Shown here piece after piece: positions 1-32,000 of a stretch of 32,000 nucleotides of DNA. Positions within the stretch are counted from its first letter, which is position 1; the number at the start of each line of letters is the position of its first letter. A program made the translations under genes and the position numbers. The notes beneath the pieces were generated by a model. It was not told where the DNA came from. It searched no databases and saw only the letters and a program-made list of their open reading frames with translations. Location: contig NZ_CP042911.1 in NCBI RefSeq assembly GCF_008065095.1, positions 3,060,001-3,092,000 on the forward strand, in the 5' to 3' direction. Source of the stretch: Gemmata obscuriglobus. GTDB taxonomy: Bacteria; Planctomycetota; Planctomycetia; Gemmatales; Gemmataceae.

Positions 1-630
1 GAGCGGTCCGTCGCCGCGGTCGTCTCCGCCCTGGTCCGCGCGACCAGCCACCTGTCCCCCCTGTCCCTCGGGACCGCCCCCGCGGACCCGGGTGCGGACC
101 AGCGGCGCCGCGAGTGGTCCGACGAACTCGAGACGCACTTCGCCGCGATGCGCCGCCGCGCCCGCCAGCTGTGCCCGCCGCCCATGCTGCCCCAGTTCGA
201 GGACGACCTCACCGAGATCGAGGCCACGGTCCGCGGCGCGATCACCGGGCGGGTCGTGCTGTTCTGGGACCTGGACCAGCACGTCGAACAGGTGAAGGGG
301 TTCGGGCGCCGCTGGGTGCCGTACATCGATCCGCCCCCGCCCCGCCTGCGGTGCGACGAGACCGACCGCTCGGTGCGGCTCGACGGGCGGGTGCTCGCCA
401 CCGAGCTGAAGCGCGAGGAGTTCGCGTTCGTGCAGATGCTGGCCGCGCGGTACCCCGACCCGGTGCCGTGGCGGACCGTGACCAACGCGGCGCCCGGGTG
501 CCGCGGCAAGAACCAGACCCGTGTGCTGAACGCGCTGCCGGCGGCGGTACGGAACCTCATCGAGAGCGACGCCACCGGGTACGCGCTGCGGCTCCCGCCG
601 AAGTTGTCCACGGGTGTCCAGACGGCGTAG
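1..630 (+). CDS. Hypothetical DNA-binding protein with a C-terminal OmpR/PhoB-like winged helix (5' end outside window)
   Basis: Frame +1 is open from nt 1 (ERSVAAVVSALVRATSHL...), so the listed 148..630 ORF is probably the tail of a longer gene. The C-terminal ~90 aa (RSVRLDGRVLATELKREEFAFVQMLAARYPDPVPWRTV...TRVLNALPAAVRNLIESDATGYALRLP) has the spacing of a Trans_reg_C-type winged helix. Assigned by eye only. Confidence 0.5.
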   Translation, partial: ERSVAAVVSALVRATSHLSPLSLGTAPADPGADQRRREWSDELETHFAAMRRRARQLCPPPMLPQFEDDLTEIEATVRGAITGRVVLFWDLDQHVEQVKGFGRRWVPYIDPPPPRLRCDETDRSVRLDGRVLATELKREEFAFVQMLAARYPDPVPWRTVTNAAPGCRGKNQTRVLNALPAAVRNLIESDATGYALRLPPKLSTGVQTA

Positions 631-695
631 ACACCGCGTGACACGGAAATGGGCGAAGATCCTTGCGTCCGGCAACACCCGACGCGAGGACCGAC

Positions 696-1028
696 ATGCT
701 CGGCGACGAAGTGCTCATCTCCCTGGCCCAGGCCGCCGCCAAGTTCCCCGGGCACCGCGGGGCCGCGCGGCTGCACCCGGCCACCCTGACCCGCTGGATC
801 CTCAACGGGGTCCGCGCCCGCGACGGCCGCCGGGTGAAGCTCGAGGCGGTCCGCGCCGGGACCCGCTGGCTCACCTCCGAGCCCGCGCTCCGGCGGTTCT
901 CGGACGCGCTCGGCGGGTCCGACGGTTCGCATGCGACCGCCCCCGCCCCGTGCGGCCCCCGCTCCCCGACCGCCCGGCAGAAGGCCAGCGCCCGCGCCGC
1001 CGACGAGCTGCGCGCGATCGGCGCGTGA
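696..1028 (+). CDS. DUF1580-like / excisionase(AlpA)-like helix-turn-helix protein
   Basis: The track ORF 663..1028 starts at TTG. An in-frame ATG at 696 follows GAGGA (686-690) with a 5-nt spacer. The peptide LISLAQAAAKFPGHRGAARLHPATLTRWILNGVRARDGRRVKLEAVRAGTRWLTSEPALRRFSDAL matches the pattern of small Planctomycete DUF1580 HTH proteins, and the gene lies directly upstream of a primase gene. Confidence 0.6.
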   Translation: MLGDEVLISLAQAAAKFPGHRGAARLHPATLTRWILNGVRARDGRRVKLEAVRAGTRWLTSEPALRRFSDALGGSDGSHATAPAPCGPRSPTARQKASARAADELRAIGA

Positions 1029-1148
1029 ACCGCTCCCCCGCGCGGCGGGGCGGTCCCGCCGCACACCATTTCCCGGCACCACCAAAAAGCACACCGGGCC
1101 GCGGGGAGAGCTGGCGAGCGTCCCGCGACCCGGTGCGACAAACACTTC

Positions 1149-3629
1149 ATGAAAACGGTACCCGACAGCGCCCGTTCCCGCAATCCCGGTTTGCTGCCGC
1201 AGCACCGGGCCGACCTGCACGCGTCCGGGCTCACCGACGGGCAGATCGCGGCGTGCGGGTTCTACTCCGAGAGCGACCCGGAGGTCGTCGCCGGGCTGCT
1301 CCGCGGTCACTTCACGCCGGCGCGGGCGGCGAAGCTCGGCCCGTGCCTGGCATTCCCGTACCACGCCCCCGAGGGCACCCCGACCGGGTACGTGCGGCTC
1401 AAACCCGACCGCCCGCGGACCCGCACGGGGGGCGACAAGGTCGTCAAGTACGAGGCCCCGGCCGGGGCCCCGAACCGCGCGTACCTGCCGCCGGGCACCC
1501 GCTCCGCGCTGGCCGATCCGACCGTCCCGCTGGTGCTCACCGAGGGCGAGAAGAAGGCGGCCGCCGCGGACCAGCACGGGTTCCCGTGCGTCGGGCTGAG
1601 CGGGGTGTGGGCGTGGCAGGTGAAGCGCCCGAAGGACCCGCACGGCCGCGGCACCGGGCCGCGGCAGCTGATCCCGGACCTGGCCCGGGTCGTCTGGGCC
1701 GGCCGCCCGGTGGTGCTGGCGTTCGACTCCGACGTCGCCTCCAACCCCCAGGTGCGGTGGGCCGAGTGGCACCTGGCCGAGGCGCTCCGGACCGCCGGGG
1801 CCGTGGTCCGCGTGCTGCGGTTCCCGGGCGGCCCGGCGGGCGAGAAGGTGGCGCTGGACGACGTCCTGGTCGGCCGCGGCGCGGGCGCGCTCCGCGACCT
1901 GATCCGCGGGGCCGGCCCGCCGGAGCCGCCGGCCCCCGACGGCGGCGGGCCGGAGATCGTGCTCGGGACCGACGAGCACCGGGTGAACGACGAGGCGGTG
2001 CGCGCGCTCGCGGCCGAGCCGGACCTGTACCAGCGGGGCGGGATGCTGGTCCAGGTGGTGAGCACCGAAGCGGATGCCGCCGCGGGCGCCGCGGTGCGGC
2101 GGCCGCCCGGGGCGCGGGTCGTGCGCGAGGTCCCGCTGCCCCTGCTCCGCGAGCGCCTGACCCGGTGCGCCCGGTGGGTGAGGTACGTGGGGAAGGAGGA
2201 CGAGGATTACAAGCCGGTCCACCCGCCGATGTGGTCGGTGAACGCGGTCCACGCCCGCGGCGCGTGGCCCGGGGTCCGGCACCTCGAGGCCGTCGTGAAC
2301 CACCCCGTGGTGCTGGGCAACGGCGCCCTGCTCGCGGCCAACGGGTACAACGCGCCCTCGAAGCTGCTGGTGTGCCTCCCGCCCGACCTGCACCTGAACG
2401 TGTCCGACCGGCCAACACAGCGCGACGCGGTAAACGCGGTCGCGACCCTCGAAGATGTGCTGCGGGACTTCCCGTTTGCGAATCCGGCGCACCGGGCCGC
2501 GTGGCTGGGCGGGCTGCTCACCCCGCTCGCGTGGTTCGGGTTCGACGGCCCGGCCCCGATGCTCCTGATCGACGGCAACACCCGGGGCGTGGGCAAGGGG
2601 CTGCTCGCCGACCTGATCGCGCTGATCCTGACCGGGCGCCGGTTCGCGGTCATGTCCTACTCCGCGGACAAGGAGGAGCTGCGGAAGAAGATCACGAGCC
2701 TGGCGATGGAGGGCGAGCGCCTGGTGCTGCTCGACAACTTGGCCGGCGCGGTGGGGAACGACGTGCTCGACATGGCGCTCACCGGGGACCGGTGGCGGGA
2801 CCGGGTGCTGGGCGGGAACAAGGTGTACGACGGCCCGCTGCACGTCACCTGGGTGGCGACCGGGAACAACGTGCAACTCGCGGCCGACACGGCACGCCGG
2901 TGCTCGCACTGCCGACTCGAGACCCGCGACGAGCGACCGGAACTGCGGACCGACGTGACGTACACCGACCTGCGCGGGCACGTGCGCGTGAACCGCGGTG
3001 CGCTACTCTCCGCGGCGCTCACGATCCTGCGGGCGTGGTACAGCGCCGGGCGCCCGCGGCACGGGCTGGCACCGTGGGGCAGCTTCGAGGGCTGGTCCGC
3101 GGTGGTGCGCGAGGCGGTGGTATTCGCCGGGCTGCCCGACCCCGGCGAGGCCCGGCTCGCGCTCCAGACCAGCGCCGACCGGGACGCGGTCGCGATGGAG
3201 GCGCTGCTCGCGTGCTTGGAACAGATGGACCCGAACCGGCGCGGGGTCACCACGGCCGAGGTGATCGGGCGAATCCGGGACACGACGGGACCGGCCCCGG
3301 ACTGGGTGCCCGAGCTGCGGGCCGCGGTCGAGGAGCTATGCGGGAAGCTCGACGGGCGGGCCCTGGGGGGCCGGTTCCGGCACTTCCAGCGGCGCAACTT
3401 CGGCGGCCGGATGCTGTGCAAGGGCGGCTCCGACCGGACCAACTCGAACCGCTGGGAGGTGGTCCCGGCGAGCGGTGCGGAGGTCCGCCCCGGCCCGGTG
3501 CCGGAGGCCCCGGTGCCCGCTGGAGGTGCCGGAGAAGACGGGCCCGATCCCGCCCGCCCGCAGCCGTCGCGCGCGGGACCGCGGTACCGGAGCGACGACC
3601 GCCCGCACGACCGGAGGGACGTCGCGTGA
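1149..3629 (+). CDS. Mobile-element primase/helicase: N-terminal Toprim (DUF3854-like) domain plus C-terminal P-loop NTPase
   Basis: 826-aa ORF with an ATG start. Toprim signatures are the Glu in PLVLTEGEKKAAAADQHGFPCVGLSGVWAW and the DxD in RPVVLAFDSDVASN. A deviant Walker A (LLIDGNTRGVGKGLLADLI) and a Walker B-like stretch (GERLVLLDNLAG) lie further downstream. The amino-acid composition looks coding, unlike the overlapping Arg/Pro-rich frames. Confidence 0.8.
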   Translation: MKTVPDSARSRNPGLLPQHRADLHASGLTDGQIAACGFYSESDPEVVAGLLRGHFTPARAAKLGPCLAFPYHAPEGTPTGYVRLKPDRPRTRTGGDKVVKYEAPAGAPNRAYLPPGTRSALADPTVPLVLTEGEKKAAAADQHGFPCVGLSGVWAWQVKRPKDPHGRGTGPRQLIPDLARVVWAGRPVVLAFDSDVASNPQVRWAEWHLAEALRTAGAVVRVLRFPGGPAGEKVALDDVLVGRGAGALRDLIRGAGPPEPPAPDGGGPEIVLGTDEHRVNDEAVRALAAEPDLYQRGGMLVQVVSTEADAAAGAAVRRPPGARVVREVPLPLLRERLTRCARWVRYVGKEDEDYKPVHPPMWSVNAVHARGAWPGVRHLEAVVNHPVVLGNGALLAANGYNAPSKLLVCLPPDLHLNVSDRPTQRDAVNAVATLEDVLRDFPFANPAHRAAWLGGLLTPLAWFGFDGPAPMLLIDGNTRGVGKGLLADLIALILTGRRFAVMSYSADKEELRKKITSLAMEGERLVLLDNLAGAVGNDVLDMALTGDRWRDRVLGGNKVYDGPLHVTWVATGNNVQLAADTARRCSHCRLETRDERPELRTDVTYTDLRGHVRVNRGALLSAALTILRAWYSAGRPRHGLAPWGSFEGWSAVVREAVVFAGLPDPGEARLALQTSADRDAVAMEALLACLEQMDPNRRGVTTAEVIGRIRDTTGPAPDWVPELRAAVEELCGKLDGRALGGRFRHFQRRNFGGRMLCKGGSDRTNSNRWEVVPASGAEVRPGPVPEAPVPAGGAGEDGPDPARPQPSRAGPRYRSDDRPHDRRDVA

Positions 3630-3982
3630 CCACCGCCACCGAACTGCTGGCACGGGTGCGCGGGTACGGACCCGCGGCCGAAGGCGCGGAGCTGGTCTTT
3701 GCCACCGACCCGCCGCCCGAGCTGGACGTCCTGTTGCGGGTGCTGCACACCGGCATCCGCGCGGTCCTCACCGGGCGGCGCTGGTGGGGCTCCACGGACG
3801 GCAAGCCGCGCGTGGTCGAGCTGAATCCGTCGGTCCCGATCCCCGCCGACGTCGCGCTGCTCGCGGTCGAAGGGGACGGAGTCTGGGACCGGGTCCGCCC
3901 GGATGCCCGGATCGACTTCCCGGAGCTGTTCGCCGCCCCTGAAACGGCCCGCCCGGCCAGAACAGTGGCACGAACCGGATGA
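3626..3982 (+). CDS. Hypothetical protein, probably translationally coupled to the primase/helicase
   Basis: GTG at 3626 overlaps the primase TGA (3627-3629) as GTGA. The 118-aa product (VTTATELLARVRGYGPAAEGAELVFATDPPPELDVLLRVLHTGIRAVLTG...) has balanced composition. It is the only plausible coding part of the spurious 1122-aa track ORF 614..3982. Confidence 0.5.
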   Translation: MTTATELLARVRGYGPAAEGAELVFATDPPPELDVLLRVLHTGIRAVLTGRRWWGSTDGKPRVVELNPSVPIPADVALLAVEGDGVWDRVRPDARIDFPELFAAPETARPARTVARTG

Positions 3983-4119
3983 ACCCGGCGTGGGACCGGT
4001 GTCGGACGTGTTGAGCGACTCACAGCGCGCAACCGATTCGTCATCAATGGGTTGCCGCAATGCGGGGCGGCGTAGCGGGTGTTAACCGGCCAATTGATTT
4101 CGGAAAACCGGAGCGTGCG

Positions 4120-4692
4120 ATGGGCGGTTCGGGGAGCGGCGCGCGGTGGTCCAAGAAGGCCACGGTTGAGGGGCACTACGCGCTGGACACGGCGGACCTG
4201 AAACGGTGGAACCGGCTGGTCCCGGGCACCACCAACCGGGTCGGCTCGTACCAGTGGGGCCGGCCCGGCGGAGGGAAACCGGCCTCGTCGGTCACGTACG
4301 CGCTCACCGTGGGTGCGACCGCCGGAACGCTCCGGCTCTTGTACCGGATCGCGTCGGCAAACGCCGACCTCGACTACCCGGTCCCGCTGGTCACCACCCG
4401 GTGCCACCTGGGCGGGGTGCGGTGGTGGTTCGGGTGCCCGCTCACGAAGGGCGGTGTCGCGTGCGGCCGGCGGGCGCGCAAACTGTACCTGTGCGGCCGG
4501 TACTTCGGGTGCCGGCGCTGCCACGAGCTGACCTACACCAGTACCCAGCAGAGCGACGCCCGGGTGTACGCCCTGGCCCGCGCCGGCCCGAGCGGGATGT
4601 CCCTTATCGAGGGCGCGTCGGTGCAACAACTCGGCCTCGCCCTGAAGGCCCTCACTCTGATCAAAAAGCGGCTCAACCGCCGCACCCGGTAG
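4120..4692 (+). CDS. Conserved hypothetical protein with a putative CxnC...CxxC zinc ribbon
   Basis: In-frame ATG at 4120 within track ORF 4060..4692. Cys cluster: GGVRWWFGCPLTKGGVACGRRARKLYLCGRYFGCRRCHELTYTSTQQS. I recognise this motif layout from uncharacterised proteins that are often linked to mobile DNA; I know of no assigned function. Confidence 0.6.
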   Translation: MGGSGSGARWSKKATVEGHYALDTADLKRWNRLVPGTTNRVGSYQWGRPGGGKPASSVTYALTVGATAGTLRLLYRIASANADLDYPVPLVTTRCHLGGVRWWFGCPLTKGGVACGRRARKLYLCGRYFGCRRCHELTYTSTQQSDARVYALARAGPSGMSLIEGASVQQLGLALKALTLIKKRLNRRTR

Positions 4693-4722
4693 CCTGCTCC
4701 CGACCCGATGAGGAAGACCGAC

Positions 4723-5727
4723 ATGACGACGCTCGCGAAGCTCGACGCGAACCGCCGCAACGCGCAACGTTCGACCGGACCGCGGACCGCCGAGGGCAAG
4801 GCGGCGGCGGCCCGGAACGCGACCACGCACGGCATCTTCGCCGCGGTGCCGGTGCTGCCCGGCGAGCGCGCCGACGCCTGGGACGTGCACCGCGCCGGGG
4901 TGGTCGCGTCGCTCGCACCGGTCGGGCTGCTGGAAATAAACCTGGCCGAGCGCGCCGCCCTGCTGCTGTGGCGGCTCCAGCGGCTCGCGCGGTACGAGGC
5001 CGAGACGGTGGCCGGGACGCTGGAGGACGCCGGTGTGCCCCCTCTTCCGTCCGACGATCCGTTCCCGGTGACGCGCGACCACCCCACGCGTGACGGCCAA
5101 CTGCGCGACCTGCGGCGCGAGTTGCGCGAGGCCAAACAGGAACTCGCCGAGGTGGCCCCGGCCCTCACATTCTGGACCGACGGTGGTGGGGCCGAGGTGG
5201 GCTCATTCGCCGTCGCGGAGACCATCCTCGACGCGGCGTACGGGCGGGCGGTGGCCGCCGAGGGACTGAAGAGCGACCCGCCCGAATTCGGGGGCAAAGC
5301 GTTCCTGCGCAAGCTCGGGCTCGGTGGCACGGCCCCCGCACCGGTTGCGTGGACGCGAGAACTCATCGGTCGAGGCCTGATGCTGTACGCGGAATTCGCG
5401 CACGAACCGACCGAGCGGTTCGGTGCGGCGGTGCGGGAGGACGTCGAGATTTGGGCCGAGGAATTGGAACGGAAGGTCCGCCGGCTGGAATCGGAGTGCG
5501 TGGCCGTGGCGCGGCTCCTGGACACTCGGGTCGAGCGCAAGCGGGTGGCGAAGTTGCTGCCCGGCGACGGGCGCGACGAGCGGATCGCGAAGTACGAGCG
5601 GCACCTGCACGGCTTGCTCACGTCAACGCTCCACGAACTCGAGCGGCTCCAGGCCCGGCGCGGCGGCCAGTCGGTGCCGCCGCCCGTCGTCGCGGACCTG
5701 AACGTGTCGGTCGAAGGGCCGGGGTGA
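4723..5727 (+). CDS. Conserved hypothetical protein (N-terminal NRRNAQRSTGPRT..GK motif)
   Basis: Track ORF 4708..5727. The ATG at 4723 follows AGGAAG (4711-4716) with a 6-nt spacer, so it is the preferred start. The N-terminus MTTLAKLDANRRNAQRSTGPRTAEGKAAAARNATTHGIF resembles a widespread uncharacterised family. The remainder is helical and charged (ELERKVRRLESE..., LHELERLQARRG). Confidence 0.6.
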   Translation: MTTLAKLDANRRNAQRSTGPRTAEGKAAAARNATTHGIFAAVPVLPGERADAWDVHRAGVVASLAPVGLLEINLAERAALLLWRLQRLARYEAETVAGTLEDAGVPPLPSDDPFPVTRDHPTRDGQLRDLRRELREAKQELAEVAPALTFWTDGGGAEVGSFAVAETILDAAYGRAVAAEGLKSDPPEFGGKAFLRKLGLGGTAPAPVAWTRELIGRGLMLYAEFAHEPTERFGAAVREDVEIWAEELERKVRRLESECVAVARLLDTRVERKRVAKLLPGDGRDERIAKYERHLHGLLTSTLHELERLQARRGGQSVPPPVVADLNVSVEGPG

Positions 5728-5814
5728 TACGGTGGGTTCGTTTTGGCCGGGCACCACGAACCGGGCCGACGCGCCGATCCAAGAGCGGTGCAGAAGCCGT
5801 GCTGCCGCACGTAC

Positions 5815-5869
5815 CCTGCACCTCCTGCATCTCCGTCACAGCGGGCGCCGGAATTGAAGGAGGTGCAGG
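5815..5869. repeat. Perfect 12-bp inverted repeat (cctgcacctcct / aggaggtgcagg) separated by 31 nt in a non-coding spacer
   Basis: Read directly: 5815-5826 cctgcacctcct and 5858-5869 aggaggtgcagg are exact reverse complements. The repeat lies ~90 nt after the stop of the last mobile-module gene. Confidence 0.5.
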
Positions 5870-6335
5870 ATCCGTTTCGGCTCGATCCGAACGGCTCACG
5901 CGCGAGCGCGACGACGGGTGCGGAGGCAGGGGCCAACAGCGACGCTTAAACGGGTAGAGTGGCGAGGACAGTTTTGGACGCCCTGTTGTCGCGAAGCGGT
6001 CCGAAATCGCGCCCACGCGCACCGATGTACTGAGGCCGCTCGCGACCCACGCTACGGCCCGATAGCCGTGCTTCAATCGCCCGCTGAGGTGCTGCTTGCA
6101 TTTCACCTCACCGGTCAGCAGCTCAGGGGCCGCGGTTCCGTTTTATCAGCCTCGGGGAGCGGCACGTTGCCTGGGACCCGGTGCGAACGCTCGTCGTCGG
6201 AATGGGCTACGAACTCCCGAACCACGTACCCCAGGCGCCACTCGCTCGGGATCAGGACGTGATCCCGGTATTCCTATCTGGCACCGGGTCCGCCCCAGGC
6301 AATGTCTGTTTGAGTTGCCGGGCAAGTGCCGGTCG

Positions 6336-8444
6336 TTAGCGCGCGACCTGCTCCAACCAGAACCCCTCCAGCTCGACGGCGGCGTCCGGATGATCGAACC
6401 AAACCGCGCCGAACGCGCGCAGCCCCGCCGCCAGTTCGCGCCGGAACGGCTCGTCATTCGCGACGCGCACCGCCGTCTCGACGAACTGCATGGCGGAGCG
6501 TGTGACGAGCGGGTTCAGCCCCGCGCGTCCGAGCACCGCGCCAGCCCACCGGCCGCGCTGGAACGGCCCGGGCCAGGTTACCAGAGGCGTTTCGCAGGCG
6601 ACCGCGTCGGCCACGGTGTTCGCCCCGGACCCGTAGTGTGGGGTGTCCAGCACGACGTCGGCGTGACTGACCAGCCGCAGGTAACCGCCGCGCTCCTGGC
6701 GGGCGATCGCGCCGACCCGCTCCGCGTTCGGGCCGAGCGCACGCCGCAGCCGTGCCATCAGCGCCTGCGTGATCGCCGGTTGCTCGTCCCCCACCAGTAC
6801 CAGGCGCCCGCGGCGGTCCGCGGCGAGGAGCGCGGCGACCGTCGCGTCGAAGTCCGGGTGCCACTTGCGCAGGTTCTGGACGCACAGGTACACCGGCACG
6901 TCCGGCCCCACCCCGAACGTCCGGCGGCGCGCGGCCGGGGCCGGCGGCGCGGGCGGGGCCGGCGGGCGCTCGTAGCACGTCGGCAGCGAACCGAGTCGGC
7001 ACAGGCGCTCGGTGTAGTGCGATTCCCCGCCTGACGGTTCGAGGTCCGCGCCAGACACGTACCAGTCGACCCGCGGGTTCCCGCTCGTGACCGGCCAGCC
7101 CCAGGTCGCGCACTGCACCCGGGACGGGCGAAAGTACGGCAGGAAGTAGTTGGTTGCGTCGGTTCCGATCTCCCAGTAGTGCAGCACGTCAAATCGGGCG
7201 CCCCGGATTCGCTCTGCGGCCTCGTGAACGTGCGCCGGAAGGACCAGGTACTCGCCGGGGAAGGAGGGCCGCAGGTGCCGCAGCACGTTCGCTCCGGACC
7301 GGCTGCACACGAGCGCCACCGCGACGCGCTCGCGGGCGGCGATCCGCTCCACCAGACGCCCCAGGCACCGGTCGTACACACCCTCGTGGCCGTGGGTCAC
7401 CACCACCCCGACCCGCGGGATACCTTCTTTCGGTGAAAGCGGCTCGAGCGGCGTAATCTGCGGCGCGTACAATGCGGCGAACGCTTCGAGCGCCGGGCGC
7501 GGGTCCGCACTGTGGTACGCCAGCCCCATCGGGGGCTCCGCGCCGGACTGGTGGACGCGACCGGGATCGAGGCGCGGCGGGTCCGCGGCCGCCCGTCTGA
7601 GCGCGTCCCGGAGCCGCACGTGGGCGGCGGCGAGCGCGGCCGCGGAATCGGGCACCGGCGGCAGCAGGGCCTCGCGCCGCATCCGGGTCAGGGCCGGAGA
7701 TGCCGCACGCGGTTCGCACGCTTCCATGAGCCGGGCCGCTTCGGCCGTGCGGCCCTGGGCCAGAACCGCCCCGGCGAGCGCGGCCTCCAGGTCCGCGTCC
7801 CCCGGCCGCCGCTCCAGCGCCTCGCGGTAGCACCGCTCCGCCTCCGACCAGCGGTGCAACTCGCCCAGTGCGGCCCCCAGGTTCACCCGGGCGTCGGTCA
7901 GGTCCGGGTCCGCGGCCAGCGCGGCCCGGTAGTCCCGCTCGGCCGGGACCACCCGGCCCTCCTCCCGGAGCAGGTTGCCCCGGTTGTACAGCGCCCGCGC
8001 GAACGACGGCTGGAGCGCGACGGCCCGATCGTAGGCGGCCAGCGCCTCGCTCACCCGCCCCAGATCGCCGAGCACGTTGCCCAGCCCGAAGTGCGCCTCG
8101 GCCCACTGCGGCGCCAGCTCCGCCGCGGCGCGGAACTCTGGCTCCGCCGATACCGGGTCGTTGAGCCGCCGGCACAACTCGGCCAGGTTGTAGCGGTGGG
8201 CCGCGACGTCCGGGCGTAACGCCGCCGCCGCTCGCCAGTGCGGTAACGCCGCGCCGCGGTCCCCGGACTGGAGCCGCGCCAGCCCCAGCAGCGAATGGGC
8301 GTCCGCGTGCCCCGGGTCGACCGCCAGGGCTTGGCCCGCGAGCCGTTCGGCCTCCGGGTGGTCCCCGGCCGCCCAGGCGGCGGTGGCGGCGCGGAAGTGG
8401 TCGGCGGCGGTGGTCATGGAGCTTCGGCCGGAAGGTTGATACAT
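6336..8444 (-). CDS. TPR-repeat protein with a C-terminal GT41 (SPINDLY/OGT-like, COG3914-type) glycosyltransferase domain
   Basis: 702 aa. The N-terminal ~250 aa are TPR-like (AHSLLGLARLQSGDRGAALPHWRAAAALRPD..., AHFGLGNVLGDLGRVSEALAAYDRAVALQPSFARALYNRGNLL...). The C-terminal half matches the bacterial SPINDLY-family pattern (FDVLHYWEIGTDATNYFLPYFRPSRVQCATWGWPVTSGNPRVDWYVSG...HYTERLCRLGSLPTCYERPP...VYLCVQNLRKWHPDFD...DVVLDTPHYGSGANTVADAVACETPLVTWPG). An alternative start is the ATG at 8417 (MTTAADH...). Confidence 0.8.
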   Translation of the reverse strand: MYQPSGRSSMTTAADHFRAATAAWAAGDHPEAERLAGQALAVDPGHADAHSLLGLARLQSGDRGAALPHWRAAAALRPDVAAHRYNLAELCRRLNDPVSAEPEFRAAAELAPQWAEAHFGLGNVLGDLGRVSEALAAYDRAVALQPSFARALYNRGNLLREEGRVVPAERDYRAALAADPDLTDARVNLGAALGELHRWSEAERCYREALERRPGDADLEAALAGAVLAQGRTAEAARLMEACEPRAASPALTRMRREALLPPVPDSAAALAAAHVRLRDALRRAAADPPRLDPGRVHQSGAEPPMGLAYHSADPRPALEAFAALYAPQITPLEPLSPKEGIPRVGVVVTHGHEGVYDRCLGRLVERIAARERVAVALVCSRSGANVLRHLRPSFPGEYLVLPAHVHEAAERIRGARFDVLHYWEIGTDATNYFLPYFRPSRVQCATWGWPVTSGNPRVDWYVSGADLEPSGGESHYTERLCRLGSLPTCYERPPAPPAPPAPAARRRTFGVGPDVPVYLCVQNLRKWHPDFDATVAALLAADRRGRLVLVGDEQPAITQALMARLRRALGPNAERVGAIARQERGGYLRLVSHADVVLDTPHYGSGANTVADAVACETPLVTWPGPFQRGRWAGAVLGRAGLNPLVTRSAMQFVETAVRVANDEPFRRELAAGLRAFGAVWFDHPDAAVELEGFWLEQVAR

Positions 8445-8487
8445 TGCCCGGTGCCCATCATCCTATGCCCGCTCCCGTGAGGCGACC

Positions 8488-9591
8488 GTGACCGAGCCGA
8501 CCGCCGATGCCCCGAGCCGGATCGAGTGCCGCGTGGACGACGGGTTCGCCGGCTGGCTGGCGGGGGCGAACGGGAGCCTCGCGGTGACCACGTACCAGGC
8601 GGGCAAGGTGGTGCTCGTCGGCTGGGACGGGCGCCGGGTGACGGTGCTGGCCCGCGACTTCCCCAAGCCGATGGGGCTGGCGGTCGACGGCCCGCGGCTG
8701 CTCCTGGCGACCCGGCACGAGGTGGTCCTCCTGGCCGACGCCCCGGCCCTGGCCGCGGACTTCAAGCCGGACGAGCCCGGGCGGTACGACGCGCTGTACC
8801 TGCCGCGCACCCGGTACTGCACCGGCGACCTGAACGTGCACGACGTGGCGGTCGGGGCGGACGGCCCGTGGGTCACCGCCACTCGGTTCTCGTGCCTGGC
8901 CCGGCTGAGCCACGCGTTCAGCTTCGTGCCGGCGTGGCGCCCGCCGTTCGTGTCGGACACGGTGCCCGAGGACCGGTGCCACCTGAACGGCCTGGCGCTG
9001 GTGGACGGGCGGCCGCGGTACGTGACCTGCCTGGGCACCACCGACGCCGCCGGGGCGTGGCGCGGGAAGAAGGCGGACGGCGGGGTGCTGGTGGACGTGG
9101 CCGACGGCAGCGTGCGGCTCCGCGGGCTGTCGATGCCGCACTCGCCGCGGTGGCACAACGGCGCGCTGTGGCTGCTCGACTCGGGCCGGGGCGCGCTGCT
9201 GCGTGCGGACCCGGAGCGGGGCACGCGCGAGGCGGTGTGCGGGCTGTCCGGATACCTGCGCGGGCTGTCGCTGGTGGGGCCGTACGCGCTGGTCGGCCTG
9301 TGCCAGATCCGCGAGAAGCACATCTTCGGCGGGCTCCCGGTGCAGCAGACGCACCCGGCGCTGCTGTGCGGGGTCGCGGTGGTGGACACGCGGACCGGAG
9401 CGCGGGTCGGGTTGCTCGAGTTCACGGCCGGGTGCACCGAGGTGTTCGAGGTCGCGTGGCTGCCCGGGGTGCGGCGGCCGATGCTCCTGAACCCCGCTCA
9501 CCCGGCTCAGACCGACGCGTTCACCGCCCCGGCCTTCAGCTACTGGCTCCGACCCGCGAACGCGCTGCCGGAGCCACCGGCAGTGCCTTGA
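8488..9591 (+). CDS. TIGR03032 / DUF4915-like conserved hypothetical protein (predicted beta-propeller-like)
   Basis: GTG start at 8488, preceded by GAGG (8479-8482). 367 aa. The motifs CHLNGLALVDGRPRYVTCLG, MPHSPRWHNGALWLLDSGRG, YLRGLSLVGPYALVGLCQIREKHIFGGLPV and LCGVAVVDTRTGARVGLLEFTAGCTEVFEV match my recollection of the TIGR03032 family, which has no known function. Confidence 0.7.
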   Translation: MTEPTADAPSRIECRVDDGFAGWLAGANGSLAVTTYQAGKVVLVGWDGRRVTVLARDFPKPMGLAVDGPRLLLATRHEVVLLADAPALAADFKPDEPGRYDALYLPRTRYCTGDLNVHDVAVGADGPWVTATRFSCLARLSHAFSFVPAWRPPFVSDTVPEDRCHLNGLALVDGRPRYVTCLGTTDAAGAWRGKKADGGVLVDVADGSVRLRGLSMPHSPRWHNGALWLLDSGRGALLRADPERGTREAVCGLSGYLRGLSLVGPYALVGLCQIREKHIFGGLPVQQTHPALLCGVAVVDTRTGARVGLLEFTAGCTEVFEVAWLPGVRRPMLLNPAHPAQTDAFTAPAFSYWLRPANALPEPPAVP

Positions 9592-9596
9592 GGCGG

Positions 9597-9623
9597 GTGC
9601 ACGGGGTGGGAGGTCCGTGGCAC
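9597..9623. terminator. Possible bidirectional hairpin between convergent genes (no U-tract)
   Basis: gtgcacgg (9597-9604) pairs with ccgtggcac (9615-9623): 8 bp with one bulge and a 10-nt loop. It sits in the 38-nt gap between the stop at 9589-9591 (+) and the stop at 9630-9632 (-). Confidence 0.2.
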
Positions 9624-9629
9624 CTCGCA

Positions 9630-12600
9630 TCAGTCGAGGCCTGCGGGATTACTTTCAGGCCCGCTCGCGGACCCGTGGGACAAGAGCGCCTCGAGGTTGC
9701 GCCGCGCCTCCGCGTTGTTCGGGTCCACGACGAGTACTCCACGGAGCGCCGCCTCGAGCGCCGCGGGCGCCGCGCCGGCCGCCACCCGCGCGTGGACGAG
9801 CGCCACCCGCGGCCCCCGTGCCCCCGGCTGCTCTGCGACGGCCGCTTCGAGCACCGCGGCCGCCCCCGCGTGGTCCCCCCGCGCCGTCTTCCACCGGGCC
9901 TCCAGCACGGCCCCTTCGGCCGCCCCGGCCGGACCCAGGCTCCGGAGCGCGGCCGCCTGGCGTGCCACCGCCGCGCCGTCCCCGGCCTTGATCGCGGTCT
10001 CACCCAGCCCCAGCAGAGCGGGGGCGAATTGCGGGTCCTGGGCCAGCGCCGCCCGCCACAGCTCCTCGGCCTCACCCGCGCGTCCGTGCTCCAACAGCAG
10101 CACCGCCAAATTGTGCCTCCCGTGGACCGTCCGCAGGCCGGTGTCCACGCTCGCGAAGTGCGGCCCCTCGGAACCGCCGATCAGCTCCCGGTACAGGTGC
10201 TCGGCGCCGCCGGGGTTGCCGGCCTCGCGCGCGTACCCGGCGGCAAGGAACAGGAGCTCGGCGTCGGCCGGGTAGTGCTCGCGCCCGCGGCGACACGCGG
10301 CGACGGCCCCGGCCCGGTCGCCGCTCGCGCGGCGGCACCGGGCCAGCAGGGCGAACGCCTTCCGAACGATCGAGTCCCGCGGGTGCGACGCGGCCAGGCT
10401 CCGCTCGAGCGCCCGCGCCGCGGCCACGACGTCGCCCCGCTCGTGGAGGACGCACCCCAGGTTAAAGAGGGTGAACGGGTCGCCCGGGCGCTCGGCCTCG
10501 TCCAGGCCCAGCAGTCGCAGGTCCCGGTCCAGCTTCCGGCGCCGCACCGCCGGGTCCACGTACCCGACGTGCCGCACCGTCACGTCCGCCCACCGCACGT
10601 CGGCGCCGGTGGCACGCAGGGCCGGCAGGATCTGCTCGTGCACCCGGTACGTCCACCGGTGCGCCGGGTGCCGCCGGAACAGCCGCACGTGGTCCACGGC
10701 GGTGCCCCCGCTCCCGAGGCCGTCGGGCACGCACAGGCACCGCAGCACGAACGCCGCGTTGCCGGCCGGCAGCTGCTGGAGTAGAGCGCGGAGCTTCTCC
10801 CGGCCCGCGCCGTCCAGCCGGTCGTCGGCGTCCATCCAGAACGCGTAGTCCCCGGTGGCCGCATCCAGGGCCGCGTTCCGCGCCGCCGCGAAGCTGTCGG
10901 CCCACGGGAAGGTTCCGATCACGCACCCGAACGACTTCGCCACCTCGACCGTCCGATCGGCGGACCCGGTGTCGATCACCACGGCCTCGTCGACCAGGTC
11001 CCGGACGCCCTCAAGGCACGCGCCCAGGTTGTGCGCCTCGTTCCGCACGATCATGGTCAGCGACACGCGAGGCCGCCCGGCCACTGCGGGGACCGCGGGC
11101 ACCGCGGCCGGCGGCTCGGCACGGGGCGGGTTTGCCCCCGGGGACGGGACCGGGTTCCGGAACCGGACCGGCGTGCGCGCCCCCAGCACCCGGACGCGGT
11201 CCTCGACCGCGGCCGCCGTCCGGGCCCAGCTCCATCCCAGCGCCGCGCGGCGACCGGCCGCGCCCCGCGCCGCCCGCGCGGCGGCGTCCGAAACGGCCTC
11301 GCGCAGGACGGCCACCAGAGCGCCGGGGTCCGGTTCCAGCCACCACGGGAACCCGGCCGTAGGCCACCCCCCGACCTCCTCCCGCTCAAAGTACCGGACC
11401 CGGGCGGGCACGCGCCACCCGGCCGCCGGGGGCACGAACTCGTCGGTCGGCCCGCCCGCGGTGACCACGACCGGTAGCCCGCACGCCATCGCCTCCAGGA
11501 CCGGGAGGCCGAACCCCTCGCCCCGGTACGGGTGCGTCAGGACGTCGCACGCGGCGAACAGTCGCGGCACGTCGACGTCCGCAAGCTCCCCGGTCAGGTA
11601 TAGTACCTCAGGGCCGCCGGGAGTCGCCTGGGCCGCCCGGACCAGCGCCTCGGCGGTCTGCCCCCGGTAGAAAGTGCCGGCGCCCATCTCCTTCACCACC
11701 AGGCACACGTCGTCGGCGGCGGTGAACGCCCTCTGGTACGCCGCGAGCAGCGCGTCGAACCCCTTGCGCGGGATGGTGCCGCCCACGAACAGCAGTTTCA
11801 CCCGTTTGGCCGTGCGTAGCGAGAGCGGGGCGAGCCCGGGCCGGAATCGCTCCGGGTCCACGCCCGGCGGGACCAGCGCGACCCGCTCCTCGGGCACCCC
11901 GGACGCGACAAACGCCCGGAGCACCGCCCGTGAGTACGCCCACACCTCGTCCACGCCCTCGACGATGGGTCGGACCCAGGCCCGGGGAAGCCGGCCGAAC
12001 TCCCACGGCTGCATCAGCACCAGCGGCTCGCTGCCGACCGGTGCGGAGAAGTCCGGCGGCCACCGGTGCCGCACGTGTACCGCCCGGTTCGGAGCCCGCT
12101 GTGCGAGAGCCGCCAGCTCCGGCGGGAGCGGCACCGCGGTGCCCCCGAGCGGGCGCGCGAGCCCGACCGCGTGCCCCCGCGCCACCAGTTCGGCGCACAC
12201 GGCCCGGTTCACACGGGCCAGCGAGTGAACCGCGTCCAGCTCCCCGTCCCAGGCGACGGCCACCCGCCCGCTGTCCGTTCCGGCGGTCGCCCCAACCCCC
12301 TCGCCCTTGATCAGGAACGCCACCCGGGTCCCCGTGACCCCGTAGACCGGTTCCGGGAACCCGCCCGCCCACGCGGCCCACTCGCCGTCGAATAATTCCG
12401 GCGGGTCGGGCCAGATCAGACACCCGCCGGGCCGCAGTGCGTTGTACGCGCCAACCGCGTGCGACCGGCCGGGCGTTGGGGTGCTCCCGGTCCCCACGAT
12501 CGCGAGATCGAGCGGGGCCAAGTTCCCGACTTCGAAGTGATCATTGGTGGCACCGACGAACCGCATCCCCTGGGCGGTGCCGATGCGGTTCCGTGCGCGG

Positions 12601-14567
12601 GCGACCGGACCGAGCGGGTCGCCGGCCGGTGCCCCCAGCACGTAGACGGCCGCGTCGGGCGGAGCGATCGCGGTCACGTCGGCGCTCAGGCGCCCGGCCG
12701 CGGTTCCAATCGCCAGCACTCGGCGCGGAGCGAAGTGGGCGACCAGCGCGAGCACGACGCGCACGTCTGCTGGCGGAACGAGGGCACCCGGCGGTTCGGC
12801 CACCTCGACGCTACCGAAACGGGCCGTAAACGTGTCCGCGGTGAGGCGCACGAACGGGCTTCGCCCCCCCTCTAACGGCGCGGGCGCCGGGGGCGGGTGC
12901 AACTGTTCGGCCGCGGGTCGGGACGTTTCGAGCGGCACCAGGGGCTCCCCCGTGAGCCCGGTCGCGTTCGCCAGGAGCGCCTGCCCGTGGCGAACGCACG
13001 CGGCTTCGGCGGTGCGGCCGAGTACCGCCAGCGCCTCGACCAGGTGCGTCGCGCTGGCGGCGTCGAACGGATCGGCCTCGACCGCAACCCGGAGCCGTTC
13101 GACCGCATCGGCGGCCCGCCCGGTCCTTAGTAGTGCAAGCCCCAGAGCTGCCTGCAGGTGCGGCTGTTCCGGGCAGCATGCGGCTGCGGCCTCGTGATCC
13201 GACACACCGCTGGTCAGCTCGGCGATCAGTTCGAGCGCCCGACCGCGTAACAGCCGCGCCTTCTCCTGTCGCTCAGCCTCCGCGTCGTCCGGGTGGTCGT
13301 ACCCGGCCCGGTTCCACCCGACACGGACCCAGTCGAACGGTCCCGAGTACGGAACGCAGTCGGCCTCTGCCACAGTCAACGCGGGACGCGCCTTCAGTTC
13401 GTCGACCGCCGCCCGGGCCACATTCACGGCCTCCTCGGCGCGCCCGAGGGCGACCAGCGCGAGCGCGCGGCCGACGGCCGAAACGCGGTTGCCGGTACCC
13501 GCCGCGACCGCCAGGTGCAGTTCCGCGCCGGCATCCGGCCGCGCCAATACCCCGAGGGCGTGGTGGTCGGCTGCGGCCGTCAGGTCCGCCTCCAGTACCG
13601 GATCGCTGTCCGGTCCGTCGGACGCCGCCTGTTGCCATACGCGGCCGGACAGTGACAGCTGCGTCGCACTCCGGAACCGTCGGGCGGCTCGGTCACGCAC
13701 CTCGTCCCACCCTGCCGCACCGGCGGCGACCGCGGCCTCCACCAGTGCGTCGAACGCGAGCGGCCGTACCCGGTCCCGGGCGGCAGCGGCGATCGTCCGC
13801 CGCCCCCCTTCATCGGTCAACAGCCTCCCGACCACCGCCTCGAGATCCGCTTCCGTATACGTCACGCACTCGGTCTCGGGTTCGAGTGAACTCCGGGCGT
13901 GGTCGCCCCTGGCTCGCTGAAGCACCACCGCACCGGCCGCCGCAGCCTCCAGCGCCCGCGGGTCGTACGAGCCCAGAACTTCACTCACAACCACGAGCTT
14001 GCTGCGCCGCAGTCGCGCTCGGTACTCGGCTCCGGGTTCTGCGGCGGTGACCTGCACCCGGACCCGCTCGCCTAAGGTGGCCAGTCGCCCGAAGTCCGGA
14101 GGCCATGCATCTCGGGCGGCTGATTCCCGACGTCCGACGATGAGAACGTCGATGTCCCGCTCGGCCTCCGGGGCCTCAATTTCCGCCCGGAAGTGCCGAT
14201 CAAGGCCGAACAGGTTGGCGGCCCGTACGGGGCCGATTCCGGCCCGCCGCAACCGGTCCGCCGAATGTGCGTCTGTAAGCACCAGATCGGCCAGGGGCAG
14301 CAGGTGCCGTAACCCGCTCCAGAACAAGCGCGTGTCTCGGGCCAGGACGACCACCGGGACCGGCGCGGCCCACACCCACGCGGGCACGCTCGCACGTTCG
14401 GGCCACACAAGCACCGCCTCAGGGAGCTGACCGGCACGCGCTTCGACCTCGTTCCAATTTGCGGCGCGAGCAGAAAAAACGGCCCACGCGCCGCTGCCGA
14501 CCGGCGTGTGTAGGTACCGATCGAAAAAGATGGGGTCGTCACTCGGGCCGAACAGGAACCGGGCCAT
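9630..14567 (-). CDS. Multidomain glycosyltransferase fusion enzyme: GT1-like N-domain, TPR, class-I methyltransferase-like fold, GT4, GT2, C-terminal TPR
   Basis: Track ORF 9630..14600 begins at GTG. The in-frame ATG at 14567 (MARFLFGPSDDP) follows GAGG with a 5-nt spacer. GT4 part: KLLFVGGTIPRKGFDALL...THPYRGEGFGLPVLEAMACGLPVVVT (~12270-11300). GT2 part: VSLTMIVRNEAHNLGACLEGVRDLVDEAVVIDTGSADRT...YAFWMDADDRL (~11070-10400). MTase-like part: RRVLAIGTAAGRLSADV...LRPGGCLIWPD (~12800-12300). TPR-like helices lie at ~13650-12950 and ~10400-9680. Confidence 0.85.
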   Translation of the reverse strand: MARFLFGPSDDPIFFDRYLHTPVGSGAWAVFSARAANWNEVEARAGQLPEAVLVWPERASVPAWVWAAPVPVVVLARDTRLFWSGLRHLLPLADLVLTDAHSADRLRRAGIGPVRAANLFGLDRHFRAEIEAPEAERDIDVLIVGRRESAARDAWPPDFGRLATLGERVRVQVTAAEPGAEYRARLRRSKLVVVSEVLGSYDPRALEAAAAGAVVLQRARGDHARSSLEPETECVTYTEADLEAVVGRLLTDEGGRRTIAAAARDRVRPLAFDALVEAAVAAGAAGWDEVRDRAARRFRSATQLSLSGRVWQQAASDGPDSDPVLEADLTAAADHHALGVLARPDAGAELHLAVAAGTGNRVSAVGRALALVALGRAEEAVNVARAAVDELKARPALTVAEADCVPYSGPFDWVRVGWNRAGYDHPDDAEAERQEKARLLRGRALELIAELTSGVSDHEAAAACCPEQPHLQAALGLALLRTGRAADAVERLRVAVEADPFDAASATHLVEALAVLGRTAEAACVRHGQALLANATGLTGEPLVPLETSRPAAEQLHPPPAPAPLEGGRSPFVRLTADTFTARFGSVEVAEPPGALVPPADVRVVLALVAHFAPRRVLAIGTAAGRLSADVTAIAPPDAAVYVLGAPAGDPLGPVARARNRIGTAQGMRFVGATNDHFEVGNLAPLDLAIVGTGSTPTPGRSHAVGAYNALRPGGCLIWPDPPELFDGEWAAWAGGFPEPVYGVTGTRVAFLIKGEGVGATAGTDSGRVAVAWDGELDAVHSLARVNRAVCAELVARGHAVGLARPLGGTAVPLPPELAALAQRAPNRAVHVRHRWPPDFSAPVGSEPLVLMQPWEFGRLPRAWVRPIVEGVDEVWAYSRAVLRAFVASGVPEERVALVPPGVDPERFRPGLAPLSLRTAKRVKLLFVGGTIPRKGFDALLAAYQRAFTAADDVCLVVKEMGAGTFYRGQTAEALVRAAQATPGGPEVLYLTGELADVDVPRLFAACDVLTHPYRGEGFGLPVLEAMACGLPVVVTAGGPTDEFVPPAAGWRVPARVRYFEREEVGGWPTAGFPWWLEPDPGALVAVLREAVSDAAARAARGAAGRRAALGWSWARTAAAVEDRVRVLGARTPVRFRNPVPSPGANPPRAEPPAAVPAVPAVAGRPRVSLTMIVRNEAHNLGACLEGVRDLVDEAVVIDTGSADRTVEVAKSFGCVIGTFPWADSFAAARNAALDAATGDYAFWMDADDRLDGAGREKLRALLQQLPAGNAAFVLRCLCVPDGLGSGGTAVDHVRLFRRHPAHRWTYRVHEQILPALRATGADVRWADVTVRHVGYVDPAVRRRKLDRDLRLLGLDEAERPGDPFTLFNLGCVLHERGDVVAAARALERSLAASHPRDSIVRKAFALLARCRRASGDRAGAVAACRRGREHYPADAELLFLAAGYAREAGNPGGAEHLYRELIGGSEGPHFASVDTGLRTVHGRHNLAVLLLEHGRAGEAEELWRAALAQDPQFAPALLGLGETAIKAGDGAAVARQAAALRSLGPAGAAEGAVLEARWKTARGDHAGAAAVLEAAVAEQPGARGPRVALVHARVAAGAAPAALEAALRGVLVVDPNNAEARRNLEALLSHGSASGPESNPAGLD

Positions 14568-14600
14568 TCTCGCCTCGGACTGTGAGTCTACTCTCCGCAC

Positions 14601-14618
14601 CCCACTCGAACGAGTGGG
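14601..14618. promoter_or_regulatory. 8-2-8 inverted repeat (cccactcg aa cgagtggg) just upstream of the fusion enzyme start, in the divergent control region
   Basis: Read directly. The arms are exact reverse complements. The site lies 34-51 nt upstream of the ATG at 14567 (minus strand), inside the ~310-nt divergent spacer shared with the giant + strand gene. It could be an operator or a 5'-UTR hairpin. Confidence 0.3.
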
Positions 14619-14880
14619 TCATAGTGGCAAAAGTATGGCGCCGACGACGCGGGCACCTCCCGCATTCACCACCCGCGCTCGGTGGCCGTTGCAAATAACG
14701 ACTTGCGCCGGCGGCATGGGCCGAAAGTTCACTCGGGGCGAAGCTCGAAACGGGCCTACCGAATCCGCGAAGTTTTTGTGCGAGAGCATTTTTTAGCCTT
14801 GGACGAACTCTCGGCGTCGGATAAGCTACCTGCCTCTTCAATCTGATGAGATACCGTCCGTCGGTGCCGTACCCGGCCCG

Positions 14881-17800
14881 ATGTGGTCCTGCGCGTGTCG
14901 CAGGAATAAACCCCAACCCATCCCGCCCATGCCCCGCCGCATCCGCCTGTGGATCGACCCGTTCGCCGCCCTCATGGACCTGCGTGCGTTCGTCGCCGGA
15001 CGATGCCGACGCGCCGCGGCGCCGCTGACGCGTCTGTTCGCCGCACCGGGGAAAATTGACCCGCAGCCCCTTCTGGCGAAGCCCGAGCTGCGCCCGATGG
15101 ATTGGCGGAACCCGCCCTCGGAGACCCTCAGCGCGGCCGCCATACCGCTGGCGGCGACGGCCGCCGCCGCAACGATCGCGGTGTACGCGCTGGCCGACTG
15201 GCAAGCGGCCGAGCAGGTGGCCGCGGCCCAGGTCGGGGCCGGGGGCGGTGGGGGCGGGCCGGTCGACGGTTACGCCGACTGGGCGCCGACGCTTGCCGAA
15301 CCGGCGGCAACCCTAGACCAAGCAACCGGTTCCGTTGCACCAGCCGACGACGAATCCGACTTAACACCGCGAGACGGGGCCGACCTCGCCTTGGACGGAG
15401 CCGGTTCGTCCGAAGGCGACTTCGATTCGTTCGGCCCGGCCGTCGACTCGTACGCCGGTGCCGAGTGGTTCGGTGGTACAGGAGCGGGCGGTGGCGACCA
15501 ACCGGAGCCGTTCGGCGGTGCATTTAATGGCATCGCTGTCACCGACACAATACCGGACCCGGTCAGCGGTGTGCCGCCGGTTTTAACCGGAACTGAGCCC
15601 CAGAACTTGGTCGGCTCGGATACGCCGGGAACCGGCAACACCGGCCCGGGTGCGACACCGCTCCCGGGCGACGCGTTGACGCCCGCGAGCGCCTCGGGTG
15701 CCGAGCACCCGAGCCCCAGCTCCCCGACGGCCAACTTACCAGGCGACGCAGGCACGGAGCGCCCGCCGACGCTCGGGGCTGTCTCTCTGAGCCTCGACCC
15801 CACGTTCTTCGCCTCTGCAGTCACCCCCGACTCGGCGCCCGGCGCCGATCCGGTAACGATCACCCCGGCGGTGAGTCCGCCGGTCACCCCGCCAACCAAT
15901 CCCGAGCCGGTCAGCCCGCCCGTCACCCCCGGGCCGGTCAGCCCACCCACGTCTCCGCCGCTCCCCCCCGAGCCGGTGAGCCCGCCAACGTCTCCGCCAC
16001 TCCCCCCCGAGCCGGTCAGCCCGCCGGTCAGCCCGCCGGTCAGCCCGCCAACGTCTCCGCCGGTCAGCCCGCCGGTGAGCCCACCCACGTCTCCGCCGGT
16101 CAGCCCGCCGGTCAGCCCGCCGGTCAGCCCGCCGGTCAGCCCGCCGGTCAGCCCGCCGGTCAGCCCGCCGGTCAGCCCGCCGGTCAGCCCGCCGGTCAGC
16201 CCACCCACGTCTCCGCCGGTTATCGGAGACCGCGTGTGGAACGACACGAACGGCAACGGGATTCAGGATGGGGGTGAACCGGGGTTAGCGGGTGTTCTCG
16301 TGCGCATGTACGACGAGAACTCGGAATTTTACGCTAGCACGGTCACAGACTCCAACGGCGGCTACGCGTTTACAGGTGTTGGCGCGGGCTACTATCAGCT
16401 TCAATTTCAGTTGCTAACAGGTTACCAGTTCTCGCCTGCGAACGCGGGCAGTGACGACGCGGTCGACAGCGACGCCGACCCGCTCAGCGGCTTTTCCAAC
16501 TTCTTCTTTGTGACCTACGGAGCAGGGAACACCACCATCGACGCGGGCATGCGTCCGACGAACCCCCCGGTAGTCCCACCAACTACCCCGCCGGTGGTCC
16601 CACCGACCAGCCCGCCCCCGCCCGGATCCGACGTTCGGGCCAACACTTACACCTCCAACTATCAGACCGTACCGGCTGTGGCGAGCGATGCGGACGGCGA
16701 CTTCGTCATCGCCTGGATGAGTGATGGTCAGGATGGTAGCGGGTACGGGGTCTACGCCCAGCGGTACGCAGCCAACGGTACACCGGTCGGGAACGAGTTC
16801 CGCGTCAACACGACCACCCTCGGTGACCAGGGCTCACCATCGGTCGCGATGGACGCGGACGGCGACTTCATCGTCACTTGGCAGAGCTACGGACAAGAGG
16901 GCACCTATGGGAATTATTACGGCCACAACTTGGGAATTTACGCCCAGCGGTACTCGGCCAGTGGGGCGGCTGTCGGCTCCGAGTTCCGGGTCAACACGTT
17001 CACCTACGGCCTCCAGTTCCAACCATCGGTAGCGATGGACGCGGACGGCGACTTCGTCATTGCCTGGGCGAGTGGCGGGCAGGGGCCCGGGAGCAACTGG
17101 TATGACGTCTACGCCCAGCGGTACTCGGCCAGCGGCGCCGCGCTCGGCTCCGAGTTCCGGGTCAACACGTACATTACCAGCAGTCAGATGGACCCGGCGG
17201 TGACGATGGACGCGGACGGCGACTTCGTCATCGCCTGGGAGAGCCAAGGCCAGGACGGCAGTGTGGGCGGGATCTACGCCCAGCGGTACACGGCCGGCGG
17301 CGCCGCGCTCGGGTCCGAGTTCCGGGTCAACACGTACACCACAAACCAGCAGATGGGCCCGGCGGTAGCCGCGGACGCGAACGGGGGGTTCGTTGTCGTC
17401 TGGCTGAGTTCCGGTCAAGAGGGTAGTGCGTCGAGGGTCTACGCCCAGCGGTACGCGGCCAACGGCACCGCGCTCGGGTCCGAGTTCCGGGTCAACACGT
17501 ACACCGGCGGTCATCAGAGCTCACCGTCGGTGGCGGTGGACGCGGACGGCGATTTCGTCGTGACCTGGCAGAGCTACGGACAGGACGGCAGCAGGTACGG
17601 AGTCTGGGCTCAGCGGTACAACTCAACCGGCACCGCTGTCGGGTCCGAGTTCCGGGTCAATACGTACACCGCCGGCGATCAGATGTTCCCGACGGTGGCG
17701 GTGGACGCGGACGGGGATGCCGTGGTCGCCTGGCAGAGCGCCGCCCAGGACGGCAGCGGCAACGGCATCTACTTCGCCCTGTTGGGCGGCGGTAGCTCCC

Positions 17801-20800
17801 CTCCGCCGGTCGTTCCGCCCACCAACCCACCACCGGCGGGACCGGAGGTTCGCGCCAACACGCACACCACGGGCCACCAGGTCGGAGCGTCGGTGGCAAC
17901 GGACGCGGACGGGAACTTCGTGGTCGCCTGGACGAGCCAAGACCAGGACGGCAGCGGGACCGGGATCTACGCCCAGCGGTACGCGGCCAACGGGATGCCC
18001 CTGGGGGGCGAGTTCCGGGTCAACACGTACACCACCGGCCACCAGGCCGGAGCGTCGGTGGCGATGGACGCGGACGGGGACTTCGTGGTCGCCTGGGCGA
18101 GCGCGGGGCAGGACGGCAGCGGATATGGGATCTACGCCCAGCGGTACGCGGCCAGCGGGGTGCCCCTGGGGGGCGAGTACCGGGTCAACACGTTCACCAC
18201 CGGCAACCAGACCGAACCGTCGGTGGGTGTGGATGCGGACGGGGATTTCGTGGTCGCCTGGCAGACCTACGTACCGGGGTCCGGGCTCGGCGGGTACGAG
18301 ATCCAGGCCCGGCGGTATTCGGCCAGCGGTGCCGCGCTCGGCTCCGAGTTCCGGGTCAACACGTACACCACCAACGACCAAGCGATTCCGTCGGTGTCTG
18401 TGGCAGCGGGCGGAAACTTCGTGATCGCCTGGCAGAGCTACGGCCAAGACGGTAGCGGGACTGAGGTGTACGCCCGACGGTATTCGGCCGGCGGTGATCC
18501 TTTGGGCACCGAGTTCCGGGTCAACACATACACTGACGGTCACCAGGTAGCCCCATCAGTCGGCCTGGACGCGAGCGGGAACTTCGTCGTCGCCTGGCAG
18601 AGCAGTGGGCAAGGTGACTGGGGGTGGAGGATTTACGCCCGGCGGTACTCGGCCGGCGGTACCGCGCTCGGTTCCGAGTTTCGCGTCGGCGAGTACACCA
18701 CCGGCTACCAGGCTGACCCGTCGGTAGCGGTGGACGCGGACGGAGACTTCATCATCTCCTGGACGAGCGCCGGGGAAGACGGCAGCGGCAACGGCATCTA
18801 CGCCCAACGGTACAGTTCGGCCGGCACGACGCAAGGTACGGCACTTCGGGTCAACACGTACACCGCCGGCGATCAGATGTTCCCGGCAGTGGCGGTGAAC
18901 GCGGATGGGGACGCGGTGGTCGCCTGGCAGAGCGACGGCCAGGACGGCAGCGGCAACGGCATCTACTTCACCCTGTTGGGCGGTGGCAGCTCGTCCCCAC
19001 CAGTCGTTCCTCCAACGGTTACGATCTCGGCGACAGGCGCGGGCGCGGGCGAGCCGTCGAGCACGGGGATGTACCGGATTTCGCGCACCGGCACCAGCGG
19101 CGACCTGGCCGTCACGTTCGTGCCGTCGGGCACCGCGGCACGGGGCGCCGACTACACGTTGAGCGTGGGCGGGGTGCCGGTGGCCGGCAACCAGGTCACG
19201 ATCTACAGCGGCCAGTCGTTCGTCGACGTGCTGCTCACCCCCGTCGACGACGCGGTGAGCGAGCCCACCGAGACCGCGGTGCTCACCCTCCAGGGCAGCT
19301 CCGTGTACTCCCTCGGGGCCGCGTATGCGGCCACCATCAACATCACCGACGACGATCCGTCGTTGCCTCCTCCGACGGTTACGATCTCGGCGACAGGCGC
19401 GGGCGCGGGCGAGCCGTCGAGCACGGGGATGTACCGGATTTCGCGCACCGGCACCAGCGGCGACCTGGCCGTCACGTTCGTGCCGTCGGGCACGGCCGCG
19501 TCGGGCGCCGACTACACGTTGAGTGTGGGCGGGGTGCCGGTGGCCGGCAACCAGGTCACGATCTACAGCGGCCAATCATTCGTCGACGTACTGCTCACCC
19601 CCGTCGACGACGCGGTGAGCGAGCCCACCGAGACCGTGGTGCTCACCCTCCAGGGTAGCTCCGCGTACACCGTGGGCAGCCCGGCCGCCGCCACCGTCAG
19701 CATCACCGACAACGACCTGCCGGCGGTCACGGCCGCGGCCCTCGACGCCACCGCCGGCGAGCCGTCGAGCACGGGGATGTATCGGATCTCCCGCACCGGC
19801 CCGCAGGCAGGGGCGCTGGAGGTCCGTTTCGCGCTCTCGGGCGCCGCCACGCCGGGCGCCGACTACACGCTGAGCGTGGGCGGGGTTCCCGTGGCGGGCG
19901 ACACGGTCACGATCCAGGACGGGCTGGGTTTCGTCGACGTGCTCCTCACCCCCGTCGACGACGCGACGGCGGAGTTCACCGAGGACGCGGTGCTGACGGT
20001 CCTGAGCGGCACCACGTACACCGTCGGCAGCCCGGCGGCCGCCACCGTCAGCATCACCGACAACGAGCCGCCGGCGGTCACGGTCACGGCTTTCGATGCT
20101 ACCGCCGGTGAGCCGTCGGACACCGGCACGTACCGCATCTCCCGCACCGGGGCGTTGGCCGGCGCGCTGCCGGTGACGTTCGTGCTGTCGGGTACGGCCG
20201 CATCGGGCGCCGACTACACGCTGAGCGTGGGCGGGGTGCCGGTGACGGGCAACACGGTCACGATCCAGGACGGGCAGGAGTTCGTCGATGTGCTCCTCAC
20301 CCCCATCGACGACGGGGTAGCGGAGTTTACCGAGACCGCGGTGCTCACCCTCCAGAGTAGCTCCGCGTACACCGTGGGCAGCCCGGCCGCCGCCACCGTC
20401 AGCATCACCGACAACGACCTGCCGGCGGTCACGGCCGCGGCCCTCGACGCCACCGCCGGCGAGCCGTCGAGCACAGGGATGTATCGGATCTCCCGCACCG
20501 GCCCGCAGGCAGGGGCGCTGGAGGTCCGTTTCGCGCTCTCGGGCGCCGCCACGCCGGGCGCCGACTACACGCTGAGCGTGGGCGGGGTTCCCGTGGCGGG
20601 CGACACGGTCACGATCCAGGACGGGCAGGGTTACGTCGACGTGCTGCTCACCCCCGTCGACGACGCGACGGCGGAGTTCACCGAGGACGCGGTGCTGACG
20701 GTCCTGAGCGGCACCACGTACACCGCGGGCAGCCCGGCGGCCGCCACCGTCAGCATAACCGACAACGAGCCGCCGGCGGTCACGGTCACGGCCTTCGATG

Positions 20801-23800
20801 CTACCGCCGGTGAGCCGTCGGACACCGGCACGTACCGCATCTCCCGCACCGGGGCGTTGAGCGGCGCGCTGCCGGTGACGTTCGTGCTGTCGGGTACGGC
20901 CGCATCGGGCGCCGACTACACGCTCAGCGTGGGCGGGGTGCCGGTGACGGGCGACACGGTCACGATCGAGGACGGGCAGGAGTTCGTCGATGTGCTCCTC
21001 ACCCCCATCGACGACGGGGTAGCGGAGTTTACCGAAGGCGCGGTGCTCACCCTCCAGGGTAGCTCCGCGTACGCCCTCGGCAGCCCGGCCGCCGCGACGG
21101 TCCTCATCGCCAGTAGCGACGTTTTCCCGACGGTTACGGTCTTTGCAACCGACGTCAGTGCGGGTGAGCCGGCGAACACCGGCGCGTACCGGATCTGGCG
21201 CACCGGCACCAGCGGCGCGCTGCCGGTAACGTTCGTGCTGTCGGGCACCGCCACGCCGGGCGCCGATTACACGCTCAGCGTGAACGGGGTACCAGTAACG
21301 GGCAATCAGATCACGATCCAGAACGGGCAGGAGTTCGTCGATGTGCTCCTGACCCCCGTCGACGACGCGGTGAGCGAGATCGCCGAGACCGCGGTGCTGA
21401 CGGTCCTGAGCTCCACCACCTACACCGTCGGCAGTCCGGCCGCGGCCGTCGTCGGCATTGACGACAACGACACCCGCCCGACGGTCACGGTGTTCGCAAT
21501 CGACAGCGGCGCGGGTGAGCCGTCGAACGCGGGCGCGTACCGGATCACGCAGTTCGGCGCCGGCGGCCCACTAACGGTTACGTTCGTACTTTCGGGCACC
21601 GCCGCCCGGGGCGCCGACTATTCGCTGGTTGTAGACGGGGTGCCGGTTGCGGGCAACCAGATCACGATCCCGGCCGGGCAGTCGTCCGTGGACGTGGTGC
21701 TGATCCCGGCCGACGACGGCATCGTGGAGACCCCCGAGACCGCAATGCTGGCGCTGCAGGCCGGCGCCACGTACACGATCGGTGCTCTCGCCGCCGCAAC
21801 GGTCACCATCACCGACGACGACACCCTCGCGAACACCACGCCGTCTGTCACCGTGACGGCCACGGACGCGGACGCGGGCGAGTCGGCAAACTCAGGCACG
21901 TACCGGATCTTCCGCACCGGCCCAATCGGGGTCGAACTGGTTGTCGCGGTTGCGCTCTCGGGCACCGCGACGCGAGGCGCCGACTACACGCTCAGCGTGG
22001 GCGGGGTGCCGGTGGCGGGCAACCAGATCACGATCCCGGCCGACGCGTCGTTCGTGGACGTGCTGCTCACCCCAGTCGACGACGCGGCGAGCGAGGTTCC
22101 CGAAGCCGCGACGCTCACCGTTCAGGCGGGCGGCGGGTACGCCGTCGGCGCACCCGCCGATGCGACCGTCGTCATCGCGGACAACGACCCGGCGGTCACG
22201 CCGCCGGCCGGTTTCAAGGAAGGCGAGCTGATCGGCGCGGCCGACCCGTTCGGTGCGCTACTCGCCACGTTTACTCACCCGGACCTGTTCAGCGACCCGA
22301 GCGACTTCGAGGCGGCCGTCAGTTGGGGCGACGGGACCACCAATAACACCACCAGCGGGGTCGAGATCGTGCCCCTCGGGGGCGGCCTGTTCGAGGTCCG
22401 GGCGAAGCACGCGTACCGGGAGCGGAGTGCCGCCGGGAACCCGTACCAAGTGGTGATTACGGTGACCACGCGGGCCGACGGCAGCACCGCGTCGGCGTCC
22501 GGCAGTTTGGCCATTGCCGACGCGGCCCTGACCGGCCGGTCGCACAACTTCACGGCCGGGCTGAAGGTGCCGTACGAGGGCGCCATCGCGGTGTTCGAGG
22601 ACGCCAACACGCTGTCCCCGGCGGCCAACTTCGAGGCCCAGGTGCAGTGGGGCGACGGCACGCAGGAAAAGCTCACCGGTGCGTCCATCCGCCCGCTCGG
22701 GGCCGGCGTGTTCGCGGTGGTCGGCAAGCACGCGTACCAGGTGGCCGGGGCCCAACCGTACACGGTGACTGTGCTGATCCAGGACGTCGACGGCAGCGCC
22801 CAGGCGGTGACCAGCACGGCCACCGTCGGCGCCGTCGCCCTGGTCGCCAGCGATTACGGCGTGAACGTGACCGCCACGGAGGGGACCGCGTTCAGCGGCG
22901 AGGTGGCCTGGTTCACCACCCTCGACACGAATTTCGATCCGGCGACGGTCCTGGCCGATGTGAATTGGGGGGACGGCACTGCGATCGATTTCGGCCGTCC
23001 TGTCGTGGCGCGGGACGGCGGCGGGTTCACGGTCGCTGGCACCCACCTGTACGCTCGCTCAGGTGGGTACGAGATTCAGGTCACGATCCGTCCCGCAGCG
23101 GGAGGCAATAACGGGGCACGAACGATCAAGGGATCGGCTCTGGTCCTGGGGGGCCAAATCACGGCCACCGGGCTCCCAATTACCGTGCGCGAAGGTACCG
23201 GGCTCGGGTCAGGGCAGGTCATCGCAACCTTCACAGATGCAGTGGCCGGTACGACCGCAACAGACTACTCGGCCTGGGTCGACCTTGGGAACGGTGACGT
23301 AGCGTCCGCTCCGATCTCTAAAAACGGGAACCACTTCGAGGTTAGGCTCGCCAGAGGGTACGAGCAAAACGGGTCGTACACCGCCACAGTTACCATTCGC
23401 GACAACCTTGGCGGCAGCACCGCGATAGTGCAGAGTGATGTTACAGTAATAAATGCAGAACTGGCAATCGAATATGTTAATTTGATCGGCAGCGGGTACG
23501 GCGACTTGTCATTCAGTATGCGTGTTGGCTTCAAGGAAAATCCGTACGATCGCGGCGAGAACTTTACCGCCACCGTCAATTGGGGCGATGGCACCCCGGC
23601 GTCTATGCATCGCGTGTACGGATACGGCGATCATTATAACGGAAATGCGTTTTTCTCATCATACAATCCAGCTGGCGATGGAATTGATGAAATCTACTAT
23701 TGGCTAACACCAGGCCAGTTCGAGGCCCTCCCGCGGCACACCTATGCAGCCGCTGGCACGTACATAATTACCATCACGATCACCCCCGACGACGGTCCGG

Positions 23801-26800
23801 CAAAAGTTTATACGCCTTGGACCTGGGGGCTACCTGTAATTTTGCCTCAATCTCAACCGATATCGAACACTGCGCCAATCGTCACTGCATTGCCGATCAC
23901 AGCAGTTGAAGGACAGCGCTGGGATGGTAAGATCGCTCAGTTTGTTGATCCATTCCCCGAAATGACAGGCACCTTTAGCGTATCTGTTGATTGGGGCAAC
24001 GGACATTATGCCGCAAACGTTCCGTGGTATCAGTTTTACCAAATAACCAACACGGGATACGGAACGTACGATATCTCAACATCGTATCGCTATAATTACG
24101 ATGGCATATACCAAGTAAAGGTGAGAGTTTATAAAACCTACTCAAACACTAATCAAATAGACACATCGGCGGAGAGTACTACAACAGCTATTGTCAGCGA
24201 GGCGCCATTCCGGGCCACCTCGCTGTCGGTGACCGGTGCCTCAATGGCTGGCACGGTCGGGCAGTCATTCTCCGGGGTCGTTGCGACCGGCACTCTACGC
24301 GATCCAGCGTACGGTACCGTGACCGCTTACATCAACTGGGGCGACGGTTCCGCGGAGCAGCAGGTCGCGGTGATTGCTGGAGCAACCTACTCCGTTTCGG
24401 GCACACACACGTACGCCTCTGAGGGTCTGTACAATGTGCGCGTTCGTGTGGAACAGCGGCCACCGAACGTGCAGACGCAACTGGTCCACTCGGCGAGCAC
24501 GACCAACACGATCAAGGTGACCGTCCCAGCTGTGTCGATTGCGGCCGCGCAGGATCCGCTCGCGGCAACTCAGAGCACGCCACCCGTCAACGTCGCACTG
24601 GCCGTCATCACCGACCCCCGGCCGGGGGTTACGGCGTCTGAGTACACGGCCGACATTTATTGGGGTGATGGGACCAAAACCCTCGGTACGGTGGCGGGAA
24701 CGGGCGGAACGTTCACCGTCAGCGGTAGCCACACGTATGGTGCGTCGGGGCCGTTTATCGCAGCCGTCGTCGCGCGCCGCGGAGCGGAGGTGTACGCGGT
24801 GCGGTTGGGAGTGACGGTCGCCCCGCCTCCCCCCCCACTGCCGGCCCCGACCAACGATCTGGTCGATTTGTTCGTGGACCCGGTTATCGCCCAGGGCGCG
24901 TACCAGGCCCAGGATCTCGTCGTGGCCCGGTTCCGAATCCGGGGCCAGGGCCAGTCGGTCGCGGGCTTCGCGGCGGAGATCCACTGGGGCGACGGGTCCG
25001 CGCCGACCCGCGGGCGGATCGAAGCGCTCCCGAGCGAGGACGGGGAGCTGCTGCTGTACCAGATCGTCGGTAGCCACCAGTACCGCGCGACGGGGGTGTA
25101 CGACACCACCGTCACGTTGATCAGCCGGAGCGCGAGTTGCCCGGACACGGTTGGCACCGGCGTGGTCGTCGTCTTGTCAGGGGCGGTGAAGGGGTTCGAC
25201 CTTCAGACCAGTGTGAGCTCCGACCTGCGGGACGTGGTGGTAGGTGAGTTCACTGACCCGAGCGACCCTCCCGCCAGCACCTTCTCCGCCTCGGTCAATT
25301 GGGCAGGCTATCCACCCTCCTCAAGCCCGGCGCGGGTCGTGCGTTTTGGAGCGGGCCACTACTACGTCGTTGCCAGTCGCGGATACGCATCGGCGGGCCA
25401 GTACCAGTACCAGGTGAATGTGTCTAGTCCCGGAGGGCTGGCGACCGGATATGGTACTGTAGACGTGCGCCCAACGGCGGCCGGAGTGCTCTCGGTGCCG
25501 TACCGTATGGAGGTGCCGACCACGCCGCTCCAATGGGCCGCGTTTACGGTGAACAGCGAGAACATTCCAAACGAGATCATCGACCGCAGTTACATCGACT
25601 GGGGCGACGGCAGCCTGCGCCTCACGGGTGACCGCGGCCAGGTCTGGGGAGGACTGCCGCAGCGAAGTGACATCCTGCTGAGCGGCGCACACGTGTTTCG
25701 GCAAGACGGAGTGCTCACCGTCACCGGTGGCGCGGCTGACGACGTGGGCGACCCGTACGTAACCGACTCTTGGTCCCTGCCGGTCGCCACCGCACCGCAC
25801 CGGTTGGTGGGCACCCGTCCTGTGCTCGCGGCGCGTGAGGACCGGGCGATCGGGTCTATCCCGATCGCCACCTTCACAGACGAGGGAACAGAGGCCACCG
25901 TTGACCAGTTCCACGCCCGGATCGACTGGGGCGACGGGACCGAGCCGTCCGACGACGGCACGCGCATCGTGCGGATCGACGACCGGACCTTCGCGGTGTA
26001 CGCCGACCACACGTACAACCAGGTGGGCGACTTCGCGATCACGGTGCTCGTCCACAAGGACGCGCCCGACGGCGTCGACGACGACATGCTCGCCGGAACG
26101 ATGGTCGCCACGCTGAAGGCGAGGGTGACGGCCGACCAGGCCGGGGTTAGCCAGACCGGTGCGGAGTGGTTCGCGGCCCTCCAGGGACAGAGCACCGGTG
26201 ACATCGTGCTCGGGGCGATCGTCGATCCCGCCCTGGCGGCAAACGCAGCCGCCCTGTCCGTGAACTGGGGCGACGGCTCCGCGCCACAAGCGGGCGAGGT
26301 GTGGCTGCGCCAGACCGGCCCTACCTCGTTCGAGGTGCTCGGCCGTCACACCTACGCCCAGGCCGGGATCTACGACGCCAAACTGACCGTCACGGCCGGC
26401 CCGAAAGTGTTCACGCTCGGCGGGCTCGTGCCGGTGTACCGGGCCGCGCTGGACACCACCCAGCGGACGTCCGACCCGGACCGCGGGGACTGGGTGCAGT
26501 TGGGCACCGCCGCGGTGTCGCTCAACACCGGCGCGGTGACCGTCAGCCACCCGCTCGACTTCGACCTGAGCCCGGGCACCGCCGTCGGCCGCAGCCCGTC
26601 CCTGGTGTACAACTCGGGCACCGTAGACGTGCGCCCGACCGCCGAGTTCCAGCTCACCGGACTGGGCGAAGCCTCGCCCAGCGGAATCAGCGTGACGACC
26701 AGTTGGGCCGACCGCAAGGAGCAGCCGGCCGTCACGTTCGCGGTGACGCCCGGCGCGCAGTTTGCGAACTACCTGTTCGGCACCCAGTCCGCGTACGAGG

Positions 26801-29800
26801 TGACCGAGACCGGGGCGTACGACTGGCGGTCGCACGTCCAGATCGCGATGGGGGCGAACCGGGCCCCGATCGAGGTGGAGGTGAAGGACCGGTCGCTGAC
26901 GGTGGTGACCGAGGACCACCCGGAGGTGCCGGTGCCGGTCGCCCACGGGTGGGGCATTGCCGGCATCGACCGGCTGGTGTGGGAGTGCCACGGGGACGTC
27001 ATCTGGGTCACCGGCACCGGCGACGCCCGGCTGTTCGAGCGCCTCGACGGCACCGACTACTGGTCCGACGAGGACTTCGGCGCGCTCCAGCGGAACATGG
27101 ACGCGAACTCGCCCGAGTACAAGTCGTTCGTGTACACGGCGCGGGACGCGTCGAAAATGTACTTCAGCGCCGCCGGGCTGCTGACCAAGGTGGTGGACCC
27201 GCAGCAGTTCGTGGTCACCTACGGGTACGACGCCGCCGGGCGGCTGACCGGGGTGCAGACGCCGGACGGGGGCGTCACCGCCATCGCCTACACACCCACC
27301 CAGGTCACCATCACCGAGCCCGGCAACCGGACCGTCACTCTGAACGTCGCGGGCAAGACGCTGAACGCGATCCAGGACGTCGACTCGACCAAGCACCTGA
27401 GCGCGTACGCGGACGTCGATAAGACTGCCGGCACCCGCACGTTCGGGTACAGCGGGGACCGGCTGACGAGCGACACGTGGAGCCCGCTCCAGACCGGGAT
27501 CGCGTACGACAAGAACGGGATGGTGAAGTCGGTCGACCGAGGGCTCGGGACGGTTTACACGATCGTCCCGGCGGCGGCGCAATCACTGGCGACCACCAAC
27601 GACAAGCCGGCCGACGCCCGCACCGCGGTGGCGACCCTCAAGGACCCGATCAACCCGGTCACCACCTACACGTACGACGCCCGCGGCCGCACGCTCCGGG
27701 TCGACGCCCCGCTCGGCGCGCTCGACCGCTACCTGTTAAACACAGCGGGGGACGTGGTCTGGCACGCGGACCCGCTCGACCGCAAGACCGTGTTCGAGTA
27801 CGACTTCAACGGCGACCTGCGGACCGTGGTCAACCCGGACGAGACCGAGCGGTCGTACCAGTACCACCCCAAGTTCGGCACCGTCACCCGGGCCACCGAC
27901 GAGCTCAGCCGAGCGACCGTGTTCACCTACGACGGCACCACCGGCCTGCTCAGCACCGTCGAGGACGCGCTGCACAACGTCACCAAGTACGAGTACTACC
28001 CCGACGCCGACGGCGGCGGGACACGGGCCGACCGGCGGCTCCTGAAGACCGTGACCGACGCCCTCGGCCACGTGACCAGTTACGCGTACGACGAGCACCG
28101 CCGGGTGAGCCAGGTGATCGACCCCGCCGGAGGGATCGTCACCACCACCTACGACGCCGCCGGCAACCCGCTGAAGGTTCTGACCAACCCGTCGCTTACC
28201 GGCAACACGAGCGAGGTGCGCACCACCACCACCGTCTACGACGGGCGCAACCAGTTGGTCCGGGTGATCGACGCGCGGGGCAGCGTCACCAGCACCGAAC
28301 TCGCTCCCAGCGGGCTGGTCGACGCCGTCACCGACGCGCTCGGGCGGCGCACCACCTACGCGTACGACCGGCGCGGGCTGCTGACCGGGATGACCGAAGG
28401 CATCGCCCCGGCGGCCGGGCTACCGGCTGGGGTGCCGCCCGCCCAGCGGTCCGAGGCGCGCGTCTACGACACGGCGGGCAACCTCAAGTCCGTCACCAGC
28501 GGCCTGGCCCCGGCCAACCCCACCGTCACGATCGGCGGAGCGGCCGCACCGCTTTCGTACCAGCACCTCACCACTGTGACGTACGAATACGACGCGCTGA
28601 ACCGGGTCAAGGGGGTGTACGAGGGGGTGACCGGTGCGGGCGCGTACCTGCGCGGCACCGAGACCGCGTACGACCGGGCCGGGAACGTGCGGTGGACCCG
28701 CTCCGGGCTGTCCACCACCGGGCAGCCGAAGGTTCTGTACTCCCGGCTCGGATACGACCTCCAAGACCAGCTCGGGCAGGTGATCGAGGCGTTCGGCCAC
28801 GCCCGCCTCCAGCGCACCACCACCACCGAGTACGACGACGTCGGGAACGTGCTGTCGGTGACCGACCCGCTGGGCCACGTGACCAGCTACGGGTACGACG
28901 AACTGAACCGGACGACCGTCACCTACGAGGCGTTCGGGACGAGCGACCAGCGGTCCACCGAGACCCACTACGACGCCGTCGGCAACGTCCTCTGGACCCG
29001 GGACCCGCGCGGCACCGTCACCAGCTACGGGTACGACCCGGCGGATCGGGTGACGCGGGTGATCGAGGCGTTCGGGGACACCGGGCCGGGTGGGGTGCAG
29101 CGCACCACCACCATGCTGTACGACAAGGTGGGTAACGTGCTCGCGACGTGGGCCCCGCGGTACCACGACAACCAGGCCCCGCCGGCCGGGGAGCCGAAGC
29201 ACGTCGTCACCAGCTACGTGTACGACGGGCTGGACCGGCGGACTCAGGTGATCGAGGCGGTGAACGTCGCCCCCGAGCAGCTCGGGCACGCCAACCCGAT
29301 CACCACCACCACCTACGACGCGGTCGGGAACGTGGTGTCGGTGATCGACCCGCTCGGCCGCACCACCAGCTACGCGTACGACGCGCTGGACCGGCCGGTG
29401 GCCGCGTTCGAGGTGTGGCAGTCGAACGGGACCGCGGCCCGCACCACCCGCACCTGGTACGACGCCAGCGACAACGTCGTCCGCCGGCACGCCGCCATCA
29501 CGGCCAACGTGGGCGGTGCCGAATCGACCACGAACCAGCAACTGTCCACGTACGCGTACGACGCGGTGAACCGGCCGATCTCGTCGACCGTCGGCGAGCC
29601 CGAGCGGGCGGTGCCGCCGGGTGGCGCGCCGCTGCTGCGGCTCACCACCACGTCGGTGTACGACGCCGCCGACAACCTGATCGAGTCCGTCGACCCGGAC
29701 GGCCGGCGGACGAGCATGGGGTACGACGTGCTCGGCCGGCAGGTCGAGCTGGTTGAAGCGTTCGGGGACGCCGGGCCGGGCGGGGTGCAACGCACCACCA

Positions 29801-32000
29801 CCATGCTGTACGACGCCGCGGACAACCTGCTGACCGTGTGGACCCCGCGGTACCACGACTCGGATCTGCTCGCGCCTGGGGAGCCCCGGCACGTGGCCAC
29901 CAGCTTCGGGTACGACGCGCTGAACCGGCGGACCCAGGTGATCGAGGCGTTCGGGGTCTCCGCCCTGCAGCGCACCACCACCACTGTGTACGACGCCGGG
30001 GACCTGGTCCGCGCCGTGCAGGAGCCGCTGCCCCGCACCACCACCTACGAGTACGACGCGCTCGGCCGGCGCACGCAGGTGGTTGAGCCGGTGGATGAAC
30101 TGGGCGTGGTGGTGTGGACGCGCACCACCGAGACAACGTACGACGCCGCGGACAACGTCCGGACCGTGGTGACGCCGCGGGTGGTCGACACCTCGCTGTT
30201 CAACGAGCCGGCGCTGCGCCCGGAGACGCGTTACGAGTACGACCTGCTGAACCGGCTGACGCGGGTGACGGAGGCGGCGAACGTGCCCGATGCTCAACTC
30301 GGACACGCCCCGCCCGCAACCACCTACCGGTACGACGCCGCCGGCCGTAAGATCCTCGAGATCGCCCCGGCCACCTGGAGCACCGAACTCCTCCGGAACA
30401 CCAGCCAGGCGACCAGCTACACGTACGACACCCTCGACCGGGCCGTGACGGTCGAAGAGGGCCGGTGGGACCCGCAGGCGGCAACCCCGTTCGCCGCCAT
30501 CCGCCGTACGACAATGAAGTACGACGGCCAGGACAACCTGGTCGGGCAAACGCGCGGCATCATGGCAACCGGCGTGGCGACGATGGTCGAGGCCACGACG
30601 ACCACCGCCTTCGTATTCGACGCCGCGGGCCGTCAGGTGGCCGTGACCGAGGCCGTCGGACGGCCGGAGCAGCGGACCACCACCCGGGAGTACGACGGGG
30701 CCGGGCACGTGGTGCTCGAGCGCCTCACCCCGAACGAGTACCGGCTCGAGGGCGTTCCGGCCAACGAGCAGGAACTGGAGAAGTTCCGGCAGCGGCCGAC
30801 CACCAAGTACACGTACGACGGCCTCGGCCGGCTCAAGACGACGATCCAGGCGTACGTGGCCCCGGGCGAGTTCTCGGGCGTCACCGACCCGGGCGGGCTC
30901 GGGCACCAGTCCCAGTTACCCGTCACCACCTACCAGTACGACGCGGCCGACCGGGTGATCCGGACCACCGACCCGCGGGGCGTGCAATCGACGTACGTGT
31001 ACGACGCGCTCGGGCGGCTGCGGGACGAGACCCAGGGCGCGAGCCAGGGGGACGCGACGACCCAGGGGTTCGTCGCCCTGCAGCGCGAGTACGGGTACGA
31101 CGCCGCCGACCGCAAGACGGCCGTCGGGGTGCGCAACCTGAACCTGGCCAACACCGACGCCACCACCGCGTGGACCACGTACGCGTACGACCTCCTGGAC
31201 CGCCCGACCGGGGTGACCGAGGGGGCCACCTCGGCCGTCGCGCGGAGCACCCTCACTCGGTACAACGACGACGGCACGGTCACCGTGACCACCGGTGTGT
31301 CGGCCACCGCCACGCTGACCGGCCCGACCGGCAACGCGCTGGTGTACAACCGCCCGGTAGAGACCCGGTACACGTACGACGCGCTCGGTCGGCTCGCCCG
31401 GGTGGACGAGGGCGCGAACCTGTCGGCGGCCGACGTCGCGGCGCTCGGGCACACCCGCCCGTGGACCACGTTCGCGTACGACGCGGCCGGGCACACGGTG
31501 GCCACGTTCACCAACGCGAGCACCACGCCTGGGGCCGACGCGGTCATCGTGACCCGGTACCTCATCGACGGTCTGGGCCGAGTGTGGCAGACCAACGAGG
31601 GCGAGGGGGGCGACGGGAACCAGTCCGAGCAGCGGGTCACGTCCGTCCGGTACGACACGCTGGACCGAGTGGTCGGCAAGGTGACGCTGGGCGACCCGTC
31701 GTGGACCCGGTACGACTACGACGCGCTAGGCCGGGTGACGAAACAGACCACGCCGGCGCTGGACCCGCTGGCGAAAGTCGACCCGCCCACGAACCCGCCC
31801 ACGGACCCGCTGTACACCGCGTACGTGTGGAACGTGTTCGATCAGGTGGTCCAGCAGTCCGACCAGAACAAATCAGAGGGTGAGGTGACCAACCGGTACG
31901 ACCGACTCGGCCGGCTGCGCACCCAGGTCAAGAAGGGCACGTGGGAGGAACTCACGTACCAGTACGACTTGGCGGGCAACCTGCTGCGGGTGGACGACAC
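14881..32000 (+). CDS. Giant (>5,700 aa, 3' end outside window) putative membrane-anchored surface protein with a C-terminal RHS/YD-repeat region
   Basis: Not in the ORF track. Frame +1 has a stop at 14794-14796, and I saw no stop in any segment I translated by hand (14797-16900, 17650-17850, 18840-19400, 22201-22380, 23401-24240, 26281-26340, 27181-27240, 31981-32000). The track lists no frame +1 ORF after 14796, which fits one unterminated ORF. The first ATG is at 14881; alternatives are 14929, 14974 and 15097, and none has a clear SD. A hydrophobic segment ETLSAAAIPLAATAAAATIAVYALA (~15121-15195) is a candidate signal anchor. Recognisable domains run throughout (see sub-features). Confidence 0.85.
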   Translation, partial: MWSCACRRNKPQPIPPMPRRIRLWIDPFAALMDLRAFVAGRCRRAAAPLTRLFAAPGKIDPQPLLAKPELRPMDWRNPPSETLSAAAIPLAATAAAATIAVYALADWQAAEQVAAAQVGAGGGGGGPVDGYADWAPTLAEPAATLDQATGSVAPADDESDLTPRDGADLALDGAGSSEGDFDSFGPAVDSYAGAEWFGGTGAGGGDQPEPFGGAFNGIAVTDTIPDPVSGVPPVLTGTEPQNLVGSDTPGTGNTGPGATPLPGDALTPASASGAEHPSPSSPTANLPGDAGTERPPTLGAVSLSLDPTFFASAVTPDSAPGADPVTITPAVSPPVTPPTNPEPVSPPVTPGPVSPPTSPPLPPEPVSPPTSPPLPPEPVSPPVSPPVSPPTSPPVSPPVSPPTSPPVSPPVSPPVSPPVSPPVSPPVSPPVSPPVSPPVSPPTSPPVIGDRVWNDTNGNGIQDGGEPGLAGVLVRMYDENSEFYASTVTDSNGGYAFTGVGAGYYQLQFQLLTGYQFSPANAGSDDAVDSDADPLSGFSNFFFVTYGAGNTTIDAGMRPTNPPVVPPTTPPVVPPTSPPPPGSDVRANTYTSNYQTVPAVASDADGDFVIAWMSDGQDGSGYGVYAQRYAANGTPVGNEFRVNTTTLGDQGSPSVAMDADGDFIVTWQSYGQEGTYGNYYGHNLGIYAQRYSASGAAVGSEFRVNTFTYGLQFQPSVAMDADGDFVIAWASGGQGPGSNWYDVYAQRYSASGAALGSEFRVNTYITSSQMDPAVTMDADGDFVIAWESQGQDGSVGGIYAQRYTAGGAALGSEFRVNTYTTNQQMGPAVAADANGGFVVVWLSSGQEGSASRVYAQRYAANGTALGSEFRVNTYTGGHQSSPSVAVDADGDFVVTWQSYGQDGSRYGVWAQRYNSTGTAVGSEFRVNTYTAGDQMFPTVAVDADGDAVVAWQSAAQDGSGNGIYFALLGGGSSPPPVVPPTNPPPAGPEVRANTHTTGHQVGASVATDADGNFVVAWTSQDQDGSGTGIYAQRYAANGMPLGGEFRVNTYTTGHQAGASVAMDADGDFVVAWASAGQDGSGYGIYAQRYAASGVPLGGEYRVNTFTTGNQTEPSVGVDADGDFVVAWQTYVPGSGLGGYEIQARRYSASGAALGSEFRVNTYTTNDQAIPSVSVAAGGNFVIAWQSYGQDGSGTEVYARRYSAGGDPLGTEFRVNTYTDGHQVAPSVGLDASGNFVVAWQSSGQGDWGWRIYARRYSAGGTALGSEFRVGEYTTGYQADPSVAVDADGDFIISWTSAGEDGSGNGIYAQRYSSAGTTQGTALRVNTYTAGDQMFPAVAVNADGDAVVAWQSDGQDGSGNGIYFTLLGGGSSSPPVVPPTVTISATGAGAGEPSSTGMYRISRTGTSGDLAVTFVPSGTAARGADYTLSVGGVPVAGNQVTIYSGQSFVDVLLTPVDDAVSEPTETAVLTLQGSSVYSLGAAYAATINITDDDPSLPPPTVTISATGAGAGEPSSTGMYRISRTGTSGDLAVTFVPSGTAASGADYTLSVGGVPVAGNQVTIYSGQSFVDVLLTPVDDAVSEPTETVVLTLQGSSAYTVGSPAAATVSITDNDLPAVTAAALDATAGEPSSTGMYRISRTGPQAGALEVRFALSGAATPGADYTLSVGGVPVAGDTVTIQDGLGFVDVLLTPVDDATAEFTEDAVLTVLSGTTYTVGSPAAATVSITDNEPPAVTVTAFDATAGEPSDTGTYRISRTGALAGALPVTFVLSGTAASGADYTLSVGGVPVTGNTVTIQDGQEFVDVLLTPIDDGVAEFTETAVLTLQSSSAYTVGSPAAATVSITDNDLPAVTAAALDATAGEPSSTGMYRISRTGPQAGALEVRFALSGAATPGADYTLSVGGVPVAGDTVTIQDGQGYVDVLLTPVDDATAEFTEDAVLTVLSGTTYTAGSPAAATVSITDNEPPAVTVTAFDATAGEPSDTGTYRISRTGALSGALPVTFVLSGTAASGADYTLSVGGVPVTGDTVTIEDGQEFVDVLLTPIDDGVAEFTEGAVLTLQGSSAYALGSPAAATVLIASSDVFPTVTVFATDVSAGEPANTGAYRIWRTGTSGALPVTFVLSGTATPGADYTLSVNGVPVTGNQITIQNGQEFVDVLLTPVDDAVSEIAETAVLTVLSSTTYTVGSPAAAVVGIDDNDTRPTVTVFAIDSGAGEPSNAGAYRITQFGAGGPLTVTFVLSGTAARGADYSLVVDGVPVAGNQITIPAGQSSVDVVLIPADDGIVETPETAMLALQAGATYTIGALAAATVTITDDDTLANTTPSVTVTATDADAGESANSGTYRIFRTGPIGVELVVAVALSGTATRGADYTLSVGGVPVAGNQITIPADASFVDVLLTPVDDAASEVPEAATLTVQAGGGYAVGAPADATVVIADNDPAVTPPAGFKEGELIGAADPFGALLATFTHPDLFSDPSDFEAAVSWGDGTTNNTTSGVEIVPLGGGLFEVRAKHAYRERSAAGNPYQVVITVTTRADGSTASASGSLAIADAALTGRSHNFTAGLKVPYEGAIAVFEDANTLSPAANFEAQVQWGDGTQEKLTGASIRPLGAGVFAVVGKHAYQVAGAQPYTVTVLIQDVDGSAQAVTSTATVGAVALVASDYGVNVTATEGTAFSGEVAWFTTLDTNFDPATVLADVNWGDGTAIDFGRPVVARDGGGFTVAGTHLYARSGGYEIQVTIRPAAGGNNGARTIKGSALVLGGQITATGLPITVREGTGLGSGQVIATFTDAVAGTTATDYSAWVDLGNGDVASAPISKNGNHFEVRLARGYEQNGSYTATVTIRDNLGGSTAIVQSDVTVINAELAIEYVNLIGSGYGDLSFSMRVGFKENPYDRGENFTATVNWGDGTPASMHRVYGYGDHYNGNAFFSSYNPAGDGIDEIYYWLTPGQFEALPRHTYAAAGTYIITITITPDDGPAKVYTPWTWGLPVILPQSQPISNTAPIVTALPITAVEGQRWDGKIAQFVDPFPEMTGTFSVSVDWGNGHYAANVPWYQFYQITNTGYGTYDISTSYRYNYDGIYQVKVRVYKTYSNTNQIDTSAESTTTAIVSEAPFRATSLSVTGASMAGTVGQSFSGVVATGTLRDPAYGTVTAYINWGDGSAEQQVAVIAGATYSVSGTHTYASEGLYNVRVRVEQRPPNVQTQLVHSASTTNTIKVTVPAVSIAAAQDPLAATQSTPPVNVALAVITDPRPGVTASEYTADIYWGDGTKTLGTVAGTGGTFTVSGSHTYGASGPFIAAVVARRGAEVYAVRLGVTVAPPPPPLPAPTNDLVDLFVDPVIAQGAYQAQDLVVARFRIRGQGQSVAGFAAEIHWGDGSAPTRGRIEALPSEDGELLLYQIVGSHQYRATGVYDTTVTLISRSASCPDTVGTGVVVVLSGAVKGFDLQTSVSSDLRDVVVGEFTDPSDPPASTFSASVNWAGYPPSSSPARVVRFGAGHYYVVASRGYASAGQYQYQVNVSSPGGLATGYGTVDVRPTAAGVLSVPYRMEVPTTPLQWAAFTVNSENIPNEIIDRSYIDWGDGSLRLTGDRGQVWGGLPQRSDILLSGAHVFRQDGVLTVTGGAADDVGDPYVTDSWSLPVATAPHRLVGTRPVLAAREDRAIGSIPIATFTDEGTEATVDQFHARIDWGDGTEPSDDGTRIVRIDDRTFAVYADHTYNQVGDFAITVLVHKDAPDGVDDDMLAGTMVATLKARVTADQAGVSQTGAEWFAALQGQSTGDIVLGAIVDPALAANAAALSVNWGDGSAPQAGEVWLRQTGPTSFEVLGRHTYAQAGIYDAKLTVTAGPKVFTLGGLVPVYRAALDTTQRTSDPDRGDWVQLGTAAVSLNTGAVTVSHPLDFDLSPGTAVGRSPSLVYNSGTVDVRPTAEFQLTGLGEASPSGISVTTSWADRKEQPAVTFAVTPGAQFANYLFGTQSAYEVTETGAYDWRSHVQIAMGANRAPIEVEVKDRSLTVVTEDHPEVPVPVAHGWGIAGIDRLVWECHGDVIWVTGTGDARLFERLDGTDYWSDEDFGALQRNMDANSPEYKSFVYTARDASKMYFSAAGLLTKVVDPQQFVVTYGYDAAGRLTGVQTPDGGVTAIAYTPTQVTITEPGNRTVTLNVAGKTLNAIQDVDSTKHLSAYADVDKTAGTRTFGYSGDRLTSDTWSPLQTGIAYDKNGMVKSVDRGLGTVYTIVPAAAQSLATTNDKPADARTAVATLKDPINPVTTYTYDARGRTLRVDAPLGALDRYLLNTAGDVVWHADPLDRKTVFEYDFNGDLRTVVNPDETERSYQYHPKFGTVTRATDELSRATVFTYDGTTGLLSTVEDALHNVTKYEYYPDADGGGTRADRRLLKTVTDALGHVTSYAYDEHRRVSQVIDPAGGIVTTTYDAAGNPLKVLTNPSLTGNTSEVRTTTTVYDGRNQLVRVIDARGSVTSTELAPSGLVDAVTDALGRRTTYAYDRRGLLTGMTEGIAPAAGLPAGVPPAQRSEARVYDTAGNLKSVTSGLAPANPTVTIGGAAAPLSYQHLTTVTYEYDALNRVKGVYEGVTGAGAYLRGTETAYDRAGNVRWTRSGLSTTGQPKVLYSRLGYDLQDQLGQVIEAFGHARLQRTTTTEYDDVGNVLSVTDPLGHVTSYGYDELNRTTVTYEAFGTSDQRSTETHYDAVGNVLWTRDPRGTVTSYGYDPADRVTRVIEAFGDTGPGGVQRTTTMLYDKVGNVLATWAPRYHDNQAPPAGEPKHVVTSYVYDGLDRRTQVIEAVNVAPEQLGHANPITTTTYDAVGNVVSVIDPLGRTTSYAYDALDRPVAAFEVWQSNGTAARTTRTWYDASDNVVRRHAAITANVGGAESTTNQQLSTYAYDAVNRPISSTVGEPERAVPPGGAPLLRLTTTSVYDAADNLIESVDPDGRRTSMGYDVLGRQVELVEAFGDAGPGGVQRTTTMLYDAADNLLTVWTPRYHDSDLLAPGEPRHVATSFGYDALNRRTQVIEAFGVSALQRTTTTVYDAGDLVRAVQEPLPRTTTYEYDALGRRTQVVEPVDELGVVVWTRTTETTYDAADNVRTVVTPRVVDTSLFNEPALRPETRYEYDLLNRLTRVTEAANVPDAQLGHAPPATTYRYDAAGRKILEIAPATWSTELLRNTSQATSYTYDTLDRAVTVEEGRWDPQAATPFAAIRRTTMKYDGQDNLVGQTRGIMATGVATMVEATTTTAFVFDAAGRQVAVTEAVGRPEQRTTTREYDGAGHVVLERLTPNEYRLEGVPANEQELEKFRQRPTTKYTYDGLGRLKTTIQAYVAPGEFSGVTDPGGLGHQSQLPVTTYQYDAADRVIRTTDPRGVQSTYVYDALGRLRDETQGASQGDATTQGFVALQREYGYDAADRKTAVGVRNLNLANTDATTAWTTYAYDLLDRPTGVTEGATSAVARSTLTRYNDDGTVTVTTGVSATATLTGPTGNALVYNRPVETRYTYDALGRLARVDEGANLSAADVAALGHTRPWTTFAYDAAGHTVATFTNASTTPGADAVIVTRYLIDGLGRVWQTNEGEGGDGNQSEQRVTSVRYDTLDRVVGKVTLGDPSWTRYDYDALGRVTKQTTPALDPLAKVDPPTNPPTDPLYTAYVWNVFDQVVQQSDQNKSEGEVTNRYDRLGRLRTQVKKGTWEELTYQYDLAGNLLRVDD
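16021..16212 (+). repeat. In-frame 12-nt tandem repeat ccgccggtcagc (PPVS) with PPTS variants, 16 units; nine perfect copies at 16093-16200
   Basis: Read directly. The units encode PPVS PPVS PPTS PPVS PPVS PPTS (PPVS)x9 PPTS. A more degenerate Pro-rich tract starts at ~15868 (VSPPVTPPTNPEPVSPPVTPGPVSPPTSPPLPPEPVSPPTSPPLPPEPVS). Confidence 0.95.
16219..16551 (+). other. SdrD-B-like (Cna-B-type, Ca-binding) domain of the giant protein
   Basis: VIGDRVWNDTNGNGIQDGGEPGLAGVLVRMYDENSEFYASTVTDSNGGYAFTGVGAGYYQLQFQLLTGYQFSPANAGSDDAVDSDADPLSGFSNFFFVTYGAGNTTIDAGM matches the classical SD-repeat B-domain pattern (GD.VW.D.N.NG.QD..E.G...V.V.L...TD..G.Y.F..L..G.Y...F...DSD). Confidence 0.75.
16633..17793 (+). 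repeat. Block 1: seven tandem ~55-61-aa 'FRVNTYT..Q..PSVA.DADGDFVVAW.S.GQDGS..GIYAQRY...G...G.E' repeats (putative 7-bladed beta-propeller)
   Basis: Hand translation. Repeat starts are near 16633, 16798, 16984, 17152, 17320, 17485 and 17650. The block ends with GIYFALLGGGSSPPPVVPPTNPPPAG. Confidence 0.8.
17848..18987 (+). repeat. Block 2: seven more repeats of the same family (second putative 7-bladed beta-propeller)
   Basis: Repeat starts are near 17848, 18010, 18178, 18346, 18511, 18676 and 18844. The block ends with GIYFTLLGGGSSSPPVVPPT, almost identical to the end of block 1. Confidence 0.8.
19015..22188 (+). repeat. Nine tandem Calx-beta domains (~345-360 nt each), several near-identical at the DNA level
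   Basis: Example unit: TVTISATGAGAGEPSSTGMYRISRTGTSGDLAVTFVPSGTAARGADYTLSVGGVPVAGNQVTIYSGQSFVDVLLTPVDDAVSEPTETAVLTLQGSS..YSLG....ATINITDDD (Calx-beta pattern: G.A..G.DY....G.V.F..G.....V.V....DD...E..E.F.L.L). Units 1 and 2 are offset by exactly 360 nt (19021 vs 19381). The two-domain unit 19717-20418 recurs at 20419-21120 (702-nt period). Confidence 0.85.
22189..26440 (+). repeat. Array of about thirteen PKD-like / Ig-like domains (~105-110 aa) carrying an 'xWGDG(T/S)' motif
   Basis: Motif positions: SWGDGT 22321, QWGDGT ~22650, NWGDGT ~22962, DLGNGD ~23278, NWGDGT 23578, DWGNGH ~23989, NWGDGS ~24334, YWGDGT ~24658, HWGDGS ~24979, NWAGYP ~25297, DWGDGS ~25597, DWGDGT ~25921, NWGDGS ~26263. 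Each motif is followed by G.H.Y...G.Y.V.V.V, like the PKD signature WDFGDG...H.Y...G.Y.V. Confidence 0.7.
26440..32000 (+). repeat. RHS / YD-repeat region (Rhs/TcC/teneurin-type shell), still open at the window end
   Basis: An Rhs-type entry motif opens the region: VSLNTGAVTVSHPLDFDLSPGTAVGRSPSLVYNS (compare G.L....DL.LPG.G..L...R.YNS). At least 45 YD motifs follow, e.g. YGYDAAGRL (27223), YTYDARGRT, YAYDRRGLL, YEYDALNRV, YGYDELNRT, YAYDALDRP, YEYDALGRR, YTYDGLGRL, YVYDALGRL, YQYDLAGNL (31965). Confidence 0.85.

What the first reader, a model, noticed from the sequence alone, without database searches (positions are those of the whole stretch)
6336..14567. Uncharacterised glycosylation locus: TPR-GT41, TIGR03032/DUF4915 and a six-module fusion enzyme, placed back-to-back with the giant surface-protein gene
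The three genes are tightly packed. GT41 and TIGR03032 diverge from a spacer of 43-70 nt. TIGR03032 and the fusion enzyme converge with a 38-nt gap. The fusion enzyme and the giant gene diverge from a shared ~310-nt control region. GT41 enzymes (OGT/SPINDLY) are protein Ser/Thr O-glycosyltransferases that use TPRs to bind substrates. The locus therefore combines at least four glycosyltransferase catalytic domains, one methyltransferase-like domain, three TPR arrays and a conserved protein of unknown function. A plausible reading is a dedicated protein O-glycosylation/methyl-glycan system. Its substrate could be the adjacent giant protein.
Basis: inference. Interest (0 to 1): 0.75.

Follow-up and report, generated by a model that had tools for sequence, protein, structure and literature searches.

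The report
Tailoring-enzyme genes beside giant Rhs protein
In Gemmata obscuriglobus, two separately conserved sets of soluble sugar-transferase genes, one including the uncharacterised TIGR03032 protein, have merged next to one giant secreted Rhs-type protein, which they most likely modify before export, though no chemistry has been shown.

Summary
The gene layout is real. GT41-TPR lies at 6336-8444(-), TIGR03032/DUF4915 at 8488-9591(+), and a 1645-aa multi-GT fusion at 9630-14567(-). A gene of more than 5690 codons starts at 14929(+).

The giant gene is an Rhs/YD-repeat protein. The locus is a merger of two independently conserved cassettes:
- **Cassette A:** GT41-TPR, a 75-nt spacer, TIGR03032, then a large protein. 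This order occurs in 6/6 close relatives. Wherever DNA was held, that protein starts with the same 7-bladed 'FRVN' propeller. TIGR03032 followed by an FRVN protein also recurs in Cyanobacteria and a gammaproteobacterium (16/21 close-clade versus 0/57 distant-clade loci).
- **Cassette B:** full-length homologues of the fusion enzyme lie divergent from a giant gene with Rhs-repeat homology in 5/5 other genomes or metagenomes, without TIGR03032.

Single polypeptides tie the parts together: TPR-GT41-DUF4915 (P0289) and TPR-GT41-CgeB-like-GT4-GT2-TPR (P0146). The GT2-TPR module is closest to GmaR and SunS, which glycosylate proteins or peptides. All three enzymes are soluble, and no polysaccharide export genes are present.

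The PS-rich linker is unique to this species. The methyltransferase module is degenerate here. TIGR03032 is fused more often to sulfotransferase and Asp/Asn-hydroxylase domains than to GTs.

Glycosylation of the giant protein remains an inference.

The parts
6336..8444 (-). GT41-TPR glycosyltransferase (702 aa). N-terminal TPR array at about residues 20-240; OGT/SPINDLY-type GT-B catalytic region at about 320-700.
   Evidence: PF13844 scores 34.7 bits (cut-off 25) and the TPR families reach E about 1e-29. The catalytic region alone matches TtOGT 5djs (E 2e-18), XcOGT, SPINDLY and human OGT; an NLRK lysine and an LDTxxYxSGxxT motif align. Orthologues are 68-73% identical and sit in the same position in L081-L083. 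No TM or signal segment.
8445..8487 (.). 43-nt divergent spacer between the GT41-TPR and TIGR03032 genes.
   Evidence: Sequence read. The spacer is 74-75 nt in all six relatives. No sigma-70-like site was found.
8488..9591 (+). TIGR03032/DUF4915 protein (367 aa). Predicted six-bladed beta-propeller, soluble, function unknown.
   Evidence: PF16261 E 4e-117 and TIGR03032 at 391.9 bits against 251.5. 100% identical to GobsT_26200. AF2 model has pLDDT 86 and pTM 0.87. Best PDB folds are Kelch, YWTD and designer propellers, with TM only about 0.5. About 90 invariant residues, including H118, H165, H218, H278, C136, C164 and several D/R.
9630..14567 (-). Multi-module glycosyltransferase fusion (1645 aa from M12; the ORF extends to 14600).
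   Evidence: Full-length homologues with 52-61% identity occur in Singulisphaera, Fimbriiglobus, Gemmata palustris and metagenomes.
13764..14162 (-). Module 1: Glyco_trans_1_2 (CgeB-like half of a GT-B fold), residues 147-279.
   Evidence: PF13524, E 2.7e-16 (confirmed on the fragment).
12999..13283 (-). Module 2: weak TPR/BTAD-like helical repeats, residues 440-534.
   Evidence: Sub-threshold hits only: BTAD E 7.5e-4, TPR_16 E 2e-3.
12321..12803 (-). Module 3: relic of a Methyltransf_24-type domain, residues about 600-760, probably inactive.
   Evidence: No Pfam hit at E<=1. Orthologues carry PF13578. Motif changes are VLEIGTAAGH to VLAIGTAAGR and FVDGGHD to IVGTGST, plus a deletion of about 24 residues.
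11424..12125 (-). Module 4: GT4 (GT-B) glycosyltransferase, residues 826-1059.
   Evidence: PF13692 E 2e-19, PF00534 E 1e-17, PF13439. PDB matches to PimB' (3oka) and MshA. 67-72% identical to orthologues.
10437..11075 (-). Module 5: GT2 (GT-A) domain of the GmaR/SunS type, residues 1176-1388, with a DAD motif (WMDADD).
   Evidence: PF00535 E 1.8e-17. Best PDB sequence matches are GmaR 22ao (E 1.3e-19) and SunS 7msp/7msn (E about 1e-10). Weak hit to NCBIfam SunS. 68-80% identical to orthologues.
9651..10115 (-). Module 6: C-terminal TPR array, residues 1496-1650.
   Evidence: TPR_17 E 8e-11, TPR_2 E 2e-9, TPR_14, TPR_19.
14568..14928 (.). Divergent intergenic region between the fusion enzyme gene and the giant gene (361 nt).
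   Evidence: Sequence read. The same divergent arrangement is seen in L085-L092, with spacers of 149-908 nt; two of them hold a small extra methyltransferase or GT gene.
14929..32000 (+). Giant Rhs/YD-repeat protein, more than 5690 aa; it runs off the window end.
   Evidence: Open frame 14797-31998. Pfam hits to RHS_repeat (216 bits), SdrD_B and PKD. Full translation.
14929..15200 (+). Conserved N-terminal leader (WIDPFAALxDLRAFV motif) followed by a hydrophobic segment at residues 67-90.
   Evidence: 60-63% identical to the first 65 or so residues of the partner giants in L085 and L088. Maximum Kyte-Doolittle score 1.84 at residue 67.
15850..16224 (+). PS-rich (V/T)SPP linker, residues 308-432.
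   Evidence: A 12-nt repeat with 16 copies lies at 16011-16202. No such linker in any partner giant of relatives.
16624..17793 (+). FRVN propeller 1: seven units of about 55 aa, residues 566-955.
   Evidence: AF2 model has pLDDT 89 and pTM 0.91 with seven blades. Best PDB fold is the CylK propeller, TMq 0.78. Homologous domains lie directly downstream of TIGR03032 in 16 genome loci and in L081-L084.
17845..18978 (+). FRVN propeller 2: seven units, residues 973-1350.
   Evidence: 65% identical to propeller 1. 165-nt tandem periodicity.
26566..32000 (+). RHS/YD-repeat region, from about residue 3880 to the window end.
   Evidence: PF05593, E 2.8e-65. Homologous to the RHS regions of the giants in L084-L092.

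Best explanation
The locus is a composite accessory module for one giant secreted Rhs/YD-repeat protein. It was formed when two cassettes that exist separately in other bacteria came together.

Cassette A is GT41-TPR, TIGR03032 and a large protein that begins with an FRVN seven-bladed propeller. Cassette B is the six-module GT fusion transcribed divergently from a giant Rhs gene with an 'FAALxxLRxF' leader. The G. obscuriglobus giant protein carries the features of both partner types: that leader, two FRVN propellers and the RHS shell.

Most likely mechanism (inferred, not shown):
1. The giant pre-protein is made in the cytoplasm.
2. Soluble TPR-bearing glycosyltransferases dock on it through their TPR arrays and O-glycosylate it before export. 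HMW1C does this to HMW1, GmaR to flagellin, and GtfA/B to serine-rich adhesins.
3. The GT41-TPR enzyme works together with TIGR03032 on the FRVN propeller region.
4. In the fusion enzyme, the GmaR/SunS-like GT2-TPR module starts a protein-linked sugar, and the GT4 and CgeB-like modules extend it.
5. The methyltransferase module is probably dead in this species.

TIGR03032 itself is probably an enzyme, or an obligatory cofactor, that acts on the same protein substrate as whichever group-transfer enzyme it is paired with. Its chemistry is unknown.
For: Shown:
- Cassette A is conserved. In 6/6 relatives with 75-82% identical TIGR03032, the order is GT41-TPR(-), a 74-75 nt spacer, DUF4915(+), then a large protein (+). 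That protein carries Rhs/YD-shell domains in three of them; one ends in PT-HINT+AHH toxin domains. No fusion enzyme lies in between. The FRVN propeller sits right after the leader in the loci where the sequence was read (L081, L082, L084).
- In the genome scan, 16 of 21 informative close-clade loci have an FRVN-repeat gene immediately downstream on the same strand (gaps 10-260 nt). None of 57 distant-clade loci do (Fisher p = 1e-12). The close-clade loci span Gemmataceae, Isosphaeraceae, Pirellulales, Nostoc, Aphanothece, Elainellales and Competibacteraceae.
- The gammaproteobacterial locus L012 has GT41-TPR, TIGR03032 and three non-Rhs FRVN proteins.
- Fusion proteins link TIGR03032 to TPR-GTs: P0289 is TPR-GT41-DUF4915, and P0300, P0311 and L045 are DUF4915-TPR-GT41. 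P0309 and P0312 combine DUF4915 with GT2 and TPR. Seven loci encode DUF4915-TPR-GT9-like proteins.
- Cassette B is conserved. Homologues of the fusion enzyme in Singulisphaera acidiphila, Fimbriiglobus ruber, Gemmata palustris and two metagenomic lineages are all divergent from a giant gene of about 2800 (split ORF) to 3800+ aa that has Rhs-repeat homology. No DUF4915, GT41 or FRVN lies within +-10 kb.
- P0146 fuses TPR-GT41 with the CgeB-like, GT4, GT2 and TPR modules in one 2255-aa protein.
- The GT families act on proteins. The GT2 module is closest to GmaR, a flagellin O-GlcNAc transferase with GT-then-TPR order (PMC9638930), and to SunS. The GT41 domain aligns to OGT, SPINDLY and XcOGT.
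- All three enzymes lack TM or signal segments.
- No phosphoglycosyl transferase, flippase, polymerase or sugar-nucleotide genes were detected in the window.
Against: - There is no direct evidence of any glycan on the giant protein.
- GT4, GT2 and CgeB-like domains also build polysaccharides and glycolipids.
- The PS-rich linker, the obvious O-glycosylation target, is not conserved.
- Most FRVN-propeller proteins have no TIGR03032 nearby: 1 of 80 metagenome loci. TIGR03032 is therefore not needed by the domain as such.
- TIGR03032 is fused more often to Sulfotransfer_3 (27/62) and Asp/Asn hydroxylase (16/62) than to GT41 (5/62) or GT2 (2/62). Its role is not tied to sugars.
- The GT41 N-lobe aligns poorly; the residue aligned with the histidine of TtOGT's 'rcHpvg' motif is an Arg here.
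- Only 5-6 loci per cassette were examined, and several are metagenomic.
Confidence: 0.58

Rival explanations
1. The enzymes build a free glycan, exopolysaccharide or glycolipid. This could be a matrix or anchor that the giant protein binds to. They do not modify the protein itself.
For: The GT4 module's best characterised relatives are PimB' (a phosphatidylinositol mannoside mannosyltransferase) and MshA. NCBI names P0121 after PimB. GT2, GT4 and CgeB-like domains are common in polysaccharide loci. In two relatives, extra small GT or methyltransferase genes sit beside the fusion enzyme.
Against: No initiating phosphoglycosyl transferase, flippase, polymerase, ABC or OPX export component, or sugar-nucleotide gene lies in the window or in the flanks of L081-L092. 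All the enzymes are soluble, with no membrane segment. Each carries TPR arrays. The nearest solved relatives of the GT2 and GT41 modules glycosylate proteins or peptides. The only neighbours conserved across genera are the giant proteins.
Confidence: 0.14
2. The TPR and propeller proteins act mainly without catalysis. They could be chaperones, secretion adaptors or regulators for the giant Rhs protein. Eag-type chaperones do this for T6SS Rhs effectors, and GmaR also works as an anti-repressor. On this view the glycosyltransferase activity is secondary or lost.
For: TIGR03032's best fold matches are peptide-binding Kelch and YWTD propellers. TPR arrays are protein-binding modules. GmaR, the closest solved relative of the GT2 module, is bifunctional (PMC9638930). 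The methyltransferase module has already decayed. The partner giants share distinctive leader motifs that could be docking sites.
Against: The catalytic signatures are retained: the DxD of the GT2 module, the EX7E-type region of the GT4 module, and the Lys and LDT..T motifs of GT41. The catalytic modules are the best-conserved parts of the fusion enzyme, at 67-80% identity against 43-56% for the other modules. TIGR03032 keeps about 90 invariant residues, including four His, two Cys and many Asp/Arg, across phyla. That pattern is more typical of an active site.
Confidence: 0.15
3. The adjacency has no functional meaning. The genes travel together in a variable, mobile-element-rich region.
For: Mobile-element-like genes flank the cassette here (DUF1580, DUF3854). 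Integrase or transposase genes flank it in relatives.
Against: Gene order, strand and the 75-nt spacer are conserved in 6/6 relatives, while the outer flanks differ. The linkage recurs in other phyla and as gene fusions. Fisher p = 1e-12 for the FRVN association.
Confidence: 0.04

Closest known systems
HMW1C / HMW1 of Haemophilus influenzae, and the related soluble NGTs (GT41)
   Same: A soluble cytoplasmic GT41-family enzyme is encoded next to the gene of a very large secreted protein and modifies it before export (PMC2877744, PMC3983070). The window's GT41 domain gives weak matches to NGT-type models and structures: NF049992 E 0.005 and 8p0q E 3.6e-4.
   Different: HMW1C has no TPR array and N-glycosylates Asn. 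Its partner is a two-partner-secretion beta-helix adhesin with an HMW1B transporter. Here the enzyme is the OGT/SPINDLY type with TPRs, the partner is an Rhs/YD protein with FRVN propellers, a TIGR03032 protein is always present, and no TpsB gene is seen.
GmaR of Listeria monocytogenes (flagellin O-GlcNAc transferase) and SunS-type glycocin glycosyltransferases
   Same: A GT2 (GT-A) catalytic domain followed by TPR or helical repeats, soluble, acting on a protein or peptide acceptor. These are the best PDB sequence matches of fusion-enzyme residues 1176-1388: GmaR E 1.3e-19 and SunS E about 1e-10 (PMC9638930).
   Different: Here the module is one of six in a 1645-aa protein. It has no GmaR anti-repressor domain and no MogR. 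It scores far below the SunS equivalog cut-off (44.6 against 350 bits). The presumed acceptor is a giant Rhs protein, not flagellin or a bacteriocin.
Serine-rich-repeat adhesin glycosylation (GtfA/GtfB plus further GTs) and autotransporter heptosyltransferases (TibC/TibA, Aah/AIDA-I)
   Same: Several dedicated cytoplasmic GT-B and GT-A enzymes are encoded beside a very large surface protein and decorate it with short O-linked glycans before export (recalled from the literature, not tested here). GT9-like domains fused to DUF4915-TPR in 7 loci recall the heptosyltransferase family.
   Different: There is no accessory Sec system and no autotransporter. The substrate class, domain fusion and TIGR03032 partner are all different.
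Rhs/YD-repeat polymorphic toxin loci (Zhang et al. 2012, PMC3482391)
   Same: The giant gene has a long RHS/YD region. Orthologous cassettes end in PT-HINT plus an AHH nuclease domain followed by small ORFs.
   Different: The term search of that survey found glycosyltransferases only as toxin domains, with no mention of upstream accessory GT or TIGR03032 genes. No T6SS, PAAR or VgrG context is seen here.

Membership tests
CAZy GT41 (OGT / SPINDLY / HMW1C) | Catalytic domain recognised by the family model above its curated threshold | tested here: met
   PF13844 scores 34.7 bits against a cut-off of 25, but only the C-lobe matches (profile positions 363-522 of 543). The catalytic region alone hits TtOGT (E 2e-18), XcOGT (E 5e-13), SPINDLY (E 3e-12) and hOGT (E 1e-8).
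CAZy GT41 (OGT / SPINDLY / HMW1C) | N-terminal TPR array for substrate binding (OGT/SPY subtype) | tested here: met
   TPR_1 E 4e-29 and TPR_2 E 1e-28 over residues 20-240. The array aligns to hOGT TPRs.
CAZy GT41 (OGT / SPINDLY / HMW1C) | Nucleotide-sugar binding residues of the C-lobe (a Lys in the 'N-x-x-K' motif and the LDT...T phosphate-binding loop) | tested here: met
   The query's 'vqNLRKwhp' aligns with XcOGT 'nNsyKlnp', and 'LDTPHYGSGANT' aligns with 'LDThpYnahtT'. The link to hOGT K842 and T921/T922 is recalled, not computed.
CAZy GT41 (OGT / SPINDLY / HMW1C) | Transfer of a sugar to Ser/Thr (or Asn) of a protein | not testable with these tools
   Needs biochemistry.
TIGR03032 / DUF4915 | Full-length match above the curated cut-off | tested here: met
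   TIGR03032 scores 391.9 bits against 251.5, covering 330 of 335 positions. PF16261 E 4e-117.
GmaR/SunS-type GT2-TPR protein or peptide glycosyltransferases | GT-A GT2 domain with a DxD motif, directly followed by TPR or helical repeats, and sequence similarity to GmaR/SunS | tested here: met
   PF00535 E 1.8e-17, a 'WMDADD' motif, and a TPR array at 1496-1650. GmaR E 1.3e-19 and SunS E 1.6e-10.
SunS family peptide S-glycosyltransferase (TIGR04195 equivalog) | Score above the equivalog cut-off | tested here: not met
   44.6 bits against a cut-off of 350. Related, but not a member.
Methyltransf_24 (class I SAM-dependent O-methyltransferase) | Family model match and conserved SAM or metal motifs | tested here: not met
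   No hit at E<=1 on residues 331-800. The orthologue motifs VLEIGTAAGH and FVDGGHD are VLAIGTAAGR and IVGTGST here, and about 24 residues are deleted. Orthologues carry PF13578.
Rhs/YD-repeat polymorphic toxin | Long RHS/YD-repeat shell | tested here: met
   PF05593 scores 216 bits with 7+ stretches from about residue 4080. Homology to TEN_YD-shell proteins of L084-L092.
Rhs/YD-repeat polymorphic toxin | C-terminal toxin domain after a PT-HINT or aspartyl-protease cleavage site, followed by an immunity gene | not testable with these tools
   The gene runs off the window end. Partner giants in L084 and L089/L090 do carry PT-HINT, and L084 also has AHH.
Surface-polysaccharide biosynthesis locus | Initiating phosphoglycosyl transferase, flippase/polymerase or ABC export, and sugar-nucleotide synthesis genes | tested here: not met
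   None was found among the Pfam or NCBIfam hits of any ORF in the window or in the annotated flanks of 11 related loci.
HMW1ABC-type adhesin glycosylation system | A TpsB/HMW1B transporter and a TPS-domain beta-helix substrate beside the GT41 gene | tested here: not met
   No TpsB/POTRA or TPS-domain hits in the window. The substrate candidate is an Rhs/propeller protein.

The most novel reading that the evidence does not exclude
TIGR03032/DUF4915 may be a new catalytic class of protein-tailoring enzyme. It would be a metal-dependent six-bladed propeller whose invariant His residues fall about 50 residues apart, roughly one per blade. It would create or process the acceptor site on large secreted repeat proteins (FRVN propellers here, beta-helix/RTX proteins elsewhere). 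Whichever transferase it is paired with would then glycosylate, sulfate or acetylate that site. Giant Rhs toxins of Planctomycetes would be its first identified substrates, and the first Rhs toxins known to need cytoplasmic modification.
Probability: 0.2. Interest if true: 0.85.

Novelty: new variant of a known kind. Interest (0 to 1): 0.66.

Why it matters
- TIGR03032/DUF4915 is a large family. It has at least 8000 clusters at 90% identity, 1312 representatives at 50% identity with E<=1e-30, and members in at least 597 species across eight or more phyla. It has no known function, and the text search found no paper that names it.
- These results give it a first concrete context. It travels with protein-directed group-transfer enzymes and with large secreted proteins. 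In one clade it is tied specifically to a seven-bladed propeller domain that itself has no Pfam model.
- If the giant Rhs protein is glycosylated, this would extend dedicated cytoplasmic glycosylation from adhesins and flagellins to Rhs/YD-shell toxins. It would also offer a tractable assay: co-express one FRVN propeller with GT41-TPR and TIGR03032, then measure the mass.
- The result also shows how two accessory cassettes can merge on one mosaic giant gene.

Tried and rejected
- **Fusion-enzyme modules near TIGR03032:** tblastn of the modules against 80 TIGR03032 genome loci found nothing except one GT4 hit. The idea of a conserved three-gene unit was dropped.
- **PS/PT-rich tracts in partner giants:** none were found, so the linker was rejected as the conserved target.
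- **Reciprocal test:** of 80 metagenomic FRVN loci, only one has a DUF4915 nearby. The idea that TIGR03032 is a general FRVN maturation factor was rejected.
- **Function of TIGR03032 from structure:** Foldseek gave only generic Kelch, YWTD and designer propellers at TM about 0.5, and a profile search of PDB sequences found nothing. No enzyme analogy can be drawn.
- **TIGR03032 versus FRVN:** profile-profile comparison shows they are unrelated.
- **Promoter and terminator scan of 8300-9800:** nothing was found. The scan covers only sigma-70-type promoters and intrinsic terminators, so this says little.
- **Literature:** no paper mentions DUF4915 or TIGR03032. The polymorphic-toxin survey and the giant-gene preprint do not describe accessory GT genes.
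- **Linked versus unlinked FRVN units:** four positions differ (M/D/Y/A against A/N/F/G). This may simply reflect phylogeny and was not interpreted.
- **First Pfam scan of upstream ORFs:** one wrong frame was used (614-3982). After GC3 analysis the scan was repeated with the correct ORFs.


Full report
**Source and layout**

The window is from Gemmata obscuriglobus: the TIGR03032 protein is 100% identical to GobsT_26200. ORF listing, an all-frame open-stretch scan and a GC3 frame plot confirm the following genes.
- GT41-TPR at 6336-8444(-), 702 aa.
- TIGR03032/DUF4915 at 8488-9591(+), 367 aa.
- A fusion enzyme in ORF 9630-14600(-). Its real start is probably M12 at 14567, because the deposited protein P0121 is 1645 aa and the homologues align from there.
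- An open frame from 14797 to the window end.

The spacers are 43 nt (divergent), 38 nt (convergent) and 361 nt (divergent, counted to ATG 14929, the start conserved in orthologous giants).

**Domain content**

GT41-TPR has a strong TPR array and a PF13844 match above threshold. Its catalytic half alone matches Thermobaculum OGT, XcOGT, SPINDLY and human OGT. A lysine and the LDT...T loop of the nucleotide-sugar site align.

TIGR03032 matches its NCBIfam and Pfam models almost end to end.

The fusion enzyme has these modules:
- a CgeB-like Glyco_trans_1_2 module;
- weak TPR/BTAD repeats;
- a GT4 module;
- a GT2 module;
- a C-terminal TPR array.

In this copy it gets no Pfam hit even at E<=1. 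Its motifs have changed (VLEIGTAAGH to VLAIGTAAGR, FVDGGHD to IVGTGST) and about 24 residues are deleted. It is probably inactive.

None of the three enzymes has a membrane or signal-like segment.

**The giant protein**

From the N-terminus it contains:
- a leader and a hydrophobic segment;
- a disordered G/A/S/T/P-rich stretch;
- a (V/T)SPP linker encoded by a 12-nt repeat with 16 copies;
- an SdrD_B domain;
- two sets of seven units of about 55 aa ('EFRVNTYTxGxQ..PsVAmDADGDFVVaW..QDGSG.GIYAQRY');
- about nine tandem 117-aa units;
- a series of PKD-like 'WGDGT' modules;
- more than 1800 aa of RHS/YD repeats.

It is therefore an Rhs-type protein and probably a polymorphic toxin. Its C-terminus lies outside the window.

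**What the repeat ('FRVN') domain is**

With 30 homologues as the alignment, AlphaFold gives a confident seven-bladed propeller (pLDDT 89, pTM 0.91). The best PDB fold match is the propeller of the alkylating enzyme CylK (TMq 0.78). The domain has no PDB sequence relative and no Pfam model; it gives only sub-threshold GH43 hits. It is nevertheless very common, with more than 7800 clusters in many phyla, often as a stand-alone protein of about 415 aa or joined to T9SS, RTX or cadherin modules.

**Synteny test 1: TIGR03032**

A pattern scan of one genome per species found at least 597 species that encode the family, and 80 loci were retrieved. They split into a close clade (L001-L023, at least 55% identical to the window protein) and a distant clade (51% or less).
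- In the close clade, 16 of 21 loci with enough downstream sequence carry an FRVN-repeat gene immediately downstream on the same strand (gaps 10-260 nt).
- None of 57 distant loci do (Fisher p = 1e-12).
- The downstream proteins otherwise differ: RTX, cadherin and He_PIG modules in Nostoc, trypsin-like modules and proteins over 3290 aa in Pirellulales. The FRVN domain is the shared element.

Six look-ups of the nearest relatives (75-82% identity) all show GT41-TPR(-), a 74-75 nt spacer, DUF4915(+), then 125-434 nt and a large protein (+). That protein has RHS/TEN_YD-shell domains in three of them, one ending in PT-HINT+AHH; the other three either carry no precomputed Pfam annotation or end with the contig. 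No fusion enzyme lies between. All four with DNA held contain an FRVN propeller, and it sits directly after the leader in the three I read.

A gammaproteobacterial MAG (L012) has GT41-TPR(-), then an FRVN protein, TIGR03032 and two more FRVN proteins. None of these is Rhs-like.

The reverse does not hold. Of 80 metagenomic FRVN loci, only one has a DUF4915 nearby.

**Synteny test 2: the fusion enzyme**

Its modules have no homologues in any of the 80 TIGR03032 loci, apart from one GT4 hit. Full-length homologues (52-61% identity, about 98% coverage) do exist in Singulisphaera acidiphila, Fimbriiglobus ruber, Gemmata palustris, Urbifossiella and metagenomes.

In all five lineages looked up, the homologue is transcribed divergently from a giant gene with Rhs-repeat homology, of about 2800 (split ORF) to 3800+ aa. 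No DUF4915, GT41 or FRVN lies within +-10 kb.

Two of those giants share 60-63% identity with the first 65 or so residues of the window giant. All share an '(F/L)xALxxLRxF' N-terminal motif. The catalytic GT4 and GT2 modules are the best-conserved parts (67-80% identity), and the methyltransferase-like part the least (43-44%).

The window locus is therefore a merger. The giant gene combines the leader type of cassette B with the FRVN propellers of cassette A, and it has both sets of accessory genes.

**Fusion evidence**

An exhaustive profile search of 1.84 billion representatives found 1312 TIGR03032 relatives at E<=1e-30. Of the best 150, 98 are multi-domain.

The best-scoring representative, P0289, is a single TPR-GT41-DUF4915 protein of 1170 aa. 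That is the Gemmata gene pair as one chain. Other architectures found are:
- DUF4915-TPR-GT41;
- DUF4915-GT2-TPR;
- DUF4915-TPR-GT2;
- GT2-DUF4915;
- GNAT-DUF4915;
- Sulfotransfer_3-DUF4915.

Seven genome loci encode DUF4915-TPR-GT9-like proteins.

A census of 62 further multi-domain representatives gives Sulfotransfer_3 in 27, Asp/Asn beta-hydroxylase in 16, TPR in at least 18, GT41 in 5, GT2 in 2 and GNAT in 2.

Separately, P0146 (2255 aa) joins TPR-GT41 to the CgeB-like, GT4, GT2 and TPR modules of the fusion enzyme.

In the distant clade, the recurrent neighbours of TIGR03032 are large beta-helix, RTX, SdrD and Calx proteins, seen in 22 loci.

**TIGR03032 itself**

The AlphaFold model (pLDDT 86, pTM 0.87) is a six-bladed propeller. 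Foldseek finds only generic Kelch, YWTD and designer propellers at TM about 0.5, and a profile search of PDB sequences finds nothing. It is unrelated to the FRVN domain.

Fifteen sequences from Planctomycetota and metagenomes, 60-75% identical to the window protein, share about 90 invariant residues. These include H118, H165, H218 and H278, spaced roughly one per blade, plus C136, C164 and many Asp/Arg. I read this as an active site, possibly one that binds a metal. That is inference.

**Interpretation**

What is shown is a robust genomic coupling that was found twice independently. Soluble TPR-glycosyltransferases are linked to giant secreted Rhs proteins, and TIGR03032 is linked to TPR-GTs and to FRVN-propeller proteins.

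What is inferred is the mechanism: cytoplasmic O-glycosylation of the giant pre-protein before export. The known precedents are HMW1C/HMW1 (PMC2877744, PMC3983070) and GmaR/flagellin (PMC9638930); serine-rich adhesins and autotransporter heptosyltransferases are recalled from the literature.

Points in favour of a protein acceptor:
- the nearest solved relatives of the GT2 module are GmaR and SunS;
- the GT41 enzyme is the OGT/SPY type;
- TPR arrays are present in both enzymes;
- all proteins are soluble;
- no polysaccharide initiation, flipping, polymerisation or export genes occur here or in 11 related loci.

Points against:
- there is no chemical evidence;
- the GT4 module's best relatives act on lipids or small molecules;
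- the PS-rich linker is not conserved;
- TIGR03032's commonest partners are sulfotransferase and hydroxylase domains, so its role cannot be specific to sugars.

**Novelty**

Dedicated cytoplasmic glycosylation of a large surface protein is a known kind of system. This substrate class (Rhs/YD-shell proteins, FRVN propellers), the obligatory TIGR03032 partner and the six-module enzyme are not described in the literature I could search. I rate it a new variant of a known kind, of moderate to high interest, mainly because it makes a very large family of unknown function experimentally approachable.

Noticed in passing
window 663-1028 (+), 1149-3629 (+), 4708-5727 (+): The left flank looks like a mobile element. 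It holds a DUF1580 protein (E 2.5e-8) and an 826-aa DUF3854 protein (E 6e-22). A DUF3854 protein plus a small HTH protein also lie a few genes to the left of the GT41 gene in a relative's contig. The C-terminal third of ORF 4708-5727 is 69% identical to the integrase-like neighbour of GT41 in L083.
   Followed up: partly
window 19044-22195: A tandem array with a 351-nt period and 8.9 copies encodes 117-aa units ('TVTISATGAGAGEPSSTGMYRISRTG...'). Some copies are nearly identical, which suggests recent expansion. The units look Calx-beta-like by eye, but Pfam does not recognise them at E<=1e-3.
   Followed up: partly
window 16624-18978; proteins P0169-P0288: The FRVN seven-bladed propeller is a very large domain family (more than 7800 clusters at 90% identity, many phyla) with no Pfam model. 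Its only hits are a weak NCBIfam match (PDIAV_lipo) and sub-threshold GH43 matches. Its predicted fold is closest to the CylK propeller.
   Followed up: partly
window 23001-25000: G+C drops to 0.56-0.62 inside the giant gene, against about 0.70 around it. This is the PKD-like 'WGDGT' module region.
   Followed up: no
window 14929-15000; L081, L082, L084-L086, L088, L089, L092: The giant proteins have two leader types. Partners of the fusion enzyme carry '(F/L)xALxxLRxF' (WIDPFAALMDLRAFV here). The TIGR03032-linked giants read (L081, L082, L084) carry an 'IWDYLL / AWDFLL' type motif. In those and in the FG-GAP-type partners of the fusion enzyme (L086, L089), an 'LExR(L/M)(V/M)P' motif follows.
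   Followed up: partly
FRVN units in the window, L001-L022 and L081-L084, compared with L093-L172: FRVN units encoded next to TIGR03032 differ from unlinked ones at four positions: VAMDADGDF against VA(A)DAxGNF, and (I)YAQRY against (V)FGQRx. This could mark a sub-family or a modification site.
   Followed up: no
L025, L026, L036, L056, L080; alignment A3: About a quarter of multi-domain TIGR03032 representatives have the architecture Asp/Asn beta-hydroxylase + Sulfotransfer_3 + DUF4915 (about 1000 aa). They occur in Actinobacteria, Acidobacteria and Gammaproteobacteria. This looks like a different, uncharacterised tailoring pathway built around the same propeller.
   Followed up: partly
L037, L055, L056, L058 and 18 further distant-clade loci: Distant-clade TIGR03032 genes sit beside large right-handed beta-helix proteins, with RTX, SdrD_B or Calx-beta modules, in 22 loci.
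   Followed up: partly
window 3560-3982: The GC3 frame plot switches phase here. This suggests either a short separate gene or a frameshift at the end of the DUF3854 gene. There is no Pfam hit.
   Followed up: no

Follow-up and report, generated by a model that had tools for sequence, protein, structure and literature searches.

The locus raises the question of what is encoded by the very long open frame in the right-hand part of the window (the whole 32,000-nt stretch of Gemmata obscuriglobus DNA analysed here). The initial annotation had read frame +1 as continuous over 15-32 kb, and our stop-codon scan, the codon-position GC and the domain matches agree with that reading. Between 14797 and 32000, the interval proposed for checking, the scan found zero stops; the open stretch is 17,204 nt long in a window where the next-longest in frame +1 is 1,149 nt. 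In a GC3 frame plot, codon-position GC has the pattern of a plus-strand, frame 1 coding sequence from ~14800 on, GC3 lying at 0.85-0.97 across most of the giant ORF, and domain searches found recognisable domains occupying its entire length. The gene had also been described as invisible in the ORF track. It is indeed missing from the ORF list, because the list leaves out any ORF still open where the sequence ends; the cause is thus a listing rule and not biology. Eight ORFs of at least 300 aa are listed between 15.3 and 32 kb; they lie antisense or out of frame, as would be expected of DNA with 71% GC. The gene and what lies directly upstream of it are arranged as follows.

9630..14567, minus strand: multi-domain glycosyltransferase of ~1,645 aa (Pfam: Glyco_trans_1_2, GT4/GT1, GT2 and TPR)
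14568..14928, no strand: 361-nt intergenic gap that separates the giant gene from the divergent glycosyltransferase gene, the presumed shared promoter region
14929..32000, plus strand: 5' part of the giant ORF, 5,690 codons from the ATG at 14929, continuing past the window end

The ATG at 14929 is more likely to be the start than 14881, because relatives share the N-terminus MPRRIRLWIDPFAAL... and the public record also places the start at 14929. The window covers the first, N-terminal five-sixths of a protein of ~6,900 residues. We estimate that the stop would be at a window-equivalent position of ~35,733, ~3.7 kb past the window, and that the intact ORF would be ~6,934 aa long, because CP025958.1 calls a 6552-aa product that starts at window position 16075.

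That record, a 9-Mb chromosome on whose minus strand we place the locus at about 4,924,600 to 4,945,430, was compared with the window over positions 1-18445 and is identical to it there save for one base.

16002..16008, plus strand: C7 homopolymer; C6 in CP025958.1, giving a frameshift, the single difference

Because C6 replaces C7 in this tract, CP025958.1 calls the gene as 382 aa plus 6552 aa, and the public annotation of the giant gene is split by one homopolymer base. A frameshift had been named by the initial annotation as an observation that would speak against one gene; none is found in the window, and one is present in the CP025958.1 assembly of the same locus. The difference may be a sequencing error or real variation, and if C6 is real, the exported form is absent in that clone. 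The gene could then be a pseudogene or phase-variable (ON/OFF), the C6/C7 tract throwing the reading frame off directly behind the leader in some or all of the cells and leaving a 382-aa leader fragment and at most a leaderless, non-exported 6552-aa product. That a 1-nt homopolymer change which splits the gene is the sole difference over 18,445 nt is consistent with this, as are the rarity of C/G runs of at least 7 (4 observed in the window against ~29 expected under an iid model, with 3 of the 4 within the giant ORF, among them a C8 tract at 24,829-24,836) and the interruption of two relatives, L013 by an in-frame TGA and L016 into 2146 + 1333 aa. We nevertheless consider it unlikely: the 17.2-kb frame is intact in the window with strong codon bias to the end, a long-dead gene would carry accumulated stops, the adjacent copy of the same 39-nt repeat is also C7, and homopolymer miscounts are frequent in long-read assembly consensus.

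The N-terminal part of the protein consists of four segments.

14929..15126, plus strand: N-terminal leader, conserved; Arg-rich segment MPRRIRLWIDPFAALMDLRAF, then ELRPMDWRNPPSE
15127..15189, plus strand: the sole clearly hydrophobic segment, LSAAAIPLAATAAAATIAVYA, a candidate signal-anchor or uncleaved signal
15190..15878, plus strand: acidic low-complexity linker of ~230 aa, rich in Gly/Ala/Pro/Thr/Ser (D+E 13%, K+R 0.9% by composition)
15879..16248, plus strand: proline-rich (PPVS/PPTS)n stalk, tandem arrays with periods of 27, 39 and 12 nt

The leader aligns with the N-termini of the relatives P0280, P0325 and P0355, in all of which RNPPS is invariant, and it matched no Pfam or NCBIfam family. 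A word-indexed protein search for it gave one weak match, and of the 600 stretches matched when it was aligned against metagenomes none was confirmed by tblastn. This lineage-specific leader is apparently a new feature. The hydrophobic segment is Ala-rich and of moderate hydrophobicity, its Kyte-Doolittle value of 1.84 being the highest of any 19-aa window in the whole ORF, and its PLA.TAAA...VY core is kept in relatives. Together, the Arg-rich segment, the RNPPSE motif and this single Ala-rich segment would direct the protein to the cytoplasmic membrane and probably anchor it there. The linker, for which P0280, P0325, P0355 and P0241 have a similar one of ~200 aa after the hydrophobic segment, would form a disordered tether rich in Gly, Pro, Ser and Thr. 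It would lead into the (PPVS)n region as a polyproline spacer, whose composition is 46% Pro, 19% Ser and 18% Val and in which Tandem Repeats Finder places 16 copies of a 12-nt unit at 16011-16202.

The divergently transcribed glycosyltransferase has no TM or hydrophobic segment in a hydrophobicity check of the protein. Its orthologues occupy the same divergent position at L012, L013/L014 and L016/L017, such that a divergent multi-glycosyltransferase is found in 4 of 5 leader-type loci, at 38-71% identity and despite wholly different stalk modules; at the fifth, L015, none lies within its 1.7 kb of upstream sequence. This enzyme is a conserved partner of the giant gene by a link that is purely positional, and the partnership is apparently a new feature. 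From the gene position, the cytoplasmic enzyme most likely glycosylates the Ser/Thr/Pro-rich linker. The 361-nt region between the two genes contains no sigma-70-type promoter consensus. Elsewhere in the neighbourhood there is no tRNA or defence-system context around the upstream integrase/DUF3854 genes, and Pfam searches of the neighbouring genes found no secretion-system gene within the window.

Beyond the proline-rich region, the protein continues as a chain of beta modules that ends at an Rhs/YD region.

16222..16551, plus strand: SdrD B-like domain (Pfam PF17210, E 7.5e-34, 116.7 bits, profile positions 3-112 of 112)
16630..17796, plus strand: 7-bladed beta-propeller 1, blades of ~55 aa (EFRVNTYT...DADGDFVVAW...YAQRY)
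17845..18990, plus strand: 7-bladed beta-propeller 2, 66% identical to propeller 1
19006..22194, plus strand: nine tandem Calx-beta-like domains of ~117 aa each (TRF period 351, 8.9 copies)
22189..26463, plus strand: thirteen PKD-like domains with a WGDG motif, ~100-137 aa each
23146..24189, plus strand: PKD-like units 4-6, a codon-position GC trough (GC3 0.64, 0.55, 0.46)
26510..32000, plus strand: Rhs/YD-repeat region, starting VSLNTGAVTVSHPLDFDL...SPSLVYNS, at least 1,830 aa inside the window

The order and counts of these modules (SdrD_B, 2 x 7 blades, 9 Calx-like, 13 PKD-like, Rhs/YD) had been given in the initial annotation; all of these calls and counts were verified, and the anatomy it describes holds in almost all respects. 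The SdrD_B family of MSCRAMM Sdr adhesins is matched over its full length by PF17210, while the whole-protein NCBIfam models stay far below their cutoffs (SdrC 73 bits vs 1700, SdrD 65 vs 2500); in those models, which comprise an A domain, SD repeats and LPXTG, only the B domain matches. The two sevenfold repeat blocks are true 7-bladed beta-propellers, as shown by the blade count and by an AF2 model of propeller 1 (pLDDT 91.7, pTM 0.92) whose best PDB fold match is CylK 7ron (E 1e-13, TMq 0.76). Their blade family is very widespread, with at least 6,755 matches, is without a Pfam model and also occurs on T9SS-sorted and cadherin-containing surface proteins. Weak Pfam matches of the propellers to GH43/BNR_4 and an NCBIfam match to PDIAV_lipo below its cutoff were rejected as fold-level resemblance only.

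The call of Calx-beta domains holds on three lines of weak to good evidence. In Pfam the best unit scores 25.2 bits against the PF03160 cutoff of 27 (others 18.9 and 15.4); in a profile search against the PDB the six best matches are NCX1 CBDs, with a top E of 0.004; and for the AF2 model (pLDDT 88.1) the top 19 Foldseek PDB matches are all Calx-beta (NCX1 CBD1/2, CALX CBD1), integrin beta4 Calx-beta following at rank 22. As the single-domain Foldseek matches lie at TM 0.60-0.76 and 13-24% identity, it is the fold, as modelled, that is indicated to be Calx-beta. Seven acidic residues of the unit are invariant (E16, D49, D74, D81, D82, E86 and E89). A putative rigid, Ca-dependent fibre, as suggested by the initial annotation, is a plausible description of the stalk. 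Twelve of the PKD-like units carry WGDG and one GNGD. Their region scores above the Pfam thresholds (PKD_4 63.2 bits, cutoff 27; PKD 52.6, cutoff 23.5), and its profile finds ColH PKD domains in the PDB. The units are collinear with those of P0241, from which units 4-6 are the most diverged.

Repeats of this kind invite the suspicion of an assembly artefact, a chimera or mis-collapsed or mis-expanded repeats behind which the true repeat number would differ or several genes would lie. Calx units 3-4 and 5-6 arose by a recent duplication of 702 nt, with 98% and 92% DNA identity between the duplicated units, Calx units reach 98%, 92% and 91% DNA identity overall, (PPVS)n arrays are present, and the repeat region already contains a difference between the two assemblies. 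Against this, no exact repeat exceeds 151 nt, the independent record agrees with the window from position 1 to 18445 bar 1 nt and its call runs as a continuous 6552-aa product through the whole repeat region, and the domain order is collinear with independent homologues. An artefact is thus very improbable.

The Rhs/YD region belongs to its family by Pfam RHS_repeat PF05593 (E 1e-112, 10 stretches) and by TIGR01643 (E 1e-74). It shows weak matches to the solved Rhs shells 8qja, 7q97 and 8h8a and is 43% identical to P0001 over 1,100 aa, and its start motif is common to relatives. From the Rhs start to the C-terminus we estimate ~3,091 aa here, compared with ~3,018 aa in P0241. By analogy with L013, the Rhs region proper would span ~2,600-2,700 aa, about twice the usual length, which is apparently new. 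With the last 700 aa as query in a word-indexed protein search, all matches listed were shorter than ~1,230 aa, and a scan of GTDB representative genomes, in which the source region appears to be masked, found remote Rhs relatives only, at 23-29% identity. A partial DUF6443 match near the window end was considered as the sign of a second, tandem Rhs protein and rejected, being short, repeat-like and below threshold; P0001 shows the same.

Rhs regions are also found in released Tc-like toxins and T6SS effectors, and a TcB/TcC-like or T6SS-delivered protein that is not cell-anchored would fit an Rhs region whose length, by analogy with L013, equals that of a TcB + TcC cocoon. Planctomycetia are known to have fusions of the TcB/TcC type: the Pfam domains concerned were readily detected in one of them, L006. 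The giant ORF itself contains no SpvB, TcdB_toxin_midN/midC or FG-GAP in Pfam, and neither it nor its neighbouring genes contain PAAR, VgrG or T6SS families; the ORF opens with a conserved leader and its hydrophobic segment, followed by a 3,800-aa stalk. These observations make such a protein highly unlikely here. Pfam and NCBIfam searches likewise found no TPS domain or filamentous haemagglutinin repeats of the CdiA/TPS type in the ORF.

What the Rhs region would carry is best judged from relatives. The combination of modules had been regarded as unusual, and it is in fact not unique: in uncharacterised metagenomic giants of 2,000-7,500 aa, modules of the PKD-like, Calx-like, propeller or SdrD kinds stand immediately before the same Rhs clade. 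In P0253 (7,399 aa) the order is Calx, propeller, Calx, PKD and Rhs, with 15 Calx-like units (detected with iterated custom HMMs), 1 propeller and 24 PKD-like units, the Rhs starting at residue 4774, its core near 6827 and Hint at 7069. P0253, P0241 with its continuation, P0247, P0252 and P0280 share the Rhs clade (35-49% identity) and the Rhs-start motif, and P0280 further shares the leader and has an orthologue of the glycosyltransferase as its neighbour. They differ from the protein described here in that module order and number vary in each, and none has the series of (PPVS)n, SdrD_B, 2 propellers, 9 Calx and 13 PKD. The closest collinear homologue, P0241 (49% identity), continues at L013 with RHS repeats, PT-HINT and a ~170-aa toxin, downstream of which are a 154-aa ORF, an orphan PT-HINT cassette and Imm26. 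P0355 (L015) ends in PT-HINT and EndoU, followed by a 106-aa ORF, and at the P0325 locus (L016) PT-HINT is followed by a 165-aa ORF. The small ORFs after the toxins are candidate immunity genes, one of them Imm26. A DPxGL-type Rhs core aspartyl autoprotease motif is present in P0253, P0279, P0243 and others.

Giant genes are common in Planctomycetes (PMC5177795) and are generally thought to encode surface proteins (PMC5177795). The protein might accordingly be a non-toxic structural or adhesive fibre (holdfast, aggregation, S-layer-like) in which the YD cage serves binding or as a scaffold, as in metazoan teneurins. More than 3,800 aa of adhesin-type modules, a propeller family shared with T9SS-sorted and with cadherin-containing surface proteins and a window in which no toxin domain is visible would all fit such a fibre. 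The relatives argue otherwise: the C-termini examined (P0253, P0355, L013, L016) all have PT-HINT and/or a toxin-like domain, a small ORF directly follows the toxin end wherever the downstream DNA was read, and the distance between Rhs start and C-terminus agrees with that of L013 to within ~70 aa. We find a non-toxic fibre quite improbable.

The functional class, which the initial annotation left unnamed, is that of the stalked Rhs polymorphic toxins, to judge from relatives in which PT-HINT and a toxin form the C-terminus and a small candidate immunity gene comes next. We regard it as probable that this gene of a Gemmata-type planctomycete encodes a stalked Rhs polymorphic toxin of giant size, ~6,934 aa at full length, located at the cell surface. 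Because the gene's C-terminus and the downstream genes lie outside the window, the toxin reading rests on homologues at 35-49% identity. Anchored by its leader, the protein would hold an unusually long Rhs/YD cage off the cell on the rigid chain of SdrD_B, 2 propellers, 9 Calx-beta-like and 13 PKD-like domains. If close relatives are a guide, the C-terminal 1,243 aa past the window would comprise the remaining cage, the Rhs core autoprotease motif, PT-HINT and a polymorphic toxin, with a small immunity gene expected downstream. The propellers and Ig-like modules would probably bind target-cell surfaces, the toxin being delivered on contact. The crossing of a diderm envelope by a 6,900-aa protein is a difficulty for the surface reading. 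In the literature we found nothing specific on Gemmata YD/RHS proteins and neither expression nor proteome data for the giant protein.

A more tentative and somewhat doubtful proposal is that the locus represents a distinct, undescribed Gemmata-type Rhs display. In it, a leader of the form RLWxDxFxAL ... RNPPSE ... PLAxTAAAxAAxVY and the disordered Ser/Thr/Pro-rich linker would be recognised and glycosylated by the dedicated glycosyltransferase; an exchangeable stalk of Ig-like and propeller modules with a double-length cage on top could thereby be exported and projected more than 100 nm, and slippage in the poly-C tract shortly after the leader might turn expression ON and OFF.

Rhs/YD cages are a widespread means of toxin packaging and delivery, and T6SS effectors, Tc toxins and teneurins are the settings in which they have been studied closely; their display by bacteria without those delivery machines is far less known. 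The locus and its relatives form a coherent and apparently unstudied planctomycete subfamily, marked by a conserved leader, interchangeable stalk modules, ~2x the canonical Rhs length and a conserved neighbouring glycosyltransferase. Strains of the Gemmata obscuriglobus type are culturable. If the glycosyltransferase link and the display are true, the subfamily would offer a genetically tractable entry to planctomycete surface biology and contact-dependent antagonism, and would show, in a natural case, at what distance from the cell an Rhs cage can be held.

Several known systems resemble parts of this protein. HMW1/HMW1C, AIDA-I/Aah and the serine-rich repeat proteins with GtfA/B are adhesins with dedicated glycosyltransferases. 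The giant is like them in being a putative surface protein with a Ser/Thr/Pro-rich region encoded beside a conserved cytoplasmic glycosyltransferase; its glycosylation is a prediction from gene position alone. CylK-type 7-bladed propellers (PDB 7ron) are the best structural match of propeller 1; the identity to CylK is only 16%, however, and no sign of catalytic residues was found.

Bacterial teneurin-like YD proteins (TLPs) have variable N-terminal adhesion modules and encapsulated toxins, and Planctomycetota are absent from the six TLP phyla given (bioRxiv 10.1101/2025.11.11.687626). What the giant would have in common with them and with metazoan teneurins is an anchor in the membrane or at the surface, a varying set of adhesion modules (Ig-like, carboxypeptidase-regulatory-like), a beta-propeller, and a C-terminal toxin enclosed by a YD shell; the teneurin shell 8fia gives a weak sequence match to the Rhs region (E 3.5e-4). 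In contrast to TLPs, the giant lacks the contiguous superfold of FN-plug, 6-bladed NHL and YD shell: there is no Pfam NHL match in the ORF, PKD-like unit 13 leads straight into the shell, and the propellers, which have 7 blades and resemble CylK, lie ~2,500 aa upstream of the shell, separated from it by 22 Ig-like domains.

The giant also resembles the stalked Rhs/YD polymorphic toxins described by Zhang, Aravind and colleagues in 2012 (PMC3482391), such as B. subtilis WapA; stalked RHS toxins with HINT occur in planctomycetes (PMC3482391). Putative Sec-type N-terminal targeting and RHS/YD repeats are common to both, and the giant's relatives add the HINT pre-toxin, the polymorphic toxin, the candidate immunity gene and the orphan cassettes. 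RHS toxins typically peak at lengths of 1,400-1,600 aa (PMC3482391), whereas the giant, at ~6,934 aa, has a non-Rhs stalk of ~3,800 aa and ~3,090 aa from the Rhs start, together with its own leader and a conserved partner glycosyltransferase. It would be a known kind of bacterial weapon in oversized form.

The frame that the initial annotation described as continuous is indeed so: a stop-codon scan of the window showed frame +1 to be free of stops from 14797 to 32000 (17,204 nt), the second-longest stop-free stretch in this frame being 1,149 nt. Spurious long ORFs are frequent in the window because of its 71% G+C, and all eight ORFs of at least 300 aa listed over 15.3-32 kb are antisense or off-frame. 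The codon-position GC pattern picks frame 1 of the + strand from about 14800 on, and GC3 is 0.85-0.97 for most of the giant ORF. The gene was also said to be invisible in the ORF track; it is absent from the list, but only because ORFs running off the end of the source go unlisted.

A frameshift, which had been named as a sign of several genes or a pseudogene, is absent from the window but present in another assembly of the locus, CP025958.1 (NCBI GCA_003149495.1; 8,998,893-bp chromosome), which we located via an exact-sequence match to the 702-aa TPR/GT41-like neighbor. Over the 18,445 nt compared (1-18445) the two differ by one base: a proline-codon homopolymer at 16002-16008 is C7 in the window and C6 in CP025958.1, and the gene is therefore called there as two products, one of 382 aa from the ATG at 14929 and one of 6552 aa from a GTG at 16075 that extends beyond the retrieved flank. 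This call indicates that the ORF continues about 3.7 kb past the window end and that its intact form would have about 6,934 aa. As the adjacent copy of the same 39-nt repeat likewise has C7, and the 16 kb past the site remain open with a strong codon bias, we think that C7 is functional and that C6 is due either to an error in the homopolymer consensus or to true slippage. C/G runs of at least 7 are strongly depleted in the window (4 observed compared to about 29 expected under an iid model of base composition), and three of the four fall inside the giant ORF. The C6/C7 difference could come from erroneous sequencing or from ON/OFF switching by strand slippage (phase variation).

The domain order and counts given in the initial annotation were correct. 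With the methionine at 14929 as residue 1, the protein reads as follows, all on the + strand.

Residues 1-66: Arg-rich leader
Residues 67-87: sole clearly hydrophobic stretch of the protein (KD 1.84)
After the hydrophobic stretch, ~230 aa: acidic Gly/Ala/Pro/Thr linker, Lys and Arg almost absent
After the linker: (PPVS/PPTS)n array, 16 copies of a 12-nt unit
After the array: full-length SdrD_B domain (E 7.5e-34)
16630-18990: two propeller blocks of 7 blades each, ~55 aa per blade
After the propellers: 9 Calx-beta-like units of ~117 aa each
After the Calx-like units: 13 PKD-like units with a WGDG motif (PKD_4 63 bits, PKD 53 bits; ColH PKD matches)
~26510 to window end: Rhs/YD region, opening with VSLNTGAVTVSHPLDFDL...SPSLVYNS

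The leader has no model in Pfam or NCBIfam, yet it is kept in three relatives, P0280 (MPRRLRLWIDPFAALQDLRAF...LELHPMDWRNPPSETIGGTVLPLAATAAAAAAAVY), P0325 and P0355; RNPPS and PLA.TAAA...VY are invariant, and in each protein the leader gives way to a disordered linker, about 200 aa long and rich in G/A/P/S/T/D. This conservation favors ATG 14929 as the start and suggests that the leader is a dedicated targeting or anchoring module.

Within the stalk, a model of propeller block 1 built on a 40-sequence alignment is a confident seven-bladed propeller (pLDDT 91.7, pTM 0.92) whose best PDB match is the CylK propeller (7ron, E 1e-13, TMq 0.76), with sialidase, GH and NHL propellers ranking next. The family to which it belongs (EFRVN...DADGDFVVAW...YAQRY) is extremely widespread, with at least 6,755 matches at 41-62% identity in many phyla (among them proteins P0121-P0240). 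Many of the matches stand alone at about 415 aa; in others the propeller is combined with T9SS sorting or cadherin domains. A precomputed Pfam domain is missing from most, and where one is given it lies in another part of the protein or is a weak propeller-type match. The propeller itself has no Pfam model, the nearest named one being the NCBIfam 'PDIAV motif-containing lipoprotein', below cutoff. The nine ~117-aa units score 25.2 bits against Pfam Calx-beta, slightly under the 27-bit cutoff; the six best PDB matches of their profile are NCX1 Ca-binding domains (top E 0.004), and the top 19 Foldseek matches of an AF2 model (pLDDT 88) are all Calx-beta domains. We call them divergent Calx-beta domains with putative Ca binding. 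A very recent tandem duplication of 702 nt gave rise to units 3-4 and 5-6 (19717-21126; 98% and 92% DNA identity), and the array is actively expanding; the longest exact repeat is 151 nt. Units 1 and 2 are 91% identical. PKD-like units 4-6 (23146-24189) have GC3 values of 0.64, 0.55 and 0.46 compared to the 0.85-0.97 of most of the ORF, and resemble a cassette of lower GC that entered the stalk by in-frame recombination.

The Rhs/YD region is supported by RHS_repeat (E 1e-112) and TIGR01643 (E 1e-74), and its matches to solved structures are weak ones to Rhs shells and one teneurin. Searched exhaustively, a query made of the last PKD unit and 1,090 aa of Rhs gave 34,057 matches, the best being giants of 2,000-7,500 aa at 35-49% identity. 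Using iterated HMMs of the window's own modules together with direct reading, we assigned modules in these relatives. P0253 (7,399 aa) runs from Calx-like units through an EFRVN-type propeller, further Calx-like units and at least 24 PKD-like units into Rhs, where the shared start motif lies at residue 4774 and the core near 6827; a Hint domain (7069) and then a C-terminal domain complete the protein. Directly before Rhs, 12-27 PKD-like units are found in P0247, P0252, P0279, P0277, P0312 and P0241; P0327 and P0260 have two propellers each, P0308, P0286 and P0295 have Calx units, and P0376, P0349, P0293 and P0325 have SdrD_B. The combination, which had been thought unfamiliar, is characterized nowhere but is not unique; it is one draw from a common pool of modules. 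In a Planctomycetia MAG, L006 (6644-13615) encodes a 2,323-aa single-chain TcB/TcC-like fusion (SpvB, FG-GAP, TcdB_midN, RHS), so Tc-type cocoons are present in the phylum too.

The closest collinear homolog is P0241, whose PKD units pair one to one with the 13 of the giant gene (units 1-3 and 13 at about 50% identity, units 4-6 least similar at 27-40%). Past an in-frame TGA its ORF runs on for 2,173 aa, which comprise RHS repeats, PT-HINT (residues 1870-1999) and, at the end, a domain of about 170 aa. Downstream lie an ORF of 154 aa, then an orphan PT-HINT cassette (428 aa) and Imm26. In complete relatives the core motif lies about 1,300-3,600 aa after the Rhs start. From Rhs start to C-terminus P0241 measures about 3,018 aa, in agreement with the 3,091 aa estimated for the giant gene, and we therefore expect, by analogy, the same C-terminal organization of RHS repeats, PT-HINT and terminal domain. 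P0355 ends in PT-HINT and EndoU followed by a 106-aa ORF, and at the P0325 locus PT-HINT is followed by a 165-aa ORF.

The TGA in P0241's Rhs ORF lies mid YD repeat (L013 11963-11965; ...DTLT*SQRTTTFAYDLVGNV...) and is also in L014, so that two independent assemblies agree; at L016/L017 the Rhs gene is split too (2146 + 1333 aa). These could represent recurrent interruption, read-through or pseudogenization. At L012 (21311-23953) the region downstream of the giant Rhs gene encodes two small proteins with leucine-rich repeats (225 and 248 aa) and, after them, several IS transposases; LRR proteins are counted among the immunity-type proteins of polymorphic toxin loci (PMC3482391).

Directly upstream and divergent is a cytoplasmic multi-domain glycosyltransferase of about 1,645 aa (Glyco_trans_1_2, GT4/GT1, GT2, TPR); it has no TM segment. 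Orthologs hold the same divergent position at the P0280 locus (L012, from an 8.3-Mb NCBI genome; 55-71% identity), the P0241 locus (L013/L014; 38-52%) and the P0325 locus (L016/L017), making four of the five leader-type loci; the fifth (L015) has just 1.7 kb of upstream sequence. A relative without the leader (L018) has restriction-modification genes upstream instead. Since the stalks of these loci differ completely (DUF7948, Big_13 and SBBP compared to SdrD, propeller, Calx and PKD), the conserved set is leader, linker, glycosyltransferase and Rhs. The most economical inference, from gene position alone, is that the enzyme acts on the Ser/Thr/Pro-rich linker ahead of export, much as dedicated glycosyltransferases do on HMW1, AIDA-I and serine-rich repeat adhesins.

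Adjoining this gene, 6336-9591 encodes, on the - strand, a 702-aa TPR and GT41-like (O-GlcNAc-transferase-like) protein and, on the + strand, a DUF4915 protein (E 4e-117); the three may form a small glycosylation cluster. In related loci, whose upstream flanks are shorter, neither of the two was seen. Further upstream (1-5727 and L011 12718-20395) is a run of mobile-element-like genes, including a DUF3854 protein of 826 aa (1149-3629), several small unknowns and DUF1580, with a phage-type integrase just beyond the window start; no tRNA gene or PADLOC match was found in the run.

Taken as a whole, we consider it fairly probable that the giant protein carries a toxin, is targeted to the membrane and projects from the cell surface. 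The leader would do the targeting and probably serve as an N-terminal anchor, and the stalk (SdrD_B, two propellers, 22 Ig-like domains and a polyproline stretch of about 110 residues) would, from typical domain sizes, reach well over 100 nm. Of its modules, the propellers and the Ig-like domains are candidate binders of target surfaces, and the Rhs cage should enclose a C-terminal toxin, freed by the Rhs core and PT-HINT autoproteases.

Most likely this is a giant stalked Rhs toxin, its core motif and toxin/immunity pair, which would lie beyond the window end, being predicted from relatives. A T6SS-type Rhs protein was rejected, as there is no PAAR or VgrG, as was a TcB/TcC protein, as there is no SpvB or TcdB_mid, unlike L006; CdiA was likewise rejected, as was a teneurin-like protein in the defined sense, there being no FN-plug/NHL superfold beside the shell (10.1101/2025.11.11.687626). 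The protein would work like the stalked Rhs polymorphic toxins (PMC3482391) and carries the repeats that define Rhs membership. Typical RHS toxins have 1,400-1,600 aa (PMC3482391), whereas here the span from Rhs start to C-terminus is about twice that, with a 3,800-aa stalk on top. Planctomycetes commonly have giant genes (PMC5177795), and the stalked Rhs toxin class is itself already familiar; what appears to be undescribed is the conservation of the leader and of the partner glycosyltransferase, the doubled length of the Rhs region and the free exchange of modules in the stalk.

Follow-up and report, generated by a model that had tools for sequence, protein, structure and literature searches.

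The ring of a β-propeller is usually closed by a "velcro". In teneurins and the bacterial teneurin-like YD proteins, a propeller of the NHL type is combined with a TTR domain and a YD shell. In integrins and the PVL lectin, Ca2+ is bound by an aspartate-rich motif in the loop between strands A and B, and the VCBS core consists of secreted prokaryotic proteins with several propellers and Ig-like domains (PMC8023676). In CylK, a cyanobacterial Friedel-Crafts alkylating enzyme, Ca2+ sites are found at every blade junction (PMC8916777).

The window of this study, which is the whole stretch of 32,000 nucleotides of Gemmata obscuriglobus DNA that was analyzed, contains the 5′ part of a giant gene whose product possesses two blocks of seven repeats. 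The reading frame on the + strand was stop-free from nt 14797 to nt 31998 (5,734 codons) and open at the window edge. In the giant gene, the two repeat blocks are preceded by an SdrD-B domain and followed by Calx-beta-like domains, PKD-like domains and, last, YD/RHS repeats. The features are as follows.

14881..31998, + strand: giant gene, 5′ part only, with ATG candidates at 14881, 14929, 14974 and 15097
15127..15195, + strand: hydrophobic segment LSAAAIPLAATAAAATIAVYALA, from sequence alone a candidate signal anchor or transmembrane helix
16011..16202, + strand: proline-rich spacer (SPPV/SPPT)n, a 12-nt tandem array of 16 copies
16222..16551, + strand: SdrD B-like domain (Pfam PF17210, E 8.5e-34)
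16555..16632, + strand: proline-rich linker PTNPPVVPPTTPPVVPPTSPPPPGSD before propeller 1
16633..17784, + strand: predicted propeller 1, repeats 1-7, ending with strand C of repeat 7 (GIYFALL)
17785..17847, + strand: inter-propeller linker GGGSSPPPVVPPTNPPPAGPE, 21 residues, mostly of pLDDT <50 in the twin model
17848..18978, + strand: predicted propeller 2, repeats 8-14, ending with GIYFTLL
19009..22206, + strand: about nine Calx-beta-like domains of 117 amino acid residues each (351-nt period, 8.9 copies)
22204..26436, + strand: PKD-like domain array (WGDG[TSH] motif, ten motif matches)
26464..31998, + strand: YD/RHS repeat region (TIGR01643, RHS_core), extending past the window

The Calx-beta-like domains at 19009..22206 only gave sub-threshold scores with Pfam Calx-beta. 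The YD/RHS region matched TIGR01643 over 11 stretches (E 1.3e-73) and the RHS repeats of PF05593 (E 5.8e-11), while its match to RHS_core (E 3e-20) was under the model cutoff. Given these YD or RHS repeats, the product of the giant gene is an RHS/YD-repeat protein. As the window does not include the C-terminal end, the overall role of this protein as an RHS toxin is an assumption based on its YD repeats.

The repeats were found at nt 16633-18984, where 14 of them, mostly of 55 amino acid residues, formed two blocks of seven. A motif scan recovered a total of exactly 14 units, which started at nt 16633, 16798, 16984, 17155, 17320, 17485 and 17650 in block 1 and at nt 17848, 18013, 18178, 18349, 18514, 18679 and 18844 in block 2. 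The lengths were 55 residues for ten units, 57 for two and 62 for one, and the terminal units of both blocks were shortened after GIYF[AT]LL. The initial annotation had described fourteen units of ~57 residues in two blocks of seven. Its count and division were correct, but its length was slightly too high, because ten units are of 55 residues. The two block-end sequences that it quoted were present verbatim. The extra residues of repeats 2, 3 and 10 were located in the B-C loop, and the DxDxD motif was degenerate in repeats 5, 11 and 12. The pairwise amino acid identities among the units ranged from 40 to 87%, and Tandem Repeats Finder independently detected 165-nt arrays at 16939-17758 (score 701) and 17856-18966 (score 729). 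Thus, the repeats did not arise from chance similarity.

Seven repeats per block is the rule of this family. Among 169 internal blocks of 120 homologues, 127 had seven repeats, 25 had fourteen and four had eight, where the frequency of the 7+7 arrangement is biased by a query that itself had 14 repeats. The repeat count was a multiple of seven in 98 of the 150 best representative proteins. Moreover, the length of contiguous repeat runs had a sharp limit at seven, with 241 runs of this length and one of eight. The seven units per block noticed in this protein are thus conserved family-wide. Counts of 21, 35, and 49 repeats were also present among the homologues, and single homologous proteins contained up to about nine tandem propellers. 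The spacing between blocks of the homologues ranged from ~5 to >220 residues, with inserted domains being possible.

The AF2 model of the twin blocks had a pLDDT of 91.7 and a pTM of 0.63, and pLDDT values below 50 were found solely in the inter-block linker and the C-terminal tail. The model of block 1 alone had a pLDDT of 92.8 and a pTM of 0.92, and each of its repeats contained three long strands and one short or split strand. The top matches of Foldseek searches against PDB were all propellers, of which the seven-bladed ones had the highest TM scores. These included CylK (0.74), GH145 (0.60–0.64) and PL25 (0.56–0.57), and PL24 was also among the best. A lower group of six-bladed sialidases and NHL domains ranged from 0.41 to 0.52, of which the NHL structures, at 0.41–0.45, were under the seven-bladed folds. 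A β-helix, named earlier as an outcome that would contradict the propellers, did not appear, as structure prediction gave all-β propellers with high confidence. The AF2 models, PDB matches and block counts all identify the predicted fold as a β-propeller with seven blades. The twin seven-bladed propellers proposed in the initial annotation are therefore a genuine and tidy feature, though of an ordinary kind. We estimate a probability of about 75% that each block of seven repeats folds separately as a closed seven-bladed β-propeller, which serves as a non-catalytic binding module and is closed by its N-terminal strand. The assignments of blade count, velcro closure and faces were based on DSSP strings, Foldseek neighbors and block statistics.

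In the proposed blade, the inner strand A would be formed by QxxPSVAMDA, the tight A-B hairpin by DADGD, strand B by DFVVAWQS, the B-C loop by xGQDGSGxG and strand C by GIYAQRY. The putative outer strand D, xxGSEFRV, would lie across the junction with the next repeat, and NTYTTGxQ would provide the long D-to-A crossover to the next blade. Because strand D would be supplied by the next repeat, the first element of a block would be a single (D/E)VRANT strand and its last element would be strand C of repeat 7. The N-terminal strand would then join blade 7 and close the ring as a velcro. Judging from the pattern of secondary structure and from the block boundaries, which are conserved, the missing outer strand of the last repeat is most likely provided by the N-terminal (D/E)VRANT segment. 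Blocks of the homologues start with G.EF.VNT and end with a normal YAQRY, whereas the block end GIYF[AT]LLGGGSS is particular to this protein. According to DSSP, the N-terminal VR sits in a β bridge, and block 2 started with the same E----EE pattern as the internal repeat junctions (residues 407 and 412-413 of the model). Some repeats had a continuous 7-residue strand of the VGSEFRV type five residues past strand C (E119-125 and E231-237). In addition, the last residues of the linker GGGSSPPPVVPPTNPPPAGPE showed a strand pattern like that of the putative outer strand D of other repeats. The earlier proposal of a specialized last blade that closes the ring was not borne out: the last repeat is simply shortened after strand C, and closure is probably achieved by the N-terminal strand. 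The two propellers would be separate beads on a flexible proline-rich linker, for which the lower pTM of the twin model (0.63 vs. 0.92 for one block) and the variable block spacing of the homologues were counted as evidence. They would be located between SdrD-B and the Calx-beta-like array, in the presumed extracellular stalk of this YD/RHS protein, which is >5,700 residues long and has an N-terminal hydrophobic segment.

Units 7 and 14 were 87% identical in protein and 81% identical in DNA, the start of the linker included. The identities of the remaining six same-position pairs were 60–67%, and those of other between-block pairs were 55%. Blocks 1 and 2 were also the mutual best BLAST match of each other (64.5%), above ~190 homologous blocks. 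Because of this mutual best match and the same-position identities, the sequences support a probable duplication of the whole seven-repeat module, which had been suggested from the near-identical terminal units, or concerted evolution of both blocks.

No Pfam or NCBIfam model matched the repeat blocks above cutoff, and PDB sequence and profile searches with the repeat returned no match. The only curated model with significant E-values (1.4e-9 and 5e-9) was NF053835, a "PDIAV motif-containing lipoprotein", over no more than ~260 profile positions. The blocks are not members of this equivalog, because their scores were 36–38 bits against a cutoff of 90. The PDIAV motif is probably the counterpart of the PSVAV/PAVAM strand, which makes the same blade type likely. 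Thus, the repeat family is unnamed, as initially stated, at the cutoffs of Pfam and NCBIfam, but it has a curated relative at E 1e-9. Several other families were rejected as well. PF24051 (DUF7355) was "faint" in precomputed tables for some homologues, but it was absent from scans of the homologues at E ≤ 10 and of the window blocks at E ≤ 1. The Asp-box/BNR sialidase-like families were rejected since BNR_4 (16.6 bits vs. cutoff 27.3) and GH43 (26.6 bits vs. 32.2; E 5e-6) stayed below cutoff and the Asp-box SxDxGxTW was absent from the repeat consensus. NHL (PF01436) was rejected given the low TM scores of its structures and its lack of Pfam matches in the window blocks, the best E-value being 0.45 in one homologue. 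A profile search with the repeat, which had been recommended to assess its spread and co-occurring domains, retrieved 43,718 clusters (50% identity) from at least five bacterial phyla. The usual partner domains were RTX, cadherin, dockerin, T9SS tail and Ig-like domains, and SdrD-B was also found. The repeats therefore represent a very widespread family outside the coverage of the domain databases searched.

The module is most likely non-catalytic and extracellular, serving for binding or adhesion, with wide reuse among bacterial surface proteins. Across 201 blocks, the blade-by-blade consensus was identical in all seven blades, without any genuine blade-specific conserved position. The least conserved repeat positions of these blocks were 10, 12, 13, 29, 31, 37 and 38, which lie in the D-A and B-C loops. 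The uniform consensus, the loop variability and the adhesin-type partner domains were counted for binding over catalysis. The conserved residues common to all seven blades are taken as structural. By the usual convention, the D-A and B-C loops would form the top face and the probable ligand-binding surface. The other face would carry the seven DxDxD hairpins, which are candidate sites for Ca2+ or for a structural role. A more far-reaching and doubtful proposal is that of a large propeller lineage of at least 43,000 clusters (50% identity), missing from the libraries searched, in which the DxDxD hairpin between strands A and B of every blade would contribute to a ring of seven metal sites, with a hypervariable loop surface on the opposite face. 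If this were true, the repeat would serve the giant surface proteins of bacteria as a general-purpose recognition scaffold and could be a missing link between the integrin/VCBS and the Asp-box propeller superclusters.

The repeat could also be a divergent VCBS/FG-GAP (integrin-like) member, in which the A-B hairpin DADGD would be a shortened Ca2+-binding DxDxDG loop. Its aspartate-rich motif is in the putative A-B loop and precedes a hydrophobic strand ending with W, hhalign paired DADGDFVVAW exactly with DGDGxADILW, and the context of the repeat family agrees with the description in PMC8023676. However, neither block matched FG-GAP or VCBS (PF01839, PF13517) at E ≤ 1, and the hhalign probability against VCBS-type blades from the homologues P0012 and P0065 was 1.9%, on which grounds membership of these HMM families was rejected. 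With no VCBS, FG-GAP or NHL match above cutoff, the mapping to a characterized family that the initial annotation had considered was not found. Moreover, the hairpin motif D-A-D-G-D-F is a DxDxD without the final G of DxDxDG, and the weak sequence matches and the fold neighbors were toward Asp-box, GH43 and BNR_4. We consider this relationship unlikely.

Still less likely are passive rigid spacers, which would only lengthen the stalk without any recognition. The propellers are indeed set among stalk modules (the proline-rich spacer, SdrD-B, Calx-like and PKD-like domains), and their conservation is uniform and structural in look. Against this, the variability was concentrated in the putative top-face loops and not distributed uniformly across the surface, a propeller costs more as a spacer than an Ig-like domain, and 7 or 7+7 units have been kept in many architectures and phyla.

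It is improbable that the propellers are enzymes, whether glycoside hydrolases, polysaccharide lyases or CylK-like alkylating enzymes, acting on a target or on the envelope of the cell itself. The nearest folds are those of the enzymes CylK, GH145, PL24/25 and sialidases, and the sub-threshold GH43 and BNR_4 matches point in the same direction, but the consensus shared by seven blades marks no asymmetric active site. In addition, the identities to the enzymes were only 9–17%, with no PDB sequence or profile match, and ~9 tandem propellers in some proteins and adhesin-type partners are at odds with catalysis. Finally, although the twin model matched GH74 twin seven-bladed enzymes (E 1e-11) and the 7+7 pairing is very common in homologues, it is highly improbable that the fourteen repeats form one unit, either one large ring or a fixed clam of two propellers like that of GH74, with a functional cleft in between, given that the rmsd of ~22 Å and TM of 0.27–0.31 limit the GH74 match to individual domains, that the linker confidence and twin pTM are low, that block spacing and repeat counts vary as described above, and that the pairing frequency is inflated by the 14-repeat query.

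Compared with known systems, the separately folded binding propellers favored here are nearest to the C-terminal β-propeller of CylK (7RON/7ROO), which matched block 1 with a TM of 0.74, an rmsd of 3.8 Å and a Foldseek E-value of 7e-14. Both have seven blades, and the Ca2+ sites of CylK repeat per blade junction (PMC8916777). CylK, however, is only 16% identical to block 1 and was not recovered by PDB profile searches. It is a single propeller fused with a Ca2+ β-roll domain, which forms the active site; no such partner is present here, where the blades are near-uniform and part of a giant surface protein. GH145/BNR_4-type and PL24/PL25 proteins (BT3686 5MUK, 4IRT, 5UAM and 6BYT) are also seven-bladed (TM 0.48–0.66), and the repeats showed a weak sequence signal, below cutoffs, to Pfam BNR_4 and GH43. 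Different from these enzymes, the repeat blades here are quasi-identical and no catalytic residues could be mapped. According to its description, the NF053835 family is a stand-alone lipoprotein (~458 profile positions), whereas the blocks here are modules of a giant multidomain protein. Similar to the propellers predicted in this study, VCBS/FG-GAP propellers are seven-bladed, extracellular, often multiple and have an aspartate-rich A-B loop (PMC8023676), but the repeats here have DxDxD-F instead of DxDxDG and are without the FG-GAP "cage" motif. GH74 xyloglucanases also possess two consecutive seven-bladed propellers per chain. Their propellers are packed as a fixed catalytic cleft, while the linker here is flexible and of variable length, with no predicted interface. 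Finally, similar to teneurin, the giant protein combines a prealbumin-like domain (SdrD-B here), propellers and YD/RHS repeats in one polypeptide. Different from teneurin, its predicted propellers are seven-bladed, duplicated and not of the NHL type, with ~2,500 residues, made up of Calx-like and PKD-like domains, between them and the YD region.

The GC content of the window was 63–76%, and a giant frame without a stop codon extended on the + strand from nt 14797 to the end of the window (5,734 codons). A scan with the motif '[VFYL]R[VA][NG][TE]...' identified exactly 14 repeat units, whose starts were distributed as follows:

nt 16633–17650, + strand: starts of the seven repeat units of block 1 (motif scan)
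nt 17848–18844, + strand: starts of the seven repeat units of block 2 (motif scan)

A 165-nt period was also reported independently for both blocks by Tandem Repeats Finder. Together, the two methods confirmed the arrangement of fourteen repeats in two blocks of seven described in the initial annotation, and the sequences quoted there were found verbatim in the window translation. Its sole inaccuracy of observation was a unit length of ~57 aa, which was too high, as most units were 55 aa long (55 aa in ten, 57 aa in two and 62 aa in one). The final unit of both blocks stopped short after 'GIYF[AT]LL'. The identities among units ranged from 40 to 87% and were mostly 45–67%, with a within-block mean of ~57%.

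AlphaFold2 was used to model both blocks together on an alignment of 90 sequences. The mean pLDDT of this twin model was 91.7 and its pTM was 0.63; pLDDT fell below 50 only in the linker between the blocks and in the tail at the C-terminus. Modelled alone with AlphaFold2, block 1 had a pLDDT of 92.8 and a pTM of 0.92. Both models were all-beta, each repeat contributing three strands of 7–9 residues and a fourth that was short or split. The top 50 matches listed by Foldseek against the PDB were propellers only. The TM-score to the block 1 model was 0.74 for CylK (7RON; rmsd 3.8 Å), 0.60–0.64 for GH145 and related entries (5MUK, 5MVH, and 4IRT), 0.56–0.57 for PL25 ulvan lyase, 0.48–0.52 for PL24 and 0.41–0.52 for six-bladed sialidases and NHL domains. 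CylK, BT3686 (GH145), LOR_107 (PL24), and PLSV_3936 (PL25) are all seven-bladed (PMC8916777; PMC8377490). The all-beta models and the best PDB matches, which are seven-bladed propellers, thus support the proposed seven-bladed fold, and neither a beta-helix nor any other non-propeller fold was predicted.

In the models, DSSP assigned strands at 'QxxPSVAMDA' (A), 'DFVVAWQS' (B) and 'GIYAQRY' (C). The fourth element (D), 'xxGSEFRV', was found five residues past the third strand, where it straddled the repeat boundary; it was unbroken in some repeats (E119–125 and E231–237) and split as 'E----EE' in others. A meander of A, B and C would thus be formed inside one repeat, with D contributed by the junction with the next repeat and 'NTYTTGxQ' serving as a long crossover from D to A. 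Here and in the homologs, the blocks start with a lone 'G.EF.VNT' strand and end directly after 'YAQRY', both of which are explained if strand D is supplied by the next repeat. The N-terminus of block 2 also repeats the 'E----EE' pattern of the internal repeat junctions. Blade 7 is most likely completed by the N-terminal strand of its block (velcro closure). Given this strand layout, the last repeat, previously regarded as a specialized closing blade, would rather be a truncated one. The FALL/FTLL block ending was confined to this protein.

Neither block matched a Pfam-A or NCBIfam model at cutoff. The best Pfam signals were those of GH43 (26.6 bits, cutoff 32.2) and BNR_4 (16.6 bits, cutoff 27.3), and CbiG_N had a whole-sequence score of 25.7 bits against block 1, in which no individual stretch was significant. 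The best NCBIfam signal was that of NF053835, the 'PDIAV motif-containing lipoprotein' (E-values of 1.4e-9 and 5e-9, 36–38 bits, cutoff 90), which is probably a distant relative with the same blade type. Models of FG-GAP, VCBS, and NHL did not match the blocks. Kinship with VCBS was also not supported by hhalign, in which the blade profile aligned with the VCBS-type blades of two homologs at a probability of 1.9%; the same alignment paired exactly 'DADGDFVVAW' with 'DGDGxADILW' of the VCBS-type blades. PF24051 (DUF7355), listed for many homologs, was rejected as a dedicated family, as its precomputed matches were 'faint' only and were absent from local scans. Sequence and profile searches of the PDB found nothing significant with the 786-aa region spanning both blocks, a profile of 72 block sequences or a profile of the 14 repeats, and a full-text literature search with the repeat motif strings found nothing relevant. 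In their source databases the homologs were named 'hypothetical protein' or after neighboring domains. For the library copies searched, the statement that no named Pfam family covers the repeat therefore holds. The repeat is an uncurated newcomer to a very well-known kind of domain.

Of 8,000 candidates scored in a search with the 786-aa region, 7,969 were hits, and repeats were counted in the 120 best hits with an HMM built from the 14 repeats. Of the 169 blocks located away from protein ends, 127 contained seven repeats, 25 contained fourteen and 4 contained eight; the fourteen-repeat blocks are two abutting sevens. When 1.84 billion representative proteins were searched exhaustively with the 14-repeat profile, 43,718 clusters scored E ≤ 1e-3 and 12,875 scored E ≤ 1e-30. 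The repeat count was a multiple of seven in 98 of the 150 best representatives, with a maximum of 63. In 128 newly retrieved representative proteins, the narrow HMM overlooked divergent blades and the 12-aa gap rule split blocks; with looser thresholds, contiguous runs in divergent representatives broke off abruptly after seven repeats (241 runs of length seven vs. 1 of length eight).

The seven blades shared one consensus across 201 blocks, without any genuine blade-specific conserved position. This speaks against a single, asymmetric active site. Conservation was lowest at positions 10, 12, and 13 in the D–A loop and 29, 31, 37, and 38 around the B–C loop, where the repeat insertions were also found. 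By propeller convention, the D–A and B–C loops form the top face, a common ligand-binding face. The variable loops would therefore be placed on the top face, and the conserved DxDxD hairpin of the A–B loop would lie on the opposite face. In integrins and the lectin PVL, Ca2+ is bound at an aspartate-rich motif of the A–B loop (PMC8023676), and in CylK Ca2+ sites are repeated around the propeller (PMC8916777). The best reading is that each propeller is a putative non-catalytic binding or adhesion module, possibly stabilized by Ca2+. An enzymatic role is less well supported, given the uniformity of that consensus in all seven blades, and so is the role of a passive spacer. A fixed propeller pair, similar to that of GH74, also finds less support and was rejected because of poor superposition and variable linkers. 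As binding or adhesion modules, the two propellers would instead be independent beads joined by a flexible linker, because the linker has low pLDDT, the pTM of the twin model is lower and the spacing in homologs is highly variable.

The propellers are part of a protein that contains, in order, a hydrophobic N-terminal segment, an (SPPV)n spacer, an SdrD B-like domain, a proline-rich linker, block 1, a 21-residue linker, block 2 and then Calx-beta-like, PKD-like and YD/RHS regions. Thus, it is a giant RHS-type protein, presumably located at the cell surface. The features of this protein and its neighborhood are:

nt 6339–14600, − strand: three divergent genes upstream of the giant gene, including large glycosyltransferase and TPR genes
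nt 16011–16202, + strand: (SPPV/SPPT)n proline-rich spacer, a 12-nt tandem array of 16 copies just 5' of the SdrD B-like domain
between the (SPPV)n spacer and the proline-rich linker, + strand: SdrD B-like domain (Pfam E-value of 8.5e-34)
nt 19009–22206, + strand: Calx-beta-like array of about nine 117-aa domains (351-nt period, 8.9 copies)
nt 22204–26436, + strand: PKD-like array (ten 'WGDG[TSH]' matches, mostly 106–113 aa apart)
nt 26464–31998, + strand: YD/RHS region, continuing past the window (TIGR01643, E-value of 1.3e-73)

The Calx-beta-like copies were recognized by eye from 'GTA..GADY', 'DD..E', and similar motifs. They scored 15–21 bits against Pfam Calx-beta (cutoff 27), and the 1,171-aa stretch used as one query had zero Calx-beta hits at E ≤ 1. 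Some copies were near-identical in alternating pairs, with a super-period of 702 nt, suggesting recent tandem duplication. Pfam PKD_4 matched the PKD-like array with an E-value of 5.7e-14 in 4 stretches only, so most of its copies are divergent. Of the upstream genes, one encodes a protein of 1,656 aa that carries multiple glycosyltransferase domains (GT1, GT2, and GT4) and TPR repeats, one a DUF4915 protein, and one a 702-aa product that combines TPR repeats with a GT41 (O-GlcNAc-transferase-like) domain. Speculatively, the glycosyltransferases might glycosylate the Ser/Thr/Pro-rich giant protein.

When one genome per species was scanned with the profile, relatives were detected among Planctomycetota (Pirellulales, Planctomycetaceae, Gemmataceae, Tepidisphaerales, Kuenenia, and Thermoguttaceae), Cyanobacteria (Nostoc, Roseofilum, Allocoleopsis, Crinalium, and others) with Sericytochromatia beside them, Bacteroidota, Proteobacteria (Alpha-, Beta-, and Gammaproteobacteria), and Verrucomicrobiota (Chthoniobacter). 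Partner domains included RTX repeats, cadherin-like, dockerin, SdrD-B, and Ig-like domains and a T9SS sorting tail. The survey of taxonomic spread and co-occurring domains proposed in the initial annotation thus revealed a wide distribution and adhesin-type partners. The word-index search with the 786-aa query listed no protein longer than 1,375 aa, and the giant protein of the window was absent from the list, so domain co-occurrence in this search is skewed to shorter or fragmentary proteins; the exhaustive representative search found members of up to 7,923 aa. Among 248 sampled repeat-bearing proteins, phmmer found no similarity to the YD, Calx-like and PKD-like segments of this protein, and thus the propeller is not specifically associated with RHS; SdrD-B was shared by 12 of the 248. 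By its domain context, the propeller appears to be an extracellular module that is used promiscuously, not a part specific to RHS proteins.

Two homologs with the repeat, P0012 and P0065, contained three VCBS/FG-GAP-like blades ('GDFDGDGKADILWRN...') between (residues ~419–579) and after (C-terminus) their two seven-bladed propellers. Three blades are too few to close a ring by themselves; they might instead make up a distinct propeller, either partial or oligomeric. In BFVD, predicted structures of giant viruses, including a Fadolivirus 'NHL repeat' protein and collagen-repeat proteins, matched the block 1 model with TM-scores of 0.66–0.78 at 12–21% identity, and structural proteins of cyanophages (S-PM2, S-ShM2, and S-TIM5) and Bacillus phage G matched similarly. 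Judging from these predicted structures, viruses may use similar seven-bladed modules in their surface or tail structures.

The finding is real and its first interpretation was essentially right. Tens of thousands of protein clusters carry a repeat domain for which the Pfam and NCBIfam copies searched hold no dedicated model, so the annotations of these proteins read 'hypothetical' or are borrowed from neighboring domains. A family definition that specifies the 55-aa blade, the seven-blade domain, the probable velcro closure and the variability of the top-face loops would improve the annotation of many giant surface proteins, and structural biology would gain a highly symmetric natural seven-bladed propeller for study. 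Its value lies chiefly in annotation and structural study, and the understanding of biological processes is unchanged by it.

Finally, same-position blades of block 1 and block 2 were 60–67% identical, with 87% for the blade 7 pair, and the remaining between-block pairs had a mean identity of 55%. Each block had the other as its best hit (64.5%), above ~190 homologous blocks. These comparisons support the suggested duplication of a whole propeller module, or else concerted evolution, in this lineage. In the family as a whole, 100 of 174 paired blocks were most similar to the block of equal index in a different protein; therefore, the 7+7 arrangement predates individual proteins in many lineages. 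Highly repetitive propellers are known to arise repeatedly through amplification (PMC9218822), and the blade identities place this repeat near the 'highly repetitive' propellers of that study.

Follow-up and report, generated by a model that had tools for sequence, protein, structure and literature searches.

The region from nt 26440 to the end of the window (the 32,000-nt stretch of Gemmata obscuriglobus DNA that was analyzed) probably encodes the shell of a stalk-mounted, Sec-exported polymorphic toxin of the Rhs family. This shell forms about the distal third of a protein with a predicted full length of about 6,934 amino acids (aa). The features of the locus are the following:

9630 to 14600, − strand: divergently transcribed multi-glycosyltransferase/TPR gene (Pfam families in the gene list of CP025958.1)
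14929 to 31998, + strand: 5' part of the giant open reading frame (ORF), 5,690 codons, a stop-free frame that runs off the window
14929 to 15201, + strand: Arg-rich N-terminal segment, then an Ala-rich hydrophobic stretch (15121-15201), a putative signal peptide or signal-anchor
15892 to 16254, + strand: proline-rich PPVSPP/PPTSPP spacer (from the translation)
16222 to 16551, + strand: SdrD B-like (CnaB-type) Ig-fold domain (Pfam PF17210, E 7.8e-33)
16633 to 17787, + strand: seven-bladed beta-propeller 1 (seven FRVNT motifs)
17845 to 18990, + strand: seven-bladed beta-propeller 2 (seven blade motifs)
19018 to 22195, + strand: tandem array of nine beta-rich repeats of 117 aa that look Calx-beta-like (TRF)
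22200 to 26430, + strand: PKD-like array with some 13 "WGDG" modules (PKD_4, E 2.7e-17; PKD, E 4.7e-14)
26440 to 31998, + strand: Rhs/YD-repeat shell up to its residue 1,853, with about 2,400 estimated in all (RHS_repeat)

Reading frame, stalk and N-terminal segment

Frame 0 of the + strand contains no stop codon from nt 14797 through 31998 (17.2 kb) and leaves the window still open, with a coding-type composition (GC3 0.87). In another G. obscuriglobus record, CP025958.1 (GCA_003149495.1), two genes of 382 aa and 6,552 aa are called here, the first of which starts at ATG 14929. The frameshift between them lies at a C7 homopolymer at about nt 16001-16007, where the run of Cs is 1 nt shorter in that record. 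The split is a 1-nt homopolymer artefact, and the window contains one continuous coding frame. The 6,552-aa call places the stop codon about 1,244 codons beyond nt 31998, at window-equivalent nt ~35733, and the ORF does not end just beyond the window. Antisense ORFs within the region, such as 28420-30906, were taken to be shadow frames of a high-GC gene and rejected. The genome contigs searched contained no match to an exact 63-mer taken from the end of the window, and the representative proteins searched included neither a self match nor any protein of more than 50% identity.

The N-terminal 3,800 residues were shown to be a stalk of repeated domains. The propeller-like and Ig-like modules that had been described for it are borne out by the SdrD_B match, the two seven-bladed modules, and the PKD-like array. 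The proline-rich spacer includes a tandem repeat with a 12-nt period and 16 copies (16011-16202; TRF), and the SdrD_B region also has partial NCBIfam matches to SdrC/SdrD. The blades of propeller 1 are 55 aa long and follow the pattern "DADGDF..W..GQDGS..YAQRY..G.EFRVNT"; propeller 2 is 66% identical to propeller 1, and the "FRVNT" repeat occurs 14 times across both. An AF2 model of propeller 1 (pLDDT 84, pTM 0.88) matched beta-propellers in Foldseek, the best being CylK (7fh6; E 2.7e-14, TMq 0.78). The array of 117-aa repeats has a period of 351 nt, with 8.9 copies and 77% matches (TRF). A Calx/Ig-like identity, which had been assigned to these repeats earlier, is not supported, as sequence searches of Pfam, NCBIfam, and PDB returned no match. 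In the PKD-like array, 12 WGDG-type motifs were counted. This array also contains an island of low GC3 at about 22897-24697 (0.61-0.66, versus 0.85-0.95 elsewhere). An exchange with a Fimbriiglobus-like donor was considered for the island (22.9-24.7 kb) and rejected because it is the least conserved part, with 35-38% identity.

The N-terminal segment had no Pfam match, and no signal or anchor model matched it. Its hydrophobicity is only moderate, with a maximum of 1.84 over 19 residues on the Kyte-Doolittle scale, and the Ala-rich stretch is an unproven candidate for the membrane anchor. A motif of the form ..RNPxxExLS.. is common to this segment and the Fimbriiglobus orthologue described below, where it lies 5' of the called Met. 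We also considered the LExRxxP-type motif, which we take to be a planctomycete N-terminal export motif, and dropped it for this N-terminus since it lacked Pfam support. The architecture suggests that Sec export would proceed via the basic and hydrophobic N-terminal segment. The divergently transcribed glycosyltransferase/TPR gene is syntenic with the Fimbriiglobus locus and orthologous to the gene next to the giant gene there (52% over 356 aa and 38% over 484 aa); glycosylation of the stalk by its product is possible, as an association only.

The Rhs/YD shell

The product of 26401-31998 matches Pfam RHS_repeat in 10 separate stretches (E 1.8e-112) and TIGR01643 YD_repeat_2x (E 1.3e-74). The last PKD-like "WGDG" module is found at nt 26266, and a conserved shell-start module (..PLDFDLSPG..SLVYNS..) lies at about 26479-26640; therefore, the start of the shell between them, at 26440, had been placed accurately. 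The first 1,200 residues, that is, half of the shell (26440-30039), gave an AF2 model composed entirely of beta-hairpins (pLDDT 75.7). In Foldseek this model matched all solved Rhs, teneurin, and TcB-TcC shells (E 1e-44 to 1e-16), with RhsA (7q97, 1.5e-44) and the bacterial teneurin-like protein (TLP) 9ifo (2e-36) among the matches; the global TM-scores to the solved shells were 0.3-0.47, with only half of the shell modelled. The profile matches show the 1,853 residues in the window to be YD repeats, and the model of the first 1,200 points to the fold seen in the solved cocoons of Rhs proteins. The Pfam and TIGR matches and the AF2 fold agree with the proposal of an Rhs/YD shell at the distal end of a very long multi-domain stalk.

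The length of the YD region had been given as more than 1,800 aa within the window, in accordance with the 1,853 aa counted, and had been regarded as unusual. The shell length is indeed at the upper end among the relatives, but it is not exceptional: the shells of 24 relatives range from 1,306 to 2,626 aa, and relatives commonly have giant Rhs proteins, with shells of 2,400-2,600 aa also common. The homologues listed apparently span about 0.57-1.75 times the query length (maxima 3260/1866 and 2083/1195). The consensus of the family, built from 39 homologues, has a canonical Rhs core at its end. Within the window, no core-terminal motif of the DPxG type was found, because the shell is unfinished there. 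Metagenome scans with the last 600 aa of the window returned only relatives at 24-30% identity.

The predicted C-terminus and downstream genes

The part of the gene beyond the window can be predicted by comparison with an orthologue from a Fimbriiglobus MAG, which is colinear with the giant protein (40% identity over 3,386 columns). The window end corresponds to residue 3458 of the 4653 residues of this orthologue, so that 1,195 aa remain. They contain the TIGR03696 core (E 1.1e-9), a PT-HINT domain (E 1.3e-10), and a C-terminal domain of 174 aa. The core ends in ..NSWPNAVASSG in place of the terminal DPxGL, and the same divergent core is present in the relatives P0126, P0131, P0134, and P0143. 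The last three of these are colinear with the giant protein and run 960-1,310 aa beyond the position of the window end; in all three, the divergent core is followed by PT-HINT and then by a short, variable C-terminal domain. The PxxxxDPxGL motif that had been expected to release the toxin is degenerate in the orthologue clade, and on comparison of these sequences PT-HINT appears to be the likelier release device.

Downstream of the Fimbriiglobus orthologue lie an ORF of 154 aa, an orphan PT-HINT/toxin gene, and an Imm26 gene (E 1.5e-8). The orphan cassette and the main gene share 501 nt at 90.6% identity, and the similarity stops where the toxin begins. Neither the 174-aa C-terminal domain nor the adjacent 154-aa ORF matched a toxin or immunity family. 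When the C-terminal 1,173 aa of the orthologue were compared with the genome contigs, only its own Fimbriiglobus MAG and an unrelated archaeal match were found, and metagenome scans with the core-to-HINT region yielded no relatives. An in-frame TGA is present at codon 2466 of the orthologue, which may thus be a pseudogene. Toxin and immunity genes are predicted for Gemmata as well, a prediction supported by homology because the orthologue has the core, PT-HINT, a toxin-sized domain, and a downstream Imm26 cassette.

Judging from the gene length, the orthologue, and the three colinear relatives, the Gemmata shell would continue for about 520-580 more residues up to a divergent Rhs-associated core. 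This core would lack the terminal DPxGL aspartyl-protease motif, and would be followed by a linker of about 300 residues and an autoprocessing domain of the PT-HINT type. The chain would end in a variable toxin some 170-190 aa long. A cognate immunity gene would be expected downstream, probably with orphan PT-HINT/toxin and immunity cassettes. Such orphan cassettes could replace the toxin via recombination in the conserved HINT-coding DNA.

Known systems and alternative readings

The giant protein is probably a large but ordinary member of a known polymorphic-toxin class. Sec-exported, surface-associated Rhs/YD toxins have been described as a class by Zhang et al., 2012 (PMC3482391), and polymorphic toxins that combine RHS and HINT with Sec-type export are established, planctomycetes included (PMC3482391). 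With the class typified by WapA of Bacillus subtilis, the Gemmata protein shares a putative N-terminal export segment, surface-binding or spacer domains, a YD shell, and the absence of a T6SS. A variable C-terminal toxin, an adjacent immunity gene, orphan cassettes, and the optional HINT protease are further shared features that are predicted for Gemmata. WapA is about 2,300 aa long, whereas the Gemmata protein is far larger (~6,934 aa) and has the 3,800-residue stalk with two propellers. Moreover, the envelope of Gemmata is of the Gram-negative type, so that passage through an outer membrane is needed, a step that WapA does not face. The architecture suggests that the giant protein would remain on or near the cell surface via its long, possibly glycosylated stalk and would intoxicate neighbouring cells when they touch, with neither a T6SS nor a Tc-A translocator involved.

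A more far-reaching reading, which we consider unlikely, is that the Gemmata/Fimbriiglobus clade represents a distinct delivery design. The cocoon, a single chain of about 2,400 aa and so twice as large as usual, would no longer have an aspartyl-protease motif of its own and would depend on the PT-HINT domain downstream. A glycosylated stalk with a type-II signal-anchor would keep the cocoon at a distance of more than 100 nm from the cell, and no contact-dependent toxin route is known in this phylum. If true, this would be an independently evolved functional analogue of teneurin-type display and not a WapA-like secreted toxin.

It is still less probable that the locus encodes a non-toxic adhesin or surface-layer protein, with a YD shell that is structural or serves binding as in animal teneurins, or that the gene is decaying. 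In favour of this reading, the stalk is built of domains typical of adhesins, and the orthologue carries both an internal stop and a C-terminal domain that matches no toxin family. However, the Gemmata frame is intact over 17.2 kb, with a uniform GC3 of 0.92-0.97 in the YD part. PT-HINT, which is specific to toxin release, is kept in the orthologue and the relatives, and an orphan HINT/toxin cassette with an Imm26 gene follows the orthologue.

Very little probability remains for cargo of a T6SS or a BC-type Tc toxin subunit with partner genes beyond the window. The T6SS Rhs effectors are the closest solved shells, both by Foldseek and by sequence (RhsA 7q97, S. bongori Rhs 8qjc, Tse15 8uxt, and Tse5 8cp6), and the estimated 2,400 aa of the shell come near the size of the TcB-TcC cocoon (4o9x, 6suq; ~2,100 aa in total), which likewise has a spiral YD sheet. 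Yet the Gemmata protein differs from the T6SS effectors in that it has no PAAR, VgrG, or clade domain, its shell is about twice as long, and its orthologue clade has a degenerate version of the terminal DPxGL aspartyl-protease motif. It differs from TcB-TcC in being a single chain for which no TcB propeller gate, SpvB, or TcA partner was detected. Indeed, neither T6SS markers (PAAR/prePAAR, VgrG, chaperone) nor TcB-type SpvB/mid domains were found in the ORF (Pfam, NCBIfam) or among the genes called within 15 kb upstream, and no tcA neighbour was found on that side, consistent with the preliminary description, which saw no T6SS or Tc genes there. Such genes are also missing from the orthologue locus, and a stalk of 3,800 residues with Ig-like domains and propellers together with an export-type N-terminus is unfit for a T6SS spike or for docking to TcA.

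The Gemmata protein also resembles the solved bacterial TLP, BiTLP (9ifo; PMC13018210), in several respects: both have a YD shell and Ig-like adhesion modules on its N-terminal side, neither has an obvious delivery machine, and a polymorphic C-terminal domain inside the shell and immunity genes are predicted for Gemmata as well. What defines bacterial TLPs is that an FN-plug, an NHL propeller, and a YD shell directly follow one another (PMC13018210), and in 96% of TLPs the N-terminal part includes a TIP (teneurin insertion protein) domain. The teneurin-like layout proposed in the preliminary description proved to be generic only, because no FN-plug/NHL module adjoins the shell: PKD-like modules directly adjoin the shell-start module, no NHL match was found in 22201-31998, and the propellers, which are seven-bladed and CylK-like, not NHL, lie about 2,500 residues upstream. 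In addition, BiTLP cleaves at PxxxxDPxG, whereas the core in the Gemmata clade is divergent, with PT-HINT downstream. Therefore, despite the match of the shell model to 9ifo and animal teneurins, the NHL domains in several sequence relatives (P0004, P0009, P0027), and the adhesion domains, polymorphic C-termini, and immunity genes that TLPs also have, we give hardly any credence to a surface-displayed TLP that is a true homologue of the teneurin superfold; T6SS-type Rhs shells are better matches than TLP or teneurin shells, and the TLP survey reported none in Planctomycetota, a phylum outside the six in which TLPs were found (PMC13018210).

As it stands, the finding of a stalk-mounted Rhs toxin leaves current knowledge of Rhs systems unchanged, and the giant gene was shown to be split in CP025958.1 by a homopolymer error. 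G. obscuriglobus, a cultured and genetically tractable planctomycete, probably joins the carriers of Sec-type, stalk-mounted Rhs toxins. The proposed traits of its clade are a very long shell, a degenerate Rhs protease motif, release by PT-HINT, and a conserved glycosyltransferase neighbour. If these traits hold, the organism would be a convenient system for studying how Rhs cocoons open and are delivered without a T6SS or Tc translocator, and how giant proteins pass through the planctomycetal envelope.

The giant gene and its stalk

No stop codon interrupts frame 0 (+ strand) between nt 14797 and nt 31998, and this frame is still open at the 3' end of the window. The composition of this giant ORF is coding-like (GC1/2/3 of 0.65/0.54/0.87; local DNA 70–75% GC); opposite-strand ORFs inside it are shadow frames. 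The matching record CP025958.1 is the 8.99-Mb chromosome of Gemmata obscuriglobus assembly GCA_003149495.1 (assembly identity: PMC12876943). It encodes exactly the 702-aa protein of nt 6336–8444 (− strand) and differs from the window by one base only, a C7 run at about nt 16001–16007 that is C6 in the record. The C6 run shifts the frame of the giant gene, resulting in products of 382 aa and 6,552 aa, whereas C7 leaves the reading frame and the repeated peptide SPPLPPEPVSPP intact. Thus, the gene is correctly read as a single ORF, and C6 appears to be a sequencing error. The 6,552-aa gene call begins at window nt 16075, so that its stop falls at the equivalent of nt ~35733, 1,244 codons past the window; from this call, a protein of about 6,934 residues is predicted from the ATG at nt 14929. 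No close copy of it was found in the representative protein library, and the relatives retrieved by homology searches were seemingly limited to about 0.57–1.75 times the query length.

Modules of the giant protein (all + strand, N- to C-terminal)
First segment: Arg-rich N-terminus (translation)
15121–15201: Ala-rich hydrophobic stretch (Kyte-Doolittle maximum 1.84)
Next: Gly/Pro/Ser/Thr-rich region with PPVSPP repeats at its end (12-nt period, 16 copies)
Next: SdrD_B domain (Pfam, E 7.8e-33)
Next: two modules, each of seven 55-aa 'FRVNT' blades (motif count)
19018–22195: nine 117-aa tandem repeats (351-nt period)
Between these repeats and the shell: 12–13 PKD-like 'WGDG' modules (PKD_4, E 2.7e-17; motif count)
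~26440 to window end: YD repeats (Pfam, NCBIfam)

The first 'FRVNT' module gave a confident AlphaFold model (pLDDT 84, pTM 0.88) that matched seven-bladed propellers in Foldseek, the best being the CylK propeller (TMq 0.78). The 117-aa repeats, some of them nearly identical in DNA, have a Calx-beta-like motif pattern and no family match in Pfam, NCBIfam or PDB sequence searches; they may therefore constitute an Ig-like repeat family that is new to the literature.

The best relative (P0001; 53% identity) is from a Fimbriiglobus sp. MAG, likewise of the Gemmataceae, and comprises 4,653 aa when one in-frame TGA is read through. This orthologue is colinear with Gemmata residues 2428–5690, counted from the ATG at nt 14929 (40% identity, 3,386 columns). 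The window ends at its residue 3458, leaving 1,195 residues, a close match to the 1,244 expected in Gemmata. It lacks the proline spacer, SdrD_B, the propellers and the 117-aa repeats, indicating that the Gemmata stalk gained about 2,200 residues. The TGA (JAYVXO010000200.1, locus L002, 11963–11965) interrupts a YD repeat midway (..EAYQDTLT*SQRTTTFAYD..) and was found both in the NCBI MAG and in the Logan assembly of SRR23617254; possible explanations are a pseudogene, translational read-through or an assembly error common to both. Within the PKD-like modules, a Tyr/Asn/Ile-rich island of ~1.8 kb (22897–24697) has a GC content of 0.56–0.58 and a GC3 of 0.61–0.66, compared to a GC3 of 0.85–0.97 elsewhere in the gene. 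This segment is also the least conserved relative to the orthologue (35–38% identity), and is possibly foreign or recently recombined.

The YD-repeat shell

The preliminary description placed a stalk-mounted Rhs shell from nt 26440 onward, and translation and domain searches bear this out: a very long modular stalk ends in YD repeats (RHS_repeat, E 1.8e-112, ten stretches; TIGR01643, E 1.3e-74). A sequence search against solved structures matched Rhs effectors and one teneurin, and nothing else. The AlphaFold2 model of the product of nt 26440–30039 (27 homologues; mean pLDDT 75.7, pTM 0.65) is an unbroken series of beta-hairpins. Foldseek against the PDB ranked T6SS Rhs shells at the top (7q97, 1.5e-44, then 8qjc, 8qja, 8uxt and 8cp6), followed by the bacterial teneurin-like protein (TLP) 9ifo (2e-36), animal teneurins, TcB-TcC cocoons and mosquito SGS1. 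Global TM-scores were low (0.3–0.47), as expected because half of a larger shell was superposed on complete smaller shells. The model confirms the Rhs-type fold for this half of a putatively closed shell.

The shell had also been considered exceptionally long. However, measured between the start module they share and the core, shells span 1,306–2,626 aa in 24 relatives (2,421 in the orthologue). Of 147 representative relatives, 28 reach 5,000 aa or more, so that the giant protein does not stand out in size among them. The last 1,200 residues in the window match 26,789 library proteins (E ≤1e-3).

Predicted C-terminal region, toxin and immunity genes

For Gemmata, the C-terminal region is deduced from the orthologue and colinear relatives. 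Past the window-end position, the orthologue continues with ~520 YD-repeat residues and the Rhs-associated core (TIGR03696, E 1.1e-9; YTGREYDP..ARWFDPATGRF..NQYRYAGNSWPNAVASSG), followed by a Gly/Ala-rich linker of ~300 residues, the autoprocessing domain PT-HINT (E 1.3e-10) and a C-terminal 174-aa domain with no family match in domain searches.

Genes 3' of the orthologue
154-aa ORF
428-aa orphan gene (PT-HINT plus a different C-terminal domain)
Imm26 immunity gene

The orphan and the main gene have 501 nt in common (90.6% identity); this tract stops at the start of the toxin domains, the classic arrangement for displacing a toxin through recombination. The expected downstream toxin and immunity genes are therefore supported by homology, with Gemmata's own C-terminus predicted from relatives.

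The expected DPxGL release site fared differently: the terminal motif is missing from the core of the orthologue. Three further colinear relatives (P0131, P0134, P0143; 37–39% identity) reach 960–1,310 residues beyond the window-end position and share its divergent core, W[YF]DPxLGRFLTEGGxGxGLNPYP, with PT-HINT after it. In these, in the relative P0126 and at L002, neither DPxG motif of the Rhs aspartyl protease is present in the core, which usually has PT-HINT ~300 aa further on. Among 386 relatives fetched, 15 of the 18 that carry PT-HINT are without the canonical motif at the end of the core; with many fragments among the sequences, this counts as a trend and not as a test. This pattern suggests that HINT has taken over from Rhs self-cleavage in this clade.

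Gene neighbourhood and proposed mode of action

Gene block head-to-head with the giant gene
6336–8444, −: TPR/GT41-type protein, 702 aa
8488–9591, +: DUF4915 protein
9630–14600, −: multi-glycosyltransferase/TPR protein, 1,645–1,656 aa, upstream of and divergent from the giant gene

The large glycosyltransferase/TPR gene is orthologous, upstream and divergent in both the Gemmata and Fimbriiglobus loci (52% identity over 356 aa), which suggests that the Pro/Ser/Thr-rich stalk may be glycosylated. In agreement with the preliminary description, family searches of the giant ORF and of the 15 kb upstream gave no PAAR, VgrG or Tc hits. At nt 1–5730 and further upstream (12718–22109 of L001, the matching Gemmata locus), genes for a DUF3854 protein (826 aa), a DUF1580 protein, a phage-type integrase and a caspase-like Peptidase_C14 protein look like an integrated mobile element adjoining the toxin locus.

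The stalk-mounted Rhs toxin reading is right in outline. The protein would be exported Sec-dependently via its basic and hydrophobic N-terminus, which would be either cleaved or retained as the membrane anchor put forward in the preliminary description, and displayed at or close to the cell surface. A cocoon of ~2,400 aa would enclose the C-terminal region, and the toxin would be freed by PT-HINT, not by the Rhs aspartyl protease. A downstream immunity protein would protect the producer, and orphan cassettes would allow toxin exchange.

Such action would resemble that of TLPs and WapA-type displayed Rhs toxins, yet the protein is not a TLP. By definition, TLPs have FN-plug, NHL and YD shell in one contiguous series; they are reported from six phyla, Planctomycetota not among them (PMC13018210). 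In the giant protein, the shell is adjoined by PKD-like modules, and the propellers, seven-bladed and CylK-like, lie far from it; it thus falls outside this definition, and the proposed likeness to teneurins is no more than generic. Polymorphic toxins that combine RHS repeats, a HINT releasing domain and Sec-type export have been catalogued, planctomycetes included (PMC3482391). The giant protein adds to this known class, and the points worth most attention are the divergent core with PT-HINT in its clade and the conserved glycosyltransferase neighbour.
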